Positions 1 through 59,068 of a DNA stretch of 59,068 nt are shown piece by piece. The notes under the pieces were generated by a model. The model had not been told where the DNA came from and searched no databases. It saw nothing but the letters and a program-made list of their open reading frames with translations. The position numbers and the translations under genes are program-made. How positions within the stretch are numbered: the stretch's first letter is position 1; each line of letters opens with the position of its first letter. This stretch comes from an uncultured Clostridia bacterium. Its GTDB lineage: Bacteria > Bacillota > Clostridia > Christensenellales > CAG-917. Where the stretch lies: NCBI GenBank assembly GCA_947629635.1, contig CANREO010000001.1:1-59068 (forward strand), given 5' to 3'.

Positions 1-905
1 AAAATACACAAAAACCGTTTGACAGCGATTGGATAAACAAAATGTTGCCCGTTGATAAGTATGTCGGCGGCGCGGAGCATGCATGCATGCATTTGCTGTA
101 TGCCCGGTTCTTCACGAAAGCGCTTAGGGATATGGGATATCTGGATTTCGACGAGCCATTTTTATCTCTCGTACATCAAGGTATGATCTTGGGCCCCGAC
201 GGCAATAAAATGAGCAAATCGCGTGGGAATATAGTCTCGCCGGATGACAACATCGCAAAGTACGGCGCGGATGTTTTCAGAGTATATTTGATGTTCGGCT
301 TCAACTATGTCGAGGGCGGTCCTTGGAACGATAGCGGCGTTGAGTCGGTAAACAGATTTTTCGACAGAATAGAGCGCATAGTTAAGAAATGCTACGAGGT
401 CGCGTTTGACCAAGGTTCTTTGGGCAAAGATGAGAAAGAGCTCAATCGCGTGCGCCATAACACAATAAAGAGCGTCACAAACGACCTCGAACATTTTAGC
501 TTCAATACGGCGGTCGCGAGGTTGATGGAACTTGTCAATGCAATGTATGCATACGAAGGCGCTGTCGCAAAGAAGAACGAGTTGTACAGAGATTGCGCGA
601 AAGATCTCGTGAAGTTGCTCGCGCCGTTTGCTCCTCACTTTGCGGAGGAACTTTGGGAGATGTTGGGGCAGGACTATTCCGTGTTCAATCAATCTTATCC
701 TCAATACGACGAAAACGCCGCCAGGCGTGAAGAGATCGAGCTTGCCGTGCAAATAAACTCGAAGATGCGAGCAAAAATTACGGTGCCGGCGGAGGCCTCG
801 AGGCAGGAGATAGAACAAGCCGCCGTACAAGCGGTCCAAAGCCAATTGAAAGAAGTAAAAAAGGTGATCGTGGTCCCCGGCAGACTTGTCAATATAATCG
901 CATAA
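1..905 (+). CDS. leuS: leucine--tRNA ligase, C-terminal part (5-prime end lies outside window)
   Basis: Frame is open from base 3. Translation reads ..WINKMLPVDKYVGGAEHACMHLLYARFF.. and has the KMSKSRGN class I loop plus a LeuRS-type C-terminal domain. Stop TAA at 903-905. Confidence 0.93.
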   Translation, partial: NTQKPFDSDWINKMLPVDKYVGGAEHACMHLLYARFFTKALRDMGYLDFDEPFLSLVHQGMILGPDGNKMSKSRGNIVSPDDNIAKYGADVFRVYLMFGFNYVEGGPWNDSGVESVNRFFDRIERIVKKCYEVAFDQGSLGKDEKELNRVRHNTIKSVTNDLEHFSFNTAVARLMELVNAMYAYEGAVAKKNELYRDCAKDLVKLLAPFAPHFAEELWEMLGQDYSVFNQSYPQYDENAARREEIELAVQINSKMRAKITVPAEASRQEIEQAAVQAVQSQLKEVKKVIVVPGRLVNIIA

Positions 906-981
906 AAAGATGTTTATATTATAAAAACGGAGGCATAAACCTCGTAAAAATAAAATTGCGCAAAGCGCAACGGAGTAGAAT

Positions 982-2265
982 ATGCTTGATTTAATAAGAA
1001 TACGCAACAATCCGCAAGCCGTCGTGGACGCACTTGCAAAGAAAGGGTACAAGGCAGATTTTACCCAAATCATAGCATGGGACGATATGAGGAAGTCGCT
1101 CATTACCGACGTGGAGAGACTCAAGGCGCAAAAGAACAAGGTTTCGGGACAGATACCCGTGCTCAAGCGCGCCGGTCAGCCGGTGGAGCCCATTTTCGAA
1201 GAGATGCGTAAACTCGGCGAACAAATTGCGGACAGCGATGCAAAGATAAACGAACTTATAGAAAATATCAATTCCGCGTTGGCGGCTATTCCGAATATTC
1301 CCGACGACGATCTGTTGCCGGGAGAAAAGGAAAACAACAAGGTAGTCAAGGTTGTCGGAGAGCCTCCAAAATTTGATTTTACCCCGAAAAATCATGTGGA
1401 TATGTGCACGGATCTGGGGCTCATTGACTACGAGCGCGGCGTGAAATTGAGCGGAAACGGTTTTTGGATATATCGCGGCTTGGGCGCGAGGCTCGAATGG
1501 GCATTGCTCAACTTTTTTATTGACGAACACTTGAAGGACGGCTACGAGTTTATTTTACCGCCCTATCAATTGGGCTATGATTGCGGATTCGGCGCCGGTC
1601 AATTCCCGAAATTCAGCGACGAGGTATATTGGCTCGATTGCGATGAGGACAGAAAGCGCAATCGCTTTATGCTTCCCACAGCGGAGACGGCGCTCGTAAA
1701 TATGTATGCCGGCGAAATCATCGACGAGGCAAAGTTGCCTATGAAATTTTTCGCATACTCCCCTTGCTTCAGGAAGGAAGCCGGGTCTGCACGCGCAGAA
1801 GAGCGCGGCATGATCAGAGGCCATCAATTCAACAAAATAGAAATGGTTCAATATGCTCATCCCGAGCACAGCATGGAGGCTTTTGAAGAATTGGTCGAAA
1901 AGGCCGCCGGACTTGTCGAAAAGCTCGGATTGCACTTCAGAGTCAGCAAACTGGCTGCGGGAGATTGCTCCGCGTCAATGGCGAGGACATATGACGTCGA
2001 GGTGTGGATCCCTTCGATGGGCATTTATAAGGAATGTTCATCGGTAAGCAACGCCAACGACTACCAGGCGCGCCGCAACAATACGCGCTATCGCGACATA
2101 AAGACGGGCAGACCGCAATATGTGCATACGCTGAACGGCAGCGGACTTGCGACGTCAAGGCTTATTCCGGCAATCGTGGAGCAATTTCAAAATGCGGACG
2201 GCAGCGTGACGGTGCCCGAAGTGTTGCGCAAATATATGGGCGGAATCGAGCGTATAGAAAAATAA
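982..2265 (+). CDS. serS: serine--tRNA ligase
   Basis: 427 aa with an N-terminal coiled-coil arm and a class II core (..LPTAETALVNMY.., ..FRKEAGS.., ..GSGLATSRLIPAIVEQ..). GGAG lies upstream of the ATG. Confidence 0.95.
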   Translation: MLDLIRIRNNPQAVVDALAKKGYKADFTQIIAWDDMRKSLITDVERLKAQKNKVSGQIPVLKRAGQPVEPIFEEMRKLGEQIADSDAKINELIENINSALAAIPNIPDDDLLPGEKENNKVVKVVGEPPKFDFTPKNHVDMCTDLGLIDYERGVKLSGNGFWIYRGLGARLEWALLNFFIDEHLKDGYEFILPPYQLGYDCGFGAGQFPKFSDEVYWLDCDEDRKRNRFMLPTAETALVNMYAGEIIDEAKLPMKFFAYSPCFRKEAGSARAEERGMIRGHQFNKIEMVQYAHPEHSMEAFEELVEKAAGLVEKLGLHFRVSKLAAGDCSASMARTYDVEVWIPSMGIYKECSSVSNANDYQARRNNTRYRDIKTGRPQYVHTLNGSGLATSRLIPAIVEQFQNADGSVTVPEVLRKYMGGIERIEK

Positions 2266-2363
2266 ATGCAATTCAATTGAAATTTTGTATTGCATAATCG
2301 AGGGTTTATAATGTAATATATTTGTGATGGGCAGCAGAGCTCCTGTTGCCCATTATTAAATTT

Positions 2364-3731
2364 ATGGGGTCAATTATGAGTAAAAACAAAGTTGCAGATG
2401 CGGATTTCCCGAAAATGCGAGAGGAATTGCGCGAATATGCGGAAGAGGCGTACAGTATTGTCGAGCACGCCGCAAACGTAATAGGTCCGCGCGTGCCGGG
2501 CACGGAGGGTGAGGACAAATTTCACGATTACATGTGCGAAAAAATAGAGCAGATAGGGCTCAAACCAAAGCGCGAACCGTTTATTTTCGCGCCTCGCGGC
2601 TCTATAGGCGGATTGCCGAATGTCGGCTGGTGCGCAATTGCCGGGGGTATTTTGTTGCTCATTGCGCTCTTACTCAGCGACATTGCTTTCAGAGCTACGC
2701 TTGTTATAATGTACGTCGACGTGTTTTTTGTGACTACATTTCTTGTGTGGATGATCGGCAGCGTATTCAAATATTCCACATTTTTCGATTGGGCGTTTAA
2801 GCAGGAAAAATCACAAAATTCCTATGCGGAACTGGTGCCAGAGGACGGGAAATACGAGTATACGGTCTATCTTTCCGGACATACCGATACAAGTTGGACG
2901 CTGAAACACAGCGCCGCAAGGACAAAACTTCATCAAGTCGGGATATTTTCCAAATTGGGTATCGGCGCGGTATTTTCCATTTTGATATGTATCGCGGTGT
3001 ATATTGCTTTTGCGCTTGTGATGTGCATACATTACGGCGAGGGAGAGACGGTTTCGAATGCGACAAGCGCATTTTACGATTATTATTTTTATTCGGCGCT
3101 TTATGCAATGCCGTTTATGATATTGGGTGCGTTTTTGTTGACGCTGTATAATGAAAAAAATCCTCGCGTAGCTTCCCCCGGAGCGATGGACAACGCTACG
3201 GGCGTCGCAATCGCATACGAAGCTGTCAAATATTTTAAGGACAATCCCGACAAATTGCCCAAGGGATGTCGCGTTGTCGATTTCAACTGCGGCGCGGAAG
3301 AGGCCGGCTTGAGAGGATCGATAAATTTCGTGCGCAAGCATAAAGATGACGGAATGCTTGAGAACGCGTGGCATATAAACGTGGATTCCATCGCGGACAG
3401 AGACTACTTTGAGGTCATTTACGGCGACGCGTGGCTATGCCCCCATTTCGACAAGACTCTGGAGGGCATGCTTAACGAGGCAATGATAGACGCAGGCATA
3501 AAAAATCCCGGCAGAATTGTAAACCCCGTCGGCGGATGCGATTCGACGCCGTTCCAAAAGGCGGGCGTGAGAAGCATCACGATTGCCGCACAAAATCCGA
3601 CTATGACTGATTATTATCACACTTTGTACGACACTCCCGATCGCTTTGATAGCGAAACGGTGGGGCTTGGGTTGGACATCGTGCTCAGAGTTATCGAAAA
3701 AATCGGCGCATTCGAAAACAACAAAAAGTAA
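2364..3731 (+). CDS. membrane-embedded M28 family metallopeptidase
   Basis: SGHTDTS, MDNATG, GAEEAGLRGS, NVDSIAD and YHTLYD occur in the order of M28 zinc ligands. Several hydrophobic helices lie in the first half. Start is ambiguous (TTG 2346, ATG 2364, ATG 2376). Confidence 0.8.
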   Translation: MGSIMSKNKVADADFPKMREELREYAEEAYSIVEHAANVIGPRVPGTEGEDKFHDYMCEKIEQIGLKPKREPFIFAPRGSIGGLPNVGWCAIAGGILLLIALLLSDIAFRATLVIMYVDVFFVTTFLVWMIGSVFKYSTFFDWAFKQEKSQNSYAELVPEDGKYEYTVYLSGHTDTSWTLKHSAARTKLHQVGIFSKLGIGAVFSILICIAVYIAFALVMCIHYGEGETVSNATSAFYDYYFYSALYAMPFMILGAFLLTLYNEKNPRVASPGAMDNATGVAIAYEAVKYFKDNPDKLPKGCRVVDFNCGAEEAGLRGSINFVRKHKDDGMLENAWHINVDSIADRDYFEVIYGDAWLCPHFDKTLEGMLNEAMIDAGIKNPGRIVNPVGGCDSTPFQKAGVRSITIAAQNPTMTDYYHTLYDTPDRFDSETVGLGLDIVLRVIEKIGAFENNKK

Positions 3732-3746
3732 TAAATCAAATATATT

Positions 3747-3772
3747 AAAGCAGCCCCGAAAAGGGCTGTTTT
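3747..3772 (+). terminator. rho-independent terminator after M28 peptidase gene
   Basis: Stem CAGCCC/GGGCTG extended by A/T pairs, loop cgaaaa, followed by a T-run. Confidence 0.75.
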
Positions 3773-3841
3773 ATTTATATTTTCAAACATAGTCATAATC
3801 GTGAGGGCAGCGTCATAAATTAAACCGATATGGAGGAGCCT

Positions 3842-5335
3842 ATGTTCGATTTTGACAACTTTAGTGCGAGCAAATTTTATATTGCGCCCTCGGTGGAGAG
3901 GGTCGTGGAATTTTCGCCCCCGGGCATCGATATGCAAAACATTGCCAAGGTGCTCTCTCTGGCTGTAGACGCGCGTTGTACTACCATAGAGGCGTATGAC
4001 GGATATGCGCAGGTGACGGGCAGGACGAATTTCCGCCTCACCTATCTGGACAGGGACGGCAACCCCAAAGGGGTGGATTACAACGCGGATTTCACCGTCA
4101 AAACAGACGGCGATTTTTCTGCGGCGGACAACGTCAGCGCCGATATAAAGGTTGTGGAGTCGGATGTGCAAGCAAATGACGGACTTAAACTTTCAAGCGT
4201 ACTCGAAGTGAGTGTCAGCGCCATACGCAGGGAAGAAATAAGCGCGCTTGTTGGCGCGGACGAATGCTATAAAAACACCAAAAAGATGTATTTGCCTTCT
4301 TTTATTGCCTCGAAGACTACCGTCGCGCCCTTTGACGACGAGCATGAAGTCGGCGGCGAGATCGGCAACGTTTTGGGCATGAGCACCAACGTCGTCGTCA
4401 AGCGTGCAAAGGCGACGGACGGCGGAGTCATGGCATCGGCGACCGTGTATTCGACCGTGACATATGTTGAGGGCGGAGAAATAAAGCAGACGCGCTTTGC
4501 CGTTGATATAGAGGAAGAGTTAAACTTGGACGGTGTGGAGGCTACGGATAAAATAGGCGTGCAGGCAAGCGTCAAATCGAGCAAAATCATATTGCAAGGC
4601 GTGACGGACGACAATGTCATCAGAATAGAGGGGGAGATACAGTTTAAGGTGCAGGCGTTCAGGTGCGCCGAAGTTGAAGTGATAGACGACATCTTTATGC
4701 TGACCAATGAGGTGACTTTAAATCGCGATGAGGCAAATTACACATGCTTCGACGGCCAAGGATATTTTGCCGAGACCGTTACCGGCACCGCGATGCTTGG
4801 GGACAATCGCGCCGCTGCGGCAGAGATAAACGCGCTGCCGTATGCCGGATGCTATACGTCAAAAGCCTATGTGGACGATGATGGCAAACTAGCGGTTGAA
4901 GGTATTGTGAATACAGACATCATTTATACGGATGAAAACGGATACAATTCGGTGCGCACGGAAATCCCGTTTGCATTGTCGATATCGAGCGAAAAACCCT
5001 TTTCGCGCAATGTGTGCGTAAAGTGTTGCGTTGAAAAAATCGATGCAAAAGTCGTAAGGGAGCGCGAATTCGAAATAGAGATGAGACTCGGCGTCGAGGC
5101 TTACGGAACAAGCGACATGACGCTGTCCTACATAAGCGGCGTCGAAGTAGGGGAGGAAAAGCCGCAAAACACCTCGGCTTTGTCAATGTATATTGCCAGG
5201 GGCGGTGACGAGTTGCTTGATTTGTGCAAGGCGCTGACCGCTATGCCGGAGGACATAATGGCGCAAAATCCTGCTCTTGAATTTCCGCTGAACGAGGGAG
5301 AGCGAGTGATCTATTTCCGTGGCGTGGCAATCTGA
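3842..5335 (+). CDS. SipL/SpoVID-like protein (DUF3794/SPOCS-like repeats plus C-terminal LysM-like segment)
   Basis: GGAGGAG at 3832-3838 favours ATG 3842 over ATG 3830. The body has repeated beta-rich segments of the DUF3794 style. The C-terminus MYIARGGDELLDLCKALTAMPEDIMAQNPALEFPLNEGERVIYF fits the LysM pattern. Assignment is from memory of the family, not from a search. Confidence 0.5.
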   Translation: MFDFDNFSASKFYIAPSVERVVEFSPPGIDMQNIAKVLSLAVDARCTTIEAYDGYAQVTGRTNFRLTYLDRDGNPKGVDYNADFTVKTDGDFSAADNVSADIKVVESDVQANDGLKLSSVLEVSVSAIRREEISALVGADECYKNTKKMYLPSFIASKTTVAPFDDEHEVGGEIGNVLGMSTNVVVKRAKATDGGVMASATVYSTVTYVEGGEIKQTRFAVDIEEELNLDGVEATDKIGVQASVKSSKIILQGVTDDNVIRIEGEIQFKVQAFRCAEVEVIDDIFMLTNEVTLNRDEANYTCFDGQGYFAETVTGTAMLGDNRAAAAEINALPYAGCYTSKAYVDDDGKLAVEGIVNTDIIYTDENGYNSVRTEIPFALSISSEKPFSRNVCVKCCVEKIDAKVVREREFEIEMRLGVEAYGTSDMTLSYISGVEVGEEKPQNTSALSMYIARGGDELLDLCKALTAMPEDIMAQNPALEFPLNEGERVIYFRGVAI

Positions 5336-5342
5336 ATATAAT

Positions 5343-5366
5343 AAAAGCAGGCGCAAGCCTGCTTTT
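5343..5366. terminator. bidirectional terminator between convergent genes
   Basis: AAAAGCAGGC-gcaa-GCCTGCTTTT, with A-run and T-run on either side. It lies between stops at 5335 (+) and 5382 (-). Confidence 0.85.
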
Positions 5367-5381
5367 ATATTTAACGCATAT

Positions 5382-6824
5382 TCAGCGACGCGTCAGCGCG
5401 GCTTTTGCCTGTTCATAGAAGTCGGCGGCGTTTTTACGTGCCTCTGCGGCAGCGCGTTCGTAAGCGAGTTTGACCTTTTCGAAGGCGTCCGAAACGGTCT
5501 GTTTCATATCTTCTATCTCGGCCAGATCGTCAGCGCTCAAATTTAATCTTGAATACTCATTTTCTTTGAAAGCGCGTACTCTTACAATTGCAGCTTGAAC
5601 GTTATGCATGTCGGAAAGGTCGAGAGCCGTCAACCCCAATTCGTCAAGTTTGCCGAAAAGCAATCCGATGGCGGTATGCATGTCGTTGTTCAAATAATCG
5701 CATACCTTTTCTGTGGAGTCCCAAATTCTTTTATTGAGATCGTATCGGTCGGCAAGACTCTCAATCGAAGGTTTGAGGGCCGCCATCGAATCTTTATATG
5801 CGTGCACAAAGTCGGCGCACTCGCGCTCTTCCAGTTTGAGATAGACTCTGTTGAGATATGCAGTGACTTTGGAAAGAGCAAGTTCGTCGATGTCGTCGAA
5901 GCGCGCGGCGAAGTCCTCAAACCCACATTTCAGCCATGCGGACAGATTGTCGTAAATAGCCTTAAGATCGTCTCTCGTGATGACGGGATCTTTAAGATAC
6001 TCTGTCGCAAGTTCCAAATAATGCTCGAGCGCCAATTCCGCGCTATGTGAAAGCATGTACAGCCCGGCGTGTAAGGACTTTCCCATATATTCCGTGAAGT
6101 CGAAAAAGTTTTGTCCGGCTTTTATAAGCGTATAATTTAAAATGAGCGCGTCGTCTATTCCTTGCAGTGCCGTAGAATAGGCGCTTTTTGCCTCGGAGAT
6201 CGCGATATTGTATACAGCGCCGAGTTTATTTTGCGCATCGCTTTGAATTTGTTTTATTTTTTCAAAAAGTTGTGCGCTTTGAAGGTCGGCGATATAGTCC
6301 AAGTCGGCGAATGCGTCATACTTACTGAGCCTTGCTGTTATCTTTTGTATATCATCGCCGCCCAATGCGTCAAGTTCCAGATTTCTGTCGAAGACCGCAT
6401 CGATATTGCCCGAAAATTGCTTTATGGAATCGTTTATCTGTTTACCGAATTTTCCGTCGTTGTCCCCGTATATCGTCACTCCTATCGCGGCGTCATTTTC
6501 GGGAAGAAAACCGTATTCCGAGCTGAGTTCGAGGATGCGAGCAGTGGCGACGGGCAGTTTTGTGCCGACTATGCCCGACTCGCTCCATAGCAACAGTCTG
6601 GCGTCCTCGTTTTCGCCGGCGGCACTGACTACGGTGCCGTATTGGTCGACGACAAACTCGACGGACGGATTGATGTCATATGCGATAAACGCCGTCGGAA
6701 CAGGCTCGTCAAGGCGGCTCGGAGTTTCGTTGGCAAGGCTGTGATCGCATGCGGAAAGTACGGCGCATAACAACGCCGCGAGCATAATGGCAAATATAAC
6801 CGATGTGATCCTTTTGCGCGTCAT
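5382..6824 (-). CDS. lipoprotein, function unknown
   Basis: The internal ATG at 6824 has an AGAGG SD. It gives MTRKRITSVIFAIMLAALLCAVLSAC with an L-S-A-C lipobox. The rest is largely helical-looking with no recognised catalytic motif. The track start at 6938 adds an implausible N-terminal extension. Confidence 0.7.
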   Translation of the reverse strand: MTRKRITSVIFAIMLAALLCAVLSACDHSLANETPSRLDEPVPTAFIAYDINPSVEFVVDQYGTVVSAAGENEDARLLLWSESGIVGTKLPVATARILELSSEYGFLPENDAAIGVTIYGDNDGKFGKQINDSIKQFSGNIDAVFDRNLELDALGGDDIQKITARLSKYDAFADLDYIADLQSAQLFEKIKQIQSDAQNKLGAVYNIAISEAKSAYSTALQGIDDALILNYTLIKAGQNFFDFTEYMGKSLHAGLYMLSHSAELALEHYLELATEYLKDPVITRDDLKAIYDNLSAWLKCGFEDFAARFDDIDELALSKVTAYLNRVYLKLEERECADFVHAYKDSMAALKPSIESLADRYDLNKRIWDSTEKVCDYLNNDMHTAIGLLFGKLDELGLTALDLSDMHNVQAAIVRVRAFKENEYSRLNLSADDLAEIEDMKQTVSDAFEKVKLAYERAAAEARKNAADFYEQAKAALTRR

Positions 6825-6981
6825 TGCCAACCTCTTTGATTTGAATATTATAACACCGAAGAGAAAAAAAGTGAATAGACTTATTATAAAGAAAAATAAA
6901 TTTTTGTTAAGGTTTCGCATACGAAGCGCCATAAACAAAGTTGATATTGTCTAAAATGACAAGCTGTGGTAAAATAAATTT

Positions 6982-7521
6982 ATGACCAGGCAAGAACTTG
7001 ACAAAAAAATGTTGCAGCTCCAGCAGGGCGACGAGCAAGCGTTTGAGGAAATCTACAACGAGACGCGTCGTGGGCTGTTTGCTTTCATTTTGTCTATTTG
7101 CCGCAATTATCATACCGCCGAGGATATGATGCAGACCGCATATATAAGACTCAGGACAACAATTGCGTCTTACAGAGCGGGCTCGAACGCGTACGCTTGG
7201 CTGTACACCATCGCAAAAAACGCCACGCTTAATGAACTTGCCAGACAGCGTCGCGAGGCTCCTTCGGATATGGAGGATCCTACTGCGAAATTCGGCGCAT
7301 ACACGATCAATGAGACGGGAGCGCCCACTATCGCTCTTATGAACAGTATTTTAAACGATATAGAGAGGCAAATCGTTACGTTGCACGTCATTGTCGGATT
7401 TAAACATCGCGAAATCGCCGAGCTTTTGGACAAACCACTCGGCACTGTACTGTGGACATATCAAAACGCCCTTTCCAAACTTAAAAGGGCATTGCAAACG
7501 GAGGGCGAAGATGAAGCTTAA
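6982..7521 (+). CDS. RNA polymerase sigma factor, sigma-70/ECF-type (regions 2 and 4 only)
   Basis: 179 aa. Region 2-like AYAWLYTIAKN and region 4 helix-turn-helix HREIAELLDKPLGTVLWTYQNALSKLK. Confidence 0.85.
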   Translation: MTRQELDKKMLQLQQGDEQAFEEIYNETRRGLFAFILSICRNYHTAEDMMQTAYIRLRTTIASYRAGSNAYAWLYTIAKNATLNELARQRREAPSDMEDPTAKFGAYTINETGAPTIALMNSILNDIERQIVTLHVIVGFKHREIAELLDKPLGTVLWTYQNALSKLKRALQTEGEDEA

Positions 7522-8179
7522 AGATATAACGGAAAAGCTGAAAAAAGAGCACGGCGATGTGCGTGTGCCCGACGTGTTGGAACGCGCGCGCAAGGCTCCC
7601 GTAAATAAACTGCTCACGGGTGAGACGCCCGTACAGGCTTTCAGAAAGAGCATGGCGATAAGGCTGCTGACCATGGTGCTTATATTGCTTTTGGCGGTAG
7701 CGATAACTCTTTCGGCGATGTGGCTTACGGACGAGGCAAGGGCGGCGAAAGGCTGCTATGTTCGCATAGAGATAATAAGATCCGTGGGCGGTTCCGAGCG
7801 CTATGCCATTACTGCCAAGGGGCTTATTGCGGATGGGTATTTCATAGAAGATGTTCATAATGAAGTTGCGCCGAAAAAATTGGATATTTCATCAATAAGC
7901 GAACTTTATGAAGCAAAATCTGGAGATAAAGTAAGGATTTATGTAGCTTGCGACGATCAGGAGTTGCGCCGACAATGGGGAGCGACGGCTACAAGCGAAC
8001 TAGGCGCGTTATATATGGGCGAAGTGAGTTTGGACGAGATCAAATCAAGCGATTCCTCTTCCGTAAAGTTTTGGCTTGCGAGCTATATCAATTCGTTCGA
8101 TCCGAACGCGAAAGCGAGCGTAAACGATAGCATGGATGCGTTGCTTTCGGCTTATTGCGGCTGTGCCGAAGAGTCATAA
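7511..8179 (+). CDS. putative anti-sigma factor (single-pass membrane protein)
   Basis: ATG 7511 follows GAGGG and overlaps the sigma gene by 11 nt. There is one TM helix (LLTMVLILLLAVAITLSAMWL). The call is by position only; no zinc-binding anti-sigma motif was seen. Confidence 0.45.
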   Translation: MKLKDITEKLKKEHGDVRVPDVLERARKAPVNKLLTGETPVQAFRKSMAIRLLTMVLILLLAVAITLSAMWLTDEARAAKGCYVRIEIIRSVGGSERYAITAKGLIADGYFIEDVHNEVAPKKLDISSISELYEAKSGDKVRIYVACDDQELRRQWGATATSELGALYMGEVSLDEIKSSDSSSVKFWLASYINSFDPNAKASVNDSMDALLSAYCGCAEES

Positions 8180-8303
8180 AATGAGTTTAATTTAATCGAA
8201 GAGCACATTTTCTGTTGATTAAGCGCGCGTTTTATGTTAATATAATTTGCAACTTAATGTATACTACTTTATATCACGCAGTATGCGCGCATTGGGAGTT
8301 TAT

Positions 8304-10988
8304 ATGAAAAAAATACTTATGACGGTTTTGACTGTGTTGCTCATGAGTTTACTTGCAGCAACGCTTGTCGCATGCGTTTATGATCCCAACGTCGATGGCG
8401 ACGGACCAAACAATTATACTCGCGCAAAATACACCGTAACTTTCAACACCACTACTCAAATGACCGTGCCTCCCATTACGGGGGTGGAGCACGGTTCCAC
8501 AATAAGCGCGCCCAAAGACGGCGACGGCAACGAGCTTATACCGCTCAAGGCCGGATATGAATTTGTCGGTTGGTCTGCGACAAACAATATTTCCGATTTG
8601 TTTGATTTTGAGCATGCTACGGTGACTTCCAATATTACGCTGACGGCAAAATTCAGAGCGAGAGAGTATAAGCATACCGTCAATTTAAGAGGCAAACTTA
8701 TCTACAATGAGGACGGCACTTACTCCATTGATGAGGACGGGTATGAAGAGGGTTTTATAACGCTCGGAGCGGCTGATTTGAATGAAAGCACTACAACGCT
8801 TAAAAATACATTTAATTCTTCTTCCAACTACTTCAATAATGCTACCGTTAAAGACGGCGAAAAGTTTATGTTTTGGTATTACATGACCGAAAAGCGTGAC
8901 GAGGACGGCGAAATCGAAAACGACGTAAACGGCGATCCTTTGCTTATCCCCGTTCAGCTCACGCGCATTCCCGAAGCGGAATCGTCAAATGCGAGGGCAA
9001 TTTCCACATATACGCTCACGCATCCGCTTACTATCTACCCCATGCTTAAATCCAATCTGCCTAAGGTCACCGTGGAGTTTTATAATGGCGAAGAGGGAAA
9101 TAAAGTCGATACGAAGGAAATAATCATCGGCGATAACTTTGACATCACAGACGCCCCGAGTGAACCTACGTTGGACGCCGAGCACTCATTCAGCCATTGG
9201 TACTATGTCTTAGAATCTAAGGACGAAAATGACGAGCCGGTATTCACAAATCACAAATTTGTGTTTGCGGAGGATGGCGTAAACGGTACCGATCTTATGG
9301 ACGTCACGGGCGCCGTCGACAATTATTTTGCGGTGAAAACGCTTAAGGTGTATGCCAAGTGGGTAAAAAACATGCATATCGGCGGTCTTACTGATTACGA
9401 TAATTTTTACAATCAACTCCATAATCCTAGCATAGTAGAAGCCGAAAGAGAAGAATTGCTGAATTCCAAACTCTTTATAGACTCGGATATTGATTTCGGC
9501 AGCACGGAGTATGAGCCCCTTTTCGACGCGGACAACCGCTTTATGGGTATTATAGACGGCGGAATTTATTCCGGCGGCGATTCGACTTTGACAGGCAAGC
9601 ATAAGTTGAGCGGCGGAGTTTTCGGTAATGAGACGCATGCTTCGGTATTCGGCTATGTGGAAGGCAGGATAATCAATCTTGACTTCGAAAATATAGGCCT
9701 GAAGACAGGCGTAGGCAATGACGGAAAATACGCGGAGGTCGTGTATATGGCTGCCGTAGTTACTCAAAACAGCGGCGAAATAGTCAACTGCGACGTCAAA
9801 TATACACAGGCGATCGAACTGAATTATGATGGCGCCGACATCATTTTCGGAGGCGTTGCCGCGCTTAACAGCGGCGTCGCGGAAGGTAACGGAGGCAGAA
9901 TTTCGAGAAGCAGTTTTACGGCTGCTTCGATAACGGCAAACCTTGAAAGTATAGCGTTCGGAGGCATCGCCGGCAGGCAAAACGCATATGCGGTGATAAC
10001 GGACACCTGTAAGGTCTCCATCAACGATTTCACAGTCGCTTGCACCGGAAATAATACGGCCGCTAAAATAGGAGGCATAGTCGGCGAAAACAGCGGCAAT
10101 ATCAATATGAGCAGAGCGGAGATCTCCGTAAGCGGAGCCAGCAGCCCCAGGGCATTCTTCTTCGGGGGGATTTGTGCGACCAATCTCAACGGCACCGTAG
10201 GGCAGTGCAGCGCCAATGCGATTCTTTGCAATGAGACCAAACCGGCCGAAGTTGGAGGTACGCTGTCGCAACAGGTTTGCATAGGCGGTATGATAGGACA
10301 CAACGAGGGCACGGTCATAAACAGCTATTGTTATGCGGAACTTTTCGTAAAGGTAGTCTCCAACGACACTATCAAGGACGGCATTGGCAGTCTTGTGTCC
10401 GTCGGCGGACTTGTTGGAAGCAACAGCAGCAGTTCAATTGACAGGATAAGCTCACAAACGAGAGGCATAGGCGCGATAAATTATTGCTACAGCGATGGCA
10501 AAATCTCCGTCGAAGTTGAGAAAACTTTGAAAAACATAAAGCTGTATGTGGGAGGCATAGCCGGCAGGAACAATCAAAGCAAACTCTCTACGCTTTTCTC
10601 ACTGATGACCATAAACGTCGTCAATGAAAACGGCGTAAACAACATCGGACAGTTGTTCGGCACTATGGAAAAAAACAGCGCAGGCACGCAATCCACAGTC
10701 AACAATGCGGTATATTACGCTACCGACGTTGAGATGAAGTTGAACGGCATTAAATATGAGCGTGTACAACTGCCGCGTCCGTCGGATGCAGGGGACGACT
10801 ATGTGCCCGAATACGATGAGACCTTCAAGGCGACCGTCAGAGGCACGGCTGCTACTACCGCAGACTTCAAAAATGTGCAATTTGTGCTCGGCGATGACGA
10901 TGTTTCCGCAAAACTCGGTTTCAGTAAGGATGTCTGGACGCAAGAGGAAGGCAGTTTGCCCACTCTTAAGATAGAAGAGCAGGTCTGA
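8304..10988 (+). CDS. surface lipoprotein with Listeria-Bacteroides (Flg_new) repeat and multiple GLUG motifs
   Basis: ATG 8304 gives MKKILMTVLTVLLMSLLAATLVAC (lipobox). YTVTFNT...GYEFVGW...ITLTAKF is Flg_new-like. GLUG-type units recur: GGIAGRQ, GGIVGEN, GGMIGHN, GGLVGSN, GGIAGRN. Confidence 0.8.
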   Translation: MKKILMTVLTVLLMSLLAATLVACVYDPNVDGDGPNNYTRAKYTVTFNTTTQMTVPPITGVEHGSTISAPKDGDGNELIPLKAGYEFVGWSATNNISDLFDFEHATVTSNITLTAKFRAREYKHTVNLRGKLIYNEDGTYSIDEDGYEEGFITLGAADLNESTTTLKNTFNSSSNYFNNATVKDGEKFMFWYYMTEKRDEDGEIENDVNGDPLLIPVQLTRIPEAESSNARAISTYTLTHPLTIYPMLKSNLPKVTVEFYNGEEGNKVDTKEIIIGDNFDITDAPSEPTLDAEHSFSHWYYVLESKDENDEPVFTNHKFVFAEDGVNGTDLMDVTGAVDNYFAVKTLKVYAKWVKNMHIGGLTDYDNFYNQLHNPSIVEAEREELLNSKLFIDSDIDFGSTEYEPLFDADNRFMGIIDGGIYSGGDSTLTGKHKLSGGVFGNETHASVFGYVEGRIINLDFENIGLKTGVGNDGKYAEVVYMAAVVTQNSGEIVNCDVKYTQAIELNYDGADIIFGGVAALNSGVAEGNGGRISRSSFTAASITANLESIAFGGIAGRQNAYAVITDTCKVSINDFTVACTGNNTAAKIGGIVGENSGNINMSRAEISVSGASSPRAFFFGGICATNLNGTVGQCSANAILCNETKPAEVGGTLSQQVCIGGMIGHNEGTVINSYCYAELFVKVVSNDTIKDGIGSLVSVGGLVGSNSSSSIDRISSQTRGIGAINYCYSDGKISVEVEKTLKNIKLYVGGIAGRNNQSKLSTLFSLMTINVVNENGVNNIGQLFGTMEKNSAGTQSTVNNAVYYATDVEMKLNGIKYERVQLPRPSDAGDDYVPEYDETFKATVRGTAATTADFKNVQFVLGDDDVSAKLGFSKDVWTQEEGSLPTLKIEEQV

Positions 10989-11013
10989 ACCGCCATATGT
11001 AGAATCAATTAAA

Positions 11014-11039
11014 AAGAGAGCGAATTTACTCGCTCTCTT
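11014..11039. terminator. bidirectional terminator
   Basis: AAGAGAGCG-aatttact-CGCTCTCTT between the stop at 10988 (+) and the mini-ORF stop at 11050 (-). Confidence 0.75.
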
Positions 11040-11049
11040 TTCAAGTATA

Positions 11050-11208
11050 TCAAAGTTTACTGTCCACAAGGCTGAGCAAAACTTTCTTGCCGTTGTCTAA
11101 GTAAATATAAAACATAGCTCCGAGTTTTTCATCGACGTATTTGATGTCTGTGATCTCATTGACGTTTGTCAATAACAGTTCGCCAATCTTTTTAAGCAAC
11201 TCTTCCAT
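11050..11208 (-). CDS. 52-aa protein, paralog of 15271-15453 (below the ORF-track length cutoff)
   Basis: Hand translation of the minus strand: MEELLKKIGELLLTNVNEITDIKYVDEKLGAMFYIYLDNGKKVLLSLVDSKL. GGAGG lies 5 nt upstream of the ATG. It has its own TTGATA-17-TACAAT promoter. It is clearly similar to the ORF at 15271. Confidence 0.65.
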   Translation of the reverse strand: MEELLKKIGELLLTNVNEITDIKYVDEKLGAMFYIYLDNGKKVLLSLVDSKL

Positions 11209-11327
11209 AACTGCCTCCTACAAATAAAACTCTTCAATCGACTAAGTTCATGTTGAAATCCATTTATTGCAACGGACATTTTGTCCGTTGCTTTGTCCGC
11301 TGACAGCAATAGCGATTACCACCAATT

Positions 11328-11356
11328 ATTGTATTATCAAATCGTATCTGTATCAA
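11328..11356 (-). promoter_or_regulatory. sigma-A type promoter for the 52-aa ORF
   Basis: On the minus strand: TTGATA (plus-strand tatcaa 11351-11356), 17-nt spacer, TACAAT (plus-strand attgta 11328-11333). Confidence 0.45.
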
Positions 11357-11402
11357 GTAGAATAATTAAAAAGTTTGTGATTTTTTGGACTATAAATAAA
11401 AA

Positions 11403-11428
11403 AGCGACACGACCGAAGTCGTGTCGCT
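11403..11428 (-). terminator. rho-independent terminator of nifJ
   Basis: 11-bp stem AGCGACACGAC/GTCGTGTCGCT with loop cgaa. A T-run follows on the minus strand (plus-strand A-run 11395-11402). Confidence 0.85.
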
Positions 11429-11444
11429 TTTCATGCTGTTGCGA

Positions 11445-14400
11445 TCAGTCTTTGTAAGAGGCTGCTTTTTTGATGTAGAAAGCGCGCTTTTTGGCTGCGT
11501 CTTCCTCGTTTTTGGCGAACAGCACTTTTGCCGCCTCGGGATTGAGTTTCGCAAGTGACGCATAGCGAGTTTCGTTCATAAGGAAGGCTTGATAATCTGC
11601 CGTAGGCTCCTTGCTGTCGATGGCCAGAGGGCTCTTGTCGGATCCGACCAACTCCGGATTGTAGCGGAAGAGTTGCCAATATCCGCAATCCACTGCCTTC
11701 TTCATCTCGAGTTGAGAGTTGTCCATGCCGCCTTTTATGCCATGGTTGATGCAGGGCGCATAGGCGATGATGATTGACGGGCCGTGATACGCCTCCGCTT
11801 CTGCAAAGGCTTTTACGACTTGATTCTTGTCGGCGCCCATTGAGACCTGCGCCACATATACGTAACCGTAGTCCATTGCTAACAGGGCAAGATCTTTCTT
11901 CTTTGTGCGCTTGCCCGTAGCGGCGAATTTGGCGATCGCGCCCGTAGGAGTGGACTTGGACGCTTGTCCGCCCGTATTGGAGTAAACCTCTGTGTCAAGT
12001 ACGAGAATATTTACATCCTCGCCGCTTGCAAGCACGTGGTCGACGCCGTTATAGCCTATGTCATATGCCCAGCCGTCTCCGCCGACGATCCATATGGACT
12101 TTTTGACGAGGCAATCTTTTGCAGCTTCTATGCGCTCAAGTATGGCAAGTTTATCCTCGTCCGCATTTTTCTTTTCGTCGTCGATGAGCGCAAGTATTTG
12201 AGCGGCGGCTTCCTGAGATCTTGCGGCGTCATCTTTGCCCTCGAGCCAATTGTTGAGTGCCTGAGCGAATGCTTCGGAGGTCTTGTTTGCGACGAGCAAA
12301 TCGTTTATCATATTTACGATAACGTTTCTCCTCGTCTCATATGCGAGGTGCATGCCGTAGCCGAATTCCGCATTATCTTCAAACAGCGAATTTGCCCATG
12401 CCGGACCGTGACCTTTGTCGTTGACGGTGTAGGGACAGGTAGGAGCGCTGCCGCCGTAAATGGATGAGCAACCGGTAGCGTTGGCAATGAGCATCCTGTC
12501 GCCGAACAATTGAGTCATAAGTTTGACATATGGGGTTTCGCCGCAGCCGGCGCATGCGCCCGAAAACTCAAACAAAGGCTTTTTGAATTGGCTGTTTTTG
12601 ACATTGATCGTCTTGATCGGCGCGCTTGTTTCGCCAAGCGAGGCCGCATATTCCCAGTTTGTTGCTTCTTCTTTAATGGATTCGTCGAGAGGTATCATCT
12701 CAAGTGCCTTCTCTTTTGCCGGGCATACAGCTACGCAGTTGGAGCACCCTGTGCAGTCATAGGGGCTGACCTGCATACGGAAGTTGTAGCCTTTAAATCC
12801 GGTTGCCGGCTTTGTGACGAAACTCTCGGGTTTCGAAGCGAGCTCCTCATCGGTCGCGAGCGTGGGACGGATAGTGGCATGCGGACATACAAGTGCGCAT
12901 TGGTTGCACTGTATGCATTTGTCGGGCAACCACCTCGGGACGTTGACTGCGATGCCGCGTTTTTCGAACTTTGTCGTACCCGTCGGGACAATGCCTCTGG
13001 GGTCGAAAGCGGATACGGGCAGTTTGTCGCCTTCTTGAGCCGTGATGGGAGCGATGAATGCCTTGAAATATTCGTCATCGGGCACTGCAAGAGGCTCCGC
13101 ACCCATTGTAGTAGTCTCCCAACTTGCCGGGTACTTGACCTCTTTGAGTTGCGCTATGGCGTTGTCAACGCACTTGTAGTTCATTTCGACGATGGCGTCG
13201 CCCTTGCTGCCGTAGGATTTTTTGATCATCTCCTTCATATAGCGCTCCGCGTCCTCATAGGGGATGACGTTGGCAAGTTTGAAGAAGGCAGCTTGCATGA
13301 CGGTGTTTACGCCCTTTTTCGCACCTATTTCCGTGATAACTTTAAGTCCGTCGAGGGTGTAGAACTTGATGTGCTTTTTGGCGATCATATTTTTCATCGC
13401 GGCAGGAAGTTTGACATCCATCTCTTCGGGAGCCCATTGTGAGTTGAGCAGGAATGTACCGCCCTCCTTGAGGTCGCTGAGCATGTCGTAACGCAAAACA
13501 TATGACTCGTTGTGGCATGCCACAAAGTCTGCTTGGTCGATGAGATACGTGCTGCGAATGGGTCTGTCGGAGAAGCGCAGATGTGAAATTGTAATGCCGC
13601 CGGATTTTTTGGAATCGTATGCAAAATATGCTTGCGCGTATTTGTCGGTGTGATCGCCGATAATTTTTATTGAGTTTTTGTTTGCGCCGACAGTGCCGTC
13701 GCTTCCGAGTCCGTAGAATTTGCATGAAATGGCGCTTGCGTCGGCAGCGTCGATTTTTTCCGTAACTTCGAGAGAATGATTGGTGACGTCATCGGTGATG
13801 CCGACGGTGAAGCGGTCTTTCATCTCGCCGTTCATATTTTTATAAATAGCATTGACCATGGAGGGATTGAACTCCTTGCTGCCGAGTCCGTAGCGACCGC
13901 AAAGCACTTGCTTTTTTACGCCCATCTCGTTCATCGCAGAAACAACGTCAAGATAGAGCGGCTCGCCTTGCGCGCCGGGTTCCTTTGTCCTGTCCATGAC
14001 GGTGATGCACTTTACGGTTGACGGTATTGCCTTGACAAAAGCCTCGGTGGGGAAGGGACGATAGAGCCTTACTTTGATAAGTCCGACTTTGTTGCCTCTT
14101 GCATTGAGATAATCAACGGTCTCTTCACAGGCTTCCGCGCCGCTGCCCATTATGACGATGACGCGATCCGCGTCGCTTGCGCCGTAGTAGTCGACGAGGT
14201 GATATTTCCTGCCCGTGAGCGCGGACACTTTGTCCATCTGCTCTTGTACGATGGTGGGAACTCTATCATAAAACTTATTGGAAGCCTCTCTGTTTTGGAA
14301 GTATATATCGGGGTTTTGCGCTGTGCCCTGTTGATGCGGATGCTCGGGATTGAGCGCGCGCGCACGGAATTCGTCCACCTTTTTGAAGTTGACGAGTTTC

Positions 14401-14969
14401 TTTATTTCGTCATATTCGATGGCGTCGATCTTGTCGACCTCATGCGATGTGCGGAAGCCGTCGAAGAAACTGAGGAAAGGTACGCTTGACTCCAATGTGG
14501 AAAGATGTGCGACAAGCGACAGATCCATGACTTCCTGCACGCTGTTTGACGCCAGCATCGCAAAGCCGGTCTGACGGCAAGCCATGACGTCGGAATGGTC
14601 GCCGAAGATGTTGAGCGCATGACCGGCAACGCTTCTTGCCGAAACATGAAATACGGACGGCAACAGTTCGCCGGCGATCTTATACATGTTGGGGATCATC
14701 AGCAACAGACCTTGGCTTGCAGTGAAAGTGCTGGTCAGAGCGCCCGCGGCAAGAGAACCGTGCACAGCGCCGGCAGCGCCGGCCTCCGACTGCATTTCGG
14801 CAATTTTAAGCACGTTGCCGAAGATGTTTTTTCTGCCTTGCCCTGCCCATGCGTCGCAGTTTTCGGCCATTGGGGAGGAAGGAGTGATGGGGTAGATCGC
14901 CGCCACATCCGAGAAAGCGTACGCAATGTGCGCAGCAGCGGTATTACCGTCGATAGTCATCTTTTTCAT
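11445..14969 (-). CDS. nifJ: pyruvate:ferredoxin (flavodoxin) oxidoreductase
   Basis: About 1174 aa. N-terminus MKKMTIDGNTAAAHIAYAFSDVAAIYPITPSSPMAE. Two 4Fe-4S motifs (CIQCNQCALVCP, CTGCSNCVAVCP). TPP-binding region GGDGWAYDIG. GGAGG lies upstream of ATG 14969. Confidence 0.95.
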   Translation of the reverse strand: MKKMTIDGNTAAAHIAYAFSDVAAIYPITPSSPMAENCDAWAGQGRKNIFGNVLKIAEMQSEAGAAGAVHGSLAAGALTSTFTASQGLLLMIPNMYKIAGELLPSVFHVSARSVAGHALNIFGDHSDVMACRQTGFAMLASNSVQEVMDLSLVAHLSTLESSVPFLSFFDGFRTSHEVDKIDAIEYDEIKKLVNFKKVDEFRARALNPEHPHQQGTAQNPDIYFQNREASNKFYDRVPTIVQEQMDKVSALTGRKYHLVDYYGASDADRVIVIMGSGAEACEETVDYLNARGNKVGLIKVRLYRPFPTEAFVKAIPSTVKCITVMDRTKEPGAQGEPLYLDVVSAMNEMGVKKQVLCGRYGLGSKEFNPSMVNAIYKNMNGEMKDRFTVGITDDVTNHSLEVTEKIDAADASAISCKFYGLGSDGTVGANKNSIKIIGDHTDKYAQAYFAYDSKKSGGITISHLRFSDRPIRSTYLIDQADFVACHNESYVLRYDMLSDLKEGGTFLLNSQWAPEEMDVKLPAAMKNMIAKKHIKFYTLDGLKVITEIGAKKGVNTVMQAAFFKLANVIPYEDAERYMKEMIKKSYGSKGDAIVEMNYKCVDNAIAQLKEVKYPASWETTTMGAEPLAVPDDEYFKAFIAPITAQEGDKLPVSAFDPRGIVPTGTTKFEKRGIAVNVPRWLPDKCIQCNQCALVCPHATIRPTLATDEELASKPESFVTKPATGFKGYNFRMQVSPYDCTGCSNCVAVCPAKEKALEMIPLDESIKEEATNWEYAASLGETSAPIKTINVKNSQFKKPLFEFSGACAGCGETPYVKLMTQLFGDRMLIANATGCSSIYGGSAPTCPYTVNDKGHGPAWANSLFEDNAEFGYGMHLAYETRRNVIVNMINDLLVANKTSEAFAQALNNWLEGKDDAARSQEAAAQILALIDDEKKNADEDKLAILERIEAAKDCLVKKSIWIVGGDGWAYDIGYNGVDHVLASGEDVNILVLDTEVYSNTGGQASKSTPTGAIAKFAATGKRTKKKDLALLAMDYGYVYVAQVSMGADKNQVVKAFAEAEAYHGPSIIIAYAPCINHGIKGGMDNSQLEMKKAVDCGYWQLFRYNPELVGSDKSPLAIDSKEPTADYQAFLMNETRYASLAKLNPEAAKVLFAKNEEDAAKKRAFYIKKAASYKD

Positions 14970-15037
14970 ATCGGGAAAAACCTCCAAATAATTATCTTTT
15001 AAGTTGTTCTCGCGCGTTTGCACGCGCAATTAAAGTT

Positions 15038-15066
15038 ATTATAACTTTATTGATTTATTAAGTCAA
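15038..15066 (-). promoter_or_regulatory. nifJ promoter
   Basis: On the minus strand: TTGACT (plus-strand agtcaa 15061-15066), 17-nt spacer, TATAAT (plus-strand attata 15038-15043). About 60 nt of leader precede the ATG. Confidence 0.55.
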
Positions 15067-15270
15067 TAAATTTAGAATATTTGCCTAAGATTTGCCCGAA
15101 TGCAGCGCTTTTTGCGTTCGTCGCGCACGGCGACAATTTAGGACACGAAAACGCTAAATTTTTCAGATATAGACAAATTGCGACAAAAGTAAGCAAATTA
15201 TGCCAAAATTTATCAAAAGTCTACGTTGTCCCGATCGCCGATCGACGATATCCTGTATGCGGAGGTTGAT

Positions 15271-15453
15271 ATGGAACAATTGTTGATAAAGATAGGCGAA
15301 CTTGTAGCAACCGAAATAGATGCAGTCGACGATGTGAAGTATGTGAGGGAATCGGAGGGGTCATTTACCATCACGCTTTCGGGCGGAACAAAATATTCTC
15401 TTTGGCTGGAGCGAGCGTCGGCAGACAAGTGCGTTTCGGCTACGGCAAACTGA
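15271..15453 (+). CDS. 60-aa protein, paralog of 11050-11208
   Basis: GGAGG at 15261-15265, ATG at 15271. Translation MEQLLIKIGELVATEIDAVDDVKYVRESEGSFTITLSGGTKYSLWLERASADKCVSATAN. The track's longer start at 15226 lacks an SD. Confidence 0.6.
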   Translation: MEQLLIKIGELVATEIDAVDDVKYVRESEGSFTITLSGGTKYSLWLERASADKCVSATAN

Positions 15454-15591
15454 TTTTACCGAACAAGCGTTTAATAATTACAAAAGATAGATATAAAGTC
15501 TTTTTGTGCTAATTTTTGTGTTATCAAGCAATTGACGGTTTTGCATTTCGGACGAATCGATATACAATATTTAAGCAAGTCGCAAGATTGC

Positions 15592-15620
15592 TTTTCAAAT
15601 TTTACGAATTATGCTATAAT
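15592..15620 (+). promoter_or_regulatory. extended -10 promoter abutting ecfA1 start
   Basis: TTTTCA (15592-15597), 17-nt spacer containing TG at 15612-15613, TATAAT at 15615-15620. The ATG follows at 15627. Confidence 0.4.
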
Positions 15621-15626
15621 ATTCGT

Positions 15627-16460
15627 ATGTCGCAGATAGAGGTGAAAGAAGTCACGTTCGCCTACCCCTTGAGAGAGGGAGTGGGAATGCGAGCGGTGAA
15701 AAACTTGTCCTTTTCGGTGGAGAAGGGCGAGTTTGTCGCGCTTGTCGGGATGAACGGGAGCGGCAAAAGCACGCTTGCCAAACTGCTCAACGGATTATAC
15801 ACGCCTACCGAAGGAGAGATCTTGATAGACGGCATTTCAACGTCTAAAGATGAAAACGTATTCGAGATAAGAAAACGTGTGGGTATGGTGTTTCAAAATC
15901 CCGACAATCAAACCGTTGCCACAATCGTAGAGGACGACGTTGCTTTCGGGCCGGAAAATATAGGCTTGCCAAGGGAGGAGATCATAAGCAGGGTGCGAAG
16001 CGCGCTGGATGCCGTAAGCATGACGGAGTTTGCCGACCGCGCAGTTTCCAAGCTCAGCGGCGGTCAAAAACAACGAGTGGCTATTGCGGGCGTACTCGCC
16101 ATGCGACCCGAGATACTGATTTTGGATGAAGCAACTTCTATGCTTGACCCCATAGGCAGGCGCGAGGTGCTTAAAGTTGCAAAAGAATTGAACGAGCAAG
16201 GCATCACAGTGATAAACATCACTCACAACATGGAGGAGGCCGCATTTGCGAAGAGAGTGCTTGCCATGCGTAAGGGCAGATTGGCTATAGACGGGACGCC
16301 CAAAGAGGTATTTGCTTCCGGGCTGCTGGAGGCATGCGGACTTAAATTGCCCCCCGTCATGCAACTTGCAAAGGCGCTTGCGGACAGGGGGTTCGAGATG
16401 CCGTCGTCCGTACCGGACGAGGAGGAGCTCGCGGAGGAGATATGGCGGCAATTGAAATAA
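15627..16460 (+). CDS. ecfA1: ECF transporter ATPase subunit
   Basis: Walker A GMNGSGKST, signature LSGGQKQR, Walker B ILILDEATS. The N-terminal IEVKEVTFAYP fits family alignments and favours ATG 15627. Confidence 0.9.
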   Translation: MSQIEVKEVTFAYPLREGVGMRAVKNLSFSVEKGEFVALVGMNGSGKSTLAKLLNGLYTPTEGEILIDGISTSKDENVFEIRKRVGMVFQNPDNQTVATIVEDDVAFGPENIGLPREEIISRVRSALDAVSMTEFADRAVSKLSGGQKQRVAIAGVLAMRPEILILDEATSMLDPIGRREVLKVAKELNEQGITVINITHNMEEAAFAKRVLAMRKGRLAIDGTPKEVFASGLLEACGLKLPPVMQLAKALADRGFEMPSSVPDEEELAEEIWRQLK

Positions 16461-17311
16461 AAAATTTAAATTTTGTTTATTCCGCGGGCACGCCTTTTGA
16501 AAAGCACGCGTTGAAAGATATAAATCTCACGATAGAGGAGGGCAGTTTTGTCGGTGTCGTCGGTGCGACGGGCAGCGGCAAAAGTACTCTCATACAGCAT
16601 TTGAACGGTCTGATCAAGTTGCAAGACAAGAAGCACAGCTCCGTTTTCGTCAACGGGATGGACGCGTCCAAGAGGGCGACGCTGAAGAAGTTGCGCTTCG
16701 AAGTCGGCATGGTTTTCCAATATCCGGAATATCAACTGTTTGCGGATACCGTTGCAAAAGACATCGCTTTCGGTCCCAAAAATATGAAGTTGTCCAAAGA
16801 GGAGATCGATGCAAGAGTGGCAAGAGCGCTCGAAGTCGTCGGGCTCGATTACGACAAAATAGCCTCGCGCAGTCCTTTTGATCTGAGCGGCGGCGAAAAG
16901 CGCAGGGTGGCAATTGCCGGAGTGATCGCCATGCAACCCAAAATTTTGGTGCTCGACGAGCCTGTTGCCGGACTTGATCCCATCGGCAGAGAGGAAATAC
17001 TCGCGCTTATTAAAAAGTTGCATGAAGAGGTTTCACCCACGGTGATTCTCGTGTCGCACAATATGGACGATATAGCTGTGCTTGCGGATAGGATCGTGGC
17101 TATAAGTGACGGAAGACTGGTCGCCGATTGCTCTCCAAAAGAGTTTTTTGCAGACAGACAGCTGGTTAAAGATATCGGCTTGGACTTGCCTATGGCCGCC
17201 AGGATCACGGACGCGTTGGTACAGAAGGGCGTGCCGTTAAGCGCCGATATAGTGTCGCTTACAGAACTTGCTGATGCGCTTTCCGCACTGAAGGAGGGGG
17301 CGCATGTTTAG
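16442..17311 (+). CDS. ecfA2: ECF transporter ATPase subunit
   Basis: Walker A GATGSGKST, LSGGEKRR, ILVLDEP. GGAGGA SD. Overlaps ecfA1 by 19 nt. Confidence 0.9.
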   Translation: MAAIEIKNLNFVYSAGTPFEKHALKDINLTIEEGSFVGVVGATGSGKSTLIQHLNGLIKLQDKKHSSVFVNGMDASKRATLKKLRFEVGMVFQYPEYQLFADTVAKDIAFGPKNMKLSKEEIDARVARALEVVGLDYDKIASRSPFDLSGGEKRRVAIAGVIAMQPKILVLDEPVAGLDPIGREEILALIKKLHEEVSPTVILVSHNMDDIAVLADRIVAISDGRLVADCSPKEFFADRQLVKDIGLDLPMAARITDALVQKGVPLSADIVSLTELADALSALKEGAHV

Positions 17312-18155
17312 AGACGTCGCCTTTGGTCAGTACTATCCGACAGGCTCCCCCGTGCATAAACTCGATCCGCGGACGAAGTTGTTGCTTACGGTGCTTTTTG
17401 TCATAACTATTTTCTTTATCAAAAGTTATTTCGGATTTATGCTTACTCTCGTCGTGCTTCTTGCGATAGTGATAGTTTCAAGGCTTCCCATAGTTTCCGT
17501 GCTGAAGTCGGTCAGAGGTATATTGCTGATAGTTTTGATAAGCGCCGCGATCAATCTTTTTGTAATAAAAGACGGAGAGGTCTTGGCGCATTGGAAAATC
17601 TTTACGATCACAAAAAACGGGGTTCATACTGCGATAAAACTGGCTTTAAGGCTTGTTTTGGTTATTTCCGGAGCTTCGCTGTTGCCTCTTACGACAACGC
17701 CTGTAGAGCTTGCCGACGGGCTTGAAAAATTGATGATTCCGCTTAAGATCATCAAGGTGCCGGTGAGGGATATCGCGATGATCATGAGCATCGCTTTGCG
17801 CTTTGTTCCCACTCTTTTTGAAGAGACGCAAAAGATAATGAATGCTCAAAAAGCAAGAGGCGCGGCAATAGATCATGGCAATATTTTCAAACGCATAGGC
17901 GCCATGATGCCGGTGTTGATACCTCTGTTTGTCAATTCGTTCAGACGTGCGGACGAGTTGTCGTTTGCGATGGACGCCAGGTGCTACAATGCCACCGACA
18001 GGCGCACCAAGATGAAAAGGCTTAAGTTTGGGTGGGGCGACGCGGTTGCGGCGCTGTTTTTGTTGTCCTATACAGTTGTGATTTTGCTTGACAGGTATTA
18101 TTTCAAGACCGTAGGCATCGACATAGATTTGATGATATTCGGAGAACTTTTATGA
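17304..18155 (+). CDS. ecfT: ECF transporter transmembrane (T) component
   Basis: 283 aa polytopic membrane protein. Begins FGQYYPTGSPVHKLDPRTKLL and carries ..ARG.. coupling helices. It sits directly after ecfA1/ecfA2. Confidence 0.88.
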   Translation: MFRDVAFGQYYPTGSPVHKLDPRTKLLLTVLFVITIFFIKSYFGFMLTLVVLLAIVIVSRLPIVSVLKSVRGILLIVLISAAINLFVIKDGEVLAHWKIFTITKNGVHTAIKLALRLVLVISGASLLPLTTTPVELADGLEKLMIPLKIIKVPVRDIAMIMSIALRFVPTLFEETQKIMNAQKARGAAIDHGNIFKRIGAMMPVLIPLFVNSFRRADELSFAMDARCYNATDRRTKMKRLKFGWGDAVAALFLLSYTVVILLDRYYFKTVGIDIDLMIFGELL

Positions 18156-18973
18156 GGTATCGCGCTGTAATTTCATACAACGGAGCCGCGTATGTCGGCT
18201 GGCAGAGACAACTCAACGGGTTGAGCGTGCAGGAAACGCTGGAAACTGCGCTTTCAAAGACTTTCGGAGTCCCGACCTCCGCCACGGCGAGCGGCAGGAC
18301 CGACGCCGGCGTGCATGCGGAGGGACAGGTCGTGCATTTTGACGCCGAAACTTCGATCCCGTCCGAAAAGATACCGTTTGCTGTCAATACTCATCTGCCC
18401 GACGACGTAAGCATGCTGTTGTGCGAGCCCGTCGATGACAACTTCAACGCTCGGTTTTGCGCAAAGCGCAAGACATATTGTTATAGGCTATATCTGTCCA
18501 GGCATCGCAGGCCCATGCTCGAAGGGACGCACGAACATATCTCGGTGCCTCTCGATTTCACCCTTATGAGAGACGCCGCGAAAATTATAGAGGGAACGCA
18601 CGACTTCAAATGTTTCGAAGCAACGGGTAGCGAAATAAAGAATACCGTTCGTACCGTCTATGAAATAAAGATCGTTACGGGAGCTTTGGCGACCGTTCCA
18701 ATGCCCAAGCAAGACGAATCGCTTGCAGACGTCCCGATGCTGCTGAATCTTGTCACCGGCGACGAGTTCAACTGTACTGCGGATATATACGTGACGGGCA
18801 ACGGTTTTTTGTACAATATGGTGAGAATAATCGCGGGGACTCTGGTATATTGCGGAATGAAGAAGCTCACGACGGAAGACATTCGGCACGCACTAGAGAG
18901 CGGAGACAGAACGCTTGTAGGCAAAACTTTGCCGGCAAAAGGGTTGCACCTTATCGAAGTAGTTTATGACTGA
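18152..18973 (+). CDS. truA: tRNA pseudouridine(38-40) synthase
   Basis: MRYRAVISYNGAAYVGWQRQ.., catalytic GRTDAGVHA, and ..NGFLYNMVRIIAGTL... ATGA overlap with ecfT. Confidence 0.92.
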   Translation: MRYRAVISYNGAAYVGWQRQLNGLSVQETLETALSKTFGVPTSATASGRTDAGVHAEGQVVHFDAETSIPSEKIPFAVNTHLPDDVSMLLCEPVDDNFNARFCAKRKTYCYRLYLSRHRRPMLEGTHEHISVPLDFTLMRDAAKIIEGTHDFKCFEATGSEIKNTVRTVYEIKIVTGALATVPMPKQDESLADVPMLLNLVTGDEFNCTADIYVTGNGFLYNMVRIIAGTLVYCGMKKLTTEDIRHALESGDRTLVGKTLPAKGLHLIEVVYD

Positions 18974-19074
18974 GTTTTGAGCAGCGATAACCAATTTAGG
19001 GGAAGAACGGAAAATTTTTTCGAATAGCAGGGGCGATAAAAATTATTTTCCATAAGTTTGCATATCAACTGCCC

Positions 19075-19103
19075 TTGACATTGAGCAACTTTAGTTTTAT
19101 TAT
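19075..19103 (+). promoter_or_regulatory. sigma-A type promoter immediately upstream of 19114 ORF
   Basis: TTGACA 19075-19080, 17-nt spacer, TATTAT 19098-19103. The ATG is 10 nt further on. Confidence 0.5.
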
Positions 19104-19113
19104 AAATTATATT

Positions 19114-19497
19114 ATGTTGACCGTGAAGTTTGCAGTAGGAGACGAACTGCGCGAAGCGTATGAAGCGCTTTCGATCGCGGGCGAGCCGCGTGGCAGCAAT
19201 TTTGTCATGTACGACGACTTAAGACCCGTTGCGTTGATGCGCATGCGCATAATCCGCGAAGCCGCTCCGGTGTGCGAGATAGAGCGAATCCGTTATGCGG
19301 ACGGAGTCGACGAAGACGACAAAACTTTCTTTTTGCACACTATGTTTTTCAAACTTCTCGGCGGCGCGCCGATAAAGTTGAGGATAGAGGGCACTGAGGA
19401 CGAATTCGGTAAATTCGGTTTTGAAAAGAAGGGCGAATTTATGGAGATATACTCGCCGAAGATAAATTTATATTACAATTGCGGAGAAAAACGCTAA
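19114..19497 (+). CDS. hypothetical 127-aa protein
   Basis: Only ATG in frame is 19114 (MLTVKFAVGDELREAYEAL..). No recognised motif. It ends one codon before glnS. Confidence 0.55.
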   Translation: MLTVKFAVGDELREAYEALSIAGEPRGSNFVMYDDLRPVALMRMRIIREAAPVCEIERIRYADGVDEDDKTFFLHTMFFKLLGGAPIKLRIEGTEDEFGKFGFEKKGEFMEIYSPKINLYYNCGEKR

Positions 19498-21120
19498 ATG
19501 GACGACAGCACGAAAAACTTCATAGAGGACATTATTGACGAGGAGCTTGCCTCGGGCAAGGTGAGCGAAATCATCACTCGTTTTCCTCCGGAGCCAAACG
19601 GATATCTGCACATAGGGCATGCAAAAGCCCTGTGCATCAACTTCGGCATAAAAGAGAGATATCACGGCAAATGCAATCTGCGTTTCGACGACACCAACCC
19701 GGCAAAAGAAGACGTGGAATACATGGAGTCCATAAAAGAGGACATAAAGTGGCTCGGTTTCGAATGGGACGGACTTTATAATGCCAGCGACTATTTCGAA
19801 AAGATGTACGAATGCGCCGTGAAATTGATCAAAGAGGGCAAGGCGTACGTTTGCGACCTTTCCGCGGAACAGATAAGCCTTACTCGCGGCACTTTCAACG
19901 AACCGGGGACTCCCAGTCCAAACCGCAATCGCTCCGTAGAGGAAAATCTGGATTTGTTCGAGCGCATGAGAGCGGGCGAGTTTGCGGACGGCGAAAAGGT
20001 GCTCCGCGCAAAGATAGATATGGCGTCGCCCAACATAAATATGCGAGACCCCGTCATATATCGTATAAGCCATGCTACCCATCCGCACACGGGCAATAAA
20101 TGGTGCATATATCCTATGTATGATTTTGCGCATCCCATCGAGGACGCGGTTGAAGGCATTACCCATTCGCTTTGCTCGTTGGAGTTTGAAAATCATCGTC
20201 CGTTGTACGATTGGGTGACGGAAAATTGCGGCTTCGACCCTCGCCCCAGACAGATAGAGTTTGCCAGGCTAAATCTGACGCACGCGGTCATGAGCAAACG
20301 TTTTATAAAGAGGCTTGTCGACGAAAAAATAGTTTGGGGATGGGACGATCCTCGTCTGCTTACGCTGTCCGGCATAAGGGAGAGGGGATACACTCCTGCG
20401 TCGATAAAGGATTTTTGCGCTCGCATAGGCGTAGCAAAGGCAGACAGCCTTGTGGATATTTCGATACTCGAGCATTGTGTGAGAGAGGACCTCAATAACC
20501 ACGCGCAACGCGCGATGGTCGTCACGAAACCGCTGAAACTCGTCATAGATAACTATCCCGAGGGCAAGACGGAGCAGATGTACATAGAAAACAATCCGCA
20601 GCAAGAGGGCGCAGGCTATCATGAAGTCGGTTTTTCCAAGGAGTTGTACATAGAGCAAGAGGACTTCTCCGTAGAACCGCCGCCGAAATATTTCCGCTTA
20701 AAACCGGACGGCATAGTCAGACTGAAGGGCGCTTATATTATTAAGTGCACGGGCTTCGATACGGACTCGAAAGGCAACGTAATCGCGGTGCATGCCGACT
20801 ACCTCGAAGGCACGAGATCGGGAGAAGAGGGTGCAAATATGAAGGTCAAGGGCACCATACATTGGGTCAACGCTTCCGACTGCGTCGATGTCACTCTGAA
20901 TATGTTCGACTATCTCATAGAGGACGGAGACGGCGACTATATGGACAGGGTCAACCGCAATTCGCTCACGGTGCTTCACGGCAAGGCGGAAAGGCTTGTG
21001 GCAGACGCACCCGTGCATACGAGATTCCAATTTTTGCGACAGGGATATTTTATAAAAAGAAACGAGCGTAACGAATTCAACAGTATTGTTGGGCTCAAAG
21101 ACAGCTTCAAAGCAAGGTGA
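19498..21120 (+). CDS. glnS: glutamine--tRNA ligase
   Basis: N-terminus [54 protein letters not shown] is near-identical in pattern to E. coli GlnRS. VMSKR loop is present. 540 aa. Confidence 0.93.
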
Positions 21121-21132
21121 CAGAGGAGACTT

Positions 21133-22293
21133 ATGTTTATCTGTAAAATTTGTGGTAATGAAGTCAAGGCGGGACAGGCATTCTGTCCGACCTGCGGCGC
21201 CGACGTGGTGGACAACTACCAGACGGTGTGCCCCGTTTGCGGCGCAAAAAACGGTGCCGGAAGCAAATATTGCGCAAAATGCGGCGGAATACTTTCCGTC
21301 ATGCGCAAGCCCGTTTGCACCGTTTGCGGCAGCAAAAACTTGCCCGGAGCGCAATTTTGCGTGAGTTGCGGAGCGCCACTCATTGTGGAGAGAGAGACGC
21401 ATTCCGATGCGGATTTGCTCAATGCTCGCAAAGCTAAAATGCGCGTGGACAGCATGGAGAAGGATAGACTTGCCGCCGCAGACAGGGAAATCGCCGCAAA
21501 GCGCGAGAAGGCGGAAGAGGAAAGAGCGCACGCGCTCGCGGAAGTGGAGCAATATCGCGAAAAATGCGAAGCCGACTATAATGAGAAGTTGGAGACTCTT
21601 GAAGAATATCGCGCAAAAATAAACGAATTCGGAGCGGAGGACGTGGCGTTGCTGAAAAAGATGTCCGCGGCGCTGAAAGATTACTCTCGTTACTATGCGG
21701 ATCCTTATTCGCAAATAGACGAGGACGACATCGAAGACCAGACGTATGTTTGCCCGGCGTGCGGCAATATAAATCCGCTGGGGGTCACGCGTTGTATAAA
21801 TTGCGGAAGAGACAAGGCAAGAGCAATGTTGTTGCTTGCCAAGAAGAGAATAAATCAAAGTCCTCCCGTCAAGAGAAGGATAAAGATAATCGCTCCCCCA
21901 GAGGAAGATTTGAAAGAGGAAAAATTGCCTCCGTTTGAAGAATTTGCCGAAGCGCGCAATAACGTAGCGCCTCCGGAGCCCGAGCAAACGGAGCCCGAAA
22001 AGAAGGAGCAAGCAGACTTCTCGGGTCCGCCGACCGGTCCGTTTTATGGCTATCCGTATCCTCCGTTCGGCTATCCGTATCCTCCGTTTGCAGTGCCTCA
22101 GGCCAGGCTCGGGACGGGCGACGCAGCCGCTAAGGATGACAATATGCAGATGCAAATGCCTCCCATCGTTCAGCCTGTGGCATTTGTGCCCTATGTGACG
22201 CAGGAACAGCCGCTGATGCAGTATTCTCCGGCTATGGCGGACGATAGGCGACCGATGAAACAGCCCGTACAACGTCCCTCGGATAAGAAGTGA
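21133..22293 (+). CDS. multi zinc-ribbon protein with coiled-coil and Pro/Tyr-rich tail
   Basis: Five CxxC pairs in the first 90 aa and one more pair (CPACG..CINCG) later. A Glu/Lys/Ala-rich helical stretch follows. The tail contains GYPYPPFGYPYPPF. Confidence 0.7.
   Translation: MFICKICGNEVKAGQAFCPTCGADVVDNYQTVCPVCGAKNGAGSKYCAKCGGILSVMRKPVCTVCGSKNLPGAQFCVSCGAPLIVERETHSDADLLNARKAKMRVDSMEKDRLAAADREIAAKREKAEEERAHALAEVEQYREKCEADYNEKLETLEEYRAKINEFGAEDVALLKKMSAALKDYSRYYADPYSQIDEDDIEDQTYVCPACGNINPLGVTRCINCGRDKARAMLLLAKKRINQSPPVKRRIKIIAPPEEDLKEEKLPPFEEFAEARNNVAPPEPEQTEPEKKEQADFSGPPTGPFYGYPYPPFGYPYPPFAVPQARLGTGDAAAKDDNMQMQMPPIVQPVAFVPYVTQEQPLMQYSPAMADDRRPMKQPVQRPSDKK
22048..22089 (+). repeat. tandem 21-nt duplication encoding GYPYPPF x2
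   Basis: ggctatccgtatcctccgttc / ggctatccgtatcctccgttt differ at one base. Confidence 0.9.
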
Positions 22294-22296
22294 TAT

Positions 22297-23082
22297 ATGG
22301 CAGAGCAAAGAGTGACAAACAGACGCAATAGAAATGTGGACGACGCCGGCATAAGGCTCGCTCCGACTCCCCTCAACAGGGGGAGCGTAAACGTTATGCC
22401 TGCCGTCAGACAGGATTATATCATTGAACCGCAGCTCGTTGTCGACGAACCGTCGGACGATCTCAAGCGCAGTTTTTCCACCGAAAAAGACTTCCAACCC
22501 AAGAAGAAGGACATTTCGAAGAGGTGGAAGAGGTCCAAGCGTTCGAGAAATTTAGTCGTGGGCATAGTGATGTTTATTGTTTCTTGCCTTGTGTTGTTGC
22601 CATACATACTGGGCGCCGCGCACGTGTTTTTGGACAATTTTATTTTCAGATATGTGCCCAGACAATTCGGCGCATTGAACAATTTGGTGGAGGCGTTTAA
22701 GGCCACGGTCAAACTCGGATGGAAAGGTGAGGAAGTAAACGCAATTTGGATAAGCATGGTGCCGTCGTTGATACTTATTGTCGGCATTATAGCGCTTGTC
22801 GTCAATTTTATAAAATCCGTCATGGGTATGTTTGGCGCGATAAAGCCCAAAAAGTATATGATCGGCGCCATCATATATCTGTTTGCGGTGCTAGCGGTGT
22901 TTATCATGACGCTGGTCGGCGCGCCCGCTGTCGGCGTAGAAAAAATAGACTTCGTTAGAGACTTTATCAAAGGCTATAAAACGAGCGAGCTTTTCGGGCT
23001 CTTGATACCGGCCTTGGGATACTTTACGGTGGCATGTATTTGCACCTTTATACACAAAGAGAAGTACGGCTACCTCAAATGA
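22297..23082 (+). CDS. membrane protein, function unknown
   Basis: 261 aa. A basic, disordered-looking N-terminus of about 85 aa is followed by 4-5 hydrophobic helices. It starts 3 nt after the previous stop. Confidence 0.6.
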   Translation: MAEQRVTNRRNRNVDDAGIRLAPTPLNRGSVNVMPAVRQDYIIEPQLVVDEPSDDLKRSFSTEKDFQPKKKDISKRWKRSKRSRNLVVGIVMFIVSCLVLLPYILGAAHVFLDNFIFRYVPRQFGALNNLVEAFKATVKLGWKGEEVNAIWISMVPSLILIVGIIALVVNFIKSVMGMFGAIKPKKYMIGAIIYLFAVLAVFIMTLVGAPAVGVEKIDFVRDFIKGYKTSELFGLLIPALGYFTVACICTFIHKEKYGYLK

Positions 23083-23104
23083 GCGATAGATAAGGAGATA
23101 TATT

Positions 23105-23974
23105 ATGTCGAAGAAAACCCCAAATCAAAATGCTGCTCCGCCGGTCGGAAACGATTTGATTCCGGACGAAACTGCCATCCTCGAGGCGGAAGCATATAAT
23201 ATGCCCACTCCCGACGCCGGCGCCGACGTCACGATGTTTGGCACAGTAGGTTCTGGCGGACCGGTGCCGATAATTGCGCCCAAGCACAATACGATCCAAT
23301 TGCAGCCTATCGTTGTGCCTCTTGCAGTTGTGCCGTATATGTCGCAAGACAGTAGCGTGTTGCGTACCGACGGCAGACAGGCGGCAGGCAACGGTGACGA
23401 ATTTGATGAAGCGGCTGAGTTTGAAAATGCAGGCGCGGCAGACGGTAAAAAGAAAAAGAAGAAAGCCGTGGCGGAGCGTCTGCTTTCCGCGGTCACGCTT
23501 TTGCTCGGCATCGGAATGTTTTTGCCGTTTATTATATCTTTCCTGATGGAAAATACTATAAAAGACGGGGATCCCAGGGGTATAGGCGAATTTAATATAA
23601 TCCGTATGATCATGAATTGGGCCGATAAGAGCGTTCAGTTCAACTTTGTGGCTCATATAAACTACATTTTATACATAGTTGCGGCGGCCATGGCGGCGGT
23701 TATAATCGTTTGTGCGTTGATCGGATTGATCGTAGGCAGATATCCTCGTCCCCTCGTATGCATCACATCTTGCATAGGATTTTTGAGCGTGCTTGTTGTG
23801 CTCATACTCGGTTGTGTAAATAAGGAAGTCAAATTTGACGCTAACAGCAGGTTGACGCTTGTGATCATGGTTGCGCTTACAGGCCTTATATTTGTGACGT
23901 CCGTACTGTTTTCGGTGATACTTAATAAGATCGAAGATGAACAAGACAAAAAACCCGATGGTGGGGATATTTGA
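23105..23974 (+). CDS. membrane protein, function unknown
   Basis: AAGGAGA SD. 289 aa. A disordered N-terminus of about 125 aa, ending in a KKKKKK run, is followed by 4-5 hydrophobic helices. Confidence 0.6.
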   Translation: MSKKTPNQNAAPPVGNDLIPDETAILEAEAYNMPTPDAGADVTMFGTVGSGGPVPIIAPKHNTIQLQPIVVPLAVVPYMSQDSSVLRTDGRQAAGNGDEFDEAAEFENAGAADGKKKKKKAVAERLLSAVTLLLGIGMFLPFIISFLMENTIKDGDPRGIGEFNIIRMIMNWADKSVQFNFVAHINYILYIVAAAMAAVIIVCALIGLIVGRYPRPLVCITSCIGFLSVLVVLILGCVNKEVKFDANSRLTLVIMVALTGLIFVTSVLFSVILNKIEDEQDKKPDGGDI

Positions 23975-23976
23975 TT

Positions 23977-23998
23977 AAAACGGGCGCGAGCCCGTTTT
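23977..23998 (+). terminator. rho-independent terminator
   Basis: AAAACGGGC-gcga-GCCCGTTTT. Confidence 0.8.
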
Positions 23999-24014
23999 CA
24001 AATAAAGAGGTAAT

Positions 24015-24797
24015 ATGTCCCTAAAACTCGTTTCTCTGGCGAGCGGTAGCAAGGGGAACGCCACGCTCGTGTTTTCGGATACTACGGCATTGCTCGTGGA
24101 TGCCGGCATATCCTATACGCAGATAAAGACGGAGTTGAAGGACTTCGGGTTGACGCCGTCCATGCTCGACGGCGTGATAGTCACGCATGAACATATAGAT
24201 CATATCAAAGCTCTGCCGCGTTTGGAACAGGATTGCCAAGTGTATGCGCATCCGCTTACGCAAAAGGAGATTTATATAAGGCAAGGAGTACTGAAAAACG
24301 TTGCCGACGTAGACGACTTCGAAGCCGGTTTTATAGTAGGGGACATAGCGGTGACGCCATTTCGCATACCGCATGACGCTATTTATCCTTTGGCATACAC
24401 TTTCAGCGTGGGGCACGCAAGGTGCAGCGTGGCGACGGATATAGGAGTGCCTACGCACGGGGTGATGAAAAATATTCGGGAGAGCGAGGTCGTATTGCTC
24501 GAAGCCAATCATGACGTCGAAATGCTTAAAAACGGCAAATATCCGCCGGCGCTCAAGGCGCGCATACTTTCAAACAACGGGCATCTGTCCAATGACAGCG
24601 CCGCAAAAATCGCGGGACTGTTGTCCGGCAAAAGCGAAGTGAGGCAGCTTGTGCTCGGGCATATCAGCGAAAATAACAACACCGAACAACTTGCATATGA
24701 GGCTGTAAGCAATACATTGGAGCAGCTGGGCAACAGCGATATCGAGTTGGCTATCGCACATCAAAGCAGACGCAGTGAGGTTTTTGAAATAATATGA
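24015..24797 (+). CDS. MBL-fold metallo-hydrolase (YycJ/WalJ-like)
   Basis: VTHEHIDHI (HxHxDH) motif. 260 aa. Confidence 0.8.
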   Translation: MSLKLVSLASGSKGNATLVFSDTTALLVDAGISYTQIKTELKDFGLTPSMLDGVIVTHEHIDHIKALPRLEQDCQVYAHPLTQKEIYIRQGVLKNVADVDDFEAGFIVGDIAVTPFRIPHDAIYPLAYTFSVGHARCSVATDIGVPTHGVMKNIRESEVVLLEANHDVEMLKNGKYPPALKARILSNNGHLSNDSAAKIAGLLSGKSEVRQLVLGHISENNNTEQLAYEAVSNTLEQLGNSDIELAIAHQSRRSEVFEII

Positions 24798-25876
24798 ACA
24801 GAAGGACGATAACGGCCGGCGAAGGAGCTTCTATTTATCTTTTGGGCGTTTGTGCCGGAAGTATTTTGAACCTGTTTTTATCATTGGTTTTTATGCGCAG
24901 CGAGGCGACGTTCGACGGCATGAGCGTATATTCGTGGGTGGGCTATGCGATCATTCAGGTGGCGTTTGTGCTTGCCGCCGTAGTCTATGACGCCATAAGA
25001 AGGACCGACATCTTATTTGTGGCTCGGATGAGCAAACCACGTAGCGCCAAACAATTGTTTTTTACGCCGTTTATAGCAATAGCGGCAATATTGACCTTCC
25101 TGCCGTTGGCAAATTTGTGGACATCTTTTTTGGGCGTCATACATTACCACGGCGCCGGAGTCGGCATGCCCGACTATTCCAACGTCGGAGTGTATTTTCT
25201 TTCGTTATTTGTGATGGCTGCGCTTCCGGCTTTCGGAGAGGAGTTTTTGCTGAGAGGGCACGCATTCAGCGGTTTGCGGACGCGCAGCATGGGTTTCGGA
25301 GTGCTTATGTCTGCATTGCTTTTCAGTTTAATGCATGCAAATCCGTTGCAGACGGTGCACCAATTCGGCATCGGCATTGTGCTTGCGCTGGTATTTACGA
25401 TCACCAATTCGCTTTGGGCATGCGTTCTTGTACATTTTTTCAACAATTTTATCAGCATTACTCTGACCGCCTATTTGCCGCAGGTGGACGCGCTGTACTT
25501 CAAATTGGGTTATTTTAATTGGCTGACGGGCGCAGCAAGCTTCATAATCGGACTCTTAATGCTTGTGACATTGCTTTATGCGATGTATAAAGTTGGCAAC
25601 AAGAGTAAATTTAAAGTGATCTCAAGCGGAATTGATTATGACGATTATACAATTTACGCAGTAGGGGAAAAGAATAGGAAAAATCCTATTAAAGCGTGGG
25701 CTGATTTTATAGCTTCGCTATTTACAAAAGCCGGATGGAGACGTATCGGCTCTGCGCTGGTCGAATGCGGCGATGCGGATATGATCGGCAAAAATCAACC
25801 TCTTCTCGGCGTGTGGTTGGCGCTGGGACTTGTATCGGTATATTGGCTTTATTCACTCATAGTGGGGTTGCTATGA
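24794..25876 (+). CDS. CPBP family intramembrane glutamic endopeptidase
   Basis: EEFLLRG, FSLMH and HFFNN motifs. Polytopic. ATGA overlap with the preceding gene. Confidence 0.8.
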   Translation: MNRRTITAGEGASIYLLGVCAGSILNLFLSLVFMRSEATFDGMSVYSWVGYAIIQVAFVLAAVVYDAIRRTDILFVARMSKPRSAKQLFFTPFIAIAAILTFLPLANLWTSFLGVIHYHGAGVGMPDYSNVGVYFLSLFVMAALPAFGEEFLLRGHAFSGLRTRSMGFGVLMSALLFSLMHANPLQTVHQFGIGIVLALVFTITNSLWACVLVHFFNNFISITLTAYLPQVDALYFKLGYFNWLTGAASFIIGLLMLVTLLYAMYKVGNKSKFKVISSGIDYDDYTIYAVGEKNRKNPIKAWADFIASLFTKAGWRRIGSALVECGDADMIGKNQPLLGVWLALGLVSVYWLYSLIVGLL

Positions 25877-26835
25877 CAAGGCGAAGCAGCGTAGGATATA
25901 TATATTTTGCCGTCATGTTGATGGCGCTGCTTTTGCGTATATCCTCCGCGCTTGACGTATACTCCGCTTTGAATGTGGACCCCGATACGTTTTTTTCCTG
26001 TATAGTACAAATTCTGATATTCGGCGTAATGCCGCTCGCGCTCTATTATTTTGCCGTTGCTCGCAGAGAACAGACGGGGCTTGGGCGCATGTTTTCGGAT
26101 TTCGGGGTGCGGAAAATCGATGGAAAGGATTTCTTGCTTGCTGCGGCGATCGCCGTGTGTGCCATTGTCATCGCGTCAGGTTTTTCGTATGCTTGGCAGT
26201 TTGCGCTTCAATTGATTGGATTTACGCACGTCTCTTCGCCCACGGATTACGGTAGCATAGGCGTGCTCATACGTGAGATAGTCATTGTCGCGGTATTGCC
26301 CGCTACCTTTGAGGAGTTGTCCCACAGGGGATTGTTATATGCCGGATACAAGGAGAGCGGTTGGCGATTCGTCATAGTTTCGGCGTTGTTTTTCAGCCTT
26401 ATGCATCAAAATATCGTGCAGACCGGATATACTTTTATTGACGGGTTGGTCATAGCGCTTATGATGTATTATACGGGTTCGATTTTCCCCGGTATGATGT
26501 TGCATTTCACAAACAATTTTTATTCGGTTTTCACGGGCTATGTTGAGCAAAACGGCGGCCCTTTCAACTTCATAAATATCGTTGACGCATGGCTTTCGGA
26601 TACGTTGCCCGGGATAATAGTATCTATTGTAGCCTTTGTCGTTTGCGCCTGTCTTTTAGTGGTTTTTTTGCTTATGATGCGCCGTCGCGCCGTAAAATGC
26701 GGCAGACTTGCGCCCGAGCCGTTTTTTTCGCCCGAAGGGACGATGCCATTATATAAGGATATTCCGTTTTGGCTTACTGTAGCATTGGGTTTGGCGTGCG
26801 CGGCATTTTCTTTTGCGTGGGGGATGATAAGATGA
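25873..26835 (+). CDS. CPBP family intramembrane glutamic endopeptidase (second copy)
   Basis: ATG 25873 (MTRRSSVGYIYF..) overlaps the previous stop as ATGA. EELSHRG, FSLMH and HFTNN motifs. Confidence 0.78.
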   Translation: MTRRSSVGYIYFAVMLMALLLRISSALDVYSALNVDPDTFFSCIVQILIFGVMPLALYYFAVARREQTGLGRMFSDFGVRKIDGKDFLLAAAIAVCAIVIASGFSYAWQFALQLIGFTHVSSPTDYGSIGVLIREIVIVAVLPATFEELSHRGLLYAGYKESGWRFVIVSALFFSLMHQNIVQTGYTFIDGLVIALMMYYTGSIFPGMMLHFTNNFYSVFTGYVEQNGGPFNFINIVDAWLSDTLPGIIVSIVAFVVCACLLVVFLLMMRRRAVKCGRLAPEPFFSPEGTMPLYKDIPFWLTVALGLACAAFSFAWGMIR

Positions 26836-27290
26836 AAATAAACATTATAGCCATAGGAAAAATAAAGGAAAAATATTTTTTCGACGCTATTGTCGAATAT
26901 TTGAAACGCTGTTCGAGATATGCCGATGTCAGAGTTACGGAACTTGAGGAGGCTCCGCCGTCAAAATCCCCTGCGGAGCAACGGCGGCTCGAAAGTAAAG
27001 AATTGACGCGACATGCGACAGGCTATACATTGGCTATGGATATGCGAGGCAAGGCCTTGTCAAGCGAGGAATTTGCGGCGCTTATTTCGACAAAATGTAC
27101 GGAGGGCATATCCGAGTTTTCCTTTCTTATAGGCGGTTCACACGGGCTGTCTGACGAGGCAAGGGAGAGTGCGGACGCAGTGATATCATTCGGCAAAGCG
27201 ACTTTTCCGCATCAACTCTTCAGAGTGATGCTTGCAGAACAGATATATAGGGCGCTGAGCATAAATGTCGGCGCGCCGTATCATAAATGA
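26832..27290 (+). CDS. rlmH: 23S rRNA (pseudouridine1915-N3)-methyltransferase
   Basis: MKINIIAIGKIKEKYF.. and C-terminal ..FPHQLFRVMLAEQIYRA..PYHK (SPOUT RlmH pattern). ATGA overlap with the preceding gene. Confidence 0.9.
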   Translation: MKINIIAIGKIKEKYFFDAIVEYLKRCSRYADVRVTELEEAPPSKSPAEQRRLESKELTRHATGYTLAMDMRGKALSSEEFAALISTKCTEGISEFSFLIGGSHGLSDEARESADAVISFGKATFPHQLFRVMLAEQIYRALSINVGAPYHK

Positions 27291-27297
27291 GGTGACA

Positions 27298-27792
27298 ATG
27301 TATCGCGAAGAGTTTATGAGAGAAGCGCTTAATGAGGCAAGGCTGTGCGCGTCGTTGGACGAAGTGCCCGTAGGGGCTGTCATCGTGAAGGACGGAAAGA
27401 TAGTAAGCAGGGCCGGCAACAGGAAGGAAAGTAAAAACAACGCCCTTTGTCATGCGGAACTTATTGCTATTGACGCCGCCTCCGCAGCGCTGGGCCATTG
27501 GTGGCTTGAAAATTGCGAGATGTACGTCACGTTGGAGCCCTGCCCCATGTGTGCCGGAGCAATGATAAACGCAAGGATAAAATCGCTGTATTTCGGCGCG
27601 TATGATAAAAAGGGCGGAGGTTGCGGATCCAAAATAGATGTGATGAAGACGGATCTGTTCAATCACAACATAAATGTAAGCGGCGGACATCTTGAAGAAG
27701 AATGCGGCAAGATATTGACCGAATTTTTTGAGAATAAGAGATCGCAAAAGAAACTTGAGAAGAGCAAGACAACAACAGAAAACGATGTTTAA
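27298..27792 (+). CDS. tadA: tRNA adenosine(34) deaminase
   Basis: GAGGTG SD. HAELIAI and PCPMCAGA zinc-ligand motifs. Confidence 0.9.
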   Translation: MYREEFMREALNEARLCASLDEVPVGAVIVKDGKIVSRAGNRKESKNNALCHAELIAIDAASAALGHWWLENCEMYVTLEPCPMCAGAMINARIKSLYFGAYDKKGGGCGSKIDVMKTDLFNHNINVSGGHLEEECGKILTEFFENKRSQKKLEKSKTTTENDV

Positions 27793-27830
27793 ATCCACAA
27801 AAAATACGTATTAACATCTATATTGAAAAC

Positions 27831-27853
27831 AAAGACTGCTCGTGGCAGTCTTT
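27831..27853. terminator. bidirectional terminator between tadA and a convergent mini-ORF
   Basis: AAAGACTGC-tcgtg-GCAGTCTTT, flanked by A-run and T-run. Confidence 0.75.
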
Positions 27854-27964
27854 TCTAAAACTGAGATATATGTTTTATCAAGACGTCGCGAATCGAACGA
27901 GGGGGCGCCTTTTGCGAGTCATCCCGGGTATGAAAAAGTACTCAGGGTAAAGGTTTTTGCTTGC

Positions 27965-28123
27965 TCAAATAACGGCTTGCTGCGTTACGCCCGTTTCGGT
28001 GCCTGTGCTATATCCAAGTTCTTTAGGAGGTATTTCAAAAATACACGCTACTATAGACACTGCAAGCGATATGATTGTGGAAAGCACTATTGCAACTATT
28101 TTCTTTTTCTTATTATTGTCCAT
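27965..28123 (-). CDS. 52-aa single-pass membrane protein
   Basis: GGGAGA SD lies 6 nt before ATG 28123. Translation MDNNKKKKIVAIVLSTIISLAVSIVACIFEIPPKELGYSTGTETGVTQQAVI. The terminator lies downstream. Confidence 0.45.
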   Translation of the reverse strand: MDNNKKKKIVAIVLSTIISLAVSIVACIFEIPPKELGYSTGTETGVTQQAVI

Positions 28124-28249
28124 AACATTCTCCCGATAAGTTATTGCCCACGCGAGATGTACGGCGCCCCCTGTCGATTTCAATATAACATCCGAAAACG
28201 GCCCGATCCAAATTTTTATGTCATAATTTTTTGCAAAACGGTGTGTGTT

Positions 28250-29272
28250 ATGGAATATAGTGTAGGTATGGAAAATTTATACGTGTCTTTTATGGAAACA
28301 AATTGCTCGCAACAAATGTTGTTGGGCAGAAGGGTACGCGATTTTGTGACGCGAGAGTTCGAGGGGCGTGACGGTGTCGGCATGGGAGATGTCAAAAATG
28401 ACGAAATTTGCGCCGTGCTGACGTTGGATATGCCGCTTATAAGTTATGACGACGTCATGAGATACGTCGGCCTGATGCGCATGAGACGCATAAAGAGGAT
28501 AGAGCTTGGCAGACAAGGCGAAGCATACATTTCAATAGGTAACGCGCCATCGGAAGGGATATTTGCGGAGGACGACGCTTTTTTGAAGATATCTGATGCA
28601 AAATCCTACAATATGGTGTATAATCTTTTGAGACAGAAGATATTGCGCGCTCATTTACGGCGAGGCGTAAATATCATCGACATCTCCACTTGCTTCGTAG
28701 ACGATACGGTGAGCCTAGAATCGGGGTCTACAATTATGCCTTTTTGCAGGTTGGAAGGCAACACTTCGGTGGCGCGAGGAGCGACTGTGAGCGCCTCTAC
28801 GATAATCGACGGCTTCGTGGGAGAGGGCGCGACCGTTGAGATGTCGTACATAGTGAGTTCTACGATCGGCTCGCACGCTACGGTAGGGCCATTTGCGCGC
28901 TTGAGAGAGGCGACTGTCGGCGAAGGCTGCCGCGTGGGCGACTTTGTGGAAATAAAAGCGTCCGAGCTCGGAAGAGGCGTCAAGGCGGCGCATTTGGCGT
29001 ATATCGGCGACGCTACCGTAGGCGAGGGAACAAACGTAGGTTGCGGCACTGTATTCTGCAATTATGACGGGCATTTTAAGCACCGTACGGAGGTAGGAAG
29101 AGGCTGCTTTATAGGCGCCAACAGCAATCTTATCGCGCCGCTGAAAGTGGGCGCGGACGCTTTTATTGCGGCAGGCACCACCGTCACAAAGGACGTCGCG
29201 GACGGGTCCTTTACGATAGGGCGAGTGCGACAGGATACGAAAATAAAAGGCGGCGAACGCCTCAAGGAGTGA
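28250..29272 (+). CDS. GlmU-like acetyltransferase with shortened, degenerate N-terminal nucleotidyltransferase domain
   Basis: The left-handed beta-helix half is well conserved (GPFARLR, GDFVEIK, HLAYIGDA, NYDG, IGANSNLIAP, AAGTTVTKDV). The N-terminal half is about 150 aa rather than about 230 and has no GxGTR(M/L) signature. The position before pth-mfd matches the glmU locus of Firmicutes. Confidence 0.7.
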   Translation: MEYSVGMENLYVSFMETNCSQQMLLGRRVRDFVTREFEGRDGVGMGDVKNDEICAVLTLDMPLISYDDVMRYVGLMRMRRIKRIELGRQGEAYISIGNAPSEGIFAEDDAFLKISDAKSYNMVYNLLRQKILRAHLRRGVNIIDISTCFVDDTVSLESGSTIMPFCRLEGNTSVARGATVSASTIIDGFVGEGATVEMSYIVSSTIGSHATVGPFARLREATVGEGCRVGDFVEIKASELGRGVKAAHLAYIGDATVGEGTNVGCGTVFCNYDGHFKHRTEVGRGCFIGANSNLIAPLKVGADAFIAAGTTVTKDVADGSFTIGRVRQDTKIKGGERLKE

Positions 29273-29274
29273 GT

Positions 29275-29841
29275 ATGATACTCATAGTCGGCTTGGGCAA
29301 TCCGGGCATGAAGTACAAAAATACATATCACAATCTCGGCTTTATGGCGATTGACGCTTTGGCAAAAAAGTTGGGCGTAAGATTTACGTCGGAGATGTGC
29401 GATGCGCGAATCGCAAAGGGGAAGACTTTTACGCTTGCCAAACCGCAGACTTTTATGAACGCAAGTGGCGTTGCGGTCGCGGCGCTTGTAAAAAAGCTTT
29501 CCATCGATCCGACGAGTGAGCTTATCGTATGTTACGACGACGTTGACCTGCATTTCGGAAAATTGCGTATGCGCAAAGAGGGCAGCGCCGGTACGCACAA
29601 CGGCATGCGCGACATCGTTGCGAAGTTGGGCACTCGGCAATTCGGCAGGTTGCGCATAGGCTCTTGCACTCCCGAACTCGAAGAGGGGCGCATTGCTTTG
29701 ATCGACTTTGTATTGTCCAAGGTCGAATTCGATTTGAGACCCGAACTTGAAAAAACTATCGACGCCGCAAGCGACGCGCTTAAAGAACTTGCAGAGGGCA
29801 AAGATTTTGCAAGAGTACAAGAAAGAGTAAACAGGGATTGA
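29275..29841 (+). CDS. pth: peptidyl-tRNA hydrolase
   Basis: AAGGAG SD 5 nt before ATG 29275. MILIVGLGNPGMKYKNTYHNLGF. Confidence 0.93.
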   Translation: MILIVGLGNPGMKYKNTYHNLGFMAIDALAKKLGVRFTSEMCDARIAKGKTFTLAKPQTFMNASGVAVAALVKKLSIDPTSELIVCYDDVDLHFGKLRMRKEGSAGTHNGMRDIVAKLGTRQFGRLRIGSCTPELEEGRIALIDFVLSKVEFDLRPELEKTIDAASDALKELAEGKDFARVQERVNRD

Positions 29842-29844
29842 TCG

Positions 29845-32800
29845 GTGAAAACCCCCGAATCTTTGAAATTGAAAAATTTGGGCGAGAAACTGTCCTATTT
29901 GGACGGCCTGTCGCAAAAAAAGCCTACTGACGCTCGTCTGTCGGCCGTAAGCGTTTTGCGCGTGACGGAAGGCGCCAAAGACCATATTCTCGCACAACTG
30001 CCATGCAGGCGGCTTGTGGTCACGGCCGATCCGCTTGCGGCGCGCAGCCTCGTCAGAAAGCTGGAGGGATGGGGAGTCAAAGCGAGTGTTTTGCCGCATA
30101 GAGACGACATGCTTATGGCGCACAAGATCTTCTCGCGCTCTACGATGCACGAGAGAGCGCAGACGCTTGCGCTTGCCGCGGCAAACGAAGCGGAAGTCAT
30201 AGTGACAAGCGCGGACAGCCTTTTGCAGCGTTTTCCGTCAAGGAGACTCGTGGCAAGATTTTCCGTAAGGCTTAAAAAAGAAGATGTCATAGCGCCGTCC
30301 GATCTTTCGAAAAAACTGGTTTCGGCCGGATATATAAGGCAAGACATGGTCGCGGAAATCGGTGATTTTGCTCTTCGCGGCGACATATTGGACATTTATT
30401 CTCCCGATAAACGAGTTTACAGAATAAATTTTTTCGATGAGTTGATAGAGAATATCAAAATCATAGACATCGACTCTATGATGCCTATCGGTGAGATAAA
30501 CGATATTTTACTCGCGCCGATGAGCGACATTTTGCTCGACGAAAAAGGCTTCGAAGAGGCAAACGAAGCAATTGGCATGCATATAAACGCCAAACATGCG
30601 CCCGAATGTAAGAGTGAACTTTCCGTGGGCGCGATAGACGCTTCCAACGTATGGGTGACGCCGTTTATAGCCTCTTGTACGCAGACCATATTGGAATTTC
30701 TGAAAGACGGCGAACCTTTTATTGTCGTATTTGACGAACCGAAAGTAGTTTGGGAAAAGTTGAATATTCTGAAAAGAGAGTTTGACGGGAGAGTGAGATC
30801 TTTGCTCGACGCAAGCGAAATATTGCCAATGCATGCCGACGCGTGCATATCTTTGAACGAACTTAGCAGACAGTTGCTCGGCGTACGCAAATTCAGTTTT
30901 TCTTCATTGAGTTTGGGAAATCCAATTTTCGAACCGAAATATACGGTCGAACCGATATGTAAACCGGTATCCAAGTATTATCTCGATCCTCAGAGCATAT
31001 TCGTGGATCTGAAGACATTTCTCGCAAACGGCATGCGAATCATTTTCGCATGCGGTTCCAAAGAGCGTGCCATGGGTATTGCGGAAAGTTTGCGACAAAA
31101 CGACGTCTATGCTCAATACAGCGAGGACGGCGACTGCATCGACGGCGTGACGGTGACTCCGTTAAAAATAGAAACGGGCGTCATATATCCTTCCGCAAAA
31201 CTTGTGCTTATAGGCACGGCCGAGTGTATAGGCAAACAACATGCTAAGAGCGTCGGCTCGGGGCTGAACGACAAAAAATTCACCGCTCCCAAGGCCGGGG
31301 ACTACGTTGTGCATCGCGTGCATGGCGTGGGGCTTTGCGAAGGCACCGTCATCATGCGTACGGGCGATTTTGACAGAGAATATATCGTGCTGAAATATCG
31401 TGACGGCGATACGCTTTACGTAGCCACCGATCAAATGAGCAATTTGCAAAAGTTTGTCGGTGAAGAGCATCCTGCGCTCAACAAACTCGGCGGCAAAGAG
31501 TTTGAGCGCGAGAAGGAAAAAGTTCGCGCCTCCGTGCGCAAACTCGCCGTAAATTTGATAGATTTGTACGCCAAGCGCGAAAAACAGAGCGGATTTAAGT
31601 ATAGCGAAGATACTGTGTGGCAAAAAGAGTTCGAAGACGCGTTCGAATATGAGGAAACGGCGGATCAGCTGAAGGCCATAGATGACGTCAAGCGCGATAT
31701 GGAACAGGGCAGAATAATGGACAGGCTGCTCGTCGGCGACGTGGGCTTCGGCAAGACGGAAGTGGCGTTTCGCGCCATGTTTAAAACGGTATTGGACAAT
31801 AAACAGGCGGTTTTGCTTGCGCCTACGACAATACTTGCAAAACAACATTTCGAAAATCTGCAACGTCGTCTCAAGCCGTTCGGCATAAAGTGCGGTCTGC
31901 TGACAAGGCTTCAGTCTGCTAAGGAAAATTCCGAGTTGATTGCCGGGCTTAAGGAGGGCAGCGTACATATGGCGGTCGCGACCCACAAAGTGCTCGGCGA
32001 TAAGGTGGAATTCAAAGATCTGGGACTTTTGGTGCTTGACGAGGAGCAGCGCTTCGGAGTTGAACATAAGGAAAAACTCAAAGAGAAATATCCACTCGTA
32101 AATGTGCTTACGCTGTCCGCGACGCCCATTCCGCGGACGCTGAATATGTCTCTTTCGGGTATAAGAGATATATCTATGCTGGAAACGCCGCCGGAGGGGA
32201 GACTCCCCGTGCAGACCTATGTAATAGTGTATAGCGACGCGCTCTGCGAGGACGCAGTCAACAGGGAGTTGTCCAGGGGCGGACAGACTCTTGTGCTTAT
32301 AAACGATATTCAAAGGTTGGACAACTTCGCCGAGAGGCTTCGAACTCTATGTCCGCAGGCGAAGATCGTGACTGCGCACGGACAATTGCCGTCGCATATT
32401 CTCGAGAGGCGCATAGGCGATTTCTATGCTAAAAAATACGATGTTTTGGTGTCAACGACGATAATAGAAAATGGCATAGATTTGCCCGACGCAAATACGC
32501 TTATAGTCATTGACAGCGAAAGATTCGGATTGTCGCAACTTTATCAGTTGAGGGGGCGCGTAGGCAGAAGGGGCACTCTTGCCCACGCTTACTTTACCGT
32601 CCCCGAAAACGGAATACTCAGCACTACGGCGGATAAACGTCTCAAAACTCTCCTTGATAATACGGAAATAGGCAGCGGCTTTCGAGTGGCGCTGTCGGAC
32701 CTCTCTATAAGAGGCGCCGGGACATTGCTTGGCGCAGAGCAGAGCGGACATATAGAAAAAGTGGGTTACGAGATGTATCTAGAATTGCTCGAAGAGGCGG

Positions 32801-33273
32801 TGCAAGAAATAAAGACCGGCGTCGCCGGCAAGCCCGTGAGGGATGTCGAGATGAAAGTAGATGCCGCCGCGTACATCAGAGAAGGTTATGTCAGCATGCG
32901 CGACAAACTCAGGGTATACAAGCAAATTGCGTCGGTCTCGGGCGAAACTTCAAGAAGCAATTTGTTAAAAGAACTTGCCGAGGTCTACGGACCCGTGGAT
33001 GTTCCGCTTGAAAATTTAATAAATATTGCCATGCTCAAAAATTTTGCCGCGAACTACGGTGTCTCGCGCATAGTCATAAATAAAAACGGAGCCGTAGCGA
33101 ACTTTTATGAGGCGGACGCATTTTCAAACGAGCCGCTGATGAGAGCAATTGCGGAGCATGGCGACAAGGTCATGCTTACCAACACTATTCCGCCGTCTCT
33201 CATCTTCGAAGTGACGGGGCAGAGCGCCGAACAAAGGATAAAAACGATGTTGGACTTTTTCGCTTCGATTTGA
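29845..33273 (+). CDS. mfd: transcription-repair coupling factor
   Basis: 1142 aa. CarD-like GDYVVHRVHGVG. Superfamily 2 helicase motifs GDVGFGKTEV, DEEQRFG, LSATPIPRT, QLRGRVGR. GTG start. Confidence 0.95.
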   Translation: MKTPESLKLKNLGEKLSYLDGLSQKKPTDARLSAVSVLRVTEGAKDHILAQLPCRRLVVTADPLAARSLVRKLEGWGVKASVLPHRDDMLMAHKIFSRSTMHERAQTLALAAANEAEVIVTSADSLLQRFPSRRLVARFSVRLKKEDVIAPSDLSKKLVSAGYIRQDMVAEIGDFALRGDILDIYSPDKRVYRINFFDELIENIKIIDIDSMMPIGEINDILLAPMSDILLDEKGFEEANEAIGMHINAKHAPECKSELSVGAIDASNVWVTPFIASCTQTILEFLKDGEPFIVVFDEPKVVWEKLNILKREFDGRVRSLLDASEILPMHADACISLNELSRQLLGVRKFSFSSLSLGNPIFEPKYTVEPICKPVSKYYLDPQSIFVDLKTFLANGMRIIFACGSKERAMGIAESLRQNDVYAQYSEDGDCIDGVTVTPLKIETGVIYPSAKLVLIGTAECIGKQHAKSVGSGLNDKKFTAPKAGDYVVHRVHGVGLCEGTVIMRTGDFDREYIVLKYRDGDTLYVATDQMSNLQKFVGEEHPALNKLGGKEFEREKEKVRASVRKLAVNLIDLYAKREKQSGFKYSEDTVWQKEFEDAFEYEETADQLKAIDDVKRDMEQGRIMDRLLVGDVGFGKTEVAFRAMFKTVLDNKQAVLLAPTTILAKQHFENLQRRLKPFGIKCGLLTRLQSAKENSELIAGLKEGSVHMAVATHKVLGDKVEFKDLGLLVLDEEQRFGVEHKEKLKEKYPLVNVLTLSATPIPRTLNMSLSGIRDISMLETPPEGRLPVQTYVIVYSDALCEDAVNRELSRGGQTLVLINDIQRLDNFAERLRTLCPQAKIVTAHGQLPSHILERRIGDFYAKKYDVLVSTTIIENGIDLPDANTLIVIDSERFGLSQLYQLRGRVGRRGTLAHAYFTVPENGILSTTADKRLKTLLDNTEIGSGFRVALSDLSIRGAGTLLGAEQSGHIEKVGYEMYLELLEEAVQEIKTGVAGKPVRDVEMKVDAAAYIREGYVSMRDKLRVYKQIASVSGETSRSNLLKELAEVYGPVDVPLENLINIAMLKNFAANYGVSRIVINKNGAVANFYEADAFSNEPLMRAIAEHGDKVMLTNTIPPSLIFEVTGQSAEQRIKTMLDFFASI

Positions 33274-33346
33274 AGATATTGTCACTACTGACGCTTTAAA
33301 TAACCAATTCTATATTTTAATATGCATTTATTGAGTTTATATATGT

Positions 33347-33370
33347 AAGGCTCCGCTTTCGCGGAGCCTT
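33347..33370. terminator. bidirectional terminator between mfd and the collagen-like gene
   Basis: AAGGCTCCGC-tttc-GCGGAGCCTT. Confidence 0.85.
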
Positions 33371-33373
33371 GAT

Positions 33374-34399
33374 TCATGCAATTCTGACTACAGTCAAATA
33401 TGCGTCCGAAAGCGTCACTGCCTGTGCGGTAGCGTTGTATATCGACAGAGGCGTTGAGACTGCGGCTGTATAAAGTACGGTCTTGCTCACGTTTCCGAAA
33501 GTATCTGCGCCGGCTTCGTCGGTGATCGTTGCGCCGTCTACGCCCACCCCTTCTGCGTATAGTTGAACCGATAGGCTGTTTCCGGTTGCATTTACGCCCG
33601 ACGCGCCGTAGCTTACCAGATAAGTGCCTGCCGGCACGGTGATCTCATTTGTGGCGAAGGTGACTCCTGTGCCGGTCGGAGACGCGGTTTCGACAAGAGG
33701 GATTATACTTGTTGCGCCAACCGTCTGCGTGCCGTTTGCGGCATACATCGAGTCTGTAGTGACTGGTGCCGGGATCCCGAAAGCGAAGTCGAAGACCTGT
33801 GCGGTCGCGGGACCGCTTGCAGTGACCGTCACCGTCGGTTCCGCACCCACGGCCAACTCGTCGATGGTTGCGGTGGGCTCGCCGAATCCTGCGGCGGCTC
33901 CGTCTGCGCCGGCGGGACCTGTAGGCCCTACTGCGCCTTGAGGAATGCCGAATTCAAACGAGAATATTTTTGCGGTGTCGGGTCCCGTTGCCGTCACCGT
34001 TGCAGTTGCCGCGGAACCGCTTGCAAGAGTTGTGGCGGTCGCCGTGGGAGTGCCGAATCCGGCTGCCGCGCCGTCAACGCCGTTTGCGCCGGCCGGACCC
34101 TGAGGTCCCGTCGCGCCCGTTGCGCCTTGAGGTCCCGTTGCGCCGGGAACGCCTTGAGGGCCTTGAGGACCGACTGCTCCTTGCGGACCGATAGGACCCA
34201 TCGGCCCCTGCGGACCTACCGGACCTTGTGGGCCGGGGATATAGGCTGTATTTAGACGGTTGCATCCGCATCCGTTCTGATTGTAACCTATATAGCCGAA
34301 ATTGCCGGACATGCCGTTGCCCATATTTATTGCGCTTTGATAGTTAGGATAGGGGAAATTTTGCGAGTTGCCCCGATTGCAGCAAGAATTAAAAAACAT
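33374..34399 (-). CDS. collagen-like triple-helix repeat protein, BclA-like (putative exosporium or spore-surface glycoprotein)
   Basis: GGAGG SD. A Cys/Asn/Gly-rich N-terminus is followed by 19 consecutive GXY triplets, then two copies of a roughly 45-aa module separated by 4-5 GXY triplets. The C-terminal beta-rich domain of about 130 aa ends ..AYLTVVRIA, as in BclA-type C1q-like domains. Confidence 0.7.
34064..34234 (-). repeat. GXY collagen triplet array (19 triplets)
   Basis: [57 protein letters not shown]. The GC-rich periodic DNA also produces the shadow ORFs in the track. Confidence 0.9.
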
Positions 34400-34572
34400 A
34401 GATAACCTCCGATTTTTTATGTACCCGTTTACAACCGGAGATTTATGTTATATACTATTCACAATAAAAAATTTGCGTGCACGGGTGTGCAGAGATAAAA
34501 GTTGTAACCTTTTGCGCACTGAAAAGTTTATATAGTGAAATTTGTAAGGAGAGGGCATATGCCTTTGACGAT

Positions 34573-35862
34573 ATGAAAAAGAGATATAAAGCGCAAATGT
34601 GGGATAGGATGCAATTTCTGTTTAGACATTTTTACGACAGAATGGTGCATATGCAGTTTGTGTACGAGGGGCGCTTGGACAGGGTCGCCTTTGAGAAGGC
34701 GATCAAATTTATGGTTGACGCCGAGCCGATTTTACACAGCAGTTTCCATATGACGATATTCAGACCTTATTGGAGAGATGAGCCGTACAAAATAGAGGAT
34801 ATAGTCAGCTACTCGGAGTGCGATGACGCCGTCGCGGCCGCCGACGAATTTTTGACCGGGGTAATTCCGTTCCATAATAATGTTCAACTCAAAATCGCGG
34901 TATTCGAGCAGGATGTGAAGAGCGTGATCGCCATACGTATAAACCATATGTGCATGGACGGCTCCGACGCCAAAACCTTCCTCATGATGCTTATAGACAA
35001 TTATAATCATCTGTTGAGAGGCGAAGAAAATTTAATGCAAACAAAATCCGGCGACAGATCTTTCAAACAGGTATATTCCAAGTTTAAAGGCGAAGATCTG
35101 AAAGAGGCGCTCGGATTATATAAAAATATAGCGAAATGCAAAGACAAGGTGACGTTCCCGTGGACTCCGCGCTCCAAGGAAGATGTCAATCGCATCGTGC
35201 GCCGCGACATTTCGGCGGAAAGATTTGCCGAACTGCGAGCAAAGACCAAAGAGCTTGGCGTCACAGTAAACGACGCCATTATGACAATAGTTGTTCGCAC
35301 GATCTACGAGCTTTGTGGGCTTGCGGCCGACGACAGCGTCACGGTATCCTGCGCGATTGACTTGCGCAAACACATCGTCGAGGGCGGCGCAAACGGAGGT
35401 TTTACCAACCACACCGCATGGCTTGCGTGCCGTACGCTCGAGCGCGGCGACGACATAAGCGACACTTTGAAAAAGGTTCTCGCCTCTATGAATGATTTCA
35501 AGCAGGACAAATTTATAGGGTTGCATTCATTGCCGCTTCTTAATCTGGGCTTCACTATCTTTCCGCAACATCTTGCGGAGTTCGCGATCAAACTCGGCTA
35601 TGACAATCCCAGACTCGCCGTCAGCAATATGGGTGTGCTCGACGATGCTAAGCTGACTTTCGACGGCATGAAACTTATCGACGGCTTCATTTCGGGCGCT
35701 GTCAAATATAAACCTTACTTCCTCATGAGCGTAACGACTTTACTTGGCAAAATGACCCTCACCACAACCACGCACGGGACGGAAAAGGACGTTGAAATTT
35801 TAAACAAATACTTCGATATTATAGAGAAAAACTTGGATGCATTTATATCTATAGAAAAATGA
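34573..35862 (+). CDS. HxxxD-motif acyltransferase (condensation-domain / WS-DGAT / PapA5-like)
   Basis: About 430 aa. INHMCMDGSDAKTF matches the (H)HxxxDG catalytic motif at the usual position about one third into the protein. ATG 34573 is the only plausible start. Confidence 0.55.
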   Translation: MKKRYKAQMWDRMQFLFRHFYDRMVHMQFVYEGRLDRVAFEKAIKFMVDAEPILHSSFHMTIFRPYWRDEPYKIEDIVSYSECDDAVAAADEFLTGVIPFHNNVQLKIAVFEQDVKSVIAIRINHMCMDGSDAKTFLMMLIDNYNHLLRGEENLMQTKSGDRSFKQVYSKFKGEDLKEALGLYKNIAKCKDKVTFPWTPRSKEDVNRIVRRDISAERFAELRAKTKELGVTVNDAIMTIVVRTIYELCGLAADDSVTVSCAIDLRKHIVEGGANGGFTNHTAWLACRTLERGDDISDTLKKVLASMNDFKQDKFIGLHSLPLLNLGFTIFPQHLAEFAIKLGYDNPRLAVSNMGVLDDAKLTFDGMKLIDGFISGAVKYKPYFLMSVTTLLGKMTLTTTTHGTEKDVEILNKYFDIIEKNLDAFISIEK

Positions 35863-35889
35863 ATTAAATCCAAACAAAAAACAAAACCT

Positions 35890-35918
35890 GCGGTTTACCG
35901 ATGTGTAAACCGCTTTTT
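35890..35918 (+). terminator. rho-independent terminator
   Basis: GCGGTTTAC-cgatgt-GTAAACCGC followed by TTTTT. Confidence 0.85.
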
Positions 35919-36066
35919 ATTTGTCGATTTTGCTTTTACACTAAAATTTTGTTTTTCGAATCGCCTTCGCGCGCGAAGGAGAGTTCGACTTAAATAATTC
36001 AAAAGTCTTGCGGTCGCCTTCTATGTGTGCTAAAATTGTTGCAATAAAAGAATAGAGGTTAATATT

Positions 36067-36981
36067 ATGACGCTTGCGCAATTTTTGTTCAAATTTATCG
36101 ATAAAGCTTTCGATCGCGGTCAAAATAAAAACAAGGCGCTCCGCTTCAAAGGCATCAACTTCGAGACGGAGACGGATGTTTCTTATGGCGAGGGCGAACT
36201 TCAGAAGTTGGATATTTGCTATATCAGGAAGCAAGACGGCGGCAAATACCCTGTATTCTTCTACATACACGGCGGCGGCTTCGTAGCCGGCGACAAACAT
36301 CATAGAAGGGGCCTGGCGAAATGGGCGGCGAATCAGGGCTACTTTGTTGTCAACGTTAACTATGCGCTAGGTCCTAAGCAAAAATTTCCCGCTTGCATAA
36401 AAGATTTGGTTTCCGCTCTCAATTGGGTGGGGGATAATGCCCAAAAGTATAACCTGGACACGGACAATATGATGGTTTCGGGCGATAGCGCCGGCGGCTA
36501 TTTTTCCGTTATGCTGTCATGCGTCGCGACAAATTCGGCCTTGCAAGAAAGGTTTGGCGTGCATACGGAACTTTGTTTCCGTTATGCGTTGATCGACTGC
36601 GGTATTTATGATCTCAACGAAGCGCTGAGTCAAAAGATGCCTTTCAGACTTACAGACAGGATACTGTATGATTTCAGCGGAGTGCATATAAAAGAGTTGG
36701 ACGGTTATGAATATAAGGATGTGCTTGCTCCGTTAAATTTGGTCGACGCAAGTTTTCCCACTTCCTTTATCTCATATGCCGAAAAGGATATCTTTTGCAA
36801 AGGGCAGGGGCCTAAGCTCATCGCCAAACTTCAAGAACTCGGCGTGCACGTGGAGGAGCATCACTCGACAAAGCTTATGGACAATCATTGCTATCCGCTC
36901 AACTGGACAAAGGGCGCGGCTAAGGAAAACGTAAAACTTTCGGAGGATTTTTTGAGGAGAGCCGCGGCAAGAGAGGTTTAA
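36067..36981 (+). CDS. alpha/beta hydrolase, HSL-type esterase/lipase
   Basis: HGGGF oxyanion motif and GDSAGG nucleophile elbow. Confidence 0.85.
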   Translation: MTLAQFLFKFIDKAFDRGQNKNKALRFKGINFETETDVSYGEGELQKLDICYIRKQDGGKYPVFFYIHGGGFVAGDKHHRRGLAKWAANQGYFVVNVNYALGPKQKFPACIKDLVSALNWVGDNAQKYNLDTDNMMVSGDSAGGYFSVMLSCVATNSALQERFGVHTELCFRYALIDCGIYDLNEALSQKMPFRLTDRILYDFSGVHIKELDGYEYKDVLAPLNLVDASFPTSFISYAEKDIFCKGQGPKLIAKLQELGVHVEEHHSTKLMDNHCYPLNWTKGAAKENVKLSEDFLRRAAAREV

Positions 36982-36987
36982 GGCAGT

Positions 36988-37614
36988 ATGCGCAAAAAGC
37001 CGATATTCAATATTGACGAAAAACCCGCGGAGGAAAGGGAAGCGGTAGAAAGTTCCGTTGAGAAAAATCGCTCCAAAGAAAAGGATCGTAAAACCTCTTT
37101 CATAAGTAAGATAAGTTTGATATGGTCCATTCTGTCCGCCCTTTATATGATCGTCGTCACTTGCGTTTTGGTGTCGAAAAAATGGGTGACCAGCACGATG
37201 AGCTATGTGTTGATCGCGGTGCTTGCGCTCTACATCGTCATTTTCGTCGTTCTTATTTTATTTGCTTTTCGCGATCCGAAGCGGTCAAAAAAACAGGTTA
37301 AGGTGTATAAAAAAACGCTGGGCATCTTCAAGGCGTTTATAAATGTTGCATTTATCGGCCTGGCGATTGCGGATGCCATAGCTGTTGCACAGAGCGACGG
37401 TTCGGGCTTCATAAAGATATTTTTCGTGGTGCTTACACTGATCGTGGCCATTATCAAATTGGCGCTGAAGATTACGCTGTTCACGCTTAAAACGGTGCGA
37501 AAATACCGATATAAAAACTACAATGTAAGCATAGAGAGCTTTGTGGATGGTAAGCAACAAAAAAAAGGGACGTTTGTGAAGTTGCGCGAAAGGCAGTACA
37601 ACAAAGAAAGATAA
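36988..37614 (+). CDS. membrane protein, function unknown
   Basis: 208 aa. A charged N-terminus is followed by about four hydrophobic helices. Confidence 0.55.
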   Translation: MRKKPIFNIDEKPAEEREAVESSVEKNRSKEKDRKTSFISKISLIWSILSALYMIVVTCVLVSKKWVTSTMSYVLIAVLALYIVIFVVLILFAFRDPKRSKKQVKVYKKTLGIFKAFINVAFIGLAIADAIAVAQSDGSGFIKIFFVVLTLIVAIIKLALKITLFTLKTVRKYRYKNYNVSIESFVDGKQQKKGTFVKLRERQYNKER

Positions 37615-37635
37615 TTGAGGAAAAATAAAAAATTA

Positions 37636-37656
37636 AAGGGCGCGTCTCGCGCCCTT
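37636..37656. terminator. bidirectional terminator
   Basis: AAGGGCGCG-tct-CGCGCCCTT with T-run 37661-37667. It lies between convergent genes. Confidence 0.85.
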
Positions 37657-37666
37657 ATGTTTTTTT

Positions 37667-38260
37667 TCAGCGAGTTGCGTTGCGGCGTCTCGGCTGACCT
37701 GCAAGTTGCAGTTGAATACGCTTGGATTCGCTCTCGCGTCTCACGTCGGCGACTTGTCTCATTATACGTCGCGTCAATCGATCGGCGGATTTTACGCCTT
37801 TGATGTTGTAGGGCTGTTCCGCGTCGGATATGATAGTCACCGTGCCTATGCCGAGTATGCGCTGAAGCCCCGATTGTTCCGTTTCGATAATGCGGATCTC
37901 GCATATAGGAATTACCGTATTTCTCACGGAAAGAACTCCCTCACGGAAAACGATCTTATCCTCTGTGACGATCAACTCCTTGGAGTTGAGCGAAATTGCT
38001 TCCGCGATCAAAGCCAACAGAACGATTATTGCCGCTCCGAGGAGGACCCATCTCATCACGTTATCGGTGAGATAAATCGCTTCGGGTTGCTTTGTAAATA
38101 TGCCCTCGATTTTGTCGTTAAGGCCCCAAAGTACGCCTATGACAGCTCCCAAAATGACGGCGAGCAAGACCTCCCTGAAATAGACGCAGGAGGAAAATTT
38201 TGCCTTGGCAACGATACGTTCCGATTTTGAATATTTTCTTTCAAGCGTTTTCATAAACAC
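37667..38260 (-). CDS. bacterial PH domain (bPH2, YdbS/YdbT-like) membrane protein
   Basis: Two TM helices, then ..ELIVTEDKIVFREGVLSVRNTVIPICEIRIIETEQSGLQRILGIGTVTI.., typical of bPH2. Confidence 0.7.
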   Translation of the reverse strand: MFMKTLERKYSKSERIVAKAKFSSCVYFREVLLAVILGAVIGVLWGLNDKIEGIFTKQPEAIYLTDNVMRWVLLGAAIIVLLALIAEAISLNSKELIVTEDKIVFREGVLSVRNTVIPICEIRIIETEQSGLQRILGIGTVTIISDAEQPYNIKGVKSADRLTRRIMRQVADVRRESESKRIQLQLAGQPRRRNATR

Positions 38261-38264
38261 CTCA

Positions 38265-40220
38265 TTACTTTAAACATTTAGGGAATTGCGTTATGTGCAA
38301 CAGCGAGCATCCGACAGGCAGGAATATTCTCTCCAAACTTTCTTCCGAGAAGACCGGCTTGGAGGGGATTTGAGTGAAGCCGTTGACGTCATAATCCCAA
38401 TTTATCACGTTTTTGCATCTTATATGCAGCTCAAACGGAGGAGTTTCGAAGGAAAACGGCGTAGACGATATCTCGTTTACGGACGTTGTTTCCGCCTCAT
38501 AAAGCGAGCGATTGCCGCCGGCGCCGCGTCTTGTCAACATGGGCGCGACATTCCATTTTTTTATAAAGTTGACATAATAAATTCGCCTGTCTTCCTCGCT
38601 TATTTTTATATCGCATGGCATCTTCAGCGACATCAACAGATTGCCTTTATAGAGACTGAAACTGTTTTTGCCGACTTCCTCTACGGTGAGAGGGATGTCC
38701 ATCTTCAGCATGAAAGTGCTGCCTGTGCGCAGGGTGCACTTTACGGAGATCTGTTTTGTGCCGCTCGCGACGACCTGTCCGCCCGAGATGAGTTGCATCG
38801 TCGTGTTTTTGGGCACTCGGAAGTTGATTTTTACCTGCGGCTCTCCCGAAGTATGTTCCACCTTAAACACTACGGTATTTCTAAACGGGTAAGACGTGCG
38901 CTCGCTGAGCGTCAATTTGCATCCGTCCACAAGCATATCCATCGTGCAGGGAGTGTAGGTGAGGAAGTTCAGCTCGTTGTCCTTTACCATACATGCAGCT
39001 TGCATATACAGGGGGAAAGCGCTGAGCGCCGAGATCGCCCCACGCGAAAGCTTTTTTGTGAGATATGCATTGGAATATTCGCTTTCCGATAGCGGCATCG
39101 TGCGAGTCGCGGAGGACTCGACTTGATTGACCAGCGTCACGTCTTGCACTGCGGTGCAATCCGCGAAGCAGGCGGTCGGGACTACATTGAATACTATGCG
39201 CTCCAAAATATCGGCGAGGGAGTAATCCGCCGTTTCGCGCAAAACTTCCACAAGCGACTCTATCATTTCGACGGACGCTCGCAGATCTATGCCGTCCGTG
39301 GGAGCGCCTTCGCGCAAATGGAAATCGGATGCGAACATGCCCATGGGGGTCCCGTGATATTTGTTGAGTGCGTTTATCAATTTGACGGACAGATTTTTAA
39401 GGTTATCGTCGCCTATAAATCTGCCGTAAGTAGCGGCGTATTTTGCCGCTTTAGCCAGGTTTACGCCGTCCGTCTCTATTGCCGGGAGCTGTTTTTTCCA
39501 CTGTTTTTGCACGAAGTCGGCAGTGAGCGGCTTCAGCTTTTTTGACGGCTGAGCGGAGAGAACGTCGTACGTTTCCACTATTTTTTTTATGCGTTTCAAA
39601 GCGCCCGGAGATACATATTTGGCGTAGCCGCGTTTATATGGAAATTTGTCCGCCAACCTAAACCAATCGTTTGAAGCGTCGCGCAATTTTTCGCCGAGAT
39701 CGTGCAACCACTCCAGATCGGTTTCGCGATATACGGCCTCTATGGCAGGTATCTCTTCGAGCAGGCGCGCTCTGGAATCATACCAAAGCGGCTTCATCGA
39801 AAAGGTGTTGAACTGATTTTTGAAAAACCTCTTCAAGAAGGGTAGTATCTTTTCGTTTCCGGTGGCCTCGTAATATGTTAGCAACGCCTTGACGCCCTCT
39901 ATCTTGGGCGTGGATGTCATACGGCCTTTGGGACCGAAATCGCCGCCCTCGTTGGCGCTGGACAATATGGTTTGCAAAAAACTGGTCGCCTTGTCTTGGA
40001 GATGCTTGTCGTCAAGCGCCGCTCCGAGAAGAGTGATGCCGCGCACAAAACGAGGCAACTCCTCCGAACTCTCCCACTCGCCGTTGCGCACAAGACCGCG
40101 CAAAGCACCGAGGCGGCGTTGAAGGTTTGCCATAAGCGTCATCTCGTCAAGCAACCAACCTGTGGGTTTGATCGCACCGAGTGGCAACTTTTTGAGATTT
40201 TTGTCCACGGATCTTGCCAT
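38265..40220 (-). CDS. six-hairpin glycosidase-like protein (GH127/DUF1680-like, tentative)
   Basis: About 650 aa. N-terminal KLPLGAIKPTGWLLDEM resembles beta-L-arabinofuranosidase-like families. Assigned from memory only. ATG 40220 is preferred over GTG 40298. Confidence 0.4.
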   Translation of the reverse strand: MARSVDKNLKKLPLGAIKPTGWLLDEMTLMANLQRRLGALRGLVRNGEWESSEELPRFVRGITLLGAALDDKHLQDKATSFLQTILSSANEGGDFGPKGRMTSTPKIEGVKALLTYYEATGNEKILPFLKRFFKNQFNTFSMKPLWYDSRARLLEEIPAIEAVYRETDLEWLHDLGEKLRDASNDWFRLADKFPYKRGYAKYVSPGALKRIKKIVETYDVLSAQPSKKLKPLTADFVQKQWKKQLPAIETDGVNLAKAAKYAATYGRFIGDDNLKNLSVKLINALNKYHGTPMGMFASDFHLREGAPTDGIDLRASVEMIESLVEVLRETADYSLADILERIVFNVVPTACFADCTAVQDVTLVNQVESSATRTMPLSESEYSNAYLTKKLSRGAISALSAFPLYMQAACMVKDNELNFLTYTPCTMDMLVDGCKLTLSERTSYPFRNTVVFKVEHTSGEPQVKINFRVPKNTTMQLISGGQVVASGTKQISVKCTLRTGSTFMLKMDIPLTVEEVGKNSFSLYKGNLLMSLKMPCDIKISEEDRRIYYVNFIKKWNVAPMLTRRGAGGNRSLYEAETTSVNEISSTPFSFETPPFELHIRCKNVINWDYDVNGFTQIPSKPVFSEESLERIFLPVGCSLLHITQFPKCLK

Positions 40221-40227
40221 ATCGTTT

Positions 40228-40256
40228 AGTTTAGCACATTCCGAAATATTTTTCAA
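40228..40256 (-). promoter_or_regulatory. promoter abutting the GH127-like start codon
   Basis: On the minus strand: TTGAAA (plus-strand tttcaa 40251-40256), 17-nt spacer, TAAACT (plus-strand agttta 40228-40233), then 7 nt to the ATG. Confidence 0.35.
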
Positions 40257-40381
40257 CCGTGTTGACAAATAGTATGCAATATTTTGTGTTTTAAGCACAT
40301 ATATCGTCGGTGCGTTTGCGTATACGGCGTTTTATTATGCTTTTTTCGACGTTTTAAGCTCCGATTTGCGCGCAATGAAGT

Positions 40382-41290
40382 TCACAACATAAGCTCGCCC
40401 GGGGTGATGAATACATATGTGATGAGAGCAAGGAAACCCGCCAGCAAGACCAAGTGGAGTATATATATAATCAGGGCGTGTCTGCCGATAAAGCAAACGG
40501 GTTTATTCCATTTGCCGTTCAGGCGCGGCAGCAACGAACGACGGTCGCCGTAGAGGAAAGGCGCGATCGCCACACCGGCGAAGTAGTACGCCGCATGAGG
40601 AATGATCGTAAACAGATCGCCGGGAGAAAACTCGTTCTGCCTGTAAAATGGGGACGGATTTCCGTAAAAATCTTCGGTCGGGAACACGATCCCGAAAAAT
40701 TTAGGCGTTGTGGGCGGCGGCGTGTAGCAGAAATATAAAATGAGCACAATGCCTATTATCCCCACGCTGCATACGGATATGCTTCGGCTGTCGCCTCTGC
40801 AAAGAAACTCTGTAAGGGCGTACAAAAGGATACAAAACGCCAAGAAGTTGAGCACACCGAACATCACGGTTATTCCGCTTATGCCGAGTACTTCTTCTCC
40901 GAAAATCGTGATTATGCTGTAAACGGTGGCTATCAGCCCGAGTTGGGCTCCGCGCTTCAAATTGGAGCGAGAAAGCGTGCAGGATATGCCGGAGATCGAA
41001 AAAAATACAAAAAGAACGACATTATGCGCTGTTTCCCACTCTTCGCTGCCCATCCACTCGTAGCAAAATCTGCTGAAAGCGTCGCCTTTGCCCATATAAT
41101 ACCAATTGTTGCCGAACCAACCGTAACTGAAGACAACTATCAGCATGGTGAGATGGTCGAGTACCATGAGGAGGACGCAAATTCCGCGCAGAAAATCAAG
41201 CTCCCAAATGCGTTGAAATTTTTGATGAAGATATCGCCTTTGGAGCTGAAGGGGGATTTCTCCGTAGCTATATGGCAACTTTGCGTTCAT
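40382..41290 (-). CDS. DUF1624 / heparan-alpha-glucosaminide N-acetyltransferase-like membrane protein
   Basis: RIWELDFLRGICVLLMVLDH N-terminal signature. Polytopic. Confidence 0.7.
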   Translation of the reverse strand: MNAKLPYSYGEIPLQLQRRYLHQKFQRIWELDFLRGICVLLMVLDHLTMLIVVFSYGWFGNNWYYMGKGDAFSRFCYEWMGSEEWETAHNVVLFVFFSISGISCTLSRSNLKRGAQLGLIATVYSIITIFGEEVLGISGITVMFGVLNFLAFCILLYALTEFLCRGDSRSISVCSVGIIGIVLILYFCYTPPPTTPKFFGIVFPTEDFYGNPSPFYRQNEFSPGDLFTIIPHAAYYFAGVAIAPFLYGDRRSLLPRLNGKWNKPVCFIGRHALIIYILHLVLLAGFLALITYVFITPGELML

Positions 41291-41678
41291 ACCGCGAGTA
41301 TATCACGGAGCGGTTTAAGTGTCAAACAACTTAAACTCAATCCGATTTTGCAAAACGGCATGTCTGTTTTCGGCACAGAAAAAACACATATATTGCAAAA
41401 ACAAGCATGCGCCGTGGCTGCGCGCATATGCAAGTCGTTTATGTCGAGATCAAAAAACGTTTTGAGAAACGGGTTTATGATAGAAACCTAAAAATATTTA
41501 GCTTAACGATCGCACGGCAAAATTTTTATATAAAAGTCGAAATTTTGCGGATCGATTAATTCAGAGATGCAATTTTAAATAAAAAATATACGGTTAGATG
41601 CCGAAAAACCATTAAAAAGTAAGAAAAATTCGGAATTATTAAAATTTCAGTAAGATTTTGGATGTTGGCATTTGCGTA

Positions 41679-41707
41679 TTGACAAAGACGGTATAGCGAT
41701 TTATAAT
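41679..41707 (+). promoter_or_regulatory. consensus sigma-A promoter of the giant ORF
   Basis: TTGACA 41679-41684, exactly 17 nt of spacer, TATAAT 41702-41707. The intergenic region is AT-rich. Confidence 0.65.
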
Positions 41708-41769
41708 TGATGCGTATAATAATCTACGCATATGCGCGTAAGCACATATACGCAGATTTGGAGGGAATT

Positions 41770-44700
41770 ATGAGAAAGCCAAAATTTGCGGTCGTGCTGT
41801 TGCTTTGCTTGGCGGTGCTGCTCACAGTAGTACTTGCCGCTTGCGGCCCGATTGAAGACCCTTCGGGAGAATTGCCCGATCTGTCCAATCCGGGAGAAAG
41901 CAACACTCCGCCCACCGTTGACTCGGGGACGCTTATTTCTTCGCAGCAGGCTTGGAATCTGATAAAAGATGCCGCTTATGCAAGCTCCGCCGAGATCAAG
42001 GACGCGAGATATATCCGCTTTGACACATCCTTTGTGCTGGGTTATGCCAAGGATGATTACAAGAGCGTAGTCGTATTGCGAGTGGCCGGTGATTTCGACA
42101 CGACGCCTCCGACGAGCCAAAGCGTCGACAGCAGCGAGATGTTGCTTGAACTGAGAAGTTTCGCAAAAGACCAGATCGAGGGCGTCGGTAGCGAAGAACT
42201 GTCATATATGGTGGCGCAGGGCGAGGGCAAATTGCTCGTCGGAGTATATTATTACGAAGGCAAAATCGTAGCGGACCTGAGAGGACTCAAGCGCGACGCC
42301 GGCGTACATATTCTTTACACCGAAAATATCAATCTCACCTCATTTGCGGATAAGTTGGACGATATGCTTCAACAGTTGAACATATCGGAGCTTGTCTTCG
42401 AAGATCTGTTCGGATACAATCTCGGAGGACTGGTCGAGTCCCTCCTGCATCTCAATATTGTCGATTTGACGATTGAAGATATCCTTTTGAACATCGTTAT
42501 GGCAAACGCCAAAGCGCGCGTCATTGACAACGGCAACGGCAGCAGCACGGTCATTATTCCTTGCGATCTTTCCCTCATCGCCGGGATACTTCCGCTTTTG
42601 GACGGCGTCATTCCCGAAAATATAATTCAATTGGTAAACAGCGTCGTCGGTCTCGATTTGGGCAAACTCGGCTCGCTCGCCGGTATGGCGCTTTGCATAG
42701 AGGCGAATTTGCAAAACGACGGTTTGAACGATAAACTTGTCGGCATTTCGACCGATATCGACCTCAATTTCAATTCCGGCAACAACCAAACTTTGTTGGA
42801 TAAATACGGCGCATTCCAAAACGACGTAGGCATAGAGCTCGGCTACTCAAAAGCTCAATTCGTCGGCGCGCCGGAGCTTGACGTGGTGGGCATGCTTAAA
42901 GCCCGTCCCGAAGCAAGCGGCTCGAATTTCTACAACGTTGCACAGACTGCGACTCGCTATTCCATTCTTTCATTCGAGGGATCTATAGGTTTGACCGTCG
43001 ACCTCGCCGAAAGACAGATAGTGCCGCAAAATGTCATAAATTCATTCGGCACTTACCTCAATGGACTCATCACAAACAGCAAACTGAGCGAAAAACTTCT
43101 TGAAATCATCGAAGCCACTCTTGCAAGAGAGGATCTGTTGCATATAAAACAGAGCAAAGTTCAACTTACGCTCAATATCCAAGCGCTCATCAACACCCAA
43201 AAACCGAGCGAGACGAGGATAGTGGTCGAATTGACTCAGAGCAACGGCAGAGTTTTGCTCGGCGCATATTACAGGGCGGACGAAAATGCCCTTTACCTTG
43301 AGGCAGGGGGGCTCGCCGGCGCCGACGGAACCAAGTTTAAGATCGCCAACTTTGATATTTTCAAAATAGTAGACGACCTTACGGATAAGGCTTTCAACGC
43401 GATCCTGGGAGCAATAAACAGCTTGGGCGGCGAGGCCAAGGCCCAATATGAAGAAGGATTGGCAAGCGGCGCTATCGTGAGGCAATACTCCGCGATCACG
43501 GCGGACGACGGCACTCAAATAGGCGATACAATCGGCCTTATACAAGCGATAATTGACAATATCGATCTTGTCAAAGACGGCAATATTTTCAATATCAGCC
43601 AGATCAAGGTGACGCTGACTCAAGATATCCTCAACTATATCTTCGGCCTTGTGTTCACGGGCAATTTGTCGGGGCTTGAAATACCTATTGTAGGCGAGCC
43701 CACCATCACGTATAACAACCTCGGCGTGGGCGAAAATAAGACTTTGAACATCAGCCTCAAGTTAAGCGACGATCCGTCCGAGGAGCTGTTGGGACTCAGC
43801 ATAGACGGACAATTGAAATTCGGCTCCATTACCGATGAGAACGCTTTCAGAAGTAAATTTGCTACAAGAAACAGCAGAGCGACCGATTATTTGTCCATTA
43901 TGCAGAACGGACAAATAAATACGGAACTTTTGCATATCGACGTGACAGCCGGATTGGAAATCGACGTCAGAGCGCTCGAGGGCGTGCTCGGCACTTTGGG
44001 CATTGACATCAAAGATTTGGCGATAGGCGACAATTTCAAAGGGCTGCTTATCAACATATTGCTCGAACTCGGCAACATAGACGGCGGCTTGAAACTCGAC
44101 GTGGACGCGCAAATCGACTTGTCGGGCGGCGCGAATGTGGAATCTTTGCTGAATTCCTCCGCGAAGTTGGTCATAAGCAAAGTGACCGACGATTCGCCCG
44201 TGCTTTCGATATATCTGCAGAACGGCGATCTGTATGTCGACGCGCATTTGCTTTGCTTGAATGTACAAAAAATCAAGATAAATTTGAACGATATCATAAA
44301 TAAGTTTGCTAAGCCTACGTCTGAGGACACGGCTTATGTGGCGGAAGAACCCACGCCTACGGACGGCAAAGATAACCTTGCAAACATAGTCGGTGTGTTG
44401 CTCAACGCGATCGACAATATCGAAATAAGCAGCAAGGCATTGTCGCTTGCATTCTCCACAGCGGTATTGGACGATATTTTGAAGGCCATAGGCACAGAAT
44501 CATTGGAAATTTCCTTTGACAGCACAAATCTCGAAGGCGGCATCAGAATAGGCATCCCCAACGGACTCAGTTTGCCCGATCTGAGCCTCGGCGTATTCCT
44601 CGCAGTGGGCGACAACGTCGATTTGGACGTGTCGCTAGGCGGTTTGAGCGTTGGATTGCATGAGGAAAAGAAAACATATTTGAGGGAAGAAGAAACAGCC

Positions 44701-47700
44701 CTTTATACGGAGATCTTGCGCCAACCTTATCTGTCTCTGGATCTCACCATGGGCTTGGATTTCAATGCCGACGAAGGCAGCACGGATATGGAATACGGCA
44801 TGATAGGCACGCATTGGAAGTCCGGTGAAAACTATTATGAGTTGACCGATCCGCAGCACCCTGTCCCGAGCGATTATTACGGCTTGTATTATTATTGCGA
44901 TGAAGACGGAGTTTATCACGAGGCAAATTACAATCTCACGACGCTGTATTTCGGCAGCGAAGTGCAGATAAACTATGAGTTGAGGCTTGCGGGCAGACTG
45001 GATCTGTCTCCGCTTGTGGCTTATCTCATGGGGGATAACTCCATTGTCACGAGAAATAACAATTCGGAACTCTCTCTCGAACTTGTCGGAAAGAAGTTCG
45101 GCGAGCAAGAGAAGAAATTGATCGGCATCTATTATACGGGTGAAGCTTTGTACTTGGATCTGAGCAATTTCGGATTTAACAGGGTCACGGCGGACATAGA
45201 TCTATTTGGAATAATTCTCGGCTTGCTCACAAAGGACAGCACGGTGGTGCTCAATTATGACGTAGGCGCAAGTTCCGAGGCCATGGTCGCCGACGCCGCG
45301 GCGTCGGATGAAAACACAAAGCGTCAGCTTGCATTGTCTATCGTAGCTTTGCTCACTTCATCCAACCTTTACGTCGAGTTGACTCAAGGTCTTGTGACGA
45401 CGTTGTTTGAGTTGACCGGCATTGACGCGACCAATATCACGGCGTGGCTTGACGTCGCATGGGATGAGCTGGAAAATCATGACGATAAGCCTTTCCGTCT
45501 GCATGCCGCGATCAACAACGCCAGCAACGAGCCGATAGGGCAATTCGAGTTGTACGCAAGTAAAATCGATATCACCGCCGGCGGCGCGCTTGAACAGTTG
45601 AAAGTTATGGACGGCGAGACGGAACGTCCGTTGAGAGAATATTTGAACGACGGCGAAAAGAATGACTATACCGAAATTCAGCTGTTCAATCAATACGGCG
45701 ATCTGACCATACCCACCATATATGCTTCGCTTGAAGGCACCATTTCCATGGGCGCGACAGAGAGCGACACTTGGGATATCGGCTCGTGGATAGCGGCGGT
45801 ACTTACGGGTATAGATAAGACGATTGAAAACGAGCGACTCGACTCATTCGTCAATAAATTGATGTTGCAACTCAACACTCCCGTTGCGGCGGAGAGGGAA
45901 CTCGGTTTCCGCATTGCGCTGAATTTGCGTCTCAACAACGATTCGGCGATAAATGTGTTGCAAAACGCAATATTCACGGAAATAGACAGACAAAATATTG
46001 CAAAATACAGCGAAGTATACAAACTTGTAGGCACCAACTATAAGCAGCTTACGGCGGAAGAGAGGACGACATATCTCGATACGATATATCTTAAGGAATA
46101 TATCTCCGGCGGAATAAGTTTGACGGAAGTCACTCAAGTGGGATATACGGGCGACGCGTACGTATTGCTTGCCGACGGCAATTATGCCAAGGTCTCGGTG
46201 ACGCAGGACAATATGGGCGATTTTGCCGAGGATAGGTTGTTTACGACGGCAGCGGTGACGGACATCGAATACATATTGTCGCACTCCGACATCGCAATCG
46301 AGATATTCAATACCAATATCGCGGAAGCAAGCGCGGAAAATATTATTTTGGGCTTACATTTGGTGTACACCGGCGACAGTCTGGGTTACAGCGCCAGCAC
46401 ACTGTATTTGGACCTGAGAGACGACTTCCACCTCTCGTTTGCAAATCTTGACCTTGCCAAACTCATCGGATCTTTGATGAATCCGTCAAAGGATAACGGC
46501 ACCGACGCACCGGCAGCGGCGACAGCCGCGGAGACTAGAGCGTCTTCGTCTACAGACGCAAACAACGGATTGCTGGGTACCGTATTCGGCTTGCTCGGAT
46601 CGTTTATAAGCAGCGTGGGCATGGACAGCAATTATGCTAAAGTCAATATTGCCGAGGGCCTTGTTGCGGTAGTGCTCAATATGATCTTGGGCGCGAAGAT
46701 AAACCCCGAAAAGTTTATCCGACTCAACTCAGACGACAGCTATCTGAGCTTTGCATGGGAATACAATTTGCAGTTGCAACTTGCGATAGATCCCATATAT
46801 TTGGGCATAGAAATAAGCAAGATAAGTTTCAATATCGGCACGAATACAGGCGTATTGCCCGATGATTTCGACCCGTCGATCTACACGGGCATAGAGAAGA
46901 TGGACAACATTTCCGTAGACCTGCAGCTCGACGCGGATCTGCAATTGAAGGGGCAGGACGAGGAGATACGTCTGGAGGATTATCTTGACCTGTTTGTTGC
47001 GGATATCGGCCTCAAACTCGGCATTGAACTGAGCGAGACGATAGAGTACAGCCTCAGCCTCAATGTAGGCACAAATCTTGTGTTGAGCGATCCCGACAAC
47101 ACCGAGATCATACTTTCGCTCGTCAATAAGATGACAAATGAAAATGTGCTCGCCATCATCGTCAAAGGGCCCAACATTTACATTGACTTCGGCAAGCTCG
47201 CAAGTCATGCATTCTACATTACGGGCACCGAAATAGCGGATCTCATCTGCTCTTCCATAAGCAATTTGCTCAACAGCGCGCAAAGTTCCATGGGACAGGG
47301 CTCAGGCGAGGCGCAGATGGCGGCAAGCGGAATATCCTCCGATATGACGGTAGAGGATGTGATGAACGTCGTGCTAAACATCGAGTCGGGCAGGATAGGA
47401 CTGCTTGTCACTCAAAACGTGCTGGTCGGACTTATAGCCGCACTTACGGGAGGCAACTCGATATATGTAGAGATAGGTGCGGACGACGTGTATGACGACG
47501 CGTACAGCGAGAGATTCGAAAAGAACTCTTCAGGTAAATTCGAGCCGAGCGTAGAAGGCGCTTTTGTAAAAACATATCTTGTGAACAAAGTTAAGGCGAC
47601 AGCGCTCGAAAGCAAGGAAGGCGCAGAGCAAGTTTACATCGCAACGTCTGCCGGCTACGTGCTTGTCGATCCGGCACTCATCTCGGACGGCAATGTTACA

Positions 47701-50700
47701 TTCTATTCGCTGGATCTCGGCTATACCGTGGAAGAGATACTTGAGAAGATAGATCTGGGCATATCCGTCAAAGCGGAGTTGCAGCTCAATCCGAGCATAG
47801 CGATAGGTATCGAACTTGACAGCAAACTGCTTGCCGTCGGCTTGAACATTTCCACGGTCAATGTCGCCACCGGCACCGACAACGATGCGTACAGAAGGAT
47901 ACATAAGCTGATAGATGACGCCATTTCCGTCAAAGACGCAGTGCCTTATACCGTCGAAGATCCGACAAAGGGCGACTATTACTATAAACTCGATGACGGC
48001 AGCTTCGTTAAGGCCGGCGAGTTTGATGCAGACAGTCAAACGAGAGCGGACGACGTTGTCTACGAGGATCGTTTCGAAAGACATGACGACCTCAGTATAA
48101 TCACACTCAATTTGAGTCTGGTGCTTGACTACAGCGCAAGCGCCACATATGTCTATGTGTCCAACAACGAGGCGTTGAACGCCTACGATCCGATGGACAG
48201 ATATTCATATAATGCTTCCGACGGAAGATTTGTCAAAGATCCCAACGGCCGCTATGTGCGCGACGGGTTTGCATTTGACGATACTATCGAAGCATTGCTC
48301 AACATACCCACGGTGAAAGAGGCGCTTGGTGGGATCCTCATCCCGGTGGTGCATATGTCCACGGAGGGCGGCGAATTTATCGGCTCCACAACCAAACTGC
48401 CGTTGAGCGAAGCGCTCAGCCGTCTCGGCCTCAACTTCATGATTTCGGATATGATGGACGACGGCGTCAAGTTGGACCTTGTCGTCAAGCTCGATCTCGA
48501 AAAGCTGGGATTGACGTTGACCGACATTAACAGCATAAAAGAATTTATAAATAAATTAAGTAACAATATTAAAAACAAAACAGTTGACGTCAAAAACCTG
48601 GTCGACGCTATGGAAGTGGGTCTGACCTTAGACTTCACCTATGAAGATCCGAATGAAGACGTAAAAATTTCCGTCTATCTCATCGAAAGCATCGTCTATG
48701 TTGACGCAAGCGGAGTAGGCTTGCCGCGCATCAGCTTCAACCTGTTCGATTTGATAGACGCCTTCACAGCCGTCACGGGAGGAGCGCAGTCGGAAGCTCA
48801 GATGGCGGCGGGCAATCAAACGTCTACATCATTTGTATCCTTGTTGAACGCGGTCGTATCACACATATTGATCAGCGCAACGGATATAAGCGGTCTCGAA
48901 GCGCTGAGCATCTTCTTCAAACCGGATATGTTCAAGAGTCTGCTGACCATCCTTACAGGGCAGAATTTCACATCGGAGATGCTTGATTTCACCGAAAACA
49001 GCGGCATCTTCCTGCGCCCCGGCGGAACGATGGACAGCTTGTTGTCGCTTGGATTGCTTGTCGAACTTGCCAATAAGAACGACCCGATCGAAAGCGAAGA
49101 CGGAGAGGTGACCCCGTTTACGTTGAAACTCGATTTGGGGCTTGCGGCGAACCTCGGATTTGAAAATAGCGAGGAATACGAGTCTTTGCTCGATCCCGAT
49201 GAAAGAGCTGATTTTATAGACTTCTTGACCTATATCGAAAATATTGTCAATATCGTAAACGGCTATGAGAACGAAAGTTACGTACGTGCGGAAAAACCGA
49301 TCGGCGACGGTAGCTTGTATTATGTCTTTAAGCCCGACGAAAACGGCAATTACGTGACGGCTGTCGGAATGTTCCGTCCAATCAACGACGGAGAAGTCGT
49401 CGCTGCCGGCAAGCAGAGATACCGTCGCGAATATGCAAAATTTGTCGGTGACAAGATCAGCATAGTGGAATATTTGCCCGCGGACGAGAGCGCAGACGAA
49501 GCAAATCTGTTTGCGTATGACGCAGAGCAAGACATTTATGTCCGAGTAGCCGATTATAATGGCAGCGACGAGAGACGCTTTGTCGAGCATGAAAAGGAAA
49601 GCATAGGACCAAACGACGCGGCGTTGTATAACAAGCAGGGCGTGCCCACATACACCGACCAATATATTTCGTTGTCGGTAGGCGGACTGATATATCTCAA
49701 CTCGTCAAGCGTGGAGACTTACAACCTCGGCGGACTTGTAAGCAATCTGTTTGGCGACATGCTTATAGAGTTGCAGACAAAATCCGTCTTCAACGGCGGC
49801 ATAGGTCTAAAGGTCTCCGCCAACGTGGATCTCGCTTCGTTAGACTTAAAGGCGCTCTTCGGCGGCACATTTAGCGACTTCCTTGCAAACAGCAATCTCG
49901 ACAGAGTAGAGCTTGCATTGGAGTTTATAGAAGTGTCCGAGGACGGTCATTTTGTGACATATTCCGACGGCTCGGACAAAGTGCTGGGCGGCATGTATCT
50001 CACCGGCGATACGCTGTACTTCGATATGACCGGAGTCGTCGAGACTGCCGAGACGTACGCGCGTATTGATGACTTTATGAGTTTTGCCAGAAAGGTCGCG
50101 GGACTTATCGACGGACTTACGAAAAAAGACAACACGGGCAACGACGCAACAGGCCAAGCGATGGCGGCTGCCGATAATCCGACAAACTATGCCACAGCTG
50201 TCAGAAACGCGATCATTGCGCTTGTGTATTCGGACGAAGTGTTCCAGTTGCAACTGACGCGCGCGCTCATATCTTATATTTTCTCTACGCTTATGCCGGA
50301 TCTTGGCAGCATCGACGAGATATTTGACGTCTTGTCACTGTCGCTGGGCTTAGAACACGGGAAAGAAGTGTTCAGAAAGATCGAAGATATGACAAACGAA
50401 GAGGAAAAGGCAAAATTCCTCGATGAAAACGATTCCGCAAACTATTGGAACGACAGATATACATATTATAAAGATCCTACCTATCTGCCCGTTGCGAACG
50501 ACGGCTATTATGCCGTTAGGACGGACGGCGGTTATGAGTATTTCGATATAGCCTCCGCGAGGCTGTTTACAATGGACGGCGATAATTATAAATATGCCGA
50601 AACTTACAGCGCGGAAGGCGGCGCGACATATTTTGTGCGCGACGGCAAGACATACAGGCAAGTTGAATTTGTCGCGAACAGTTATTATGCGGCAAATGTA

Positions 50701-53700
50701 AACGGGACGATCAAGTTCTATCAAGTGCCGTTTACTCAACTGTATACGGAGGCTGAAGGCTCATACACGGCGGCGGACAAATACGACGCGGAAGGCGGCA
50801 CGGCATACTATGTGCGCGAGGGCAATTCCTTTGTCAAAGTGTTGTTCGGAGCAAACGGCAAATCCGTATCCGGCAGGACCAGCTATTACGCGTCCTTCGG
50901 CGACGGAGACGACGCGGCGAGATTGCCTATCAACAGCTATGCGCTCTATCATAAGAAGCCCGTTGTTGAGGACGGAGTCGTAAAATTGAGCGAGGGCGAA
51001 ACGGACGACGATTTTGTACAAACCACGTTGTTTGTCAATGACGAAAAGGCGCTCGGCGGCTTCTATACATATGTCAAATACAATGACACGTACTACAAAG
51101 TGACCGGGCTCGAGACGCTGAACGTAGGCTATGTCAAAGATATCAAGGGCGATTATTATCGCACTATAGACAGCTATTCGAGGACAGACGAGTTCAGACT
51201 GGCGTTGGACCTCAGCGTGGGTTGCCTCAGCTTAGGTTTGCGCCTTGGCAATCTGAGCGTCGGACTCGGCGGCGGATTGCAGCTGTTGCCTGATTACTTG
51301 CGCGACGGAAAGGCGCACTCATATATCGACGAGTATGGCGCCGAACACAAATATACGACGAATATGACGGATGAAGAGAAAGAGCTTGTCGAGGATATCC
51401 CTGTCAATCCCTTCTATGACACCGTTATCGATTTGAGTTTCGCCGTAGAACTTGACTTCGGCATTACCGAAGGGAGGCTTGACTTCGGCGAAATTTTGAG
51501 TGCGATCGTAGGCAATATTGCCGGCATAAACGTCGAGATGCCCACAACTACGAAGGGATACTCTTCGGCGCACTTCAGACTTGACGCCCACGTCATGCTG
51601 GATATGTATGATCTCGGCGAGTCCGAGCTTTCGATCGAACTGGTTCAAGTGACCGAAACGGGTTATGATTCGCTTGTGATAGGCGCGTACTATATCAACA
51701 GCAACCTCTATCTCGACCTGTCCAACATGTTCAACATACCCAAGATGGCAATTACGGACCTCAGCATAACAGGTTTGTTGAATAAGGCGTTCAATACGGA
51801 CTTGTTCGAAGGAGGATTGTTCTGGGCAGACGCCGCAGAGCAAATGGCCGGAGACGCTATGATCGCAGCCGCCGACGCGTCAAATTCCGACGCAAGCACA
51901 GGTGCGGCTGGCGACGTTGACTTTACAAACAGAAACCTGGCTCTTGCAGTGCTGTTTGACAAGCATATGGTGGCAATTGCGTTGGGCGATCTGTTCTTCG
52001 ACACGGTGCTTGAGTATATCCCCGAAGATCTGCTCGGATTTGACCTCAAGCAACTGTTCTATGACGAGATAAACGGCAATTTGCAAATCAAACTCGGCAC
52101 CGAGAAGGATATCGACCTCGAATTGAAGGCGTCGTTGGGCCTTGAAGGCGGCAGATATACTTATTACACCGCGGCGACGAAAGACAAGGACAGCGCCAAC
52201 GAGGAAGCGATCAAAAACAGCCTTGCAAGCGGCTACAACACGGCGCAATATTATGTGTTTAAGGCGGAAAAGACGGCGACGGATATCGACGGCAATTTGT
52301 CCTCGCAGGACGGCTATTACACAATCAACGAGGCCGGCGGATATGCGCGTGCCATCAGACCCGACGAAATTACGGACGGTATGACGCTTTACACGCGATA
52401 CAGAGTGGCGCTGGAGCAGGGCGAGTTGTGCCTTGTGGAAATGGTTGACAATGCCGCAGGCAACGGCATGGAACTTGCCGGAAAGACTTTCAAGCTCGAA
52501 GAGGGCGACAAGATATATCTATACGCTCCGGGCGCGATCGCCAATAAGTCGTTTGTGGGAGACGGCGGATCTTACGATATGAATATGGATCTGACGCTTG
52601 CCTTGCACAACCTCAACCTAGAGTTTACAAATTCACGTTCTGCGGTGCTCAGCGGCGAGGAAATTGCGGAATACACGGCGTTTGACAACCTTGACCACAT
52701 TGTCATCAAGGATACGCTCGATCTGACGGCTATGTTCAAAAACGGCAGCGACATCGACCTCAGCGCAGTGCTTACGGCTTTCCTGCCCGGCTTGCCTACA
52801 GAAAATCTGCTTATGCTCATTGCGCAGGCGGACAACGGCGGCGACGTCATCCGCAATTTGCGCTTGAGCGTAGAGGCGGAAATTTTGAGCATGGCGCTGA
52901 TCAACTATGCGCGTACGAACCTATTCAATATCGATAACCCCAACGGCGAACTGGACATCACATACATTTTCAATCTGATTTCGGAGTTGATCAAAAACTT
53001 CAACACATTGGATCTGGGCAGAGTGCTTTCGGATCTTCTCGGCTTTGTCAACCTGAAAATAGTTTTGCAGACGAAGGGCGGCAATGATTCAGACTATCAC
53101 GACATGCTCGGCCTGTATCTTGTGGGCGGTAAATTCGAAAAGTTGACGGAAGAGGATATCGACCCGGACGGCGACAACTATATTGCGCCCGAGGACAGAT
53201 ATGACCATTATTATCAAGCTTCGTACGGCAACTTCTACTATTTGGACGGAAAATACGAGCTTATAGGAAAAGACACCTCGTTTACGGGCGTCAGATATTC
53301 TTATGATCCGAGTTATTGCTACAAGAACCCCAACGGCAACTATAAGCGCGTAGGCGGCGGCCTGTATGTGGATCTGAGCTATTTCAACATCCCCAGCATC
53401 AATGTGCCAAGCTACATGATAGAGGATTTGATCGTCAGCAATTTGTCCACAAGCGGCTCATCCGAGGCAATGATCGCCGAGGGCGAAGCGGAGGGACAGG
53501 ACTCGATCTTCCCACTTATCAAGGACGATACGATAACGGGTTATATAAGAAGCTTTGTGTATGGGGTGAGGATAACATCCGCATACGTCAAACTGCTTGT
53601 GCAACCCAATTACATCAATCAATTGCTCACGCTGTTGCTCGGCGAGGACAGCGCCATAACATTCGATGAGGATCTGTTTACAAACTACTCCAACCTTGCG

Positions 53701-56700
53701 CTGTACTTCGATAGGACGATGCACAACTATGAAAAGGTAGACGACCTCATCAACAGTATGTCATTGCTGTGGATGGCATCTCCCACGGAAGAGGAACAGG
53801 CGAGATACAGAGCGGAGATAGAAGATCTGCTTGGTAGCTCCAAGTACAGATTCCAACTCAAAGAGTATAAGGGCAAGGCGGATTCCAGCGAAAACGGCTT
53901 GTACTATATCGACGATAACGGCGCATTCGTTCATAAGAACGAGATGGGCACGGCGGAGCGCGCTGCCTATGACGAACTTGTCAACGAAGGCAAAAAGGCG
54001 TATTACGACGTCGTAAGTGTGCCCACATATATAAGGTTGCTCGATCCGACGACCAAAGCGCCGACAAACAATTTCGTGTTGTATTCGACAGCAAACAAAG
54101 TGCAGCTTGCAAACGCCGAGGCTGACGACAGGCTTGCGCAATTCAGCGTGTCATTGCCCAAATTGTACACTGTCACGGATAAGATAAGCGACGACACAAA
54201 GAACGTCGAAGTAAACGGCACGATTTATACCCCGACCAACCCCGAATTGTCCTACTCCAAGAGGCTTACCACGGAAAATCCGCTTTTGAGTTTGCAGGTA
54301 TTCCTGTGGGATTATTCGCTTAAGCTCGACTTGCAATTCCCACAGTTCGAAGTGGTCGAATTCAAGTATCTGACAGGCACTGAAGCGGCAGAGCAGATAG
54401 GCGAGATCCCCGACGGCGTGCGCTATGTCGATATGGCGCAGGACTTCTACAACAACGAGGACAAGACTACGCTTGACGCGTGGGTGGCCGACTATTATAG
54501 AGAAGGCGCGTTCAGCAGCGACGAATATGAGAAGAATCCGCGCTTCTATAAGAACAGAAACAACTATTATCCGATAGACAAAACTACCTTGAGCGTATAT
54601 AACGAGGGCAAATACGAGCTCGCAGTGAAAGACGGAGATCCGTTCCCGGATATACTCAAGGAGATCGAGGAAAACGGCAAAGAATATTATGTCTACGTAG
54701 GCTCGGGTTACGAGTTGTTGCAAAGGGCTTACATTTACAAGCACAACAGATACGACAGCGTCTACAAGAGGTTGCTCGCGCCCGAAGAGAAGAAAGCGGA
54801 CGGATCGGAGTACGGCCCCGACGAATACTACGTTCGCGTGCAACAGGACAGCGGCGTGCAAGCGCCCGATTTCGGCGATCCGCTGTATGATGATTATGCA
54901 TACAAAGAGTACGTGCCCGTAAACGAGTTGTACTATCTGTCGCTGGATCTGCGTGCGCACATTTCGATAAACTCCGGCAAGATATACTTTGCATATGCGG
55001 ATTATCTGGCACTTTACAACAGTTTGCATCCCGAAGAGCACGTAACGGAATTTACGAAAGAGCAACTGAAAGGGATCGCATATAAGATATTCCAAGGCAA
55101 CTATGTCGCGCTTTCGGACACGGACGACTTCGAAGCGTTGCGCGACGGCGGCAATTTGTACGTGTGGGTCAACTCTTCACTCGGTCCCGAGTACGGCATA
55201 GACGAGGCGTTGAGCGACGTGCTCGGCGGCATACTGGGCAATCTCAAGGGCAGATTCCAGGTGTCGGACAACATGACGTTGAACATCTATTTGTCATTAA
55301 GGCTCAACCTCACGTTTGAGATCTCGCTCGTGCCGGCGAAGTTGATAATCCGCGACCTCGACGTAGCGATCGACGGTTGGGGCGAACAGAACGATATGCT
55401 GGAGGACGGCACGTTTATCGATCCCGACACGAGAAATAACTACGCAGAGAACGAGTTGCTTGACGGTTCGCTTACGCACTTGTTCGGCATCTACTACAGC
55501 CATGACCGCAACACGGGCGAGGCCGGGTTGTACGTCGACCTCGAGTGGCTGCTCGGCTCGGACGCCAAGATAATGATAGACCTCAGCGATTACACGCTCG
55601 AGGACGTGATAAACGGTCAATTCGGCGACACGGAAGCGCAGAGTGAAGCGATGATGGCGGCGGACGGCATGAACGTACAACAATCGTCATCTGCCGTAAG
55701 CCTGTATGTCAACATATTTACAAACGCGATAGCCGTCAACATGACGAGCGGCTTTATCAAGGCGCTCATCGGAGAGCTGTCGCCGGAATCGACTTTGGGC
55801 GATCTCATCCCCAACTTGAAGATATATGCAAAACTCGATCTCAACCCCTATGATCTGACGGTGGGCGCGTTGCTGTTCAACGAGGACGGCGACAGACCCA
55901 TGCTTGACGTCAGCATGACGTTGGAGGGCTTAAACGGCGACAAGGATTCGTCCAGGATCACGTTTGGGCTCGCGTCCAAAGTCAACGCGGAGCAGAGGCC
56001 CGAGGATCATGTCTTCTACTTTGCAAACTTCTATAGCGACAAAGACGGCAACTATGGCAAGAACGGAACGGATAAGGAGTACGTGAGGCTGTACAAGGAC
56101 GCGGAAGGCAAGGAGTATGTCGCTGCGGAAGACGGCTCGTATATGCTTGACGAAAGCGGCGTCATAGTGGACGCGACGGAGGGATACGAAGGGCAGAAGT
56201 ATGCCCCGTACAACGGGCCGACGGCGCGCTACAGCAAGGCGGAAGGAGAAATGAAGCCGATAGTCGGCTTCAGATACGGTCTCGGCTCGCCGTACGACGA
56301 ATATGGCGACGACGTCTACACATTGCATCAAGGCGAATACAGGACGGTAGATTATCTCCTGCCCACGCTTGGCAGCAGCAAGTTCAGAGACATATACAAC
56401 AAGGAAGCGTTCAAGGACTTCACGGGTTGGGTGTACGCAATCAGAAATCAAGAGTACGTCGAGCTTGAAAAGGCAACTCTCGAAGGCTTTACCGGCGAGG
56501 GCAACTTGCAATATATCCTTGCAGACGACATCGACAGCGTGCTGACGGGTGGGCTTGCGACATTTAAGGAAGCATGGCTTGCGAAGGCGGTCGAAGTGGG
56601 CGGCAAGAAGTATTTGCCCGTAGACTTTGTATTGTCCGACGACAATACGACGATAGTCGGCATAGGCGACAAGGGCTACACCTCGCTGTACGACGCGGAT

Positions 56701-59068
56701 ATGGTGACGCCCGACGTCACGGCATACAAGCTTGTAAGCGACTTTACAAACTACAGCAAGGCGATCTCGCTCAACTTCAAAGATCTGCTTGACGGCAAGA
56801 AGATCGACATTAATGAGTTGCTTGGCGACCTCAAGTCCGTTGAAGCGGGCGCGAGACTGTCGCTGAACATCAAGATGTCGGATATCATCAATTGGACGTA
56901 TCAGATGACCAGGTTTGTCGGCGACGACAGCATTGCGGAATATCTGTACTTCCTCATTGCATCGCTTGAGGAGAACAGCCCGATGAACAACGAGCTGAAC
57001 CTCGACGCGGAGCTTCGCGTGTATCTGCCTCTTGCGCCTCTTGTCAACTACATCATCAACAAGCAGGGCGGTCTGCTGGACGCAATAAACGGCTTGGGCC
57101 TGTACGTGAAGTTTAGTTACGCCACGGGTCTGCACGACGATACGGCGACGTCCTACGTGCTTGGGCAGATAAGGGACGGCAAGCTGTATTTGCGCATAGA
57201 TCTGTCCAACTTCACAAAGGTTGCCGGATTTGGCGACTTCCTGTCATACATAGCGATAGACGGCCTGTCGCTGAGCAGCTTGATCGGCAGCTCGTCGCAA
57301 GTGTCATCGGACGCGAGCGTCGCGGCGGCTTTCGACGACGAACTCAACGATTACGGCATTGTTCCGTCTAACATTTGGCAGGTCATCAATGTGCTTTTGG
57401 GCAGATTGTTTGTGGCAAACGACTTCTTGACGGTGGGCCTTGGCGAGACGCTTATCGGCGACCTCATCGAGATGTTGTCGGAGTCCGAAAACGAAGTGAT
57501 ACAGGGCATCATAGAGTTTATGCCCAAGTTGTATACTTCAAACGGCAACGATACGAGCGGCATCACGATCAATCTGTACGGCGAATCGCCGTCGATCAAC
57601 CTCAACATCGGCCTCAAGGCAGGCGGAATGTACTACCTGGAAGTCGGAGAATACAACTCCATGTACGGCGCGACGGGCAACTATTTTGTCGGAAGCGGTC
57701 AGCACAGAGATTGGGACGGCGAGCGCTTCCATCACGAAGATGGACAATATGTGCTTTGCAACGACGGCTCGAGATGCGACAAGGAGCATTACGTGCTGGT
57801 GATGACCGACGACTATGCGCTTATCAGCTATGCTTATCCCGATTGGCAAGGCGACACGTACGACTATAACAAAGATACAAACGGCTTCGACAAAAACGAG
57901 GGCGGCAGCGGTCAGTACATGAAACTGGGCGAGTTTGGCTTCGGCGCGCAGGTGAGCGACCTGCATGCGGCGATCAACCGCGACTTCACCGTGACGGACA
58001 AGGATATGTACGCTCTCATCCACAAGGACGCTGTAGGCGCGGACGAGCAAGGATATCTTATTGACGCGAAGGGTGCGCGCGTGCATGACCAGAGCGGAGC
58101 GGAGATGAAAGACCCGTACGTGAAGGCGGACGATCTGGAAGCTACGCTGGAGATGTCCATAGACGTCTCGCTGTACGGCGCGGGCGGAGCCGGCGACGAC
58201 AACGTCATCGACCTGAGCGAAGTGCTGGATCTGTTGCTGGGATTGCTTGCCCCCAACAGCGACCTCAACGGCAGCGTATTGCGCCTCAACATAGTCAACA
58301 AAGTGGGCAAAGACGACGGAGCCTTCCTCACTCTCGACCTCAAGTTGCACTTCAATTTGGCGACTTGGGACATAGACGCGAAGATAGAACTTATCAAGCA
58401 CAACCCTGATGGCAACGACACGTCGGTGCTTTTGGGCGTGTATCTAGACAAGACCGAAGATAAGGGCACTTCGCTTTACATCGACCTCGGCGGCTTGCTT
58501 GACAAGTCCGCAAAGATTGCAATAACAAACCTCAATATCGAAGGATTGCTGAAGGACAAGCTGGGCAAGCTGTTGTCATCGTCAAGCGCCGAGGACGCGA
58601 GTAGCGACGCCAGGATAGCGGACGGCAAAGACGTGCACGAGACGGTTGAAAAATTGATGAAGGACTATGCATACTTCATGCTGTTTGTCAATCCGCGCAA
58701 GATACTGCTTCAGTTCAACGCGGACCTCATCAATGTGATATACAAGAAGATACTTCAAGTGCGCGGTCAGGAGCCGAAAAACCTCATCCCCGACCTGGGC
58801 GACATACTGCTTATGCTGGACGCGACGGGCGGAAGGACAAAGCTTGGGCTGAACGTACGCTTGAGCGACGCATTCTATATCGCGCTCGACATGAACGTGC
58901 CTACGATTTCCAAGAGCTTTAACAGTGAGGAGTTCTGGGGCGATACCGATCTGAGTTTCAGAGAGGAAGGCACAAGCACGGGTTATATCCCGATGCTCGA
59001 TCTTGACCTCAACAGCGTGCTCAAGGGCGGCGAGACGGACATACTCGGGGCGCTGAAGATGCCTTCGC
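41770..59068 (+). CDS. giant lipoprotein, unknown family (3-prime end outside window; at least 5,766 aa)
   Basis: GGAGGG at 41760-41765 and ATG at 41770. Translation begins MRKPKFAVVLLLCLAVLLTVVLAAC-G (lipobox). The frame with positions congruent to 1 mod 3 has its last stop at 41704-41706 and none afterwards. I translated the first 7 sequence lines and more than 30 further lines spread to 59041 without meeting a stop. The track lists no plus-strand ORF in this frame, as expected for an ORF with no stop inside the window. Confidence 0.9.
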   Translation, partial: MRKPKFAVVLLLCLAVLLTVVLAACGPIEDPSGELPDLSNPGESNTPPTVDSGTLISSQQAWNLIKDAAYASSAEIKDARYIRFDTSFVLGYAKDDYKSVVVLRVAGDFDTTPPTSQSVDSSEMLLELRSFAKDQIEGVGSEELSYMVAQGEGKLLVGVYYYEGKIVADLRGLKRDAGVHILYTENINLTSFADKLDDMLQQLNISELVFEDLFGYNLGGLVESLLHLNIVDLTIEDILLNIVMANAKARVIDNGNGSSTVIIPCDLSLIAGILPLLDGVIPENIIQLVNSVVGLDLGKLGSLAGMALCIEANLQNDGLNDKLVGISTDIDLNFNSGNNQTLLDKYGAFQNDVGIELGYSKAQFVGAPELDVVGMLKARPEASGSNFYNVAQTATRYSILSFEGSIGLTVDLAERQIVPQNVINSFGTYLNGLITNSKLSEKLLEIIEATLAREDLLHIKQSKVQLTLNIQALINTQKPSETRIVVELTQSNGRVLLGAYYRADENALYLEAGGLAGADGTKFKIANFDIFKIVDDLTDKAFNAILGAINSLGGEAKAQYEEGLASGAIVRQYSAITADDGTQIGDTIGLIQAIIDNIDLVKDGNIFNISQIKVTLTQDILNYIFGLVFTGNLSGLEIPIVGEPTITYNNLGVGENKTLNISLKLSDDPSEELLGLSIDGQLKFGSITDENAFRSKFATRNSRATDYLSIMQNGQINTELLHIDVTAGLEIDVRALEGVLGTLGIDIKDLAIGDNFKGLLINILLELGNIDGGLKLDVDAQIDLSGGANVESLLNSSAKLVISKVTDDSPVLSIYLQNGDLYVDAHLLCLNVQKIKINLNDIINKFAKPTSEDTAYVAEEPTPTDGKDNLANIVGVLLNAIDNIEISSKALSLAFSTAVLDDILKAIGTESLEISFDSTNLEGGIRIGIPNGLSLPDLSLGVFLAVGDNVDLDVSLGGLSVGLHEEKKTYLREEETALYTEILRQPYLSLDLTMGLDFNADEGSTDMEYGMIGTHWKSGENYYELTDPQHPVPSDYYGLYYYCDEDGVYHEANYNLTTLYFGSEVQINYELRLAGRLDLSPLVAYLMGDNSIVTRNNNSELSLELVGKKFGEQEKKLIGIYYTGEALYLDLSNFGFNRVTADIDLFGIILGLLTKDSTVVLNYDVGASSEAMVADAAASDENTKRQLALSIVALLTSSNLYVELTQGLVTTLFELTGIDATNITAWLDVAWDELENHDDKPFRLHAAINNASNEPIGQFELYASKIDITAGGALEQLKVMDGETERPLREYLNDGEKNDYTEIQLFNQYGDLTIPTIYASLEGTISMGATESDTWDIGSWIAAVLTGIDKTIENERLDSFVNKLMLQLNTPVAAERELGFRIALNLRLNNDSAINVLQNAIFTEIDRQNIAKYSEVYKLVGTNYKQLTAEERTTYLDTIYLKEYISGGISLTEVTQVGYTGDAYVLLADGNYAKVSVTQDNMGDFAEDRLFTTAAVTDIEYILSHSDIAIEIFNTNIAEASAENIILGLHLVYTGDSLGYSASTLYLDLRDDFHLSFANLDLAKLIGSLMNPSKDNGTDAPAAATAAETRASSSTDANNGLLGTVFGLLGSFISSVGMDSNYAKVNIAEGLVAVVLNMILGAKINPEKFIRLNSDDSYLSFAWEYNLQLQLAIDPIYLGIEISKISFNIGTNTGVLPDDFDPSIYTGIEKMDNISVDLQLDADLQLKGQDEEIRLEDYLDLFVADIGLKLGIELSETIEYSLSLNVGTNLVLSDPDNTEIILSLVNKMTNENVLAIIVKGPNIYIDFGKLASHAFYITGTEIADLICSSISNLLNSAQSSMGQGSGEAQMAASGISSDMTVEDVMNVVLNIESGRIGLLVTQNVLVGLIAALTGGNSIYVEIGADDVYDDAYSERFEKNSSGKFEPSVEGAFVKTYLVNKVKATALESKEGAEQVYIATSAGYVLVDPALISDGNVTFYSLDLGYTVEEILEKIDLGISVKAELQLNPSIAIGIELDSKLLAVGLNISTVNVATGTDNDAYRRIHKLIDDAISVKDAVPYTVEDPTKGDYYYKLDDGSFVKAGEFDADSQTRADDVVYEDRFERHDDLSIITLNLSLVLDYSASATYVYVSNNEALNAYDPMDRYSYNASDGRFVKDPNGRYVRDGFAFDDTIEALLNIPTVKEALGGILIPVVHMSTEGGEFIGSTTKLPLSEALSRLGLNFMISDMMDDGVKLDLVVKLDLEKLGLTLTDINSIKEFINKLSNNIKNKTVDVKNLVDAMEVGLTLDFTYEDPNEDVKISVYLIESIVYVDASGVGLPRISFNLFDLIDAFTAVTGGAQSEAQMAAGNQTSTSFVSLLNAVVSHILISATDISGLEALSIFFKPDMFKSLLTILTGQNFTSEMLDFTENSGIFLRPGGTMDSLLSLGLLVELANKNDPIESEDGEVTPFTLKLDLGLAANLGFENSEEYESLLDPDERADFIDFLTYIENIVNIVNGYENESYVRAEKPIGDGSLYYVFKPDENGNYVTAVGMFRPINDGEVVAAGKQRYRREYAKFVGDKISIVEYLPADESADEANLFAYDAEQDIYVRVADYNGSDERRFVEHEKESIGPNDAALYNKQGVPTYTDQYISLSVGGLIYLNSSSVETYNLGGLVSNLFGDMLIELQTKSVFNGGIGLKVSANVDLASLDLKALFGGTFSDFLANSNLDRVELALEFIEVSEDGHFVTYSDGSDKVLGGMYLTGDTLYFDMTGVVETAETYARIDDFMSFARKVAGLIDGLTKKDNTGNDATGQAMAAADNPTNYATAVRNAIIALVYSDEVFQLQLTRALISYIFSTLMPDLGSIDEIFDVLSLSLGLEHGKEVFRKIEDMTNEEEKAKFLDENDSANYWNDRYTYYKDPTYLPVANDGYYAVRTDGGYEYFDIASARLFTMDGDNYKYAETYSAEGGATYFVRDGKTYRQVEFVANSYYAANVNGTIKFYQVPFTQLYTEAEGSYTAADKYDAEGGTAYYVREGNSFVKVLFGANGKSVSGRTSYYASFGDGDDAARLPINSYALYHKKPVVEDGVVKLSEGETDDDFVQTTLFVNDEKALGGFYTYVKYNDTYYKVTGLETLNVGYVKDIKGDYYRTIDSYSRTDEFRLALDLSVGCLSLGLRLGNLSVGLGGGLQLLPDYLRDGKAHSYIDEYGAEHKYTTNMTDEEKELVEDIPVNPFYDTVIDLSFAVELDFGITEGRLDFGEILSAIVGNIAGINVEMPTTTKGYSSAHFRLDAHVMLDMYDLGESELSIELVQVTETGYDSLVIGAYYINSNLYLDLSNMFNIPKMAITDLSITGLLNKAFNTDLFEGGLFWADAAEQMAGDAMIAAADASNSDASTGAAGDVDFTNRNLALAVLFDKHMVAIALGDLFFDTVLEYIPEDLLGFDLKQLFYDEINGNLQIKLGTEKDIDLELKASLGLEGGRYTYYTAATKDKDSANEEAIKNSLASGYNTAQYYVFKAEKTATDIDGNLSSQDGYYTINEAGGYARAIRPDEITDGMTLYTRYRVALEQGELCLVEMVDNAAGNGMELAGKTFKLEEGDKIYLYAPGAIANKSFVGDGGSYDMNMDLTLALHNLNLEFTNSRSAVLSGEEIAEYTAFDNLDHIVIKDTLDLTAMFKNGSDIDLSAVLTAFLPGLPTENLLMLIAQADNGGDVIRNLRLSVEAEILSMALINYARTNLFNIDNPNGELDITYIFNLISELIKNFNTLDLGRVLSDLLGFVNLKIVLQTKGGNDSDYHDMLGLYLVGGKFEKLTEEDIDPDGDNYIAPEDRYDHYYQASYGNFYYLDGKYELIGKDTSFTGVRYSYDPSYCYKNPNGNYKRVGGGLYVDLSYFNIPSINVPSYMIEDLIVSNLSTSGSSEAMIAEGEAEGQDSIFPLIKDDTITGYIRSFVYGVRITSAYVKLLVQPNYINQLLTLLLGEDSAITFDEDLFTNYSNLALYFDRTMHNYEKVDDLINSMSLLWMASPTEEEQARYRAEIEDLLGSSKYRFQLKEYKGKADSSENGLYYIDDNGAFVHKNEMGTAERAAYDELVNEGKKAYYDVVSVPTYIRLLDPTTKAPTNNFVLYSTANKVQLANAEADDRLAQFSVSLPKLYTVTDKISDDTKNVEVNGTIYTPTNPELSYSKRLTTENPLLSLQVFLWDYSLKLDLQFPQFEVVEFKYLTGTEAAEQIGEIPDGVRYVDMAQDFYNNEDKTTLDAWVADYYREGAFSSDEYEKNPRFYKNRNNYYPIDKTTLSVYNEGKYELAVKDGDPFPDILKEIEENGKEYYVYVGSGYELLQRAYIYKHNRYDSVYKRLLAPEEKKADGSEYGPDEYYVRVQQDSGVQAPDFGDPLYDDYAYKEYVPVNELYYLSLDLRAHISINSGKIYFAYADYLALYNSLHPEEHVTEFTKEQLKGIAYKIFQGNYVALSDTDDFEALRDGGNLYVWVNSSLGPEYGIDEALSDVLGGILGNLKGRFQVSDNMTLNIYLSLRLNLTFEISLVPAKLIIRDLDVAIDGWGEQNDMLEDGTFIDPDTRNNYAENELLDGSLTHLFGIYYSHDRNTGEAGLYVDLEWLLGSDAKIMIDLSDYTLEDVINGQFGDTEAQSEAMMAADGMNVQQSSSAVSLYVNIFTNAIAVNMTSGFIKALIGELSPESTLGDLIPNLKIYAKLDLNPYDLTVGALLFNEDGDRPMLDVSMTLEGLNGDKDSSRITFGLASKVNAEQRPEDHVFYFANFYSDKDGNYGKNGTDKEYVRLYKDAEGKEYVAAEDGSYMLDESGVIVDATEGYEGQKYAPYNGPTARYSKAEGEMKPIVGFRYGLGSPYDEYGDDVYTLHQGEYRTVDYLLPTLGSSKFRDIYNKEAFKDFTGWVYAIRNQEYVELEKATLEGFTGEGNLQYILADDIDSVLTGGLATFKEAWLAKAVEVGGKKYLPVDFVLSDDNTTIVGIGDKGYTSLYDADMVTPDVTAYKLVSDFTNYSKAISLNFKDLLDGKKIDINELLGDLKSVEAGARLSLNIKMSDIINWTYQMTRFVGDDSIAEYLYFLIASLEENSPMNNELNLDAELRVYLPLAPLVNYIINKQGGLLDAINGLGLYVKFSYATGLHDDTATSYVLGQIRDGKLYLRIDLSNFTKVAGFGDFLSYIAIDGLSLSSLIGSSSQVSSDASVAAAFDDELNDYGIVPSNIWQVINVLLGRLFVANDFLTVGLGETLIGDLIEMLSESENEVIQGIIEFMPKLYTSNGNDTSGITINLYGESPSINLNIGLKAGGMYYLEVGEYNSMYGATGNYFVGSGQHRDWDGERFHHEDGQYVLCNDGSRCDKEHYVLVMTDDYALISYAYPDWQGDTYDYNKDTNGFDKNEGGSGQYMKLGEFGFGAQVSDLHAAINRDFTVTDKDMYALIHKDAVGADEQGYLIDAKGARVHDQSGAEMKDPYVKADDLEATLEMSIDVSLYGAGGAGDDNVIDLSEVLDLLLGLLAPNSDLNGSVLRLNIVNKVGKDDGAFLTLDLKLHFNLATWDIDAKIELIKHNPDGNDTSVLLGVYLDKTEDKGTSLYIDLGGLLDKSAKIAITNLNIEGLLKDKLGKLLSSSSAEDASSDARIADGKDVHETVEKLMKDYAYFMLFVNPRKILLQFNADLINVIYKKILQVRGQEPKNLIPDLGDILLMLDATGGRTKLGLNVRLSDAFYIALDMNVPTISKSFNSEEFWGDTDLSFREEGTSTGYIPMLDLDLNSVLKGGETDILGALKMPS

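Follow-up and report, generated by a model that had tools for sequence, protein, structure and literature searches.

The window analysed here, the whole 59,068-nt stretch of contig CANREO010000001.1 (assembly GCA_947629635.1, forward strand) from an uncultured Clostridia bacterium (CAG-917), runs out inside a reading frame that starts at position 41770 and does not close. The locus raises two questions: whether a frame of this length is a gene at all, and what a lipoprotein of such a size might do for the cell that makes it.

Extent and conservation of the open frame

Translated from 41770 to 59067, the frame holds 5,766 codons without a stop; the remaining five frames over the same stretch carry 51 to 339 stops, and the chance of such a stop-free frame, computed from base composition, is ~1e-126. 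The last in-frame stop is a TAA at 41704–41706, where the earlier note had placed it, and the claim of that note that the gene is real and open-ended also stands: the visible part (41770–59068, plus strand) is the 5′ portion of a giant lipoprotein coding sequence which the end of the contig interrupts. A second assembly, made independently (Logan DRR855138), aligns over 11.4 kb at 99.7% identity, gap-free and with no indel in the gene, and its differences from the window within the giant gene (19 synonymous and 13 conservative non-synonymous) have the pattern of purifying selection. In addition, more than 25 intact relatives, complete orthologues among them, come from independent samples.

An assembly chimera, or a pseudogene with a fortuitously long frame, could be argued from the truncation at the contig end and from the closed long-read chromosome CP091723.1, in which the orthologue is broken by 3 to 4 frameshifts; however, an intact short-read copy matches the broken one at 96% identity, so the frameshifts point to indel errors (the pseudogene reading of CP091723.1 was rejected for this reason), and the open-frame odds, the second assembly and the intact relatives effectively refute the artefact. 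Comparison of sequences therefore confirms that the window ends within a real, conserved, uncharacterised gene.

Complete members of the family span 6,500 to 7,900 aa, the example used for comparison (P0017, 7,924 aa) being colinear with the window gene. In the closest clade, the open reading frame runs on for 3,551 to 3,675 aa (about 3,570) past window aa 5,300, from which the window gene is probably ~8,900 codons long. To find the gene's own 3′ end, metagenome contigs were scanned for exact matches to the last 44 nt of the window, and none emerged.

The family comprises 63 cluster representatives among 1.84 billion, all of them unnamed or "hypothetical." Its members derive from uncultured, Christensenellales-like gut Clostridia (which public records label Christensenella sp., Clostridiales, or CAG:475), and, as judged from these records, the family is found only in this group. 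A word-index homologue search returned two N-terminal fragments only and nothing for aa 4,467–5,766, and a literature search found no prior description of the family. For the visible 5,766 aa, cut into ten overlapping 800-aa tiles, Pfam gave no match at E≤1, NCBIfam tiles were likewise empty, and a PDB sequence search with aa 1–5000 returned nothing, nor did PDB profile searches with the module, deep N-terminal, and C-terminal alignments. The absence of any known family from the visible part, and specifically of RHS/YD, haemagglutinin, collagen, SLH, and CWB repeats (no Pfam match), had been proposed beforehand and is borne out by these searches. The gene is thus conserved end to end, apparently under purifying selection, yet almost wholly invisible to domain and structure libraries.

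Anchor, modules and distal region

The start region carries a sigma-70 promoter, TTGACA-17-TATAAT (41679–41707, plus strand), that agrees with the consensus at 12/12 positions and lies ~60 nt upstream of the start codon. In the 5′ leader, a palindrome flagged as a stem-loop (CTACGCATATGCGCGTAA, 41724–41741, plus strand) may serve as an operator or RNA hairpin, and a Shine-Dalgarno site, GGAGGG (41760–41765, plus strand), ends 4 nt before ATG 41770, agreeing with the start that had been assigned to the gene. With this promoter and ribosome-binding site, the gene looks expressed. An alternative in-frame ATG at 41710 sits just 3 nt past the -10 hexamer and is, for that reason, probably upstream of the transcript start.

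The N-terminus, MRKPKFAVVLLLCLAVLLTVVLAAC followed by G, is a lipoprotein signal (aa 1–25; 41770–41844, plus strand), as the first reading of the locus had it. Its anatomy, MRKPK-FAVVLLLCLAVLLTVV-LAAC-G, combines a basic n-region, a hydrophobic h-region, and a lipobox of the form [LVI][ASTVI][GAS]C, and an equivalent lipobox occurs in every relative whose N-terminus was listed (...LVAC-N, ...LVGC-G); the giant protein is hence a predicted Lgt/LspA substrate, lipidated at Cys25. There follows a tether rich in Pro, Ser, Gly, and Thr (aa 26–55; 41845–41934, plus strand) that varies among relatives. The signal peptide is the sole strongly hydrophobic segment of the visible protein, on which ground a transmembrane protein was rejected. 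No further TM-like segment was detected in the relatives, nor was any C-terminal hydrophobic segment or anchor in those examined, and the lack of an LPXTG motif, noted earlier for the visible part, extends to 14 relatives, full-length or C-terminal, over their last 80 aa. Computed composition (L 12%, D 8.8%, G 8.3%, N 6.2%, Y 5.8%, and Cys 0.21%) and charge (891 D+E versus 428 K+R) agree with the initial description of a strongly acidic, Cys-poor protein rich in Leu, Asp, Asn, Tyr, and Gly. Acidity and scarce Cys are features of many extracellular surface proteins.

The protein had been taken to be free of repeats, and BLASTP self-comparison of its visible part indeed reveals almost none; however, motif anchoring combined with iterative HMMs recovers an array of very divergent modules (15 to 24% identity), 13 in number and followed by the beginning of a 14th. 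Each module is an alpha+beta unit of 300 to 750 aa, of a type not in Pfam. All cores lie on the plus strand. Those of modules 1 (aa 103–196; 42076–42357), 2 (aa 465–600; 43162–43569), and 3 (aa 774–893; 44089–44448) were located by the family module HMM and fall within the AlphaFold model described below. The others rest on motif and HMM together: module 4 (aa 1068–1203; 44971–45378; linker motif SSEAMVAD), module 5 (aa 1495–1625; 46252–46644), module 6 (aa 1762–1879; 47053–47406; linker GSGEAQMAAS), module 7 (aa 2263–2374; 48556–48891; linker QSEAQMAAG), module 8 (aa 2679–2835; 49804–50274), module 9 (aa 3267–3379; 51568–51906), module 10 (aa 3748–3943; 53011–53598; linker SSEAMIAE), whose core is split by a Tyr-rich insert, module 11 (aa 4510–4666; 55297–55767; linker QSEAMMAAD), module 12 (aa 5076–5222; 56995–57435), and module 13 (aa 5521–5633; 58330–58668). 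Module 14, of which only the start (58669–59068) precedes the contig end, is placed by spacing in the closest clade (L026, L031, L034, and L036), where the 14th core lies ~230 to 280 aa after the 13th and is followed by ~2,850 non-modular residues.

Complete relatives have 14 modules (rarely 15), even at ~22% identity, and modules 7 to 14 are present in the fetched loci of the closest clade. The modules are ancient, non-homogenised, and orthologous between relatives. They are joined by flexible linkers, rich in Gly, Ser, and Ala, that carry a conserved S-E-A-x-T-A-A-D motif; over 186 module instances from 14 proteins, few features of the module are as well conserved as this motif (Ala 91%, Glu 58%, Ala 66%). 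A second motif, the aromatic hairpin YY-x-DDG-x-Y, is ~10-fold enriched and almost restricted to variable inserts. As defined by these ~186 instances in 14 proteins, the module constitutes a new domain family.

Beyond the modules, relatives possess a non-modular C-terminal region of 2,200 to 2,850 aa with a conserved C-terminus. In one relative (L034), Pfam detects a Big_4 domain at 23.1 bits against a cutoff of 22.1, and sub-threshold matches occur in two more (L026, 18.2 bits; one P-clade member, E 3.3e-4). The Pfam detection is marginal, and this counts against a fibre. A local iterative HMM finds 4 to 8 divergent Big_4-like Ig repeats per protein in these relatives, none of them farther than ~2,300 aa from the C-terminus and most of them within ~1,500 aa of it; BLAST of the C-terminal region found no internal repeats. 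The earlier statement that no Ig repeats are seen in the visible part holds by Pfam for its 5,766 aa, and the Ig-like repeats are those of the C-termini of the relatives.

Model folds and genomic setting

An AlphaFold model of aa 52–900 (pLDDT 75.7, pTM 0.59) contains 34% strand and 32% helix, with 12 to 13 strands plus helices in modules 2 and 3; confidence falls at two module junctions, where the linkers are low-confidence or weakly helical. A model of module 6, built from an alignment of 12 paralogous modules alone, reached a pLDDT of 45 and was discarded. Among the 50 Foldseek matches listed against the PDB, the sole match at E≤0.001 is the beta-barrel of ApoB-100 (9bd8_A; E 1.7e-6, prob 0.99, TM 0.12/0.19, rmsd 27 A). 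Weaker matches include S. aureus SAOUHSC_02783 (prob 0.77 to 0.85), LolB (9tpm; prob 0.75, TM 0.21), lipovitellin (0.69), MTP (0.66), AttH, and DUF1329 (4z48), and porins are in the list too. Over these matches, TM (0.12 to 0.38) and rmsd (12 to 27 A) indicate a local resemblance of sheets and assign no fold. Foldseek against viral structures returned nothing.

The giant gene is single-copy and occupies a conserved chromosomal position. Its immediate upstream neighbour in the window and in the 16 genome loci with enough flank, not separated from it by any other conserved gene, encodes a divergently oriented membrane acyltransferase (40382–41290, minus strand; Pfam match to HGSNAT_cat / Acyl_transf_3). 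In two further loci (L023 and L024), GH20 and PIG-L genes intervene and the acyltransferase gene lies 5 to 6 kb upstream, and in L025 it is absent; given its absence beside the most distant member, the acyltransferase was rejected as an obligate partner. Overall, the genes upstream have products that act on glycans (acyltransferase, GH20, PIG-L, and GH127-like), and the downstream neighbours are a Mem_trans permease and a Band_7 protein. Since the window contains the Clostridial markers SipL and an RsgI-like anti-sigma factor, and no outer-membrane gene in the 59 kb seen, the host looks like a monoderm Clostridium.

Candidate roles at the cell surface

Giant secreted proteins of bacteria are mostly surface fibres or adhesins. 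A long, segmented cell-surface fibre or adhesin is also the best supported of the roles that the earlier note had suggested, and we give it about an even chance, although the visible 5,766 residues show no recognisable domain of the adhesin, lectin, or wall-binding type. It draws on the single N-terminal lipid anchor, the segmented modules with flexible linkers, the distal Ig-like array, the acidity, and the lack of any further membrane segment, with the scarce Cys and the aromatic hairpin motif of the inserts as further indications. Under this reading, the pre-protein would be exported by Sec, modified with diacylglycerol, and cleaved at Cys25, as its signal sequence implies, leaving the N-terminus alone to tether it to the outer face of the cytoplasmic membrane. 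A short Pro/Ser/Gly tether would then lead into 14 non-identical alpha+beta modules, each a sheet of roughly 7 to 13 long antiparallel strands with helices packed on it, which together with their linkers could form a beads-on-a-string stalk of tens of nanometres that crosses the wall (a geometry that we infer). Hairpin inserts rich in Tyr, Asp, and Gly, varying between species, would decorate the modules, and the C-terminal end, with the 5 to 8 divergent Big_4-type Ig-like domains counted for relatives, would face away from the cell and do the binding, hypothetically to glycans, to host material, or to partner cells.

Ebh, SiiE, and LapA/MpIBP-type proteins are examples of the giant Gram-positive and Gram-negative surface fibres and adhesins to which the family can be compared. 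They are likewise secreted, thousands of residues long, acidic, and poor in Cys, with a modular stalk and Ig-like domains (here, in the C-terminal part of the relatives); the present protein differs in having an N-terminal lipid anchor and no LPXTG, TM, or T1SS retention module. Typical stalks consist of many similar Ig or FIVAR repeats of ~100 aa, as opposed to 14 (rarely 15) modules of 15 to 24% identity. Repeats in typical adhesin stalks are similar and variable in copy number, which speaks against a fibre here. That the modules are ancient, non-homogenised, and fixed in number also goes against the fibre and suggests that each has a role of its own.

Christensenella-type gut Clostridia draw interest for their links to host phenotypes and their partnerships with methanogens. 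The family offers a concrete candidate for the surface structure behind attachment or aggregation in these Clostridia; as a lead only, cultured Christensenella species form flocs that harbour M. smithii (PMC7002349).

The resemblance to ApoB-100 raises a different possibility, which we consider unlikely: that the protein is a chain of helix-plugged, open, lipid-binding beta-barrels, of the LolA/LolB type or that of the N-terminal barrel of ApoB, MTP, and vitellogenin, whose 14 tethered modules bind, store, or pass hydrophobic molecules (host or dietary lipids, sterols, or lipoglycans) at the surface. The only significant fold match being a lipid-carrier barrel is an observation against the fibre, and the weaker matches to LolB, MTP, and lipovitellin lean the same way. 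In ApoB, the barrel is made of 11 strands with 3 helices, and one of the helices plugs its core (PMC11839476); modelled modules 2 and 3 are built of similar elements (12 to 13 strands and helices). A fixed number of orthologous modules would suit a machine better than a spacer, and the related genome is small (1.65 Mb). On the other hand, TM and rmsd reflect local sheet resemblance only, with porins also listed; no Vitellogenin_N, LolA, or LolB was found by Pfam and no match by PDB profile; and a distal Ig-like array is unexpected in a lipid carrier.

Comparison with the carriers themselves is similarly divided. ApoB-100, MTP, and lipovitellin share about 11 long antiparallel strands and helices with the modules and provide the best Foldseek match, but at TM 0.11 to 0.19 and with no sequence similarity; the modules occur as 14 tandem copies in a bacterial lipoprotein, and the helical-bundle, C-sheet, and A-sheet domains and the beta-belt are not recognised in it. 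LolA and LolB share an open antiparallel sheet with helices (weak matches to LolB 9tpm and to DUF1329 4z48, TM 0.21 to 0.23) but are single periplasmic or outer-membrane proteins of ~200 aa in diderms, as against a tandem array in a Clostridial genome that has no Pfam match to them. Rather doubtful, in our view, is a further reading in which the modules represent a hitherto undescribed type of lipid-binding barrel, each plugged by a helix, and make the protein an extracellular equivalent, in a Gram-positive, of ApoB/LolA-type carriers. It would act as a surface "bucket brigade" or reservoir capturing host, dietary, or envelope lipids and moving them across the wall, with S-E-A-x-T-A-A-D as a docking or processing element. 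Were the fold resemblance to hold, a monoderm would possess a lipid-handling device without precedent.

It is also quite unlikely that the protein is an envelope scaffold or coat lying along or within the wall, as an S-layer substitute or molecular ruler with no adhesive role. Module number and colinearity kept end to end across the family would suit such a structure, as would a single-copy gene in a conserved position between glycan-acting genes and the Mem_trans and Band_7 genes, a strong, constitutive-looking promoter, and a very acidic product; however, no SLH, CWB2, or other wall-binding domain was found, nothing points to self-assembly, and synteny may merely reflect gene order kept within a narrow clade.

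An extracellular polyprotein, in which S-E-A-x-T-A-A-D is a protease site and ~14 alpha+beta proteins and a C-terminal Ig-rich fragment are released, is improbable: the linker motif is highly conserved though it lies within a linker rich in Gly, Ser, and Ala, the two modelled inter-module linkers are low-confidence or weakly helical, and the first module alone would stay lipid-anchored, but no protease gene adjoins the giant gene in any locus examined, and a docking strand or a helix cap would explain the motif equally well.

The remaining suggestion, a groove-like bridge of the AsmA/TamB/VPS13 kind, was rejected. Pfam finds no AsmA, AsmA_2, TamB/DUF490, Chorein_N, or VPS13, and NCBIfam none either; no RBG protein, TamB and VPS13 included, is among the 50 Foldseek PDB matches listed. 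AsmA/TamB/YhdP and VPS13/ATG2 are similar in being very long, beta-rich, and tethered to a membrane at the N-terminus, but their tether is a TM helix and their body a continuous, taco-shaped groove with few helices, whereas here there is a lipobox and, in the model, 32% helix, which with the low-confidence inter-module linkers would be unlike one continuous groove. A bridge of this kind would call for a second membrane, and the Clostridial context of the 59 kb seen (SipL and RsgI) makes this host look monoderm.

Among giant genes from metagenomes, one preprint (bioRxiv 10.1101/2023.11.21.568195) describes very large, mostly unannotated, assembly-fragmented open reading frames, in which respects the present gene is similar; its full-length giants are reported to have numerous TM regions and, in most cases, SecA/DEAD-like domains, neither of which occurs in the giant lipoprotein family. 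Because short-read assemblies truncate the giant gene and long-read assemblies frameshift it, the family is systematically under-annotated. At an estimated ~26 kb, a gene of this kind would fill ~1.6% of the closed 1.65-Mb chromosome of a relative.

A conserved gene family for giant lipoproteins

Read from 41770 to 59067 on the plus strand, the giant gene has 5,766 sense codons without a stop, as the earlier note had read it, against 51 to 339 stops in the other five frames; computed from base composition, the probability of an open frame of such length is ~1e-126. The last in-frame stop, TAA at 41704–41706, and the start proposed in that note also hold: ATG 41770 follows a Shine-Dalgarno sequence (GGAGGG, 41760–41765, plus strand) and opens a lipoprotein signal, MRKPKFAVVLLLCLAVLLTVVLAAC|G, with the lipobox LAAC. 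Further upstream lies a sigma-70 promoter of perfect consensus (TTGACA-17-TATAAT, 41679–41707, plus strand). An extra in-frame ATG at 41710 is only 3 nt beyond the -10 hexamer and is thus probably upstream of the transcript start. Between promoter and ribosome-binding site, the 5′ leader holds an 18-nt palindrome, CTACGCATATGCGCGTAA (41724–41741), a candidate operator or RNA hairpin. Residue counts agree with the composition first described, the protein being acidic (891 D+E versus 428 K+R), rich in Leu, Asp, Gly, Asn, and Tyr, and poor in Cys (0.21%); besides the signal peptide, the window protein has no transmembrane-like segments.

A second, independent assembly (Logan DRR855138), reached through a match to the neighbouring acyltransferase protein, carries the giant gene too, likewise cut by a contig end. 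The 11.4 kb fetched aligns with the window at 99.7% identity and without a gap, which speaks against an assembly artefact, and differences within the giant gene (19 synonymous and 13 conservative nonsynonymous) are far from the ~1:3 ratio expected without selection. On the closed 1.65-Mb long-read chromosome CP091723.1 (9953–23129), the orthologue is split over four frames by three to four frameshifts; a short-read contig holds an intact copy 96% identical to it, so these frameshifts are most likely long-read indel errors, which probably hide the giant gene from annotation.

The family is genuine, conserved, and uncharacterised. A word-index database contained just two fragments of it, whereas 1.84 billion cluster representatives, searched exhaustively with HMMER, yielded 63 relatives, nine of them 6,529 to 7,924 aa long. 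Surveying related genomes for orthologs, as the earlier note had proposed, added 19 loci with 37 to 42% N-terminal identity (one genome per species), among them the closed chromosome; their titles are mostly Christensenella sp., uncultured Clostridia/Clostridiales, and Firmicutes CAG:475 or CAG:238, with a few bins otherwise named, and several indicate human gut studies. Public annotation leaves the proteins unnamed or as “hypothetical protein” (e.g., MDE6059947.1). A lipobox begins every relative among the N-termini listed. The seven members of 7,286 to 7,924 aa are colinear over essentially their full length, and two members of ~6,500 aa align with the others in parts only. The gene for P0017, a relative of 7,924 aa, lies whole within a 31-kb contig, with a stop and then another gene after it; relatives P0035 and P0038 are also complete, and five of the six members of 7,286 to 7,924 aa nearest P0017 have a conserved C-terminal end in common.

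Modules, full length, and the distal region

The window protein matches no known family: in ten overlapping tiles of 800 aa, no Pfam match at E ≤ 1 approached a cutoff and NCBIfam had no match, and sequence searches of the PDB with the protein, the module alignment, and a 72-sequence family profile found nothing relevant (the sole profile match, ribosomal protein eS6 at E 0.3, is at chance level). This bears out the first description of the visible part, which nevertheless missed 13 divergent module cores, recovered by motif and by an HMM iterated over the family. BLASTP of the protein against itself is almost blank. The modules, divergent alpha+beta units, are marked by 13 copies of a hairpin motif, G-x-Y-Y ... 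L-Y-x-D, most of them followed by an S-E-A-x-M/T-A-A-type linker. Linker-to-linker units measure 288 to 752 aa, align lengthwise at 15 to 24% identity, and carry large insertions, rich in Tyr, Asp, and Gly, whose size increases towards the C-terminus. Across 186 module instances, conservation peaks in the hairpin (Tyr 76%, Tyr 86%, and Asp 79%), and the linker motif, S-E-A(91%)-x-T/A-A(66%)-A/D-D, set in Gly/Ser/Ala-rich sequence, is as conserved. Each complete relative has 14 cores, rarely 15, and module number and order are the same in relatives of only ~22% identity; the array is therefore ancient and fixed rather than a recently expanding repeat.

A separate aromatic hairpin motif, [YFW][YF]-x-[DE][DN]G-x-[YF], occurs at ~10 sites (~1 expected) in aa 1040–4790, almost only in the variable inserts between cores; it recalls choline- or cell-wall-binding repeats, whose Pfam models do not match.

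Residues 1 to 5,724 of the window protein are colinear with residues 1 to 5,414 of P0017. An exact-match scan for the sequence at the contig end found no match, and a protein-level scan with aa 5,300–5,766 found 11 metagenome loci of the closest clade (37 to 42% identity), mostly from human-gut assemblies. Nine of these have an open frame of 3,551 to 3,675 aa from the aa-5,300 point to the stop, and in four of the 11, module cores 12, 13, and 14 are followed by ~2,850 nonmodular residues. From these lengths and core positions we infer that the window holds modules 1 to 13 and the start of module 14, and that the full protein has an estimated ~8,900 aa, of which ~3,100 lie outside the window.

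A profile search of the PDB with the last 2,200 to 2,850 aa of relatives gave no match. At one closest-clade metagenome locus (L034), however, this region narrowly passes the cutoff for a Big_4 bacterial Ig-like domain (23.1 bits versus 22.1); two other relatives score below the cutoff. Iterating a local HMM from the L034 match recovers four to eight divergent Big_4-like copies per protein, all in the last ~2,300 aa and mostly in the last ~1,500. The relatives examined have neither LPXTG nor a C-terminal hydrophobic tail, so the N-terminal lipid is the sole anchor predicted, which would leave the Ig-like array as the free end. Between module 14 and the Ig-like repeats, past the window end, a hydrophobic stretch (LLIFLYTT[IL]LSL...) is conserved in two relatives (P0012 aa 5924–5942 and P0017 aa 6116–6134); the stretch is neither strong enough nor consistent enough across the family to be called a transmembrane helix.

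Predicted structure and possible roles

Modelling module 6 from its paralogues alone was unsuccessful (pLDDT 45). With 50 family sequences, aa 52–900 (modules 1 to 3) gave a mean pLDDT of 75.7 and a pTM of 0.59; strands make up 34% of the predicted structure and helices 32%, modules 1, 2, and 3 have 7, 13, and 12 strands, respectively, and confidence falls at the module 2–3 and 3–4 junctions and in one segment within module 3. Among the Foldseek PDB matches listed, the sole one at E ≤ 0.001 is the N-terminal beta-barrel of ApoB-100 (9bd8_A; E 1.7e-6, prob 0.99), a barrel of 11 strands and three helices in which one helix serves as a plug for the core (PMC11839476). Weaker matches listed are LolB, S. 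aureus SAOUHSC_02783, MTP, lipovitellin, AttH, and DUF1329, with porins at prob <0.2; viral structures returned nothing. TM-scores among the matches listed are all low (0.04 to 0.38); the model's likeness to lipid-carrier barrels is one of curved amphipathic sheets with helices, not a fold assignment.

The most economical reading, to which we give about an even chance, is one of the roles first proposed, a surface fibre: the N-terminal lipid would tether it, the modules would form a segmented stalk, and the Ig-like array would be presented away from the cell. As a giant cell-surface protein it would be of a kind already known, although the architecture of the family is newly defined; it would differ from that theme in polarity, which is reversed (the lipid anchor is N-terminal and the C-terminus free), and in its stalk, built of a new kind of module. 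Cultured Christensenella flocculate with M. smithii (PMC7002349), which makes a role in aggregation appealing, as a lead only.

A lipid-binding or transfer protein seems unlikely, and we retain it because a fixed, nonhomogenised set of 14 modules fits poorly with a mere spacer and because the model resembles lipid-carrier barrels. Somewhat less probable still is an envelope scaffold, and cleavage of a polyprotein at the linker motif is improbable. The bridge-like AsmA/TamB/VPS13 architecture also suggested at first fails on its testable features, with no Pfam match and with TamB, VPS13, and ATG2 all absent from the 50 Foldseek PDB matches listed. The family is interesting and merits structural and proteomic study.

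Genome neighbourhood

In gene content the window is unremarkable Clostridial chromosome, with tRNA synthetases, PFOR, and glmU-pth-mfd. A membrane acyltransferase gene (HGSNAT_cat/Acyl_transf_3; 40382–41290, minus strand) lies divergently and directly 5′ of the giant gene, as it does in 16 of 16 genome loci with enough flank; it is 5 to 6 kb upstream in two of the three complete loci (L023 and L024) and absent from the third, that of the most distant member (L025). Beyond it, a block of four genes (36067–40298) for a BD-FAE esterase, a DUF2207_C-like protein, a 197-aa ORF, and a GH127-like protein is shared by ~11 related loci, again 5′ of the giant gene; relative to the rest, the window has its GH127-like gene and 197-aa ORF inverted. 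Between mfd and the esterase gene are a 341-aa collagen triple-helix repeat protein (33374–34399, minus strand) and a stand-alone 461-aa condensation-domain protein (34477–35862, plus strand).

On the downstream side, all three complete loci have a Mem_trans permease after the giant gene, and both that extend far enough also have a Band_7/zinc-ribbon protein. These two, L024 and L025, keep the order Mem_trans, Band_7/zinc-ribbon, ~365-aa hypothetical protein, DUF1858, and Cupin_2, although their giant proteins are only ~22 to 25% identical to the window protein.

Taken together, a SipL/SPOCS-domain spore-coat morphogenesis protein (3830–5335, plus strand), an RsgI-like anti-sigma factor (5382–6938, minus strand), and a 913-aa protein with a Listeria-Bacteroides repeat (8247–10988, plus strand) point to a Clostridial lineage that forms spores or is descended from spore formers.

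Follow-up and report, generated by a model that had tools for sequence, protein, structure and literature searches.

A giant predicted lipoprotein of uncultured gut Clostridia composed of ancient, individually conserved copies of a new domain

The analysed stretch of DNA (the window; 59,068 nucleotides) carries SipL/SPOCS, RsgI, PFOR and Pth-Mfd genes and represents a Clostridia chromosome with sporulation genes; the host belongs to an uncultured gut lineage of spore-forming Clostridia. The 59-kb window shows no outer-membrane genes, which is weak evidence on the type of envelope, and Rfam and tRNA scans of the window gave no result. A giant ORF begins at position 41770 and remains open past the end of the window. 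Its start codon lies 5 nt downstream of a Shine-Dalgarno sequence, read from the sequence, and 63 nt downstream of a promoter-like site that agrees with the consensus at 12 of 12 positions; this site is a consensus match only, about two weaker matches being expected by chance in the region. The features at the 5' end of the gene are as follows.

41679..41707, forward strand: promoter-like TTGACA-17-TATAAT
41760..41764, forward strand: Shine-Dalgarno sequence GGAGG
41770..59067, forward strand: giant ORF of at least 5,766 codons, frame 1, ATG at 41770
41770..41844, forward strand: predicted lipoprotein signal peptide MRKPKFAVVLLLCLAVLLTVVLAAC, lipobox L-A-A-C, predicted lipidated residue Cys25

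Full-length homologues comprise 5,600–7,924 aa, and residues 4790–4989 of one of them, P0005 (7,881 aa), align with aa 5510–5766 of the window protein. The ORF is roughly the first three quarters of a single-copy chromosomal giant-lipoprotein gene, whose complete product probably has about 7,000–7,900 aa. The window protein is acidic and nearly free of Cys (D+E 15.4%, K+R 7.4%, C 0.2%), a composition typical of the secreted proteins of anaerobes, and is rich in Leu (12%), Asp (8.8%), Gly, Tyr and Asn.

The N-terminus, MRKPK-FAVVLLLCLAVLLTVVL-AAC, has the characteristics by which bacterial lipoproteins (Lgt/Lsp substrates) were recognised, namely a positively charged n-region, a hydrophobic h-region and a lipobox of the pattern [LVI][ASTVI][GAS]C with its Cys, here residue 25, at about residues 15–30. 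The strict lipobox pattern matches 17 of the 21 homologues longer than 5,000 aa; among the other four, P0019 and P0050 have by eye a lipobox-like S-C or A-C variant, while P0002 and P0092 begin without a signal peptide and are probably 5'-truncated. Given a Sec/lipoprotein signal carrying the lipobox LAAC, the N-terminal Cys should be lipid-anchored at the outer face of the cytoplasmic membrane.

The original prediction was that this protein contains at least 13 very divergent copies of a large module, marked by a hairpin core of the form (L/I)G-x-Y-(Y/L) ... L-Y-x-D-L. All 13 L/I-Y/V-x-D elements are found in frame 1 at exactly the predicted positions. The core segments (−60 to +110) were densely linked in an all-versus-all phmmer comparison, and HMMs built from the cores recovered 12 of the 13 copies in a leave-one-out test at 10.5–48.5 bits, whereas the full protein sequence, block-shuffled 50 times, gave no score above 5.6 bits. 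The remaining copy, core 1, scored 3.1 bits in this test and 27 bits (E 2e-8) with a family-wide unit profile. The core regions are listed below with the residue number of the L-Y-x-D element and the leave-one-out score.

42082..42588, forward strand: module 1, aa 105–273; IVAD at aa 166 is the L-Y-x-D equivalent; most divergent copy; 3.1 bits
43144..43563, forward strand: module 2, aa 459–598; core aa 508; 17.0 bits
44050..44523, forward strand: module 3, aa 761–918; core aa 821; 17.8 bits
44986..45438, forward strand: module 4, aa 1073–1223; core aa 1127; 48.5 bits
46231..46728, forward strand: module 5, aa 1488–1653; core aa 1545; 15.1 bits
46996..47481, forward strand: module 6, aa 1743–1904; core aa 1803; 25.0 bits
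48526..49008, forward strand: module 7, aa 2253–2413; core aa 2309; 22.4 bits
49834..50322, forward strand: module 8, aa 2689–2851; core aa 2749; 32.3 bits
51526..52035, forward strand: module 9, aa 3253–3422; core aa 3313; 45.0 bits
53251..53691, forward strand: module 10, aa 3828–3974; core aa 3865; Tyr-rich insert within the hairpin; 17.3 bits
55396..55824, forward strand: module 11, aa 4543–4685; core aa 4587; 23.3 bits
57001..57516, forward strand: module 12, aa 5078–5249; core aa 5139; 10.5 bits
58294..58803, forward strand: module 13, aa 5509–5678; core aa 5569; 35.2 bits

An additional degenerate copy had been suspected near 55156 (aa 4463). It was reported as a core by no leave-one-out profile and lies inside the upstream strands of module 11, whose unit match spans aa 4429–4688, and it was rejected as a separate core. 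The alternating strand said to precede the core and the D-L-x-x-L-L helix said to follow it are both present in the consensus of 176 diverse modules. The homologous unit is larger than the hairpin and comprises about 250–326 aa; a 326-aa unit profile found 777 domains in the family set, of which 399 cover at least 70% of the model. The most compact complete unit in the protein was used for this profile and for structure modelling.

46537..47514, forward strand: complete linker-to-linker unit, aa 1590–1915

Whether the core is a hairpin of a solenoid or of a groove was to be judged from the predicted structure of one module. The AlphaFold model of aa 1590–1915, the sole unit modelled at usable confidence, has a mean pLDDT of 72 and a pTM of 0.50, with values of about 94 in the core strands and below 50 in the linker, while a three-module model made from 8 sequences was unusable (mean pLDDT 47). 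The secondary structure of the unit is H-E-E-H-E-E-E-(insert site)-E-H-E-E-E-E-E, followed by a long helix and a disordered linker. The (L/I)G-x-Y-(Y/L) and L-Y-x-D-L segments form adjacent antiparallel strands (pLDDT about 94), in agreement with the proposed hairpin, which is also backed by the covarying pairs 205–215 and 207–214. Covariation was calculated from 375 modules by mean-field DCA in the zero-sum gauge with the gap state left out; it revealed the antiparallel ladders 124-137/169-182, 169-182/190-197, 190-197/202-210, 202-210/213-217 and 213-217/225-228 and the helix-to-sheet contacts 93–250, 90–243, 84–246 and 209–246. In the 176 diverse modules every strand shows strict i/i+2 hydrophobic alternation. 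As modelled, the module is a meander of long antiparallel strands, of which the hairpin first noticed is the best conserved pair, with the N-terminal helices and a 21-residue C-terminal helix packed onto the sheet. The model and the covariation point to a discrete alpha/beta domain with a long helix on a sheet rather than to a solenoid or groove.

The units end in acidic, Ala/Ser/Gly-rich linkers with a median length of 45 aa that are predicted to be disordered. Many of them carry a second conserved motif, G-S-S-E-A-x-(T/A)-A-(A/D)-D. In the window the pattern [SGTAQ][EDQ]A..A[ADSEGT] occurs 32–48 aa after 10 of the 13 cores (0.68 expected), as listed below. Family-wide, the strict motif is found in 63 of 275 linkers (23%) versus 8 of 275 composition-shuffled ones, and the loose motif in 38% versus 13% of shuffled linkers; distant members have retained the modules but show the motif weakly or not at all.

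45274..45294, forward strand: linker motif SEAMVAD, aa 1169, 42 aa after core 4
46501..46521, forward strand: linker motif TDAPAAA, aa 1578, 33 aa after core 5
47305..47325, forward strand: linker motif GEAQMAA, aa 1846, 43 aa after core 6
48790..48810, forward strand: linker motif SEAQMAA, aa 2341, 32 aa after core 7
50152..50172, forward strand: linker motif GQAMAAA, aa 2795, 46 aa after core 8
51850..51870, forward strand: linker motif GDAMIAA, aa 3361, 48 aa after core 9
53461..53481, forward strand: linker motif SEAMIAE, aa 3898, 33 aa after core 10
55642..55662, forward strand: linker motif SEAMMAA, aa 4625, 38 aa after core 11
57307..57327, forward strand: linker motif SDASVAA, aa 5180, 41 aa after core 12
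58603..58623, forward strand: linker motif SDARIAD, aa 5612, 43 aa after core 13

The spacing of the cores, 258–722 aa as first described, is variable because Tyr-rich inserts are placed in the loops; the inter-core lengths are 87–551 aa. These inserts contain tandem motifs of the YY-x-x-x-D-G-x-(Y/F)-V type, such as YYVFKPDENGNYVTAV and TYFVRDGKTYRQVEF, and are predicted to form small beta-hairpins. The following example, at about aa 1400–1489, is the only part of the three-module AlphaFold model with a pLDDT of about 80.

45967..46236, forward strand: Tyr-rich beta-hairpin insert between modules

The statement that no named domain has this signature is borne out: Pfam and NCBIfam searches (E up to 1) gave nothing for the window protein, which was scanned in three pieces, 35 module instances had no Pfam matches at E up to 10, and none, including SLH, CWB2, LysM and CW_binding, was found by Pfam in the C-terminal 2,601 aa of homologue P0005. 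Sequence searches of the PDB with the core profile and the homologue C-terminus returned nothing. The best Foldseek matches of the unit model had E values of 0.13 (PDB) and 0.07 (BFVD viral library) with TM scores of at most 0.18, and the three-module model gave only non-significant porin, ORP, SPLUNC and AttH-type matches. The AsmA, AsmA_2, TamB (DUF490) and Chorein profiles were matched neither by the whole protein (E up to 1) nor by the 35 modules (E up to 10). Membership in the AsmA-like group was rejected, since alignment of the module profile with E. coli TamB by hhalign had a probability of 0.13 and Foldseek gave no significant match, with no TamB, VPS13, ATG2, LolA or BPI match and a best PDB hit at E 0.13 and TM 0.11. 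The domain of about 250 residues matches no described family or solved structure and is a new domain family. No earlier description of the protein in Clostridia or Christensenellales was found in the literature, and no source names it; giant-protein analogues there are the Giant proteins of Apilactobacillus kunkeei (PMC12863079) and the giant genes of Omnitrophota.

An exhaustive search of 1.84 billion proteins yielded 137 representative relatives, whereas a word-index search had found two fragments only (P0001 and P0139). The full-length relatives are lipoproteins with 6–16 recognisable modules in collinear order and a core-free C-terminal region of about 1,000–3,000 aa. Past the part that corresponds to the window protein they have at least one more module, and the core-free region comes after it. 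In the close clade the core-free region is about 2,000–2,600 aa long with several divergent beta-rich repeats of about 100 aa, and KGYSSAHxRLD is found before module 9; in the window protein this module, the best conserved in the family, is preceded by KGYSSAHFRLD. An alignment search with module 9 located the gene in 55 species-level genomes, mostly labelled as Christensenella/Christensenellales or uncultured Clostridia. It is a stand-alone gene within conserved synteny. In 54 of the 55 genomes the ORF exceeds 6,000 aa without interruption, as far as the locus permits.

The copies were originally described as diverged almost beyond recognition at the DNA level and were attributed to ancient internal amplification. 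Both points hold. The copies are unrecognisable as DNA because no repeat in 41770–59068 is longer than 53 nt, which also rules out recent repeat expansion, and paralogous modules share 14–27% identity. The window modules score in most cases 22–91 bits against their collinear counterparts in P0005, P0006 and P0011, but 4–22 bits against their best-matching paralogue within the protein itself; hence the modules had been duplicated before these species diverged, and the amplification is older than the close clade. Since each module has a positional orthologue in other species, the array is old and fixed and is not an expandable repeat.

The most likely reading, with a probability of about one half, is that the protein is a membrane-tethered surface scaffold or adhesin of fixed architecture. 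It would form a tethered string of domains or stalk with a reach, estimated from the number of domains and the linker lengths, of tens of nm to more than 100 nm, crossing and exceeding the wall, with the C-terminal array of beta-domains and the Tyr-rich inserts facing outside. Most likely it would serve to attach the cell to host glycans or mucus, to food particles or to partner cells, or would act as an envelope scaffold of fixed length. Neither the window protein nor the last 2,600 aa of P0005 contained a match to any known adhesin, wall-binding or sugar-binding domain. Adhesin stalks usually consist of near-identical repeats that change in copy number; non-interchangeable, positionally conserved modules are unusual for them and are more in keeping with a machine or bridge. 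The sheets, being amphipathic, could enclose hydrophobic ligands.

Successive sheets of this kind might line a hydrophobic groove or a chain of pockets, in which case the protein would be a conduit for lipids or other hydrophobic ligands between the cytoplasmic membrane and a distal outer layer, forespore or partner cell, with a mechanism resembling that of the repeating beta-groove bridges of the AsmA-like/VPS13 type or of TULIP/LolA-type carriers. The strict hydrophobic/polar alternation in all strands, the long strands (up to 14 residues) in antiparallel meanders and the membrane anchoring of one end agree with such a function, as does the age and positional conservation of the modules, in which they are like RBG units. 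In an RBG unit five strands are followed by a helix and a long disordered loop, and the core half of the present unit reads likewise. However, a conduit is unlikely. The profile, hhalign and Foldseek comparisons described above gave no match to AsmA, TamB (DUF490), Chorein, VPS13, ATG2, LolA or BPI. In addition, covariation puts the long C-terminal helix on the sheet, which suggests that the hydrophobic face is buried in a closed domain, linkers of about 45 aa with predicted disorder lie between the modules, and the host looks monoderm, with no second membrane to bridge, although the 59-kb window is weak evidence in this respect.

It is likewise doubtful that the protein is a surface polyprotein, that is, an exported precursor cut at S-E-A-x-(T/A)-A-(A/D)-D in the disordered linkers to release a dozen or more different module proteins, which would form an envelope layer or act separately, the first fragment alone staying lipid-anchored. 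Processing of this type is reportedly known from the P97/P102 adhesins of Mycoplasma hyopneumoniae, which are cut at short S/T-X-F|X-D/E motifs in disordered regions. The motif is the sole conserved feature of otherwise variable, acidic linkers and lies at a set distance after the cores, and the modules are individually conserved, as expected of separate proteins. Against this, the strict motif is present in just 23% of linkers and the loose one in 38% versus 13% of shuffled linkers, distant members retain the modules with a weak or absent motif, no protease gene is among the conserved neighbours, and nothing would hold the released fragments at the cell.

A further, rather improbable reading takes the protein not as an adhesin stalk but as an extracellular bridge or relay of set length. 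Representing a new structural class, it would move lipids or other hydrophobic molecules in a single-membrane bacterium, its modules each holding a hydrophobic pocket or together forming a track. In such a bridge 13–16 non-interchangeable helix-in-sheet modules would connect the cytoplasmic membrane with a distal target, possibly a partner cell such as a methanogen in Christensenella-type flocs, and S-E-A-x-T-A-A-D would be a docking or processing signal. Flocs of this kind have been reported for cultured Christensenella (PMC7002349). If true, the protein would be an independently arisen analogue of the bridge-like lipid transfer proteins of eukaryotes and Gram-negative bacteria. Finally, that the recurrence is a chance or compositional artefact of a long beta-rich, Leu- and Asp-rich ORF, or that the ORF is no real gene, would agree with the abundance of L, D, G, Y and N, the shortness of the core motif and a core 1 that barely exceeds the shuffled background in the leave-one-out test, but is refuted by the scores of the other 12 cores, an alignable unit of about 250–326 aa, the agreement of AlphaFold strands with covariation ladders, more than 6,000 intact codons in 54 of 55 species and conserved synteny.

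The Christensenellales are mostly uncultured. They are among the gut lineages most consistently tied to host leanness and to co-occurrence with methanogens (PMC6819567, PMC7002349). The gene makes up about 1.4% of a 1.65-Mb genome, is preserved intact at one and the same chromosomal site in no fewer than 54 species and has individually conserved modules, and must therefore matter to its hosts; yet it is wholly unannotated, and neither Pfam, NCBIfam nor the PDB holds a relative that could be detected. The new domain family could be deposited, for example in Pfam, and the conserved linker motif makes a processing or docking hypothesis testable. The protein is a clean case of ancient, non-homogenised internal amplification in a bacterial giant protein. 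Long-read or fragmented assemblies often split the gene into many "proteins", which distorts gene catalogues.

Among known systems, the Tyr-Gly hairpin repeats of choline-binding proteins and CROPs are a tentative parallel to the Tyr-rich inserts only; the inserts are without the characteristic Trp and have no Pfam CW_binding_1 match at E up to 1. The mycoplasma P97/P102 adhesins are, reportedly, also large membrane-associated surface proteins with short conserved motifs in acidic disordered regions between folded parts; the sequences, however, are unrelated, the motif here is S-E-A-x-T-A-A-D and its cleavage is conjecture.

The AsmA-like/RBG bridges (TamB, YhdP and YdbH; VPS13 and ATG2), whose bacterial AsmA-like members have been reviewed (PMC10345924, PMC11126948), are similar in being very long, in their N-terminal membrane anchor and in their many ancient, individually conserved units with amphipathic strands, a helix and a disordered loop. 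They differ in that no sequence, profile or fold match exists, that the helix here apparently lies on the sheet and the linkers are like inter-domain spacers, and that their anchor is a transmembrane helix, whereas here a lipoprotein anchor is predicted in an apparently single-membrane host.

Ebh of Staphylococcus and the 'periscope' stalk proteins are further giant surface proteins. Such proteins have a C-terminal LPXTG or wall-binding module and near-identical, number-variable repeats, whereas the present family has an N-terminal lipobox and repeats that are ancient (14–27% identity) and positionally orthologous; no domain is shared, as no beta-solenoid, FIVAR, GA, Rib or Ig domain was detected. 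The near-identical stalk repeats of variable copy number that mark sortase-anchored giant adhesins of the Ebh, SasC, Rib and SRRP type are absent, and so is their C-terminal signal, judged on P0005 (...GAEQTVTV) and P0006 (...TVKAANAI), in which LPXTG with a hydrophobic tail was not seen by eye; the C-terminus of the window protein lies outside the window. As in the family described here, a role in cell-cell or cell-surface interaction is presumed for the giant surface proteins of small-genome Firmicutes. A parallel in build is offered by Giant1-5 of Apilactobacillus kunkeei (PMC12863079), which are likewise extracellular, elongated, multi-domain proteins of several thousand residues, each taking up more than 1% of a genome of about 1.5 Mb; the gene reported here extends over no less than 17 kb of the window, and its full-length relatives measure about 23 kb, compared with 1.65 Mb for the genome CP091723.1.

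The giant gene occupies frame 1 of the plus strand, in which the last stop lies at 41704; the frame then stays open to the window end, which cuts the ORF after at least 5,766 codons. The last residues of the window protein correspond to approximately residue 4,990 of the 7,881 of P0005, a full-length relative, so that about one quarter of the gene extends past the window end. The signals at its 5' end are as follows.

41679-41707, plus strand: promoter-like site TTGACA-17-TATAAT, a perfect match to the sigma-70 consensus, directly upstream of the gene
41760-41764, plus strand: GGAGG Shine-Dalgarno sequence, 5 nt 5' of the ATG
41770, plus strand: ATG, the likely start of the open frame 1

The N-terminus of the product, MRKPKFAVVLLLCLAVLLTVVLAAC followed by GP, reads as a textbook lipoprotein signal with the lipobox L-A-A-C and Cys25. 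The protein is acidic and rich in Leu, Asp, Gly, Tyr and Asn, while Cys is nearly absent.

All 13 cores listed in the original prediction, (L/I)G-x-Y-(Y/L) followed by L-Y-x-D-L, were found in frame at their predicted coordinates, with the predicted spacing of 258-722 aa. An all-versus-all comparison of the 171-aa core segments yields a single dense network. In a non-circular leave-one-out test, in which each core in turn was sought in the whole protein with an HMM of the other 12 segments, 12 of the 13 cores were recovered with 10.5-48.5 bits, as against a maximum of 5.6 bits in 50 block-shuffled copies of the whole protein. Core 1 was marginal in this test (3.1 bits) and scored 27 bits with the whole-family profile. 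The possible extra copy at 55156 gave no core match and falls inside the upstream strands of module 11. As predicted, the copies cannot be recognised at the nucleotide level, where the longest repeat in the gene is 53 nt; the observation of a divergent 13-fold repeat is thus confirmed, including its DNA-level divergence.

The repeat is far larger than the hairpin alone. Residues 1590-1915, which form the most compact linker-to-linker stretch, seeded an iterated profile search of the window protein together with its relatives; the resulting unit profile of 326 positions found 777 domains, 399 of them covering at least 70% of the model. Practically every module of the window protein aligns to the unit as a whole (e.g. 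aa 257-564, 577-854, 865-1229, 2610-2857, 3135-3394, 4429-4688 and 5383-5662), and the spacing of the cores varies because Tyr-rich inserts occupy loops. The sole appreciable DNA repeat in the gene (50596-50648 and 50773-50825; 53 nt, 177 nt apart, 79% identity) reflects a recent tandem duplication of 59 aa within one such insert (AETYSAEGGATYFVRDGK / ADKYDAEGGTAYYVREGN). The inserts are therefore still evolving by duplication, while the modules are not.

The prediction that no named domain carries this signature held in Pfam, NCBIfam, PDB, Foldseek and literature searches. No match was obtained with Pfam and NCBIfam for the window protein, with Pfam at E-values up to 10 for 35 modules, with Pfam for the C-terminal 2,601 residues of P0005, or in PDB sequence searches. 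Foldseek returned nothing from the PDB (best E 0.13, TM 0.11) or from a viral library, and aligning the module profile with E. coli TamB in hhalign gave a probability of 0.13. Literature searches found no description of this giant protein, and none of seven full-length relatives is named in any source.

Searched exhaustively with a profile, 1.84 billion representative proteins yielded 137 relatives, 16 of them at E <1e-30, the longest of 7,924 aa. Many of the 137 are fragments of broken gene calls catalogued as separate proteins, such as P0001, a 287-aa fragment ending in out-of-frame sequence. A word-index protein search returned only one match per query, where the exhaustive one gave 137; the index seems to cover very long proteins poorly. 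Every full-length relative that was read begins with a lipoprotein signal. Among the 21 relatives longer than 5,000 aa, 17 fit the strict lipobox pattern, two more carry an S-C or A-C variant by eye, and two, which look truncated, have no signal peptide. Long relatives contain 6-16 recognisable modules (12-16 in the closer ones), followed by a core-free region of ~1,000-3,000 aa overall and ~2,000-2,600 aa in the close clade, which holds several divergent beta-rich repeats of ~85-115 aa each. The C-termini of two of them, P0005 and P0006, showed neither LPXTG nor a wall-binding module. A distant branch (P0019, P0025, P0027 and P0050; 7,267-7,879 aa) has retained the lipoprotein signal together with 8-10 recognisable modules, and its C-terminal half looks different by eye.

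A locus scan with clade-specific patterns, using one genome per species, located 55 loci, most of them labelled Christensenella/Christensenellales, uncultured Clostridia/Clostridiales, CAG:475, CAG:238 or Candidatus Limadaptatus. Isolate names point to gut and rumen samples from humans (including Hadza), ruminants and chickens, and one locus lies on a complete chromosome of 1.65 Mb. At 54 of the 55 loci the frame is uninterrupted over all the sequence available, exceeding 6,000 codons; the remaining locus comes from a long-read assembly. The orthologous gene is split into many short called genes or frames in L001 (Logan SRR31464236) and L003 (CP091723.1), the latter a long-read assembly by its isolate name. 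Loci labelled Bacteroides/Bacteroidaceae, Phascolarctobacterium, Butyrivibrio or Anaeroplasmataceae (L015, L023, L024, L027, L028, L034-L037, L039, L040 and L047) probably reflect mislabelled bins rather than horizontal transfer, because the gene is otherwise confined to Christensenellales-like Clostridia.

The array was predicted to be an ancient internal amplification, and the alignments bear this out. The window protein is collinear with long relatives; its modules match their collinear counterparts in three of these (P0005, P0006 and P0011) mostly with 22-91 bits, by a large margin over the second-best module, as against 4-22 bits for the best paralogue of each module within the window protein. 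Module by module, the array is therefore older than the split of these lineages, and the modules have not been homogenised since. Collinearity is only partial in the most distant relatives, P0012 and P0016.

The gene stands alone in a conserved neighbourhood. In three distant relatives an HGSNAT_cat/Acyl_transf_3 acyltransferase likewise lies upstream on the opposite strand (L059 4230-5138, L060 2167-3054 and L061 4904-5812), and the giant gene is followed by a Mem_trans permease and a Band_7/zinc-ribbon gene. The remaining window is an ordinary Clostridia chromosome (SerRS, SipL, RsgI/sigma, PFOR, GlmU-like, Pth, Mfd). The neighbouring and other features are listed here.

40382-41290, minus strand: HGSNAT_cat/Acyl_transf_3 membrane acyltransferase, upstream of the giant gene
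41325-41297, minus strand: second promoter-like site, 11/12 consensus with extended TG, facing the divergent acyltransferase gene
33374-34399, minus strand: collagen-like 341-aa ORF with G-X-Y triple-helix repeats (Pfam Collagen, E 1.4e-8)
34477-35862, plus strand: stand-alone NRPS-type Condensation domain protein, 461 aa (E 5e-10), with no adenylation or carrier domains nearby
5382-6938, minus strand: RsgI-like anti-sigma factor
6982-7521, plus strand: ECF-type sigma factor
8247-10988, plus strand: 913-aa protein with a Listeria-Bacteroides repeat, beside the sigma/anti-sigma genes

The collagen-like product of this spore-former might be a component of the exosporium or of a surface filament, and the RsgI-like and ECF-type genes may form a sigma/anti-sigma pair governing another surface protein.

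AlphaFold gave a mean pLDDT of 47 for three modules with 8 sequences. A one-unit model built with 34 diverse module instances reached a mean pLDDT of 72 and a pTM of 0.50, with ~94 over the core strands and <50 over the linker. It comprises a helix, a short hairpin, a helix, three strands and an insert-prone loop, then a 14-residue strand, a short helix, a second 14-residue strand, four strands, a 21-residue helix and the disordered linker; the two predicted core motifs are among the last strands. Two independent lines agree with this model. Column hydrophobicity in 176 diverse modules alternates strictly (i/i+2) in every strand, and mean-field covariation over 375 modules shows clean antiparallel ladders between consecutive strands, including one across the predicted hairpin (pairs 205-215 and 207-214), and contacts of the long C-terminal helix with both sheet halves (93-250, 90-243, 84-246 and 209-246). 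On this evidence, the unit is read as a discrete alpha/beta domain with helices over the hydrophobic face of a meander sheet and acidic linkers as boundaries; it may still contain a cavity or groove.

A second conserved element, absent from the original prediction, is the linker motif [SGTAQ][EDQ]A..A[ADSEGT], found 32-48 residues C-terminal to 10 of the 13 cores, as compared with 0.68 expected (e.g. SEAMVAD, GEAQMAA, SEAQMAA, SEAMIAE, SEAMMAA). Its family consensus, G-(S/A)-S-E-A-(V/M/L/I)-(T/A)-A-(A/D)-D, occurs in 63 of 275 complete linkers versus 8 of 275 composition-shuffled ones. The linkers in which it sits have a median length of 45 aa; outside the motif their sequence varies, with much Ala, Ser, Gly, Glu and Asp.

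The protein thus has a lipoprotein anchor, behind which alpha/beta domains follow one another in a long series, each distinct and conserved in its own right. The acidic linkers look flexible and bear a conserved motif, the Tyr-rich inserts in the loops vary, and in the relatives small beta domains form an array at the distal end. As to function, we infer, with a probability of about 0.5, that it is tethered on the outer face of the membrane and stretches outward as a string or stalk of domains. Its reach, estimated from domain number and linker length, would be tens of nm to >100 nm; the inserts and C-terminal array would be presented for binding, or the protein would act in the envelope as a scaffold of fixed length. 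That every module is conserved individually favours a defined architecture over a simple extensible spacer, and so keeps two other, less conventional readings alive. Cleavage into a surface polyprotein at the linker motif, whose position would suit, is improbable, the motif not being universal and no protease being linked to the gene. A conduit for hydrophobic ligands, working like the AsmA/VPS13-type bridges, is likewise improbable, since the linkers and the contacts between helix and sheet count against it and a test for membership of that type was negative.

The giant lipoprotein is the product of a real and ancient 13-fold internal amplification (12-16-fold in full-length close relatives) of a previously undescribed domain, and is found mostly in uncultured gut bacteria whose genomes are labelled Christensenella, Christensenellales or Clostridia. 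Giant bacterial surface repeat proteins are already known as a kind; the novelty lies in the domain, in the anchoring as a lipoprotein, in the fixed, non-homogenised architecture and in the linker motif. The nearest concept is that of the giant extracellular proteins of Apilactobacillus kunkeei, the architecture of which differs from that of this lipoprotein.
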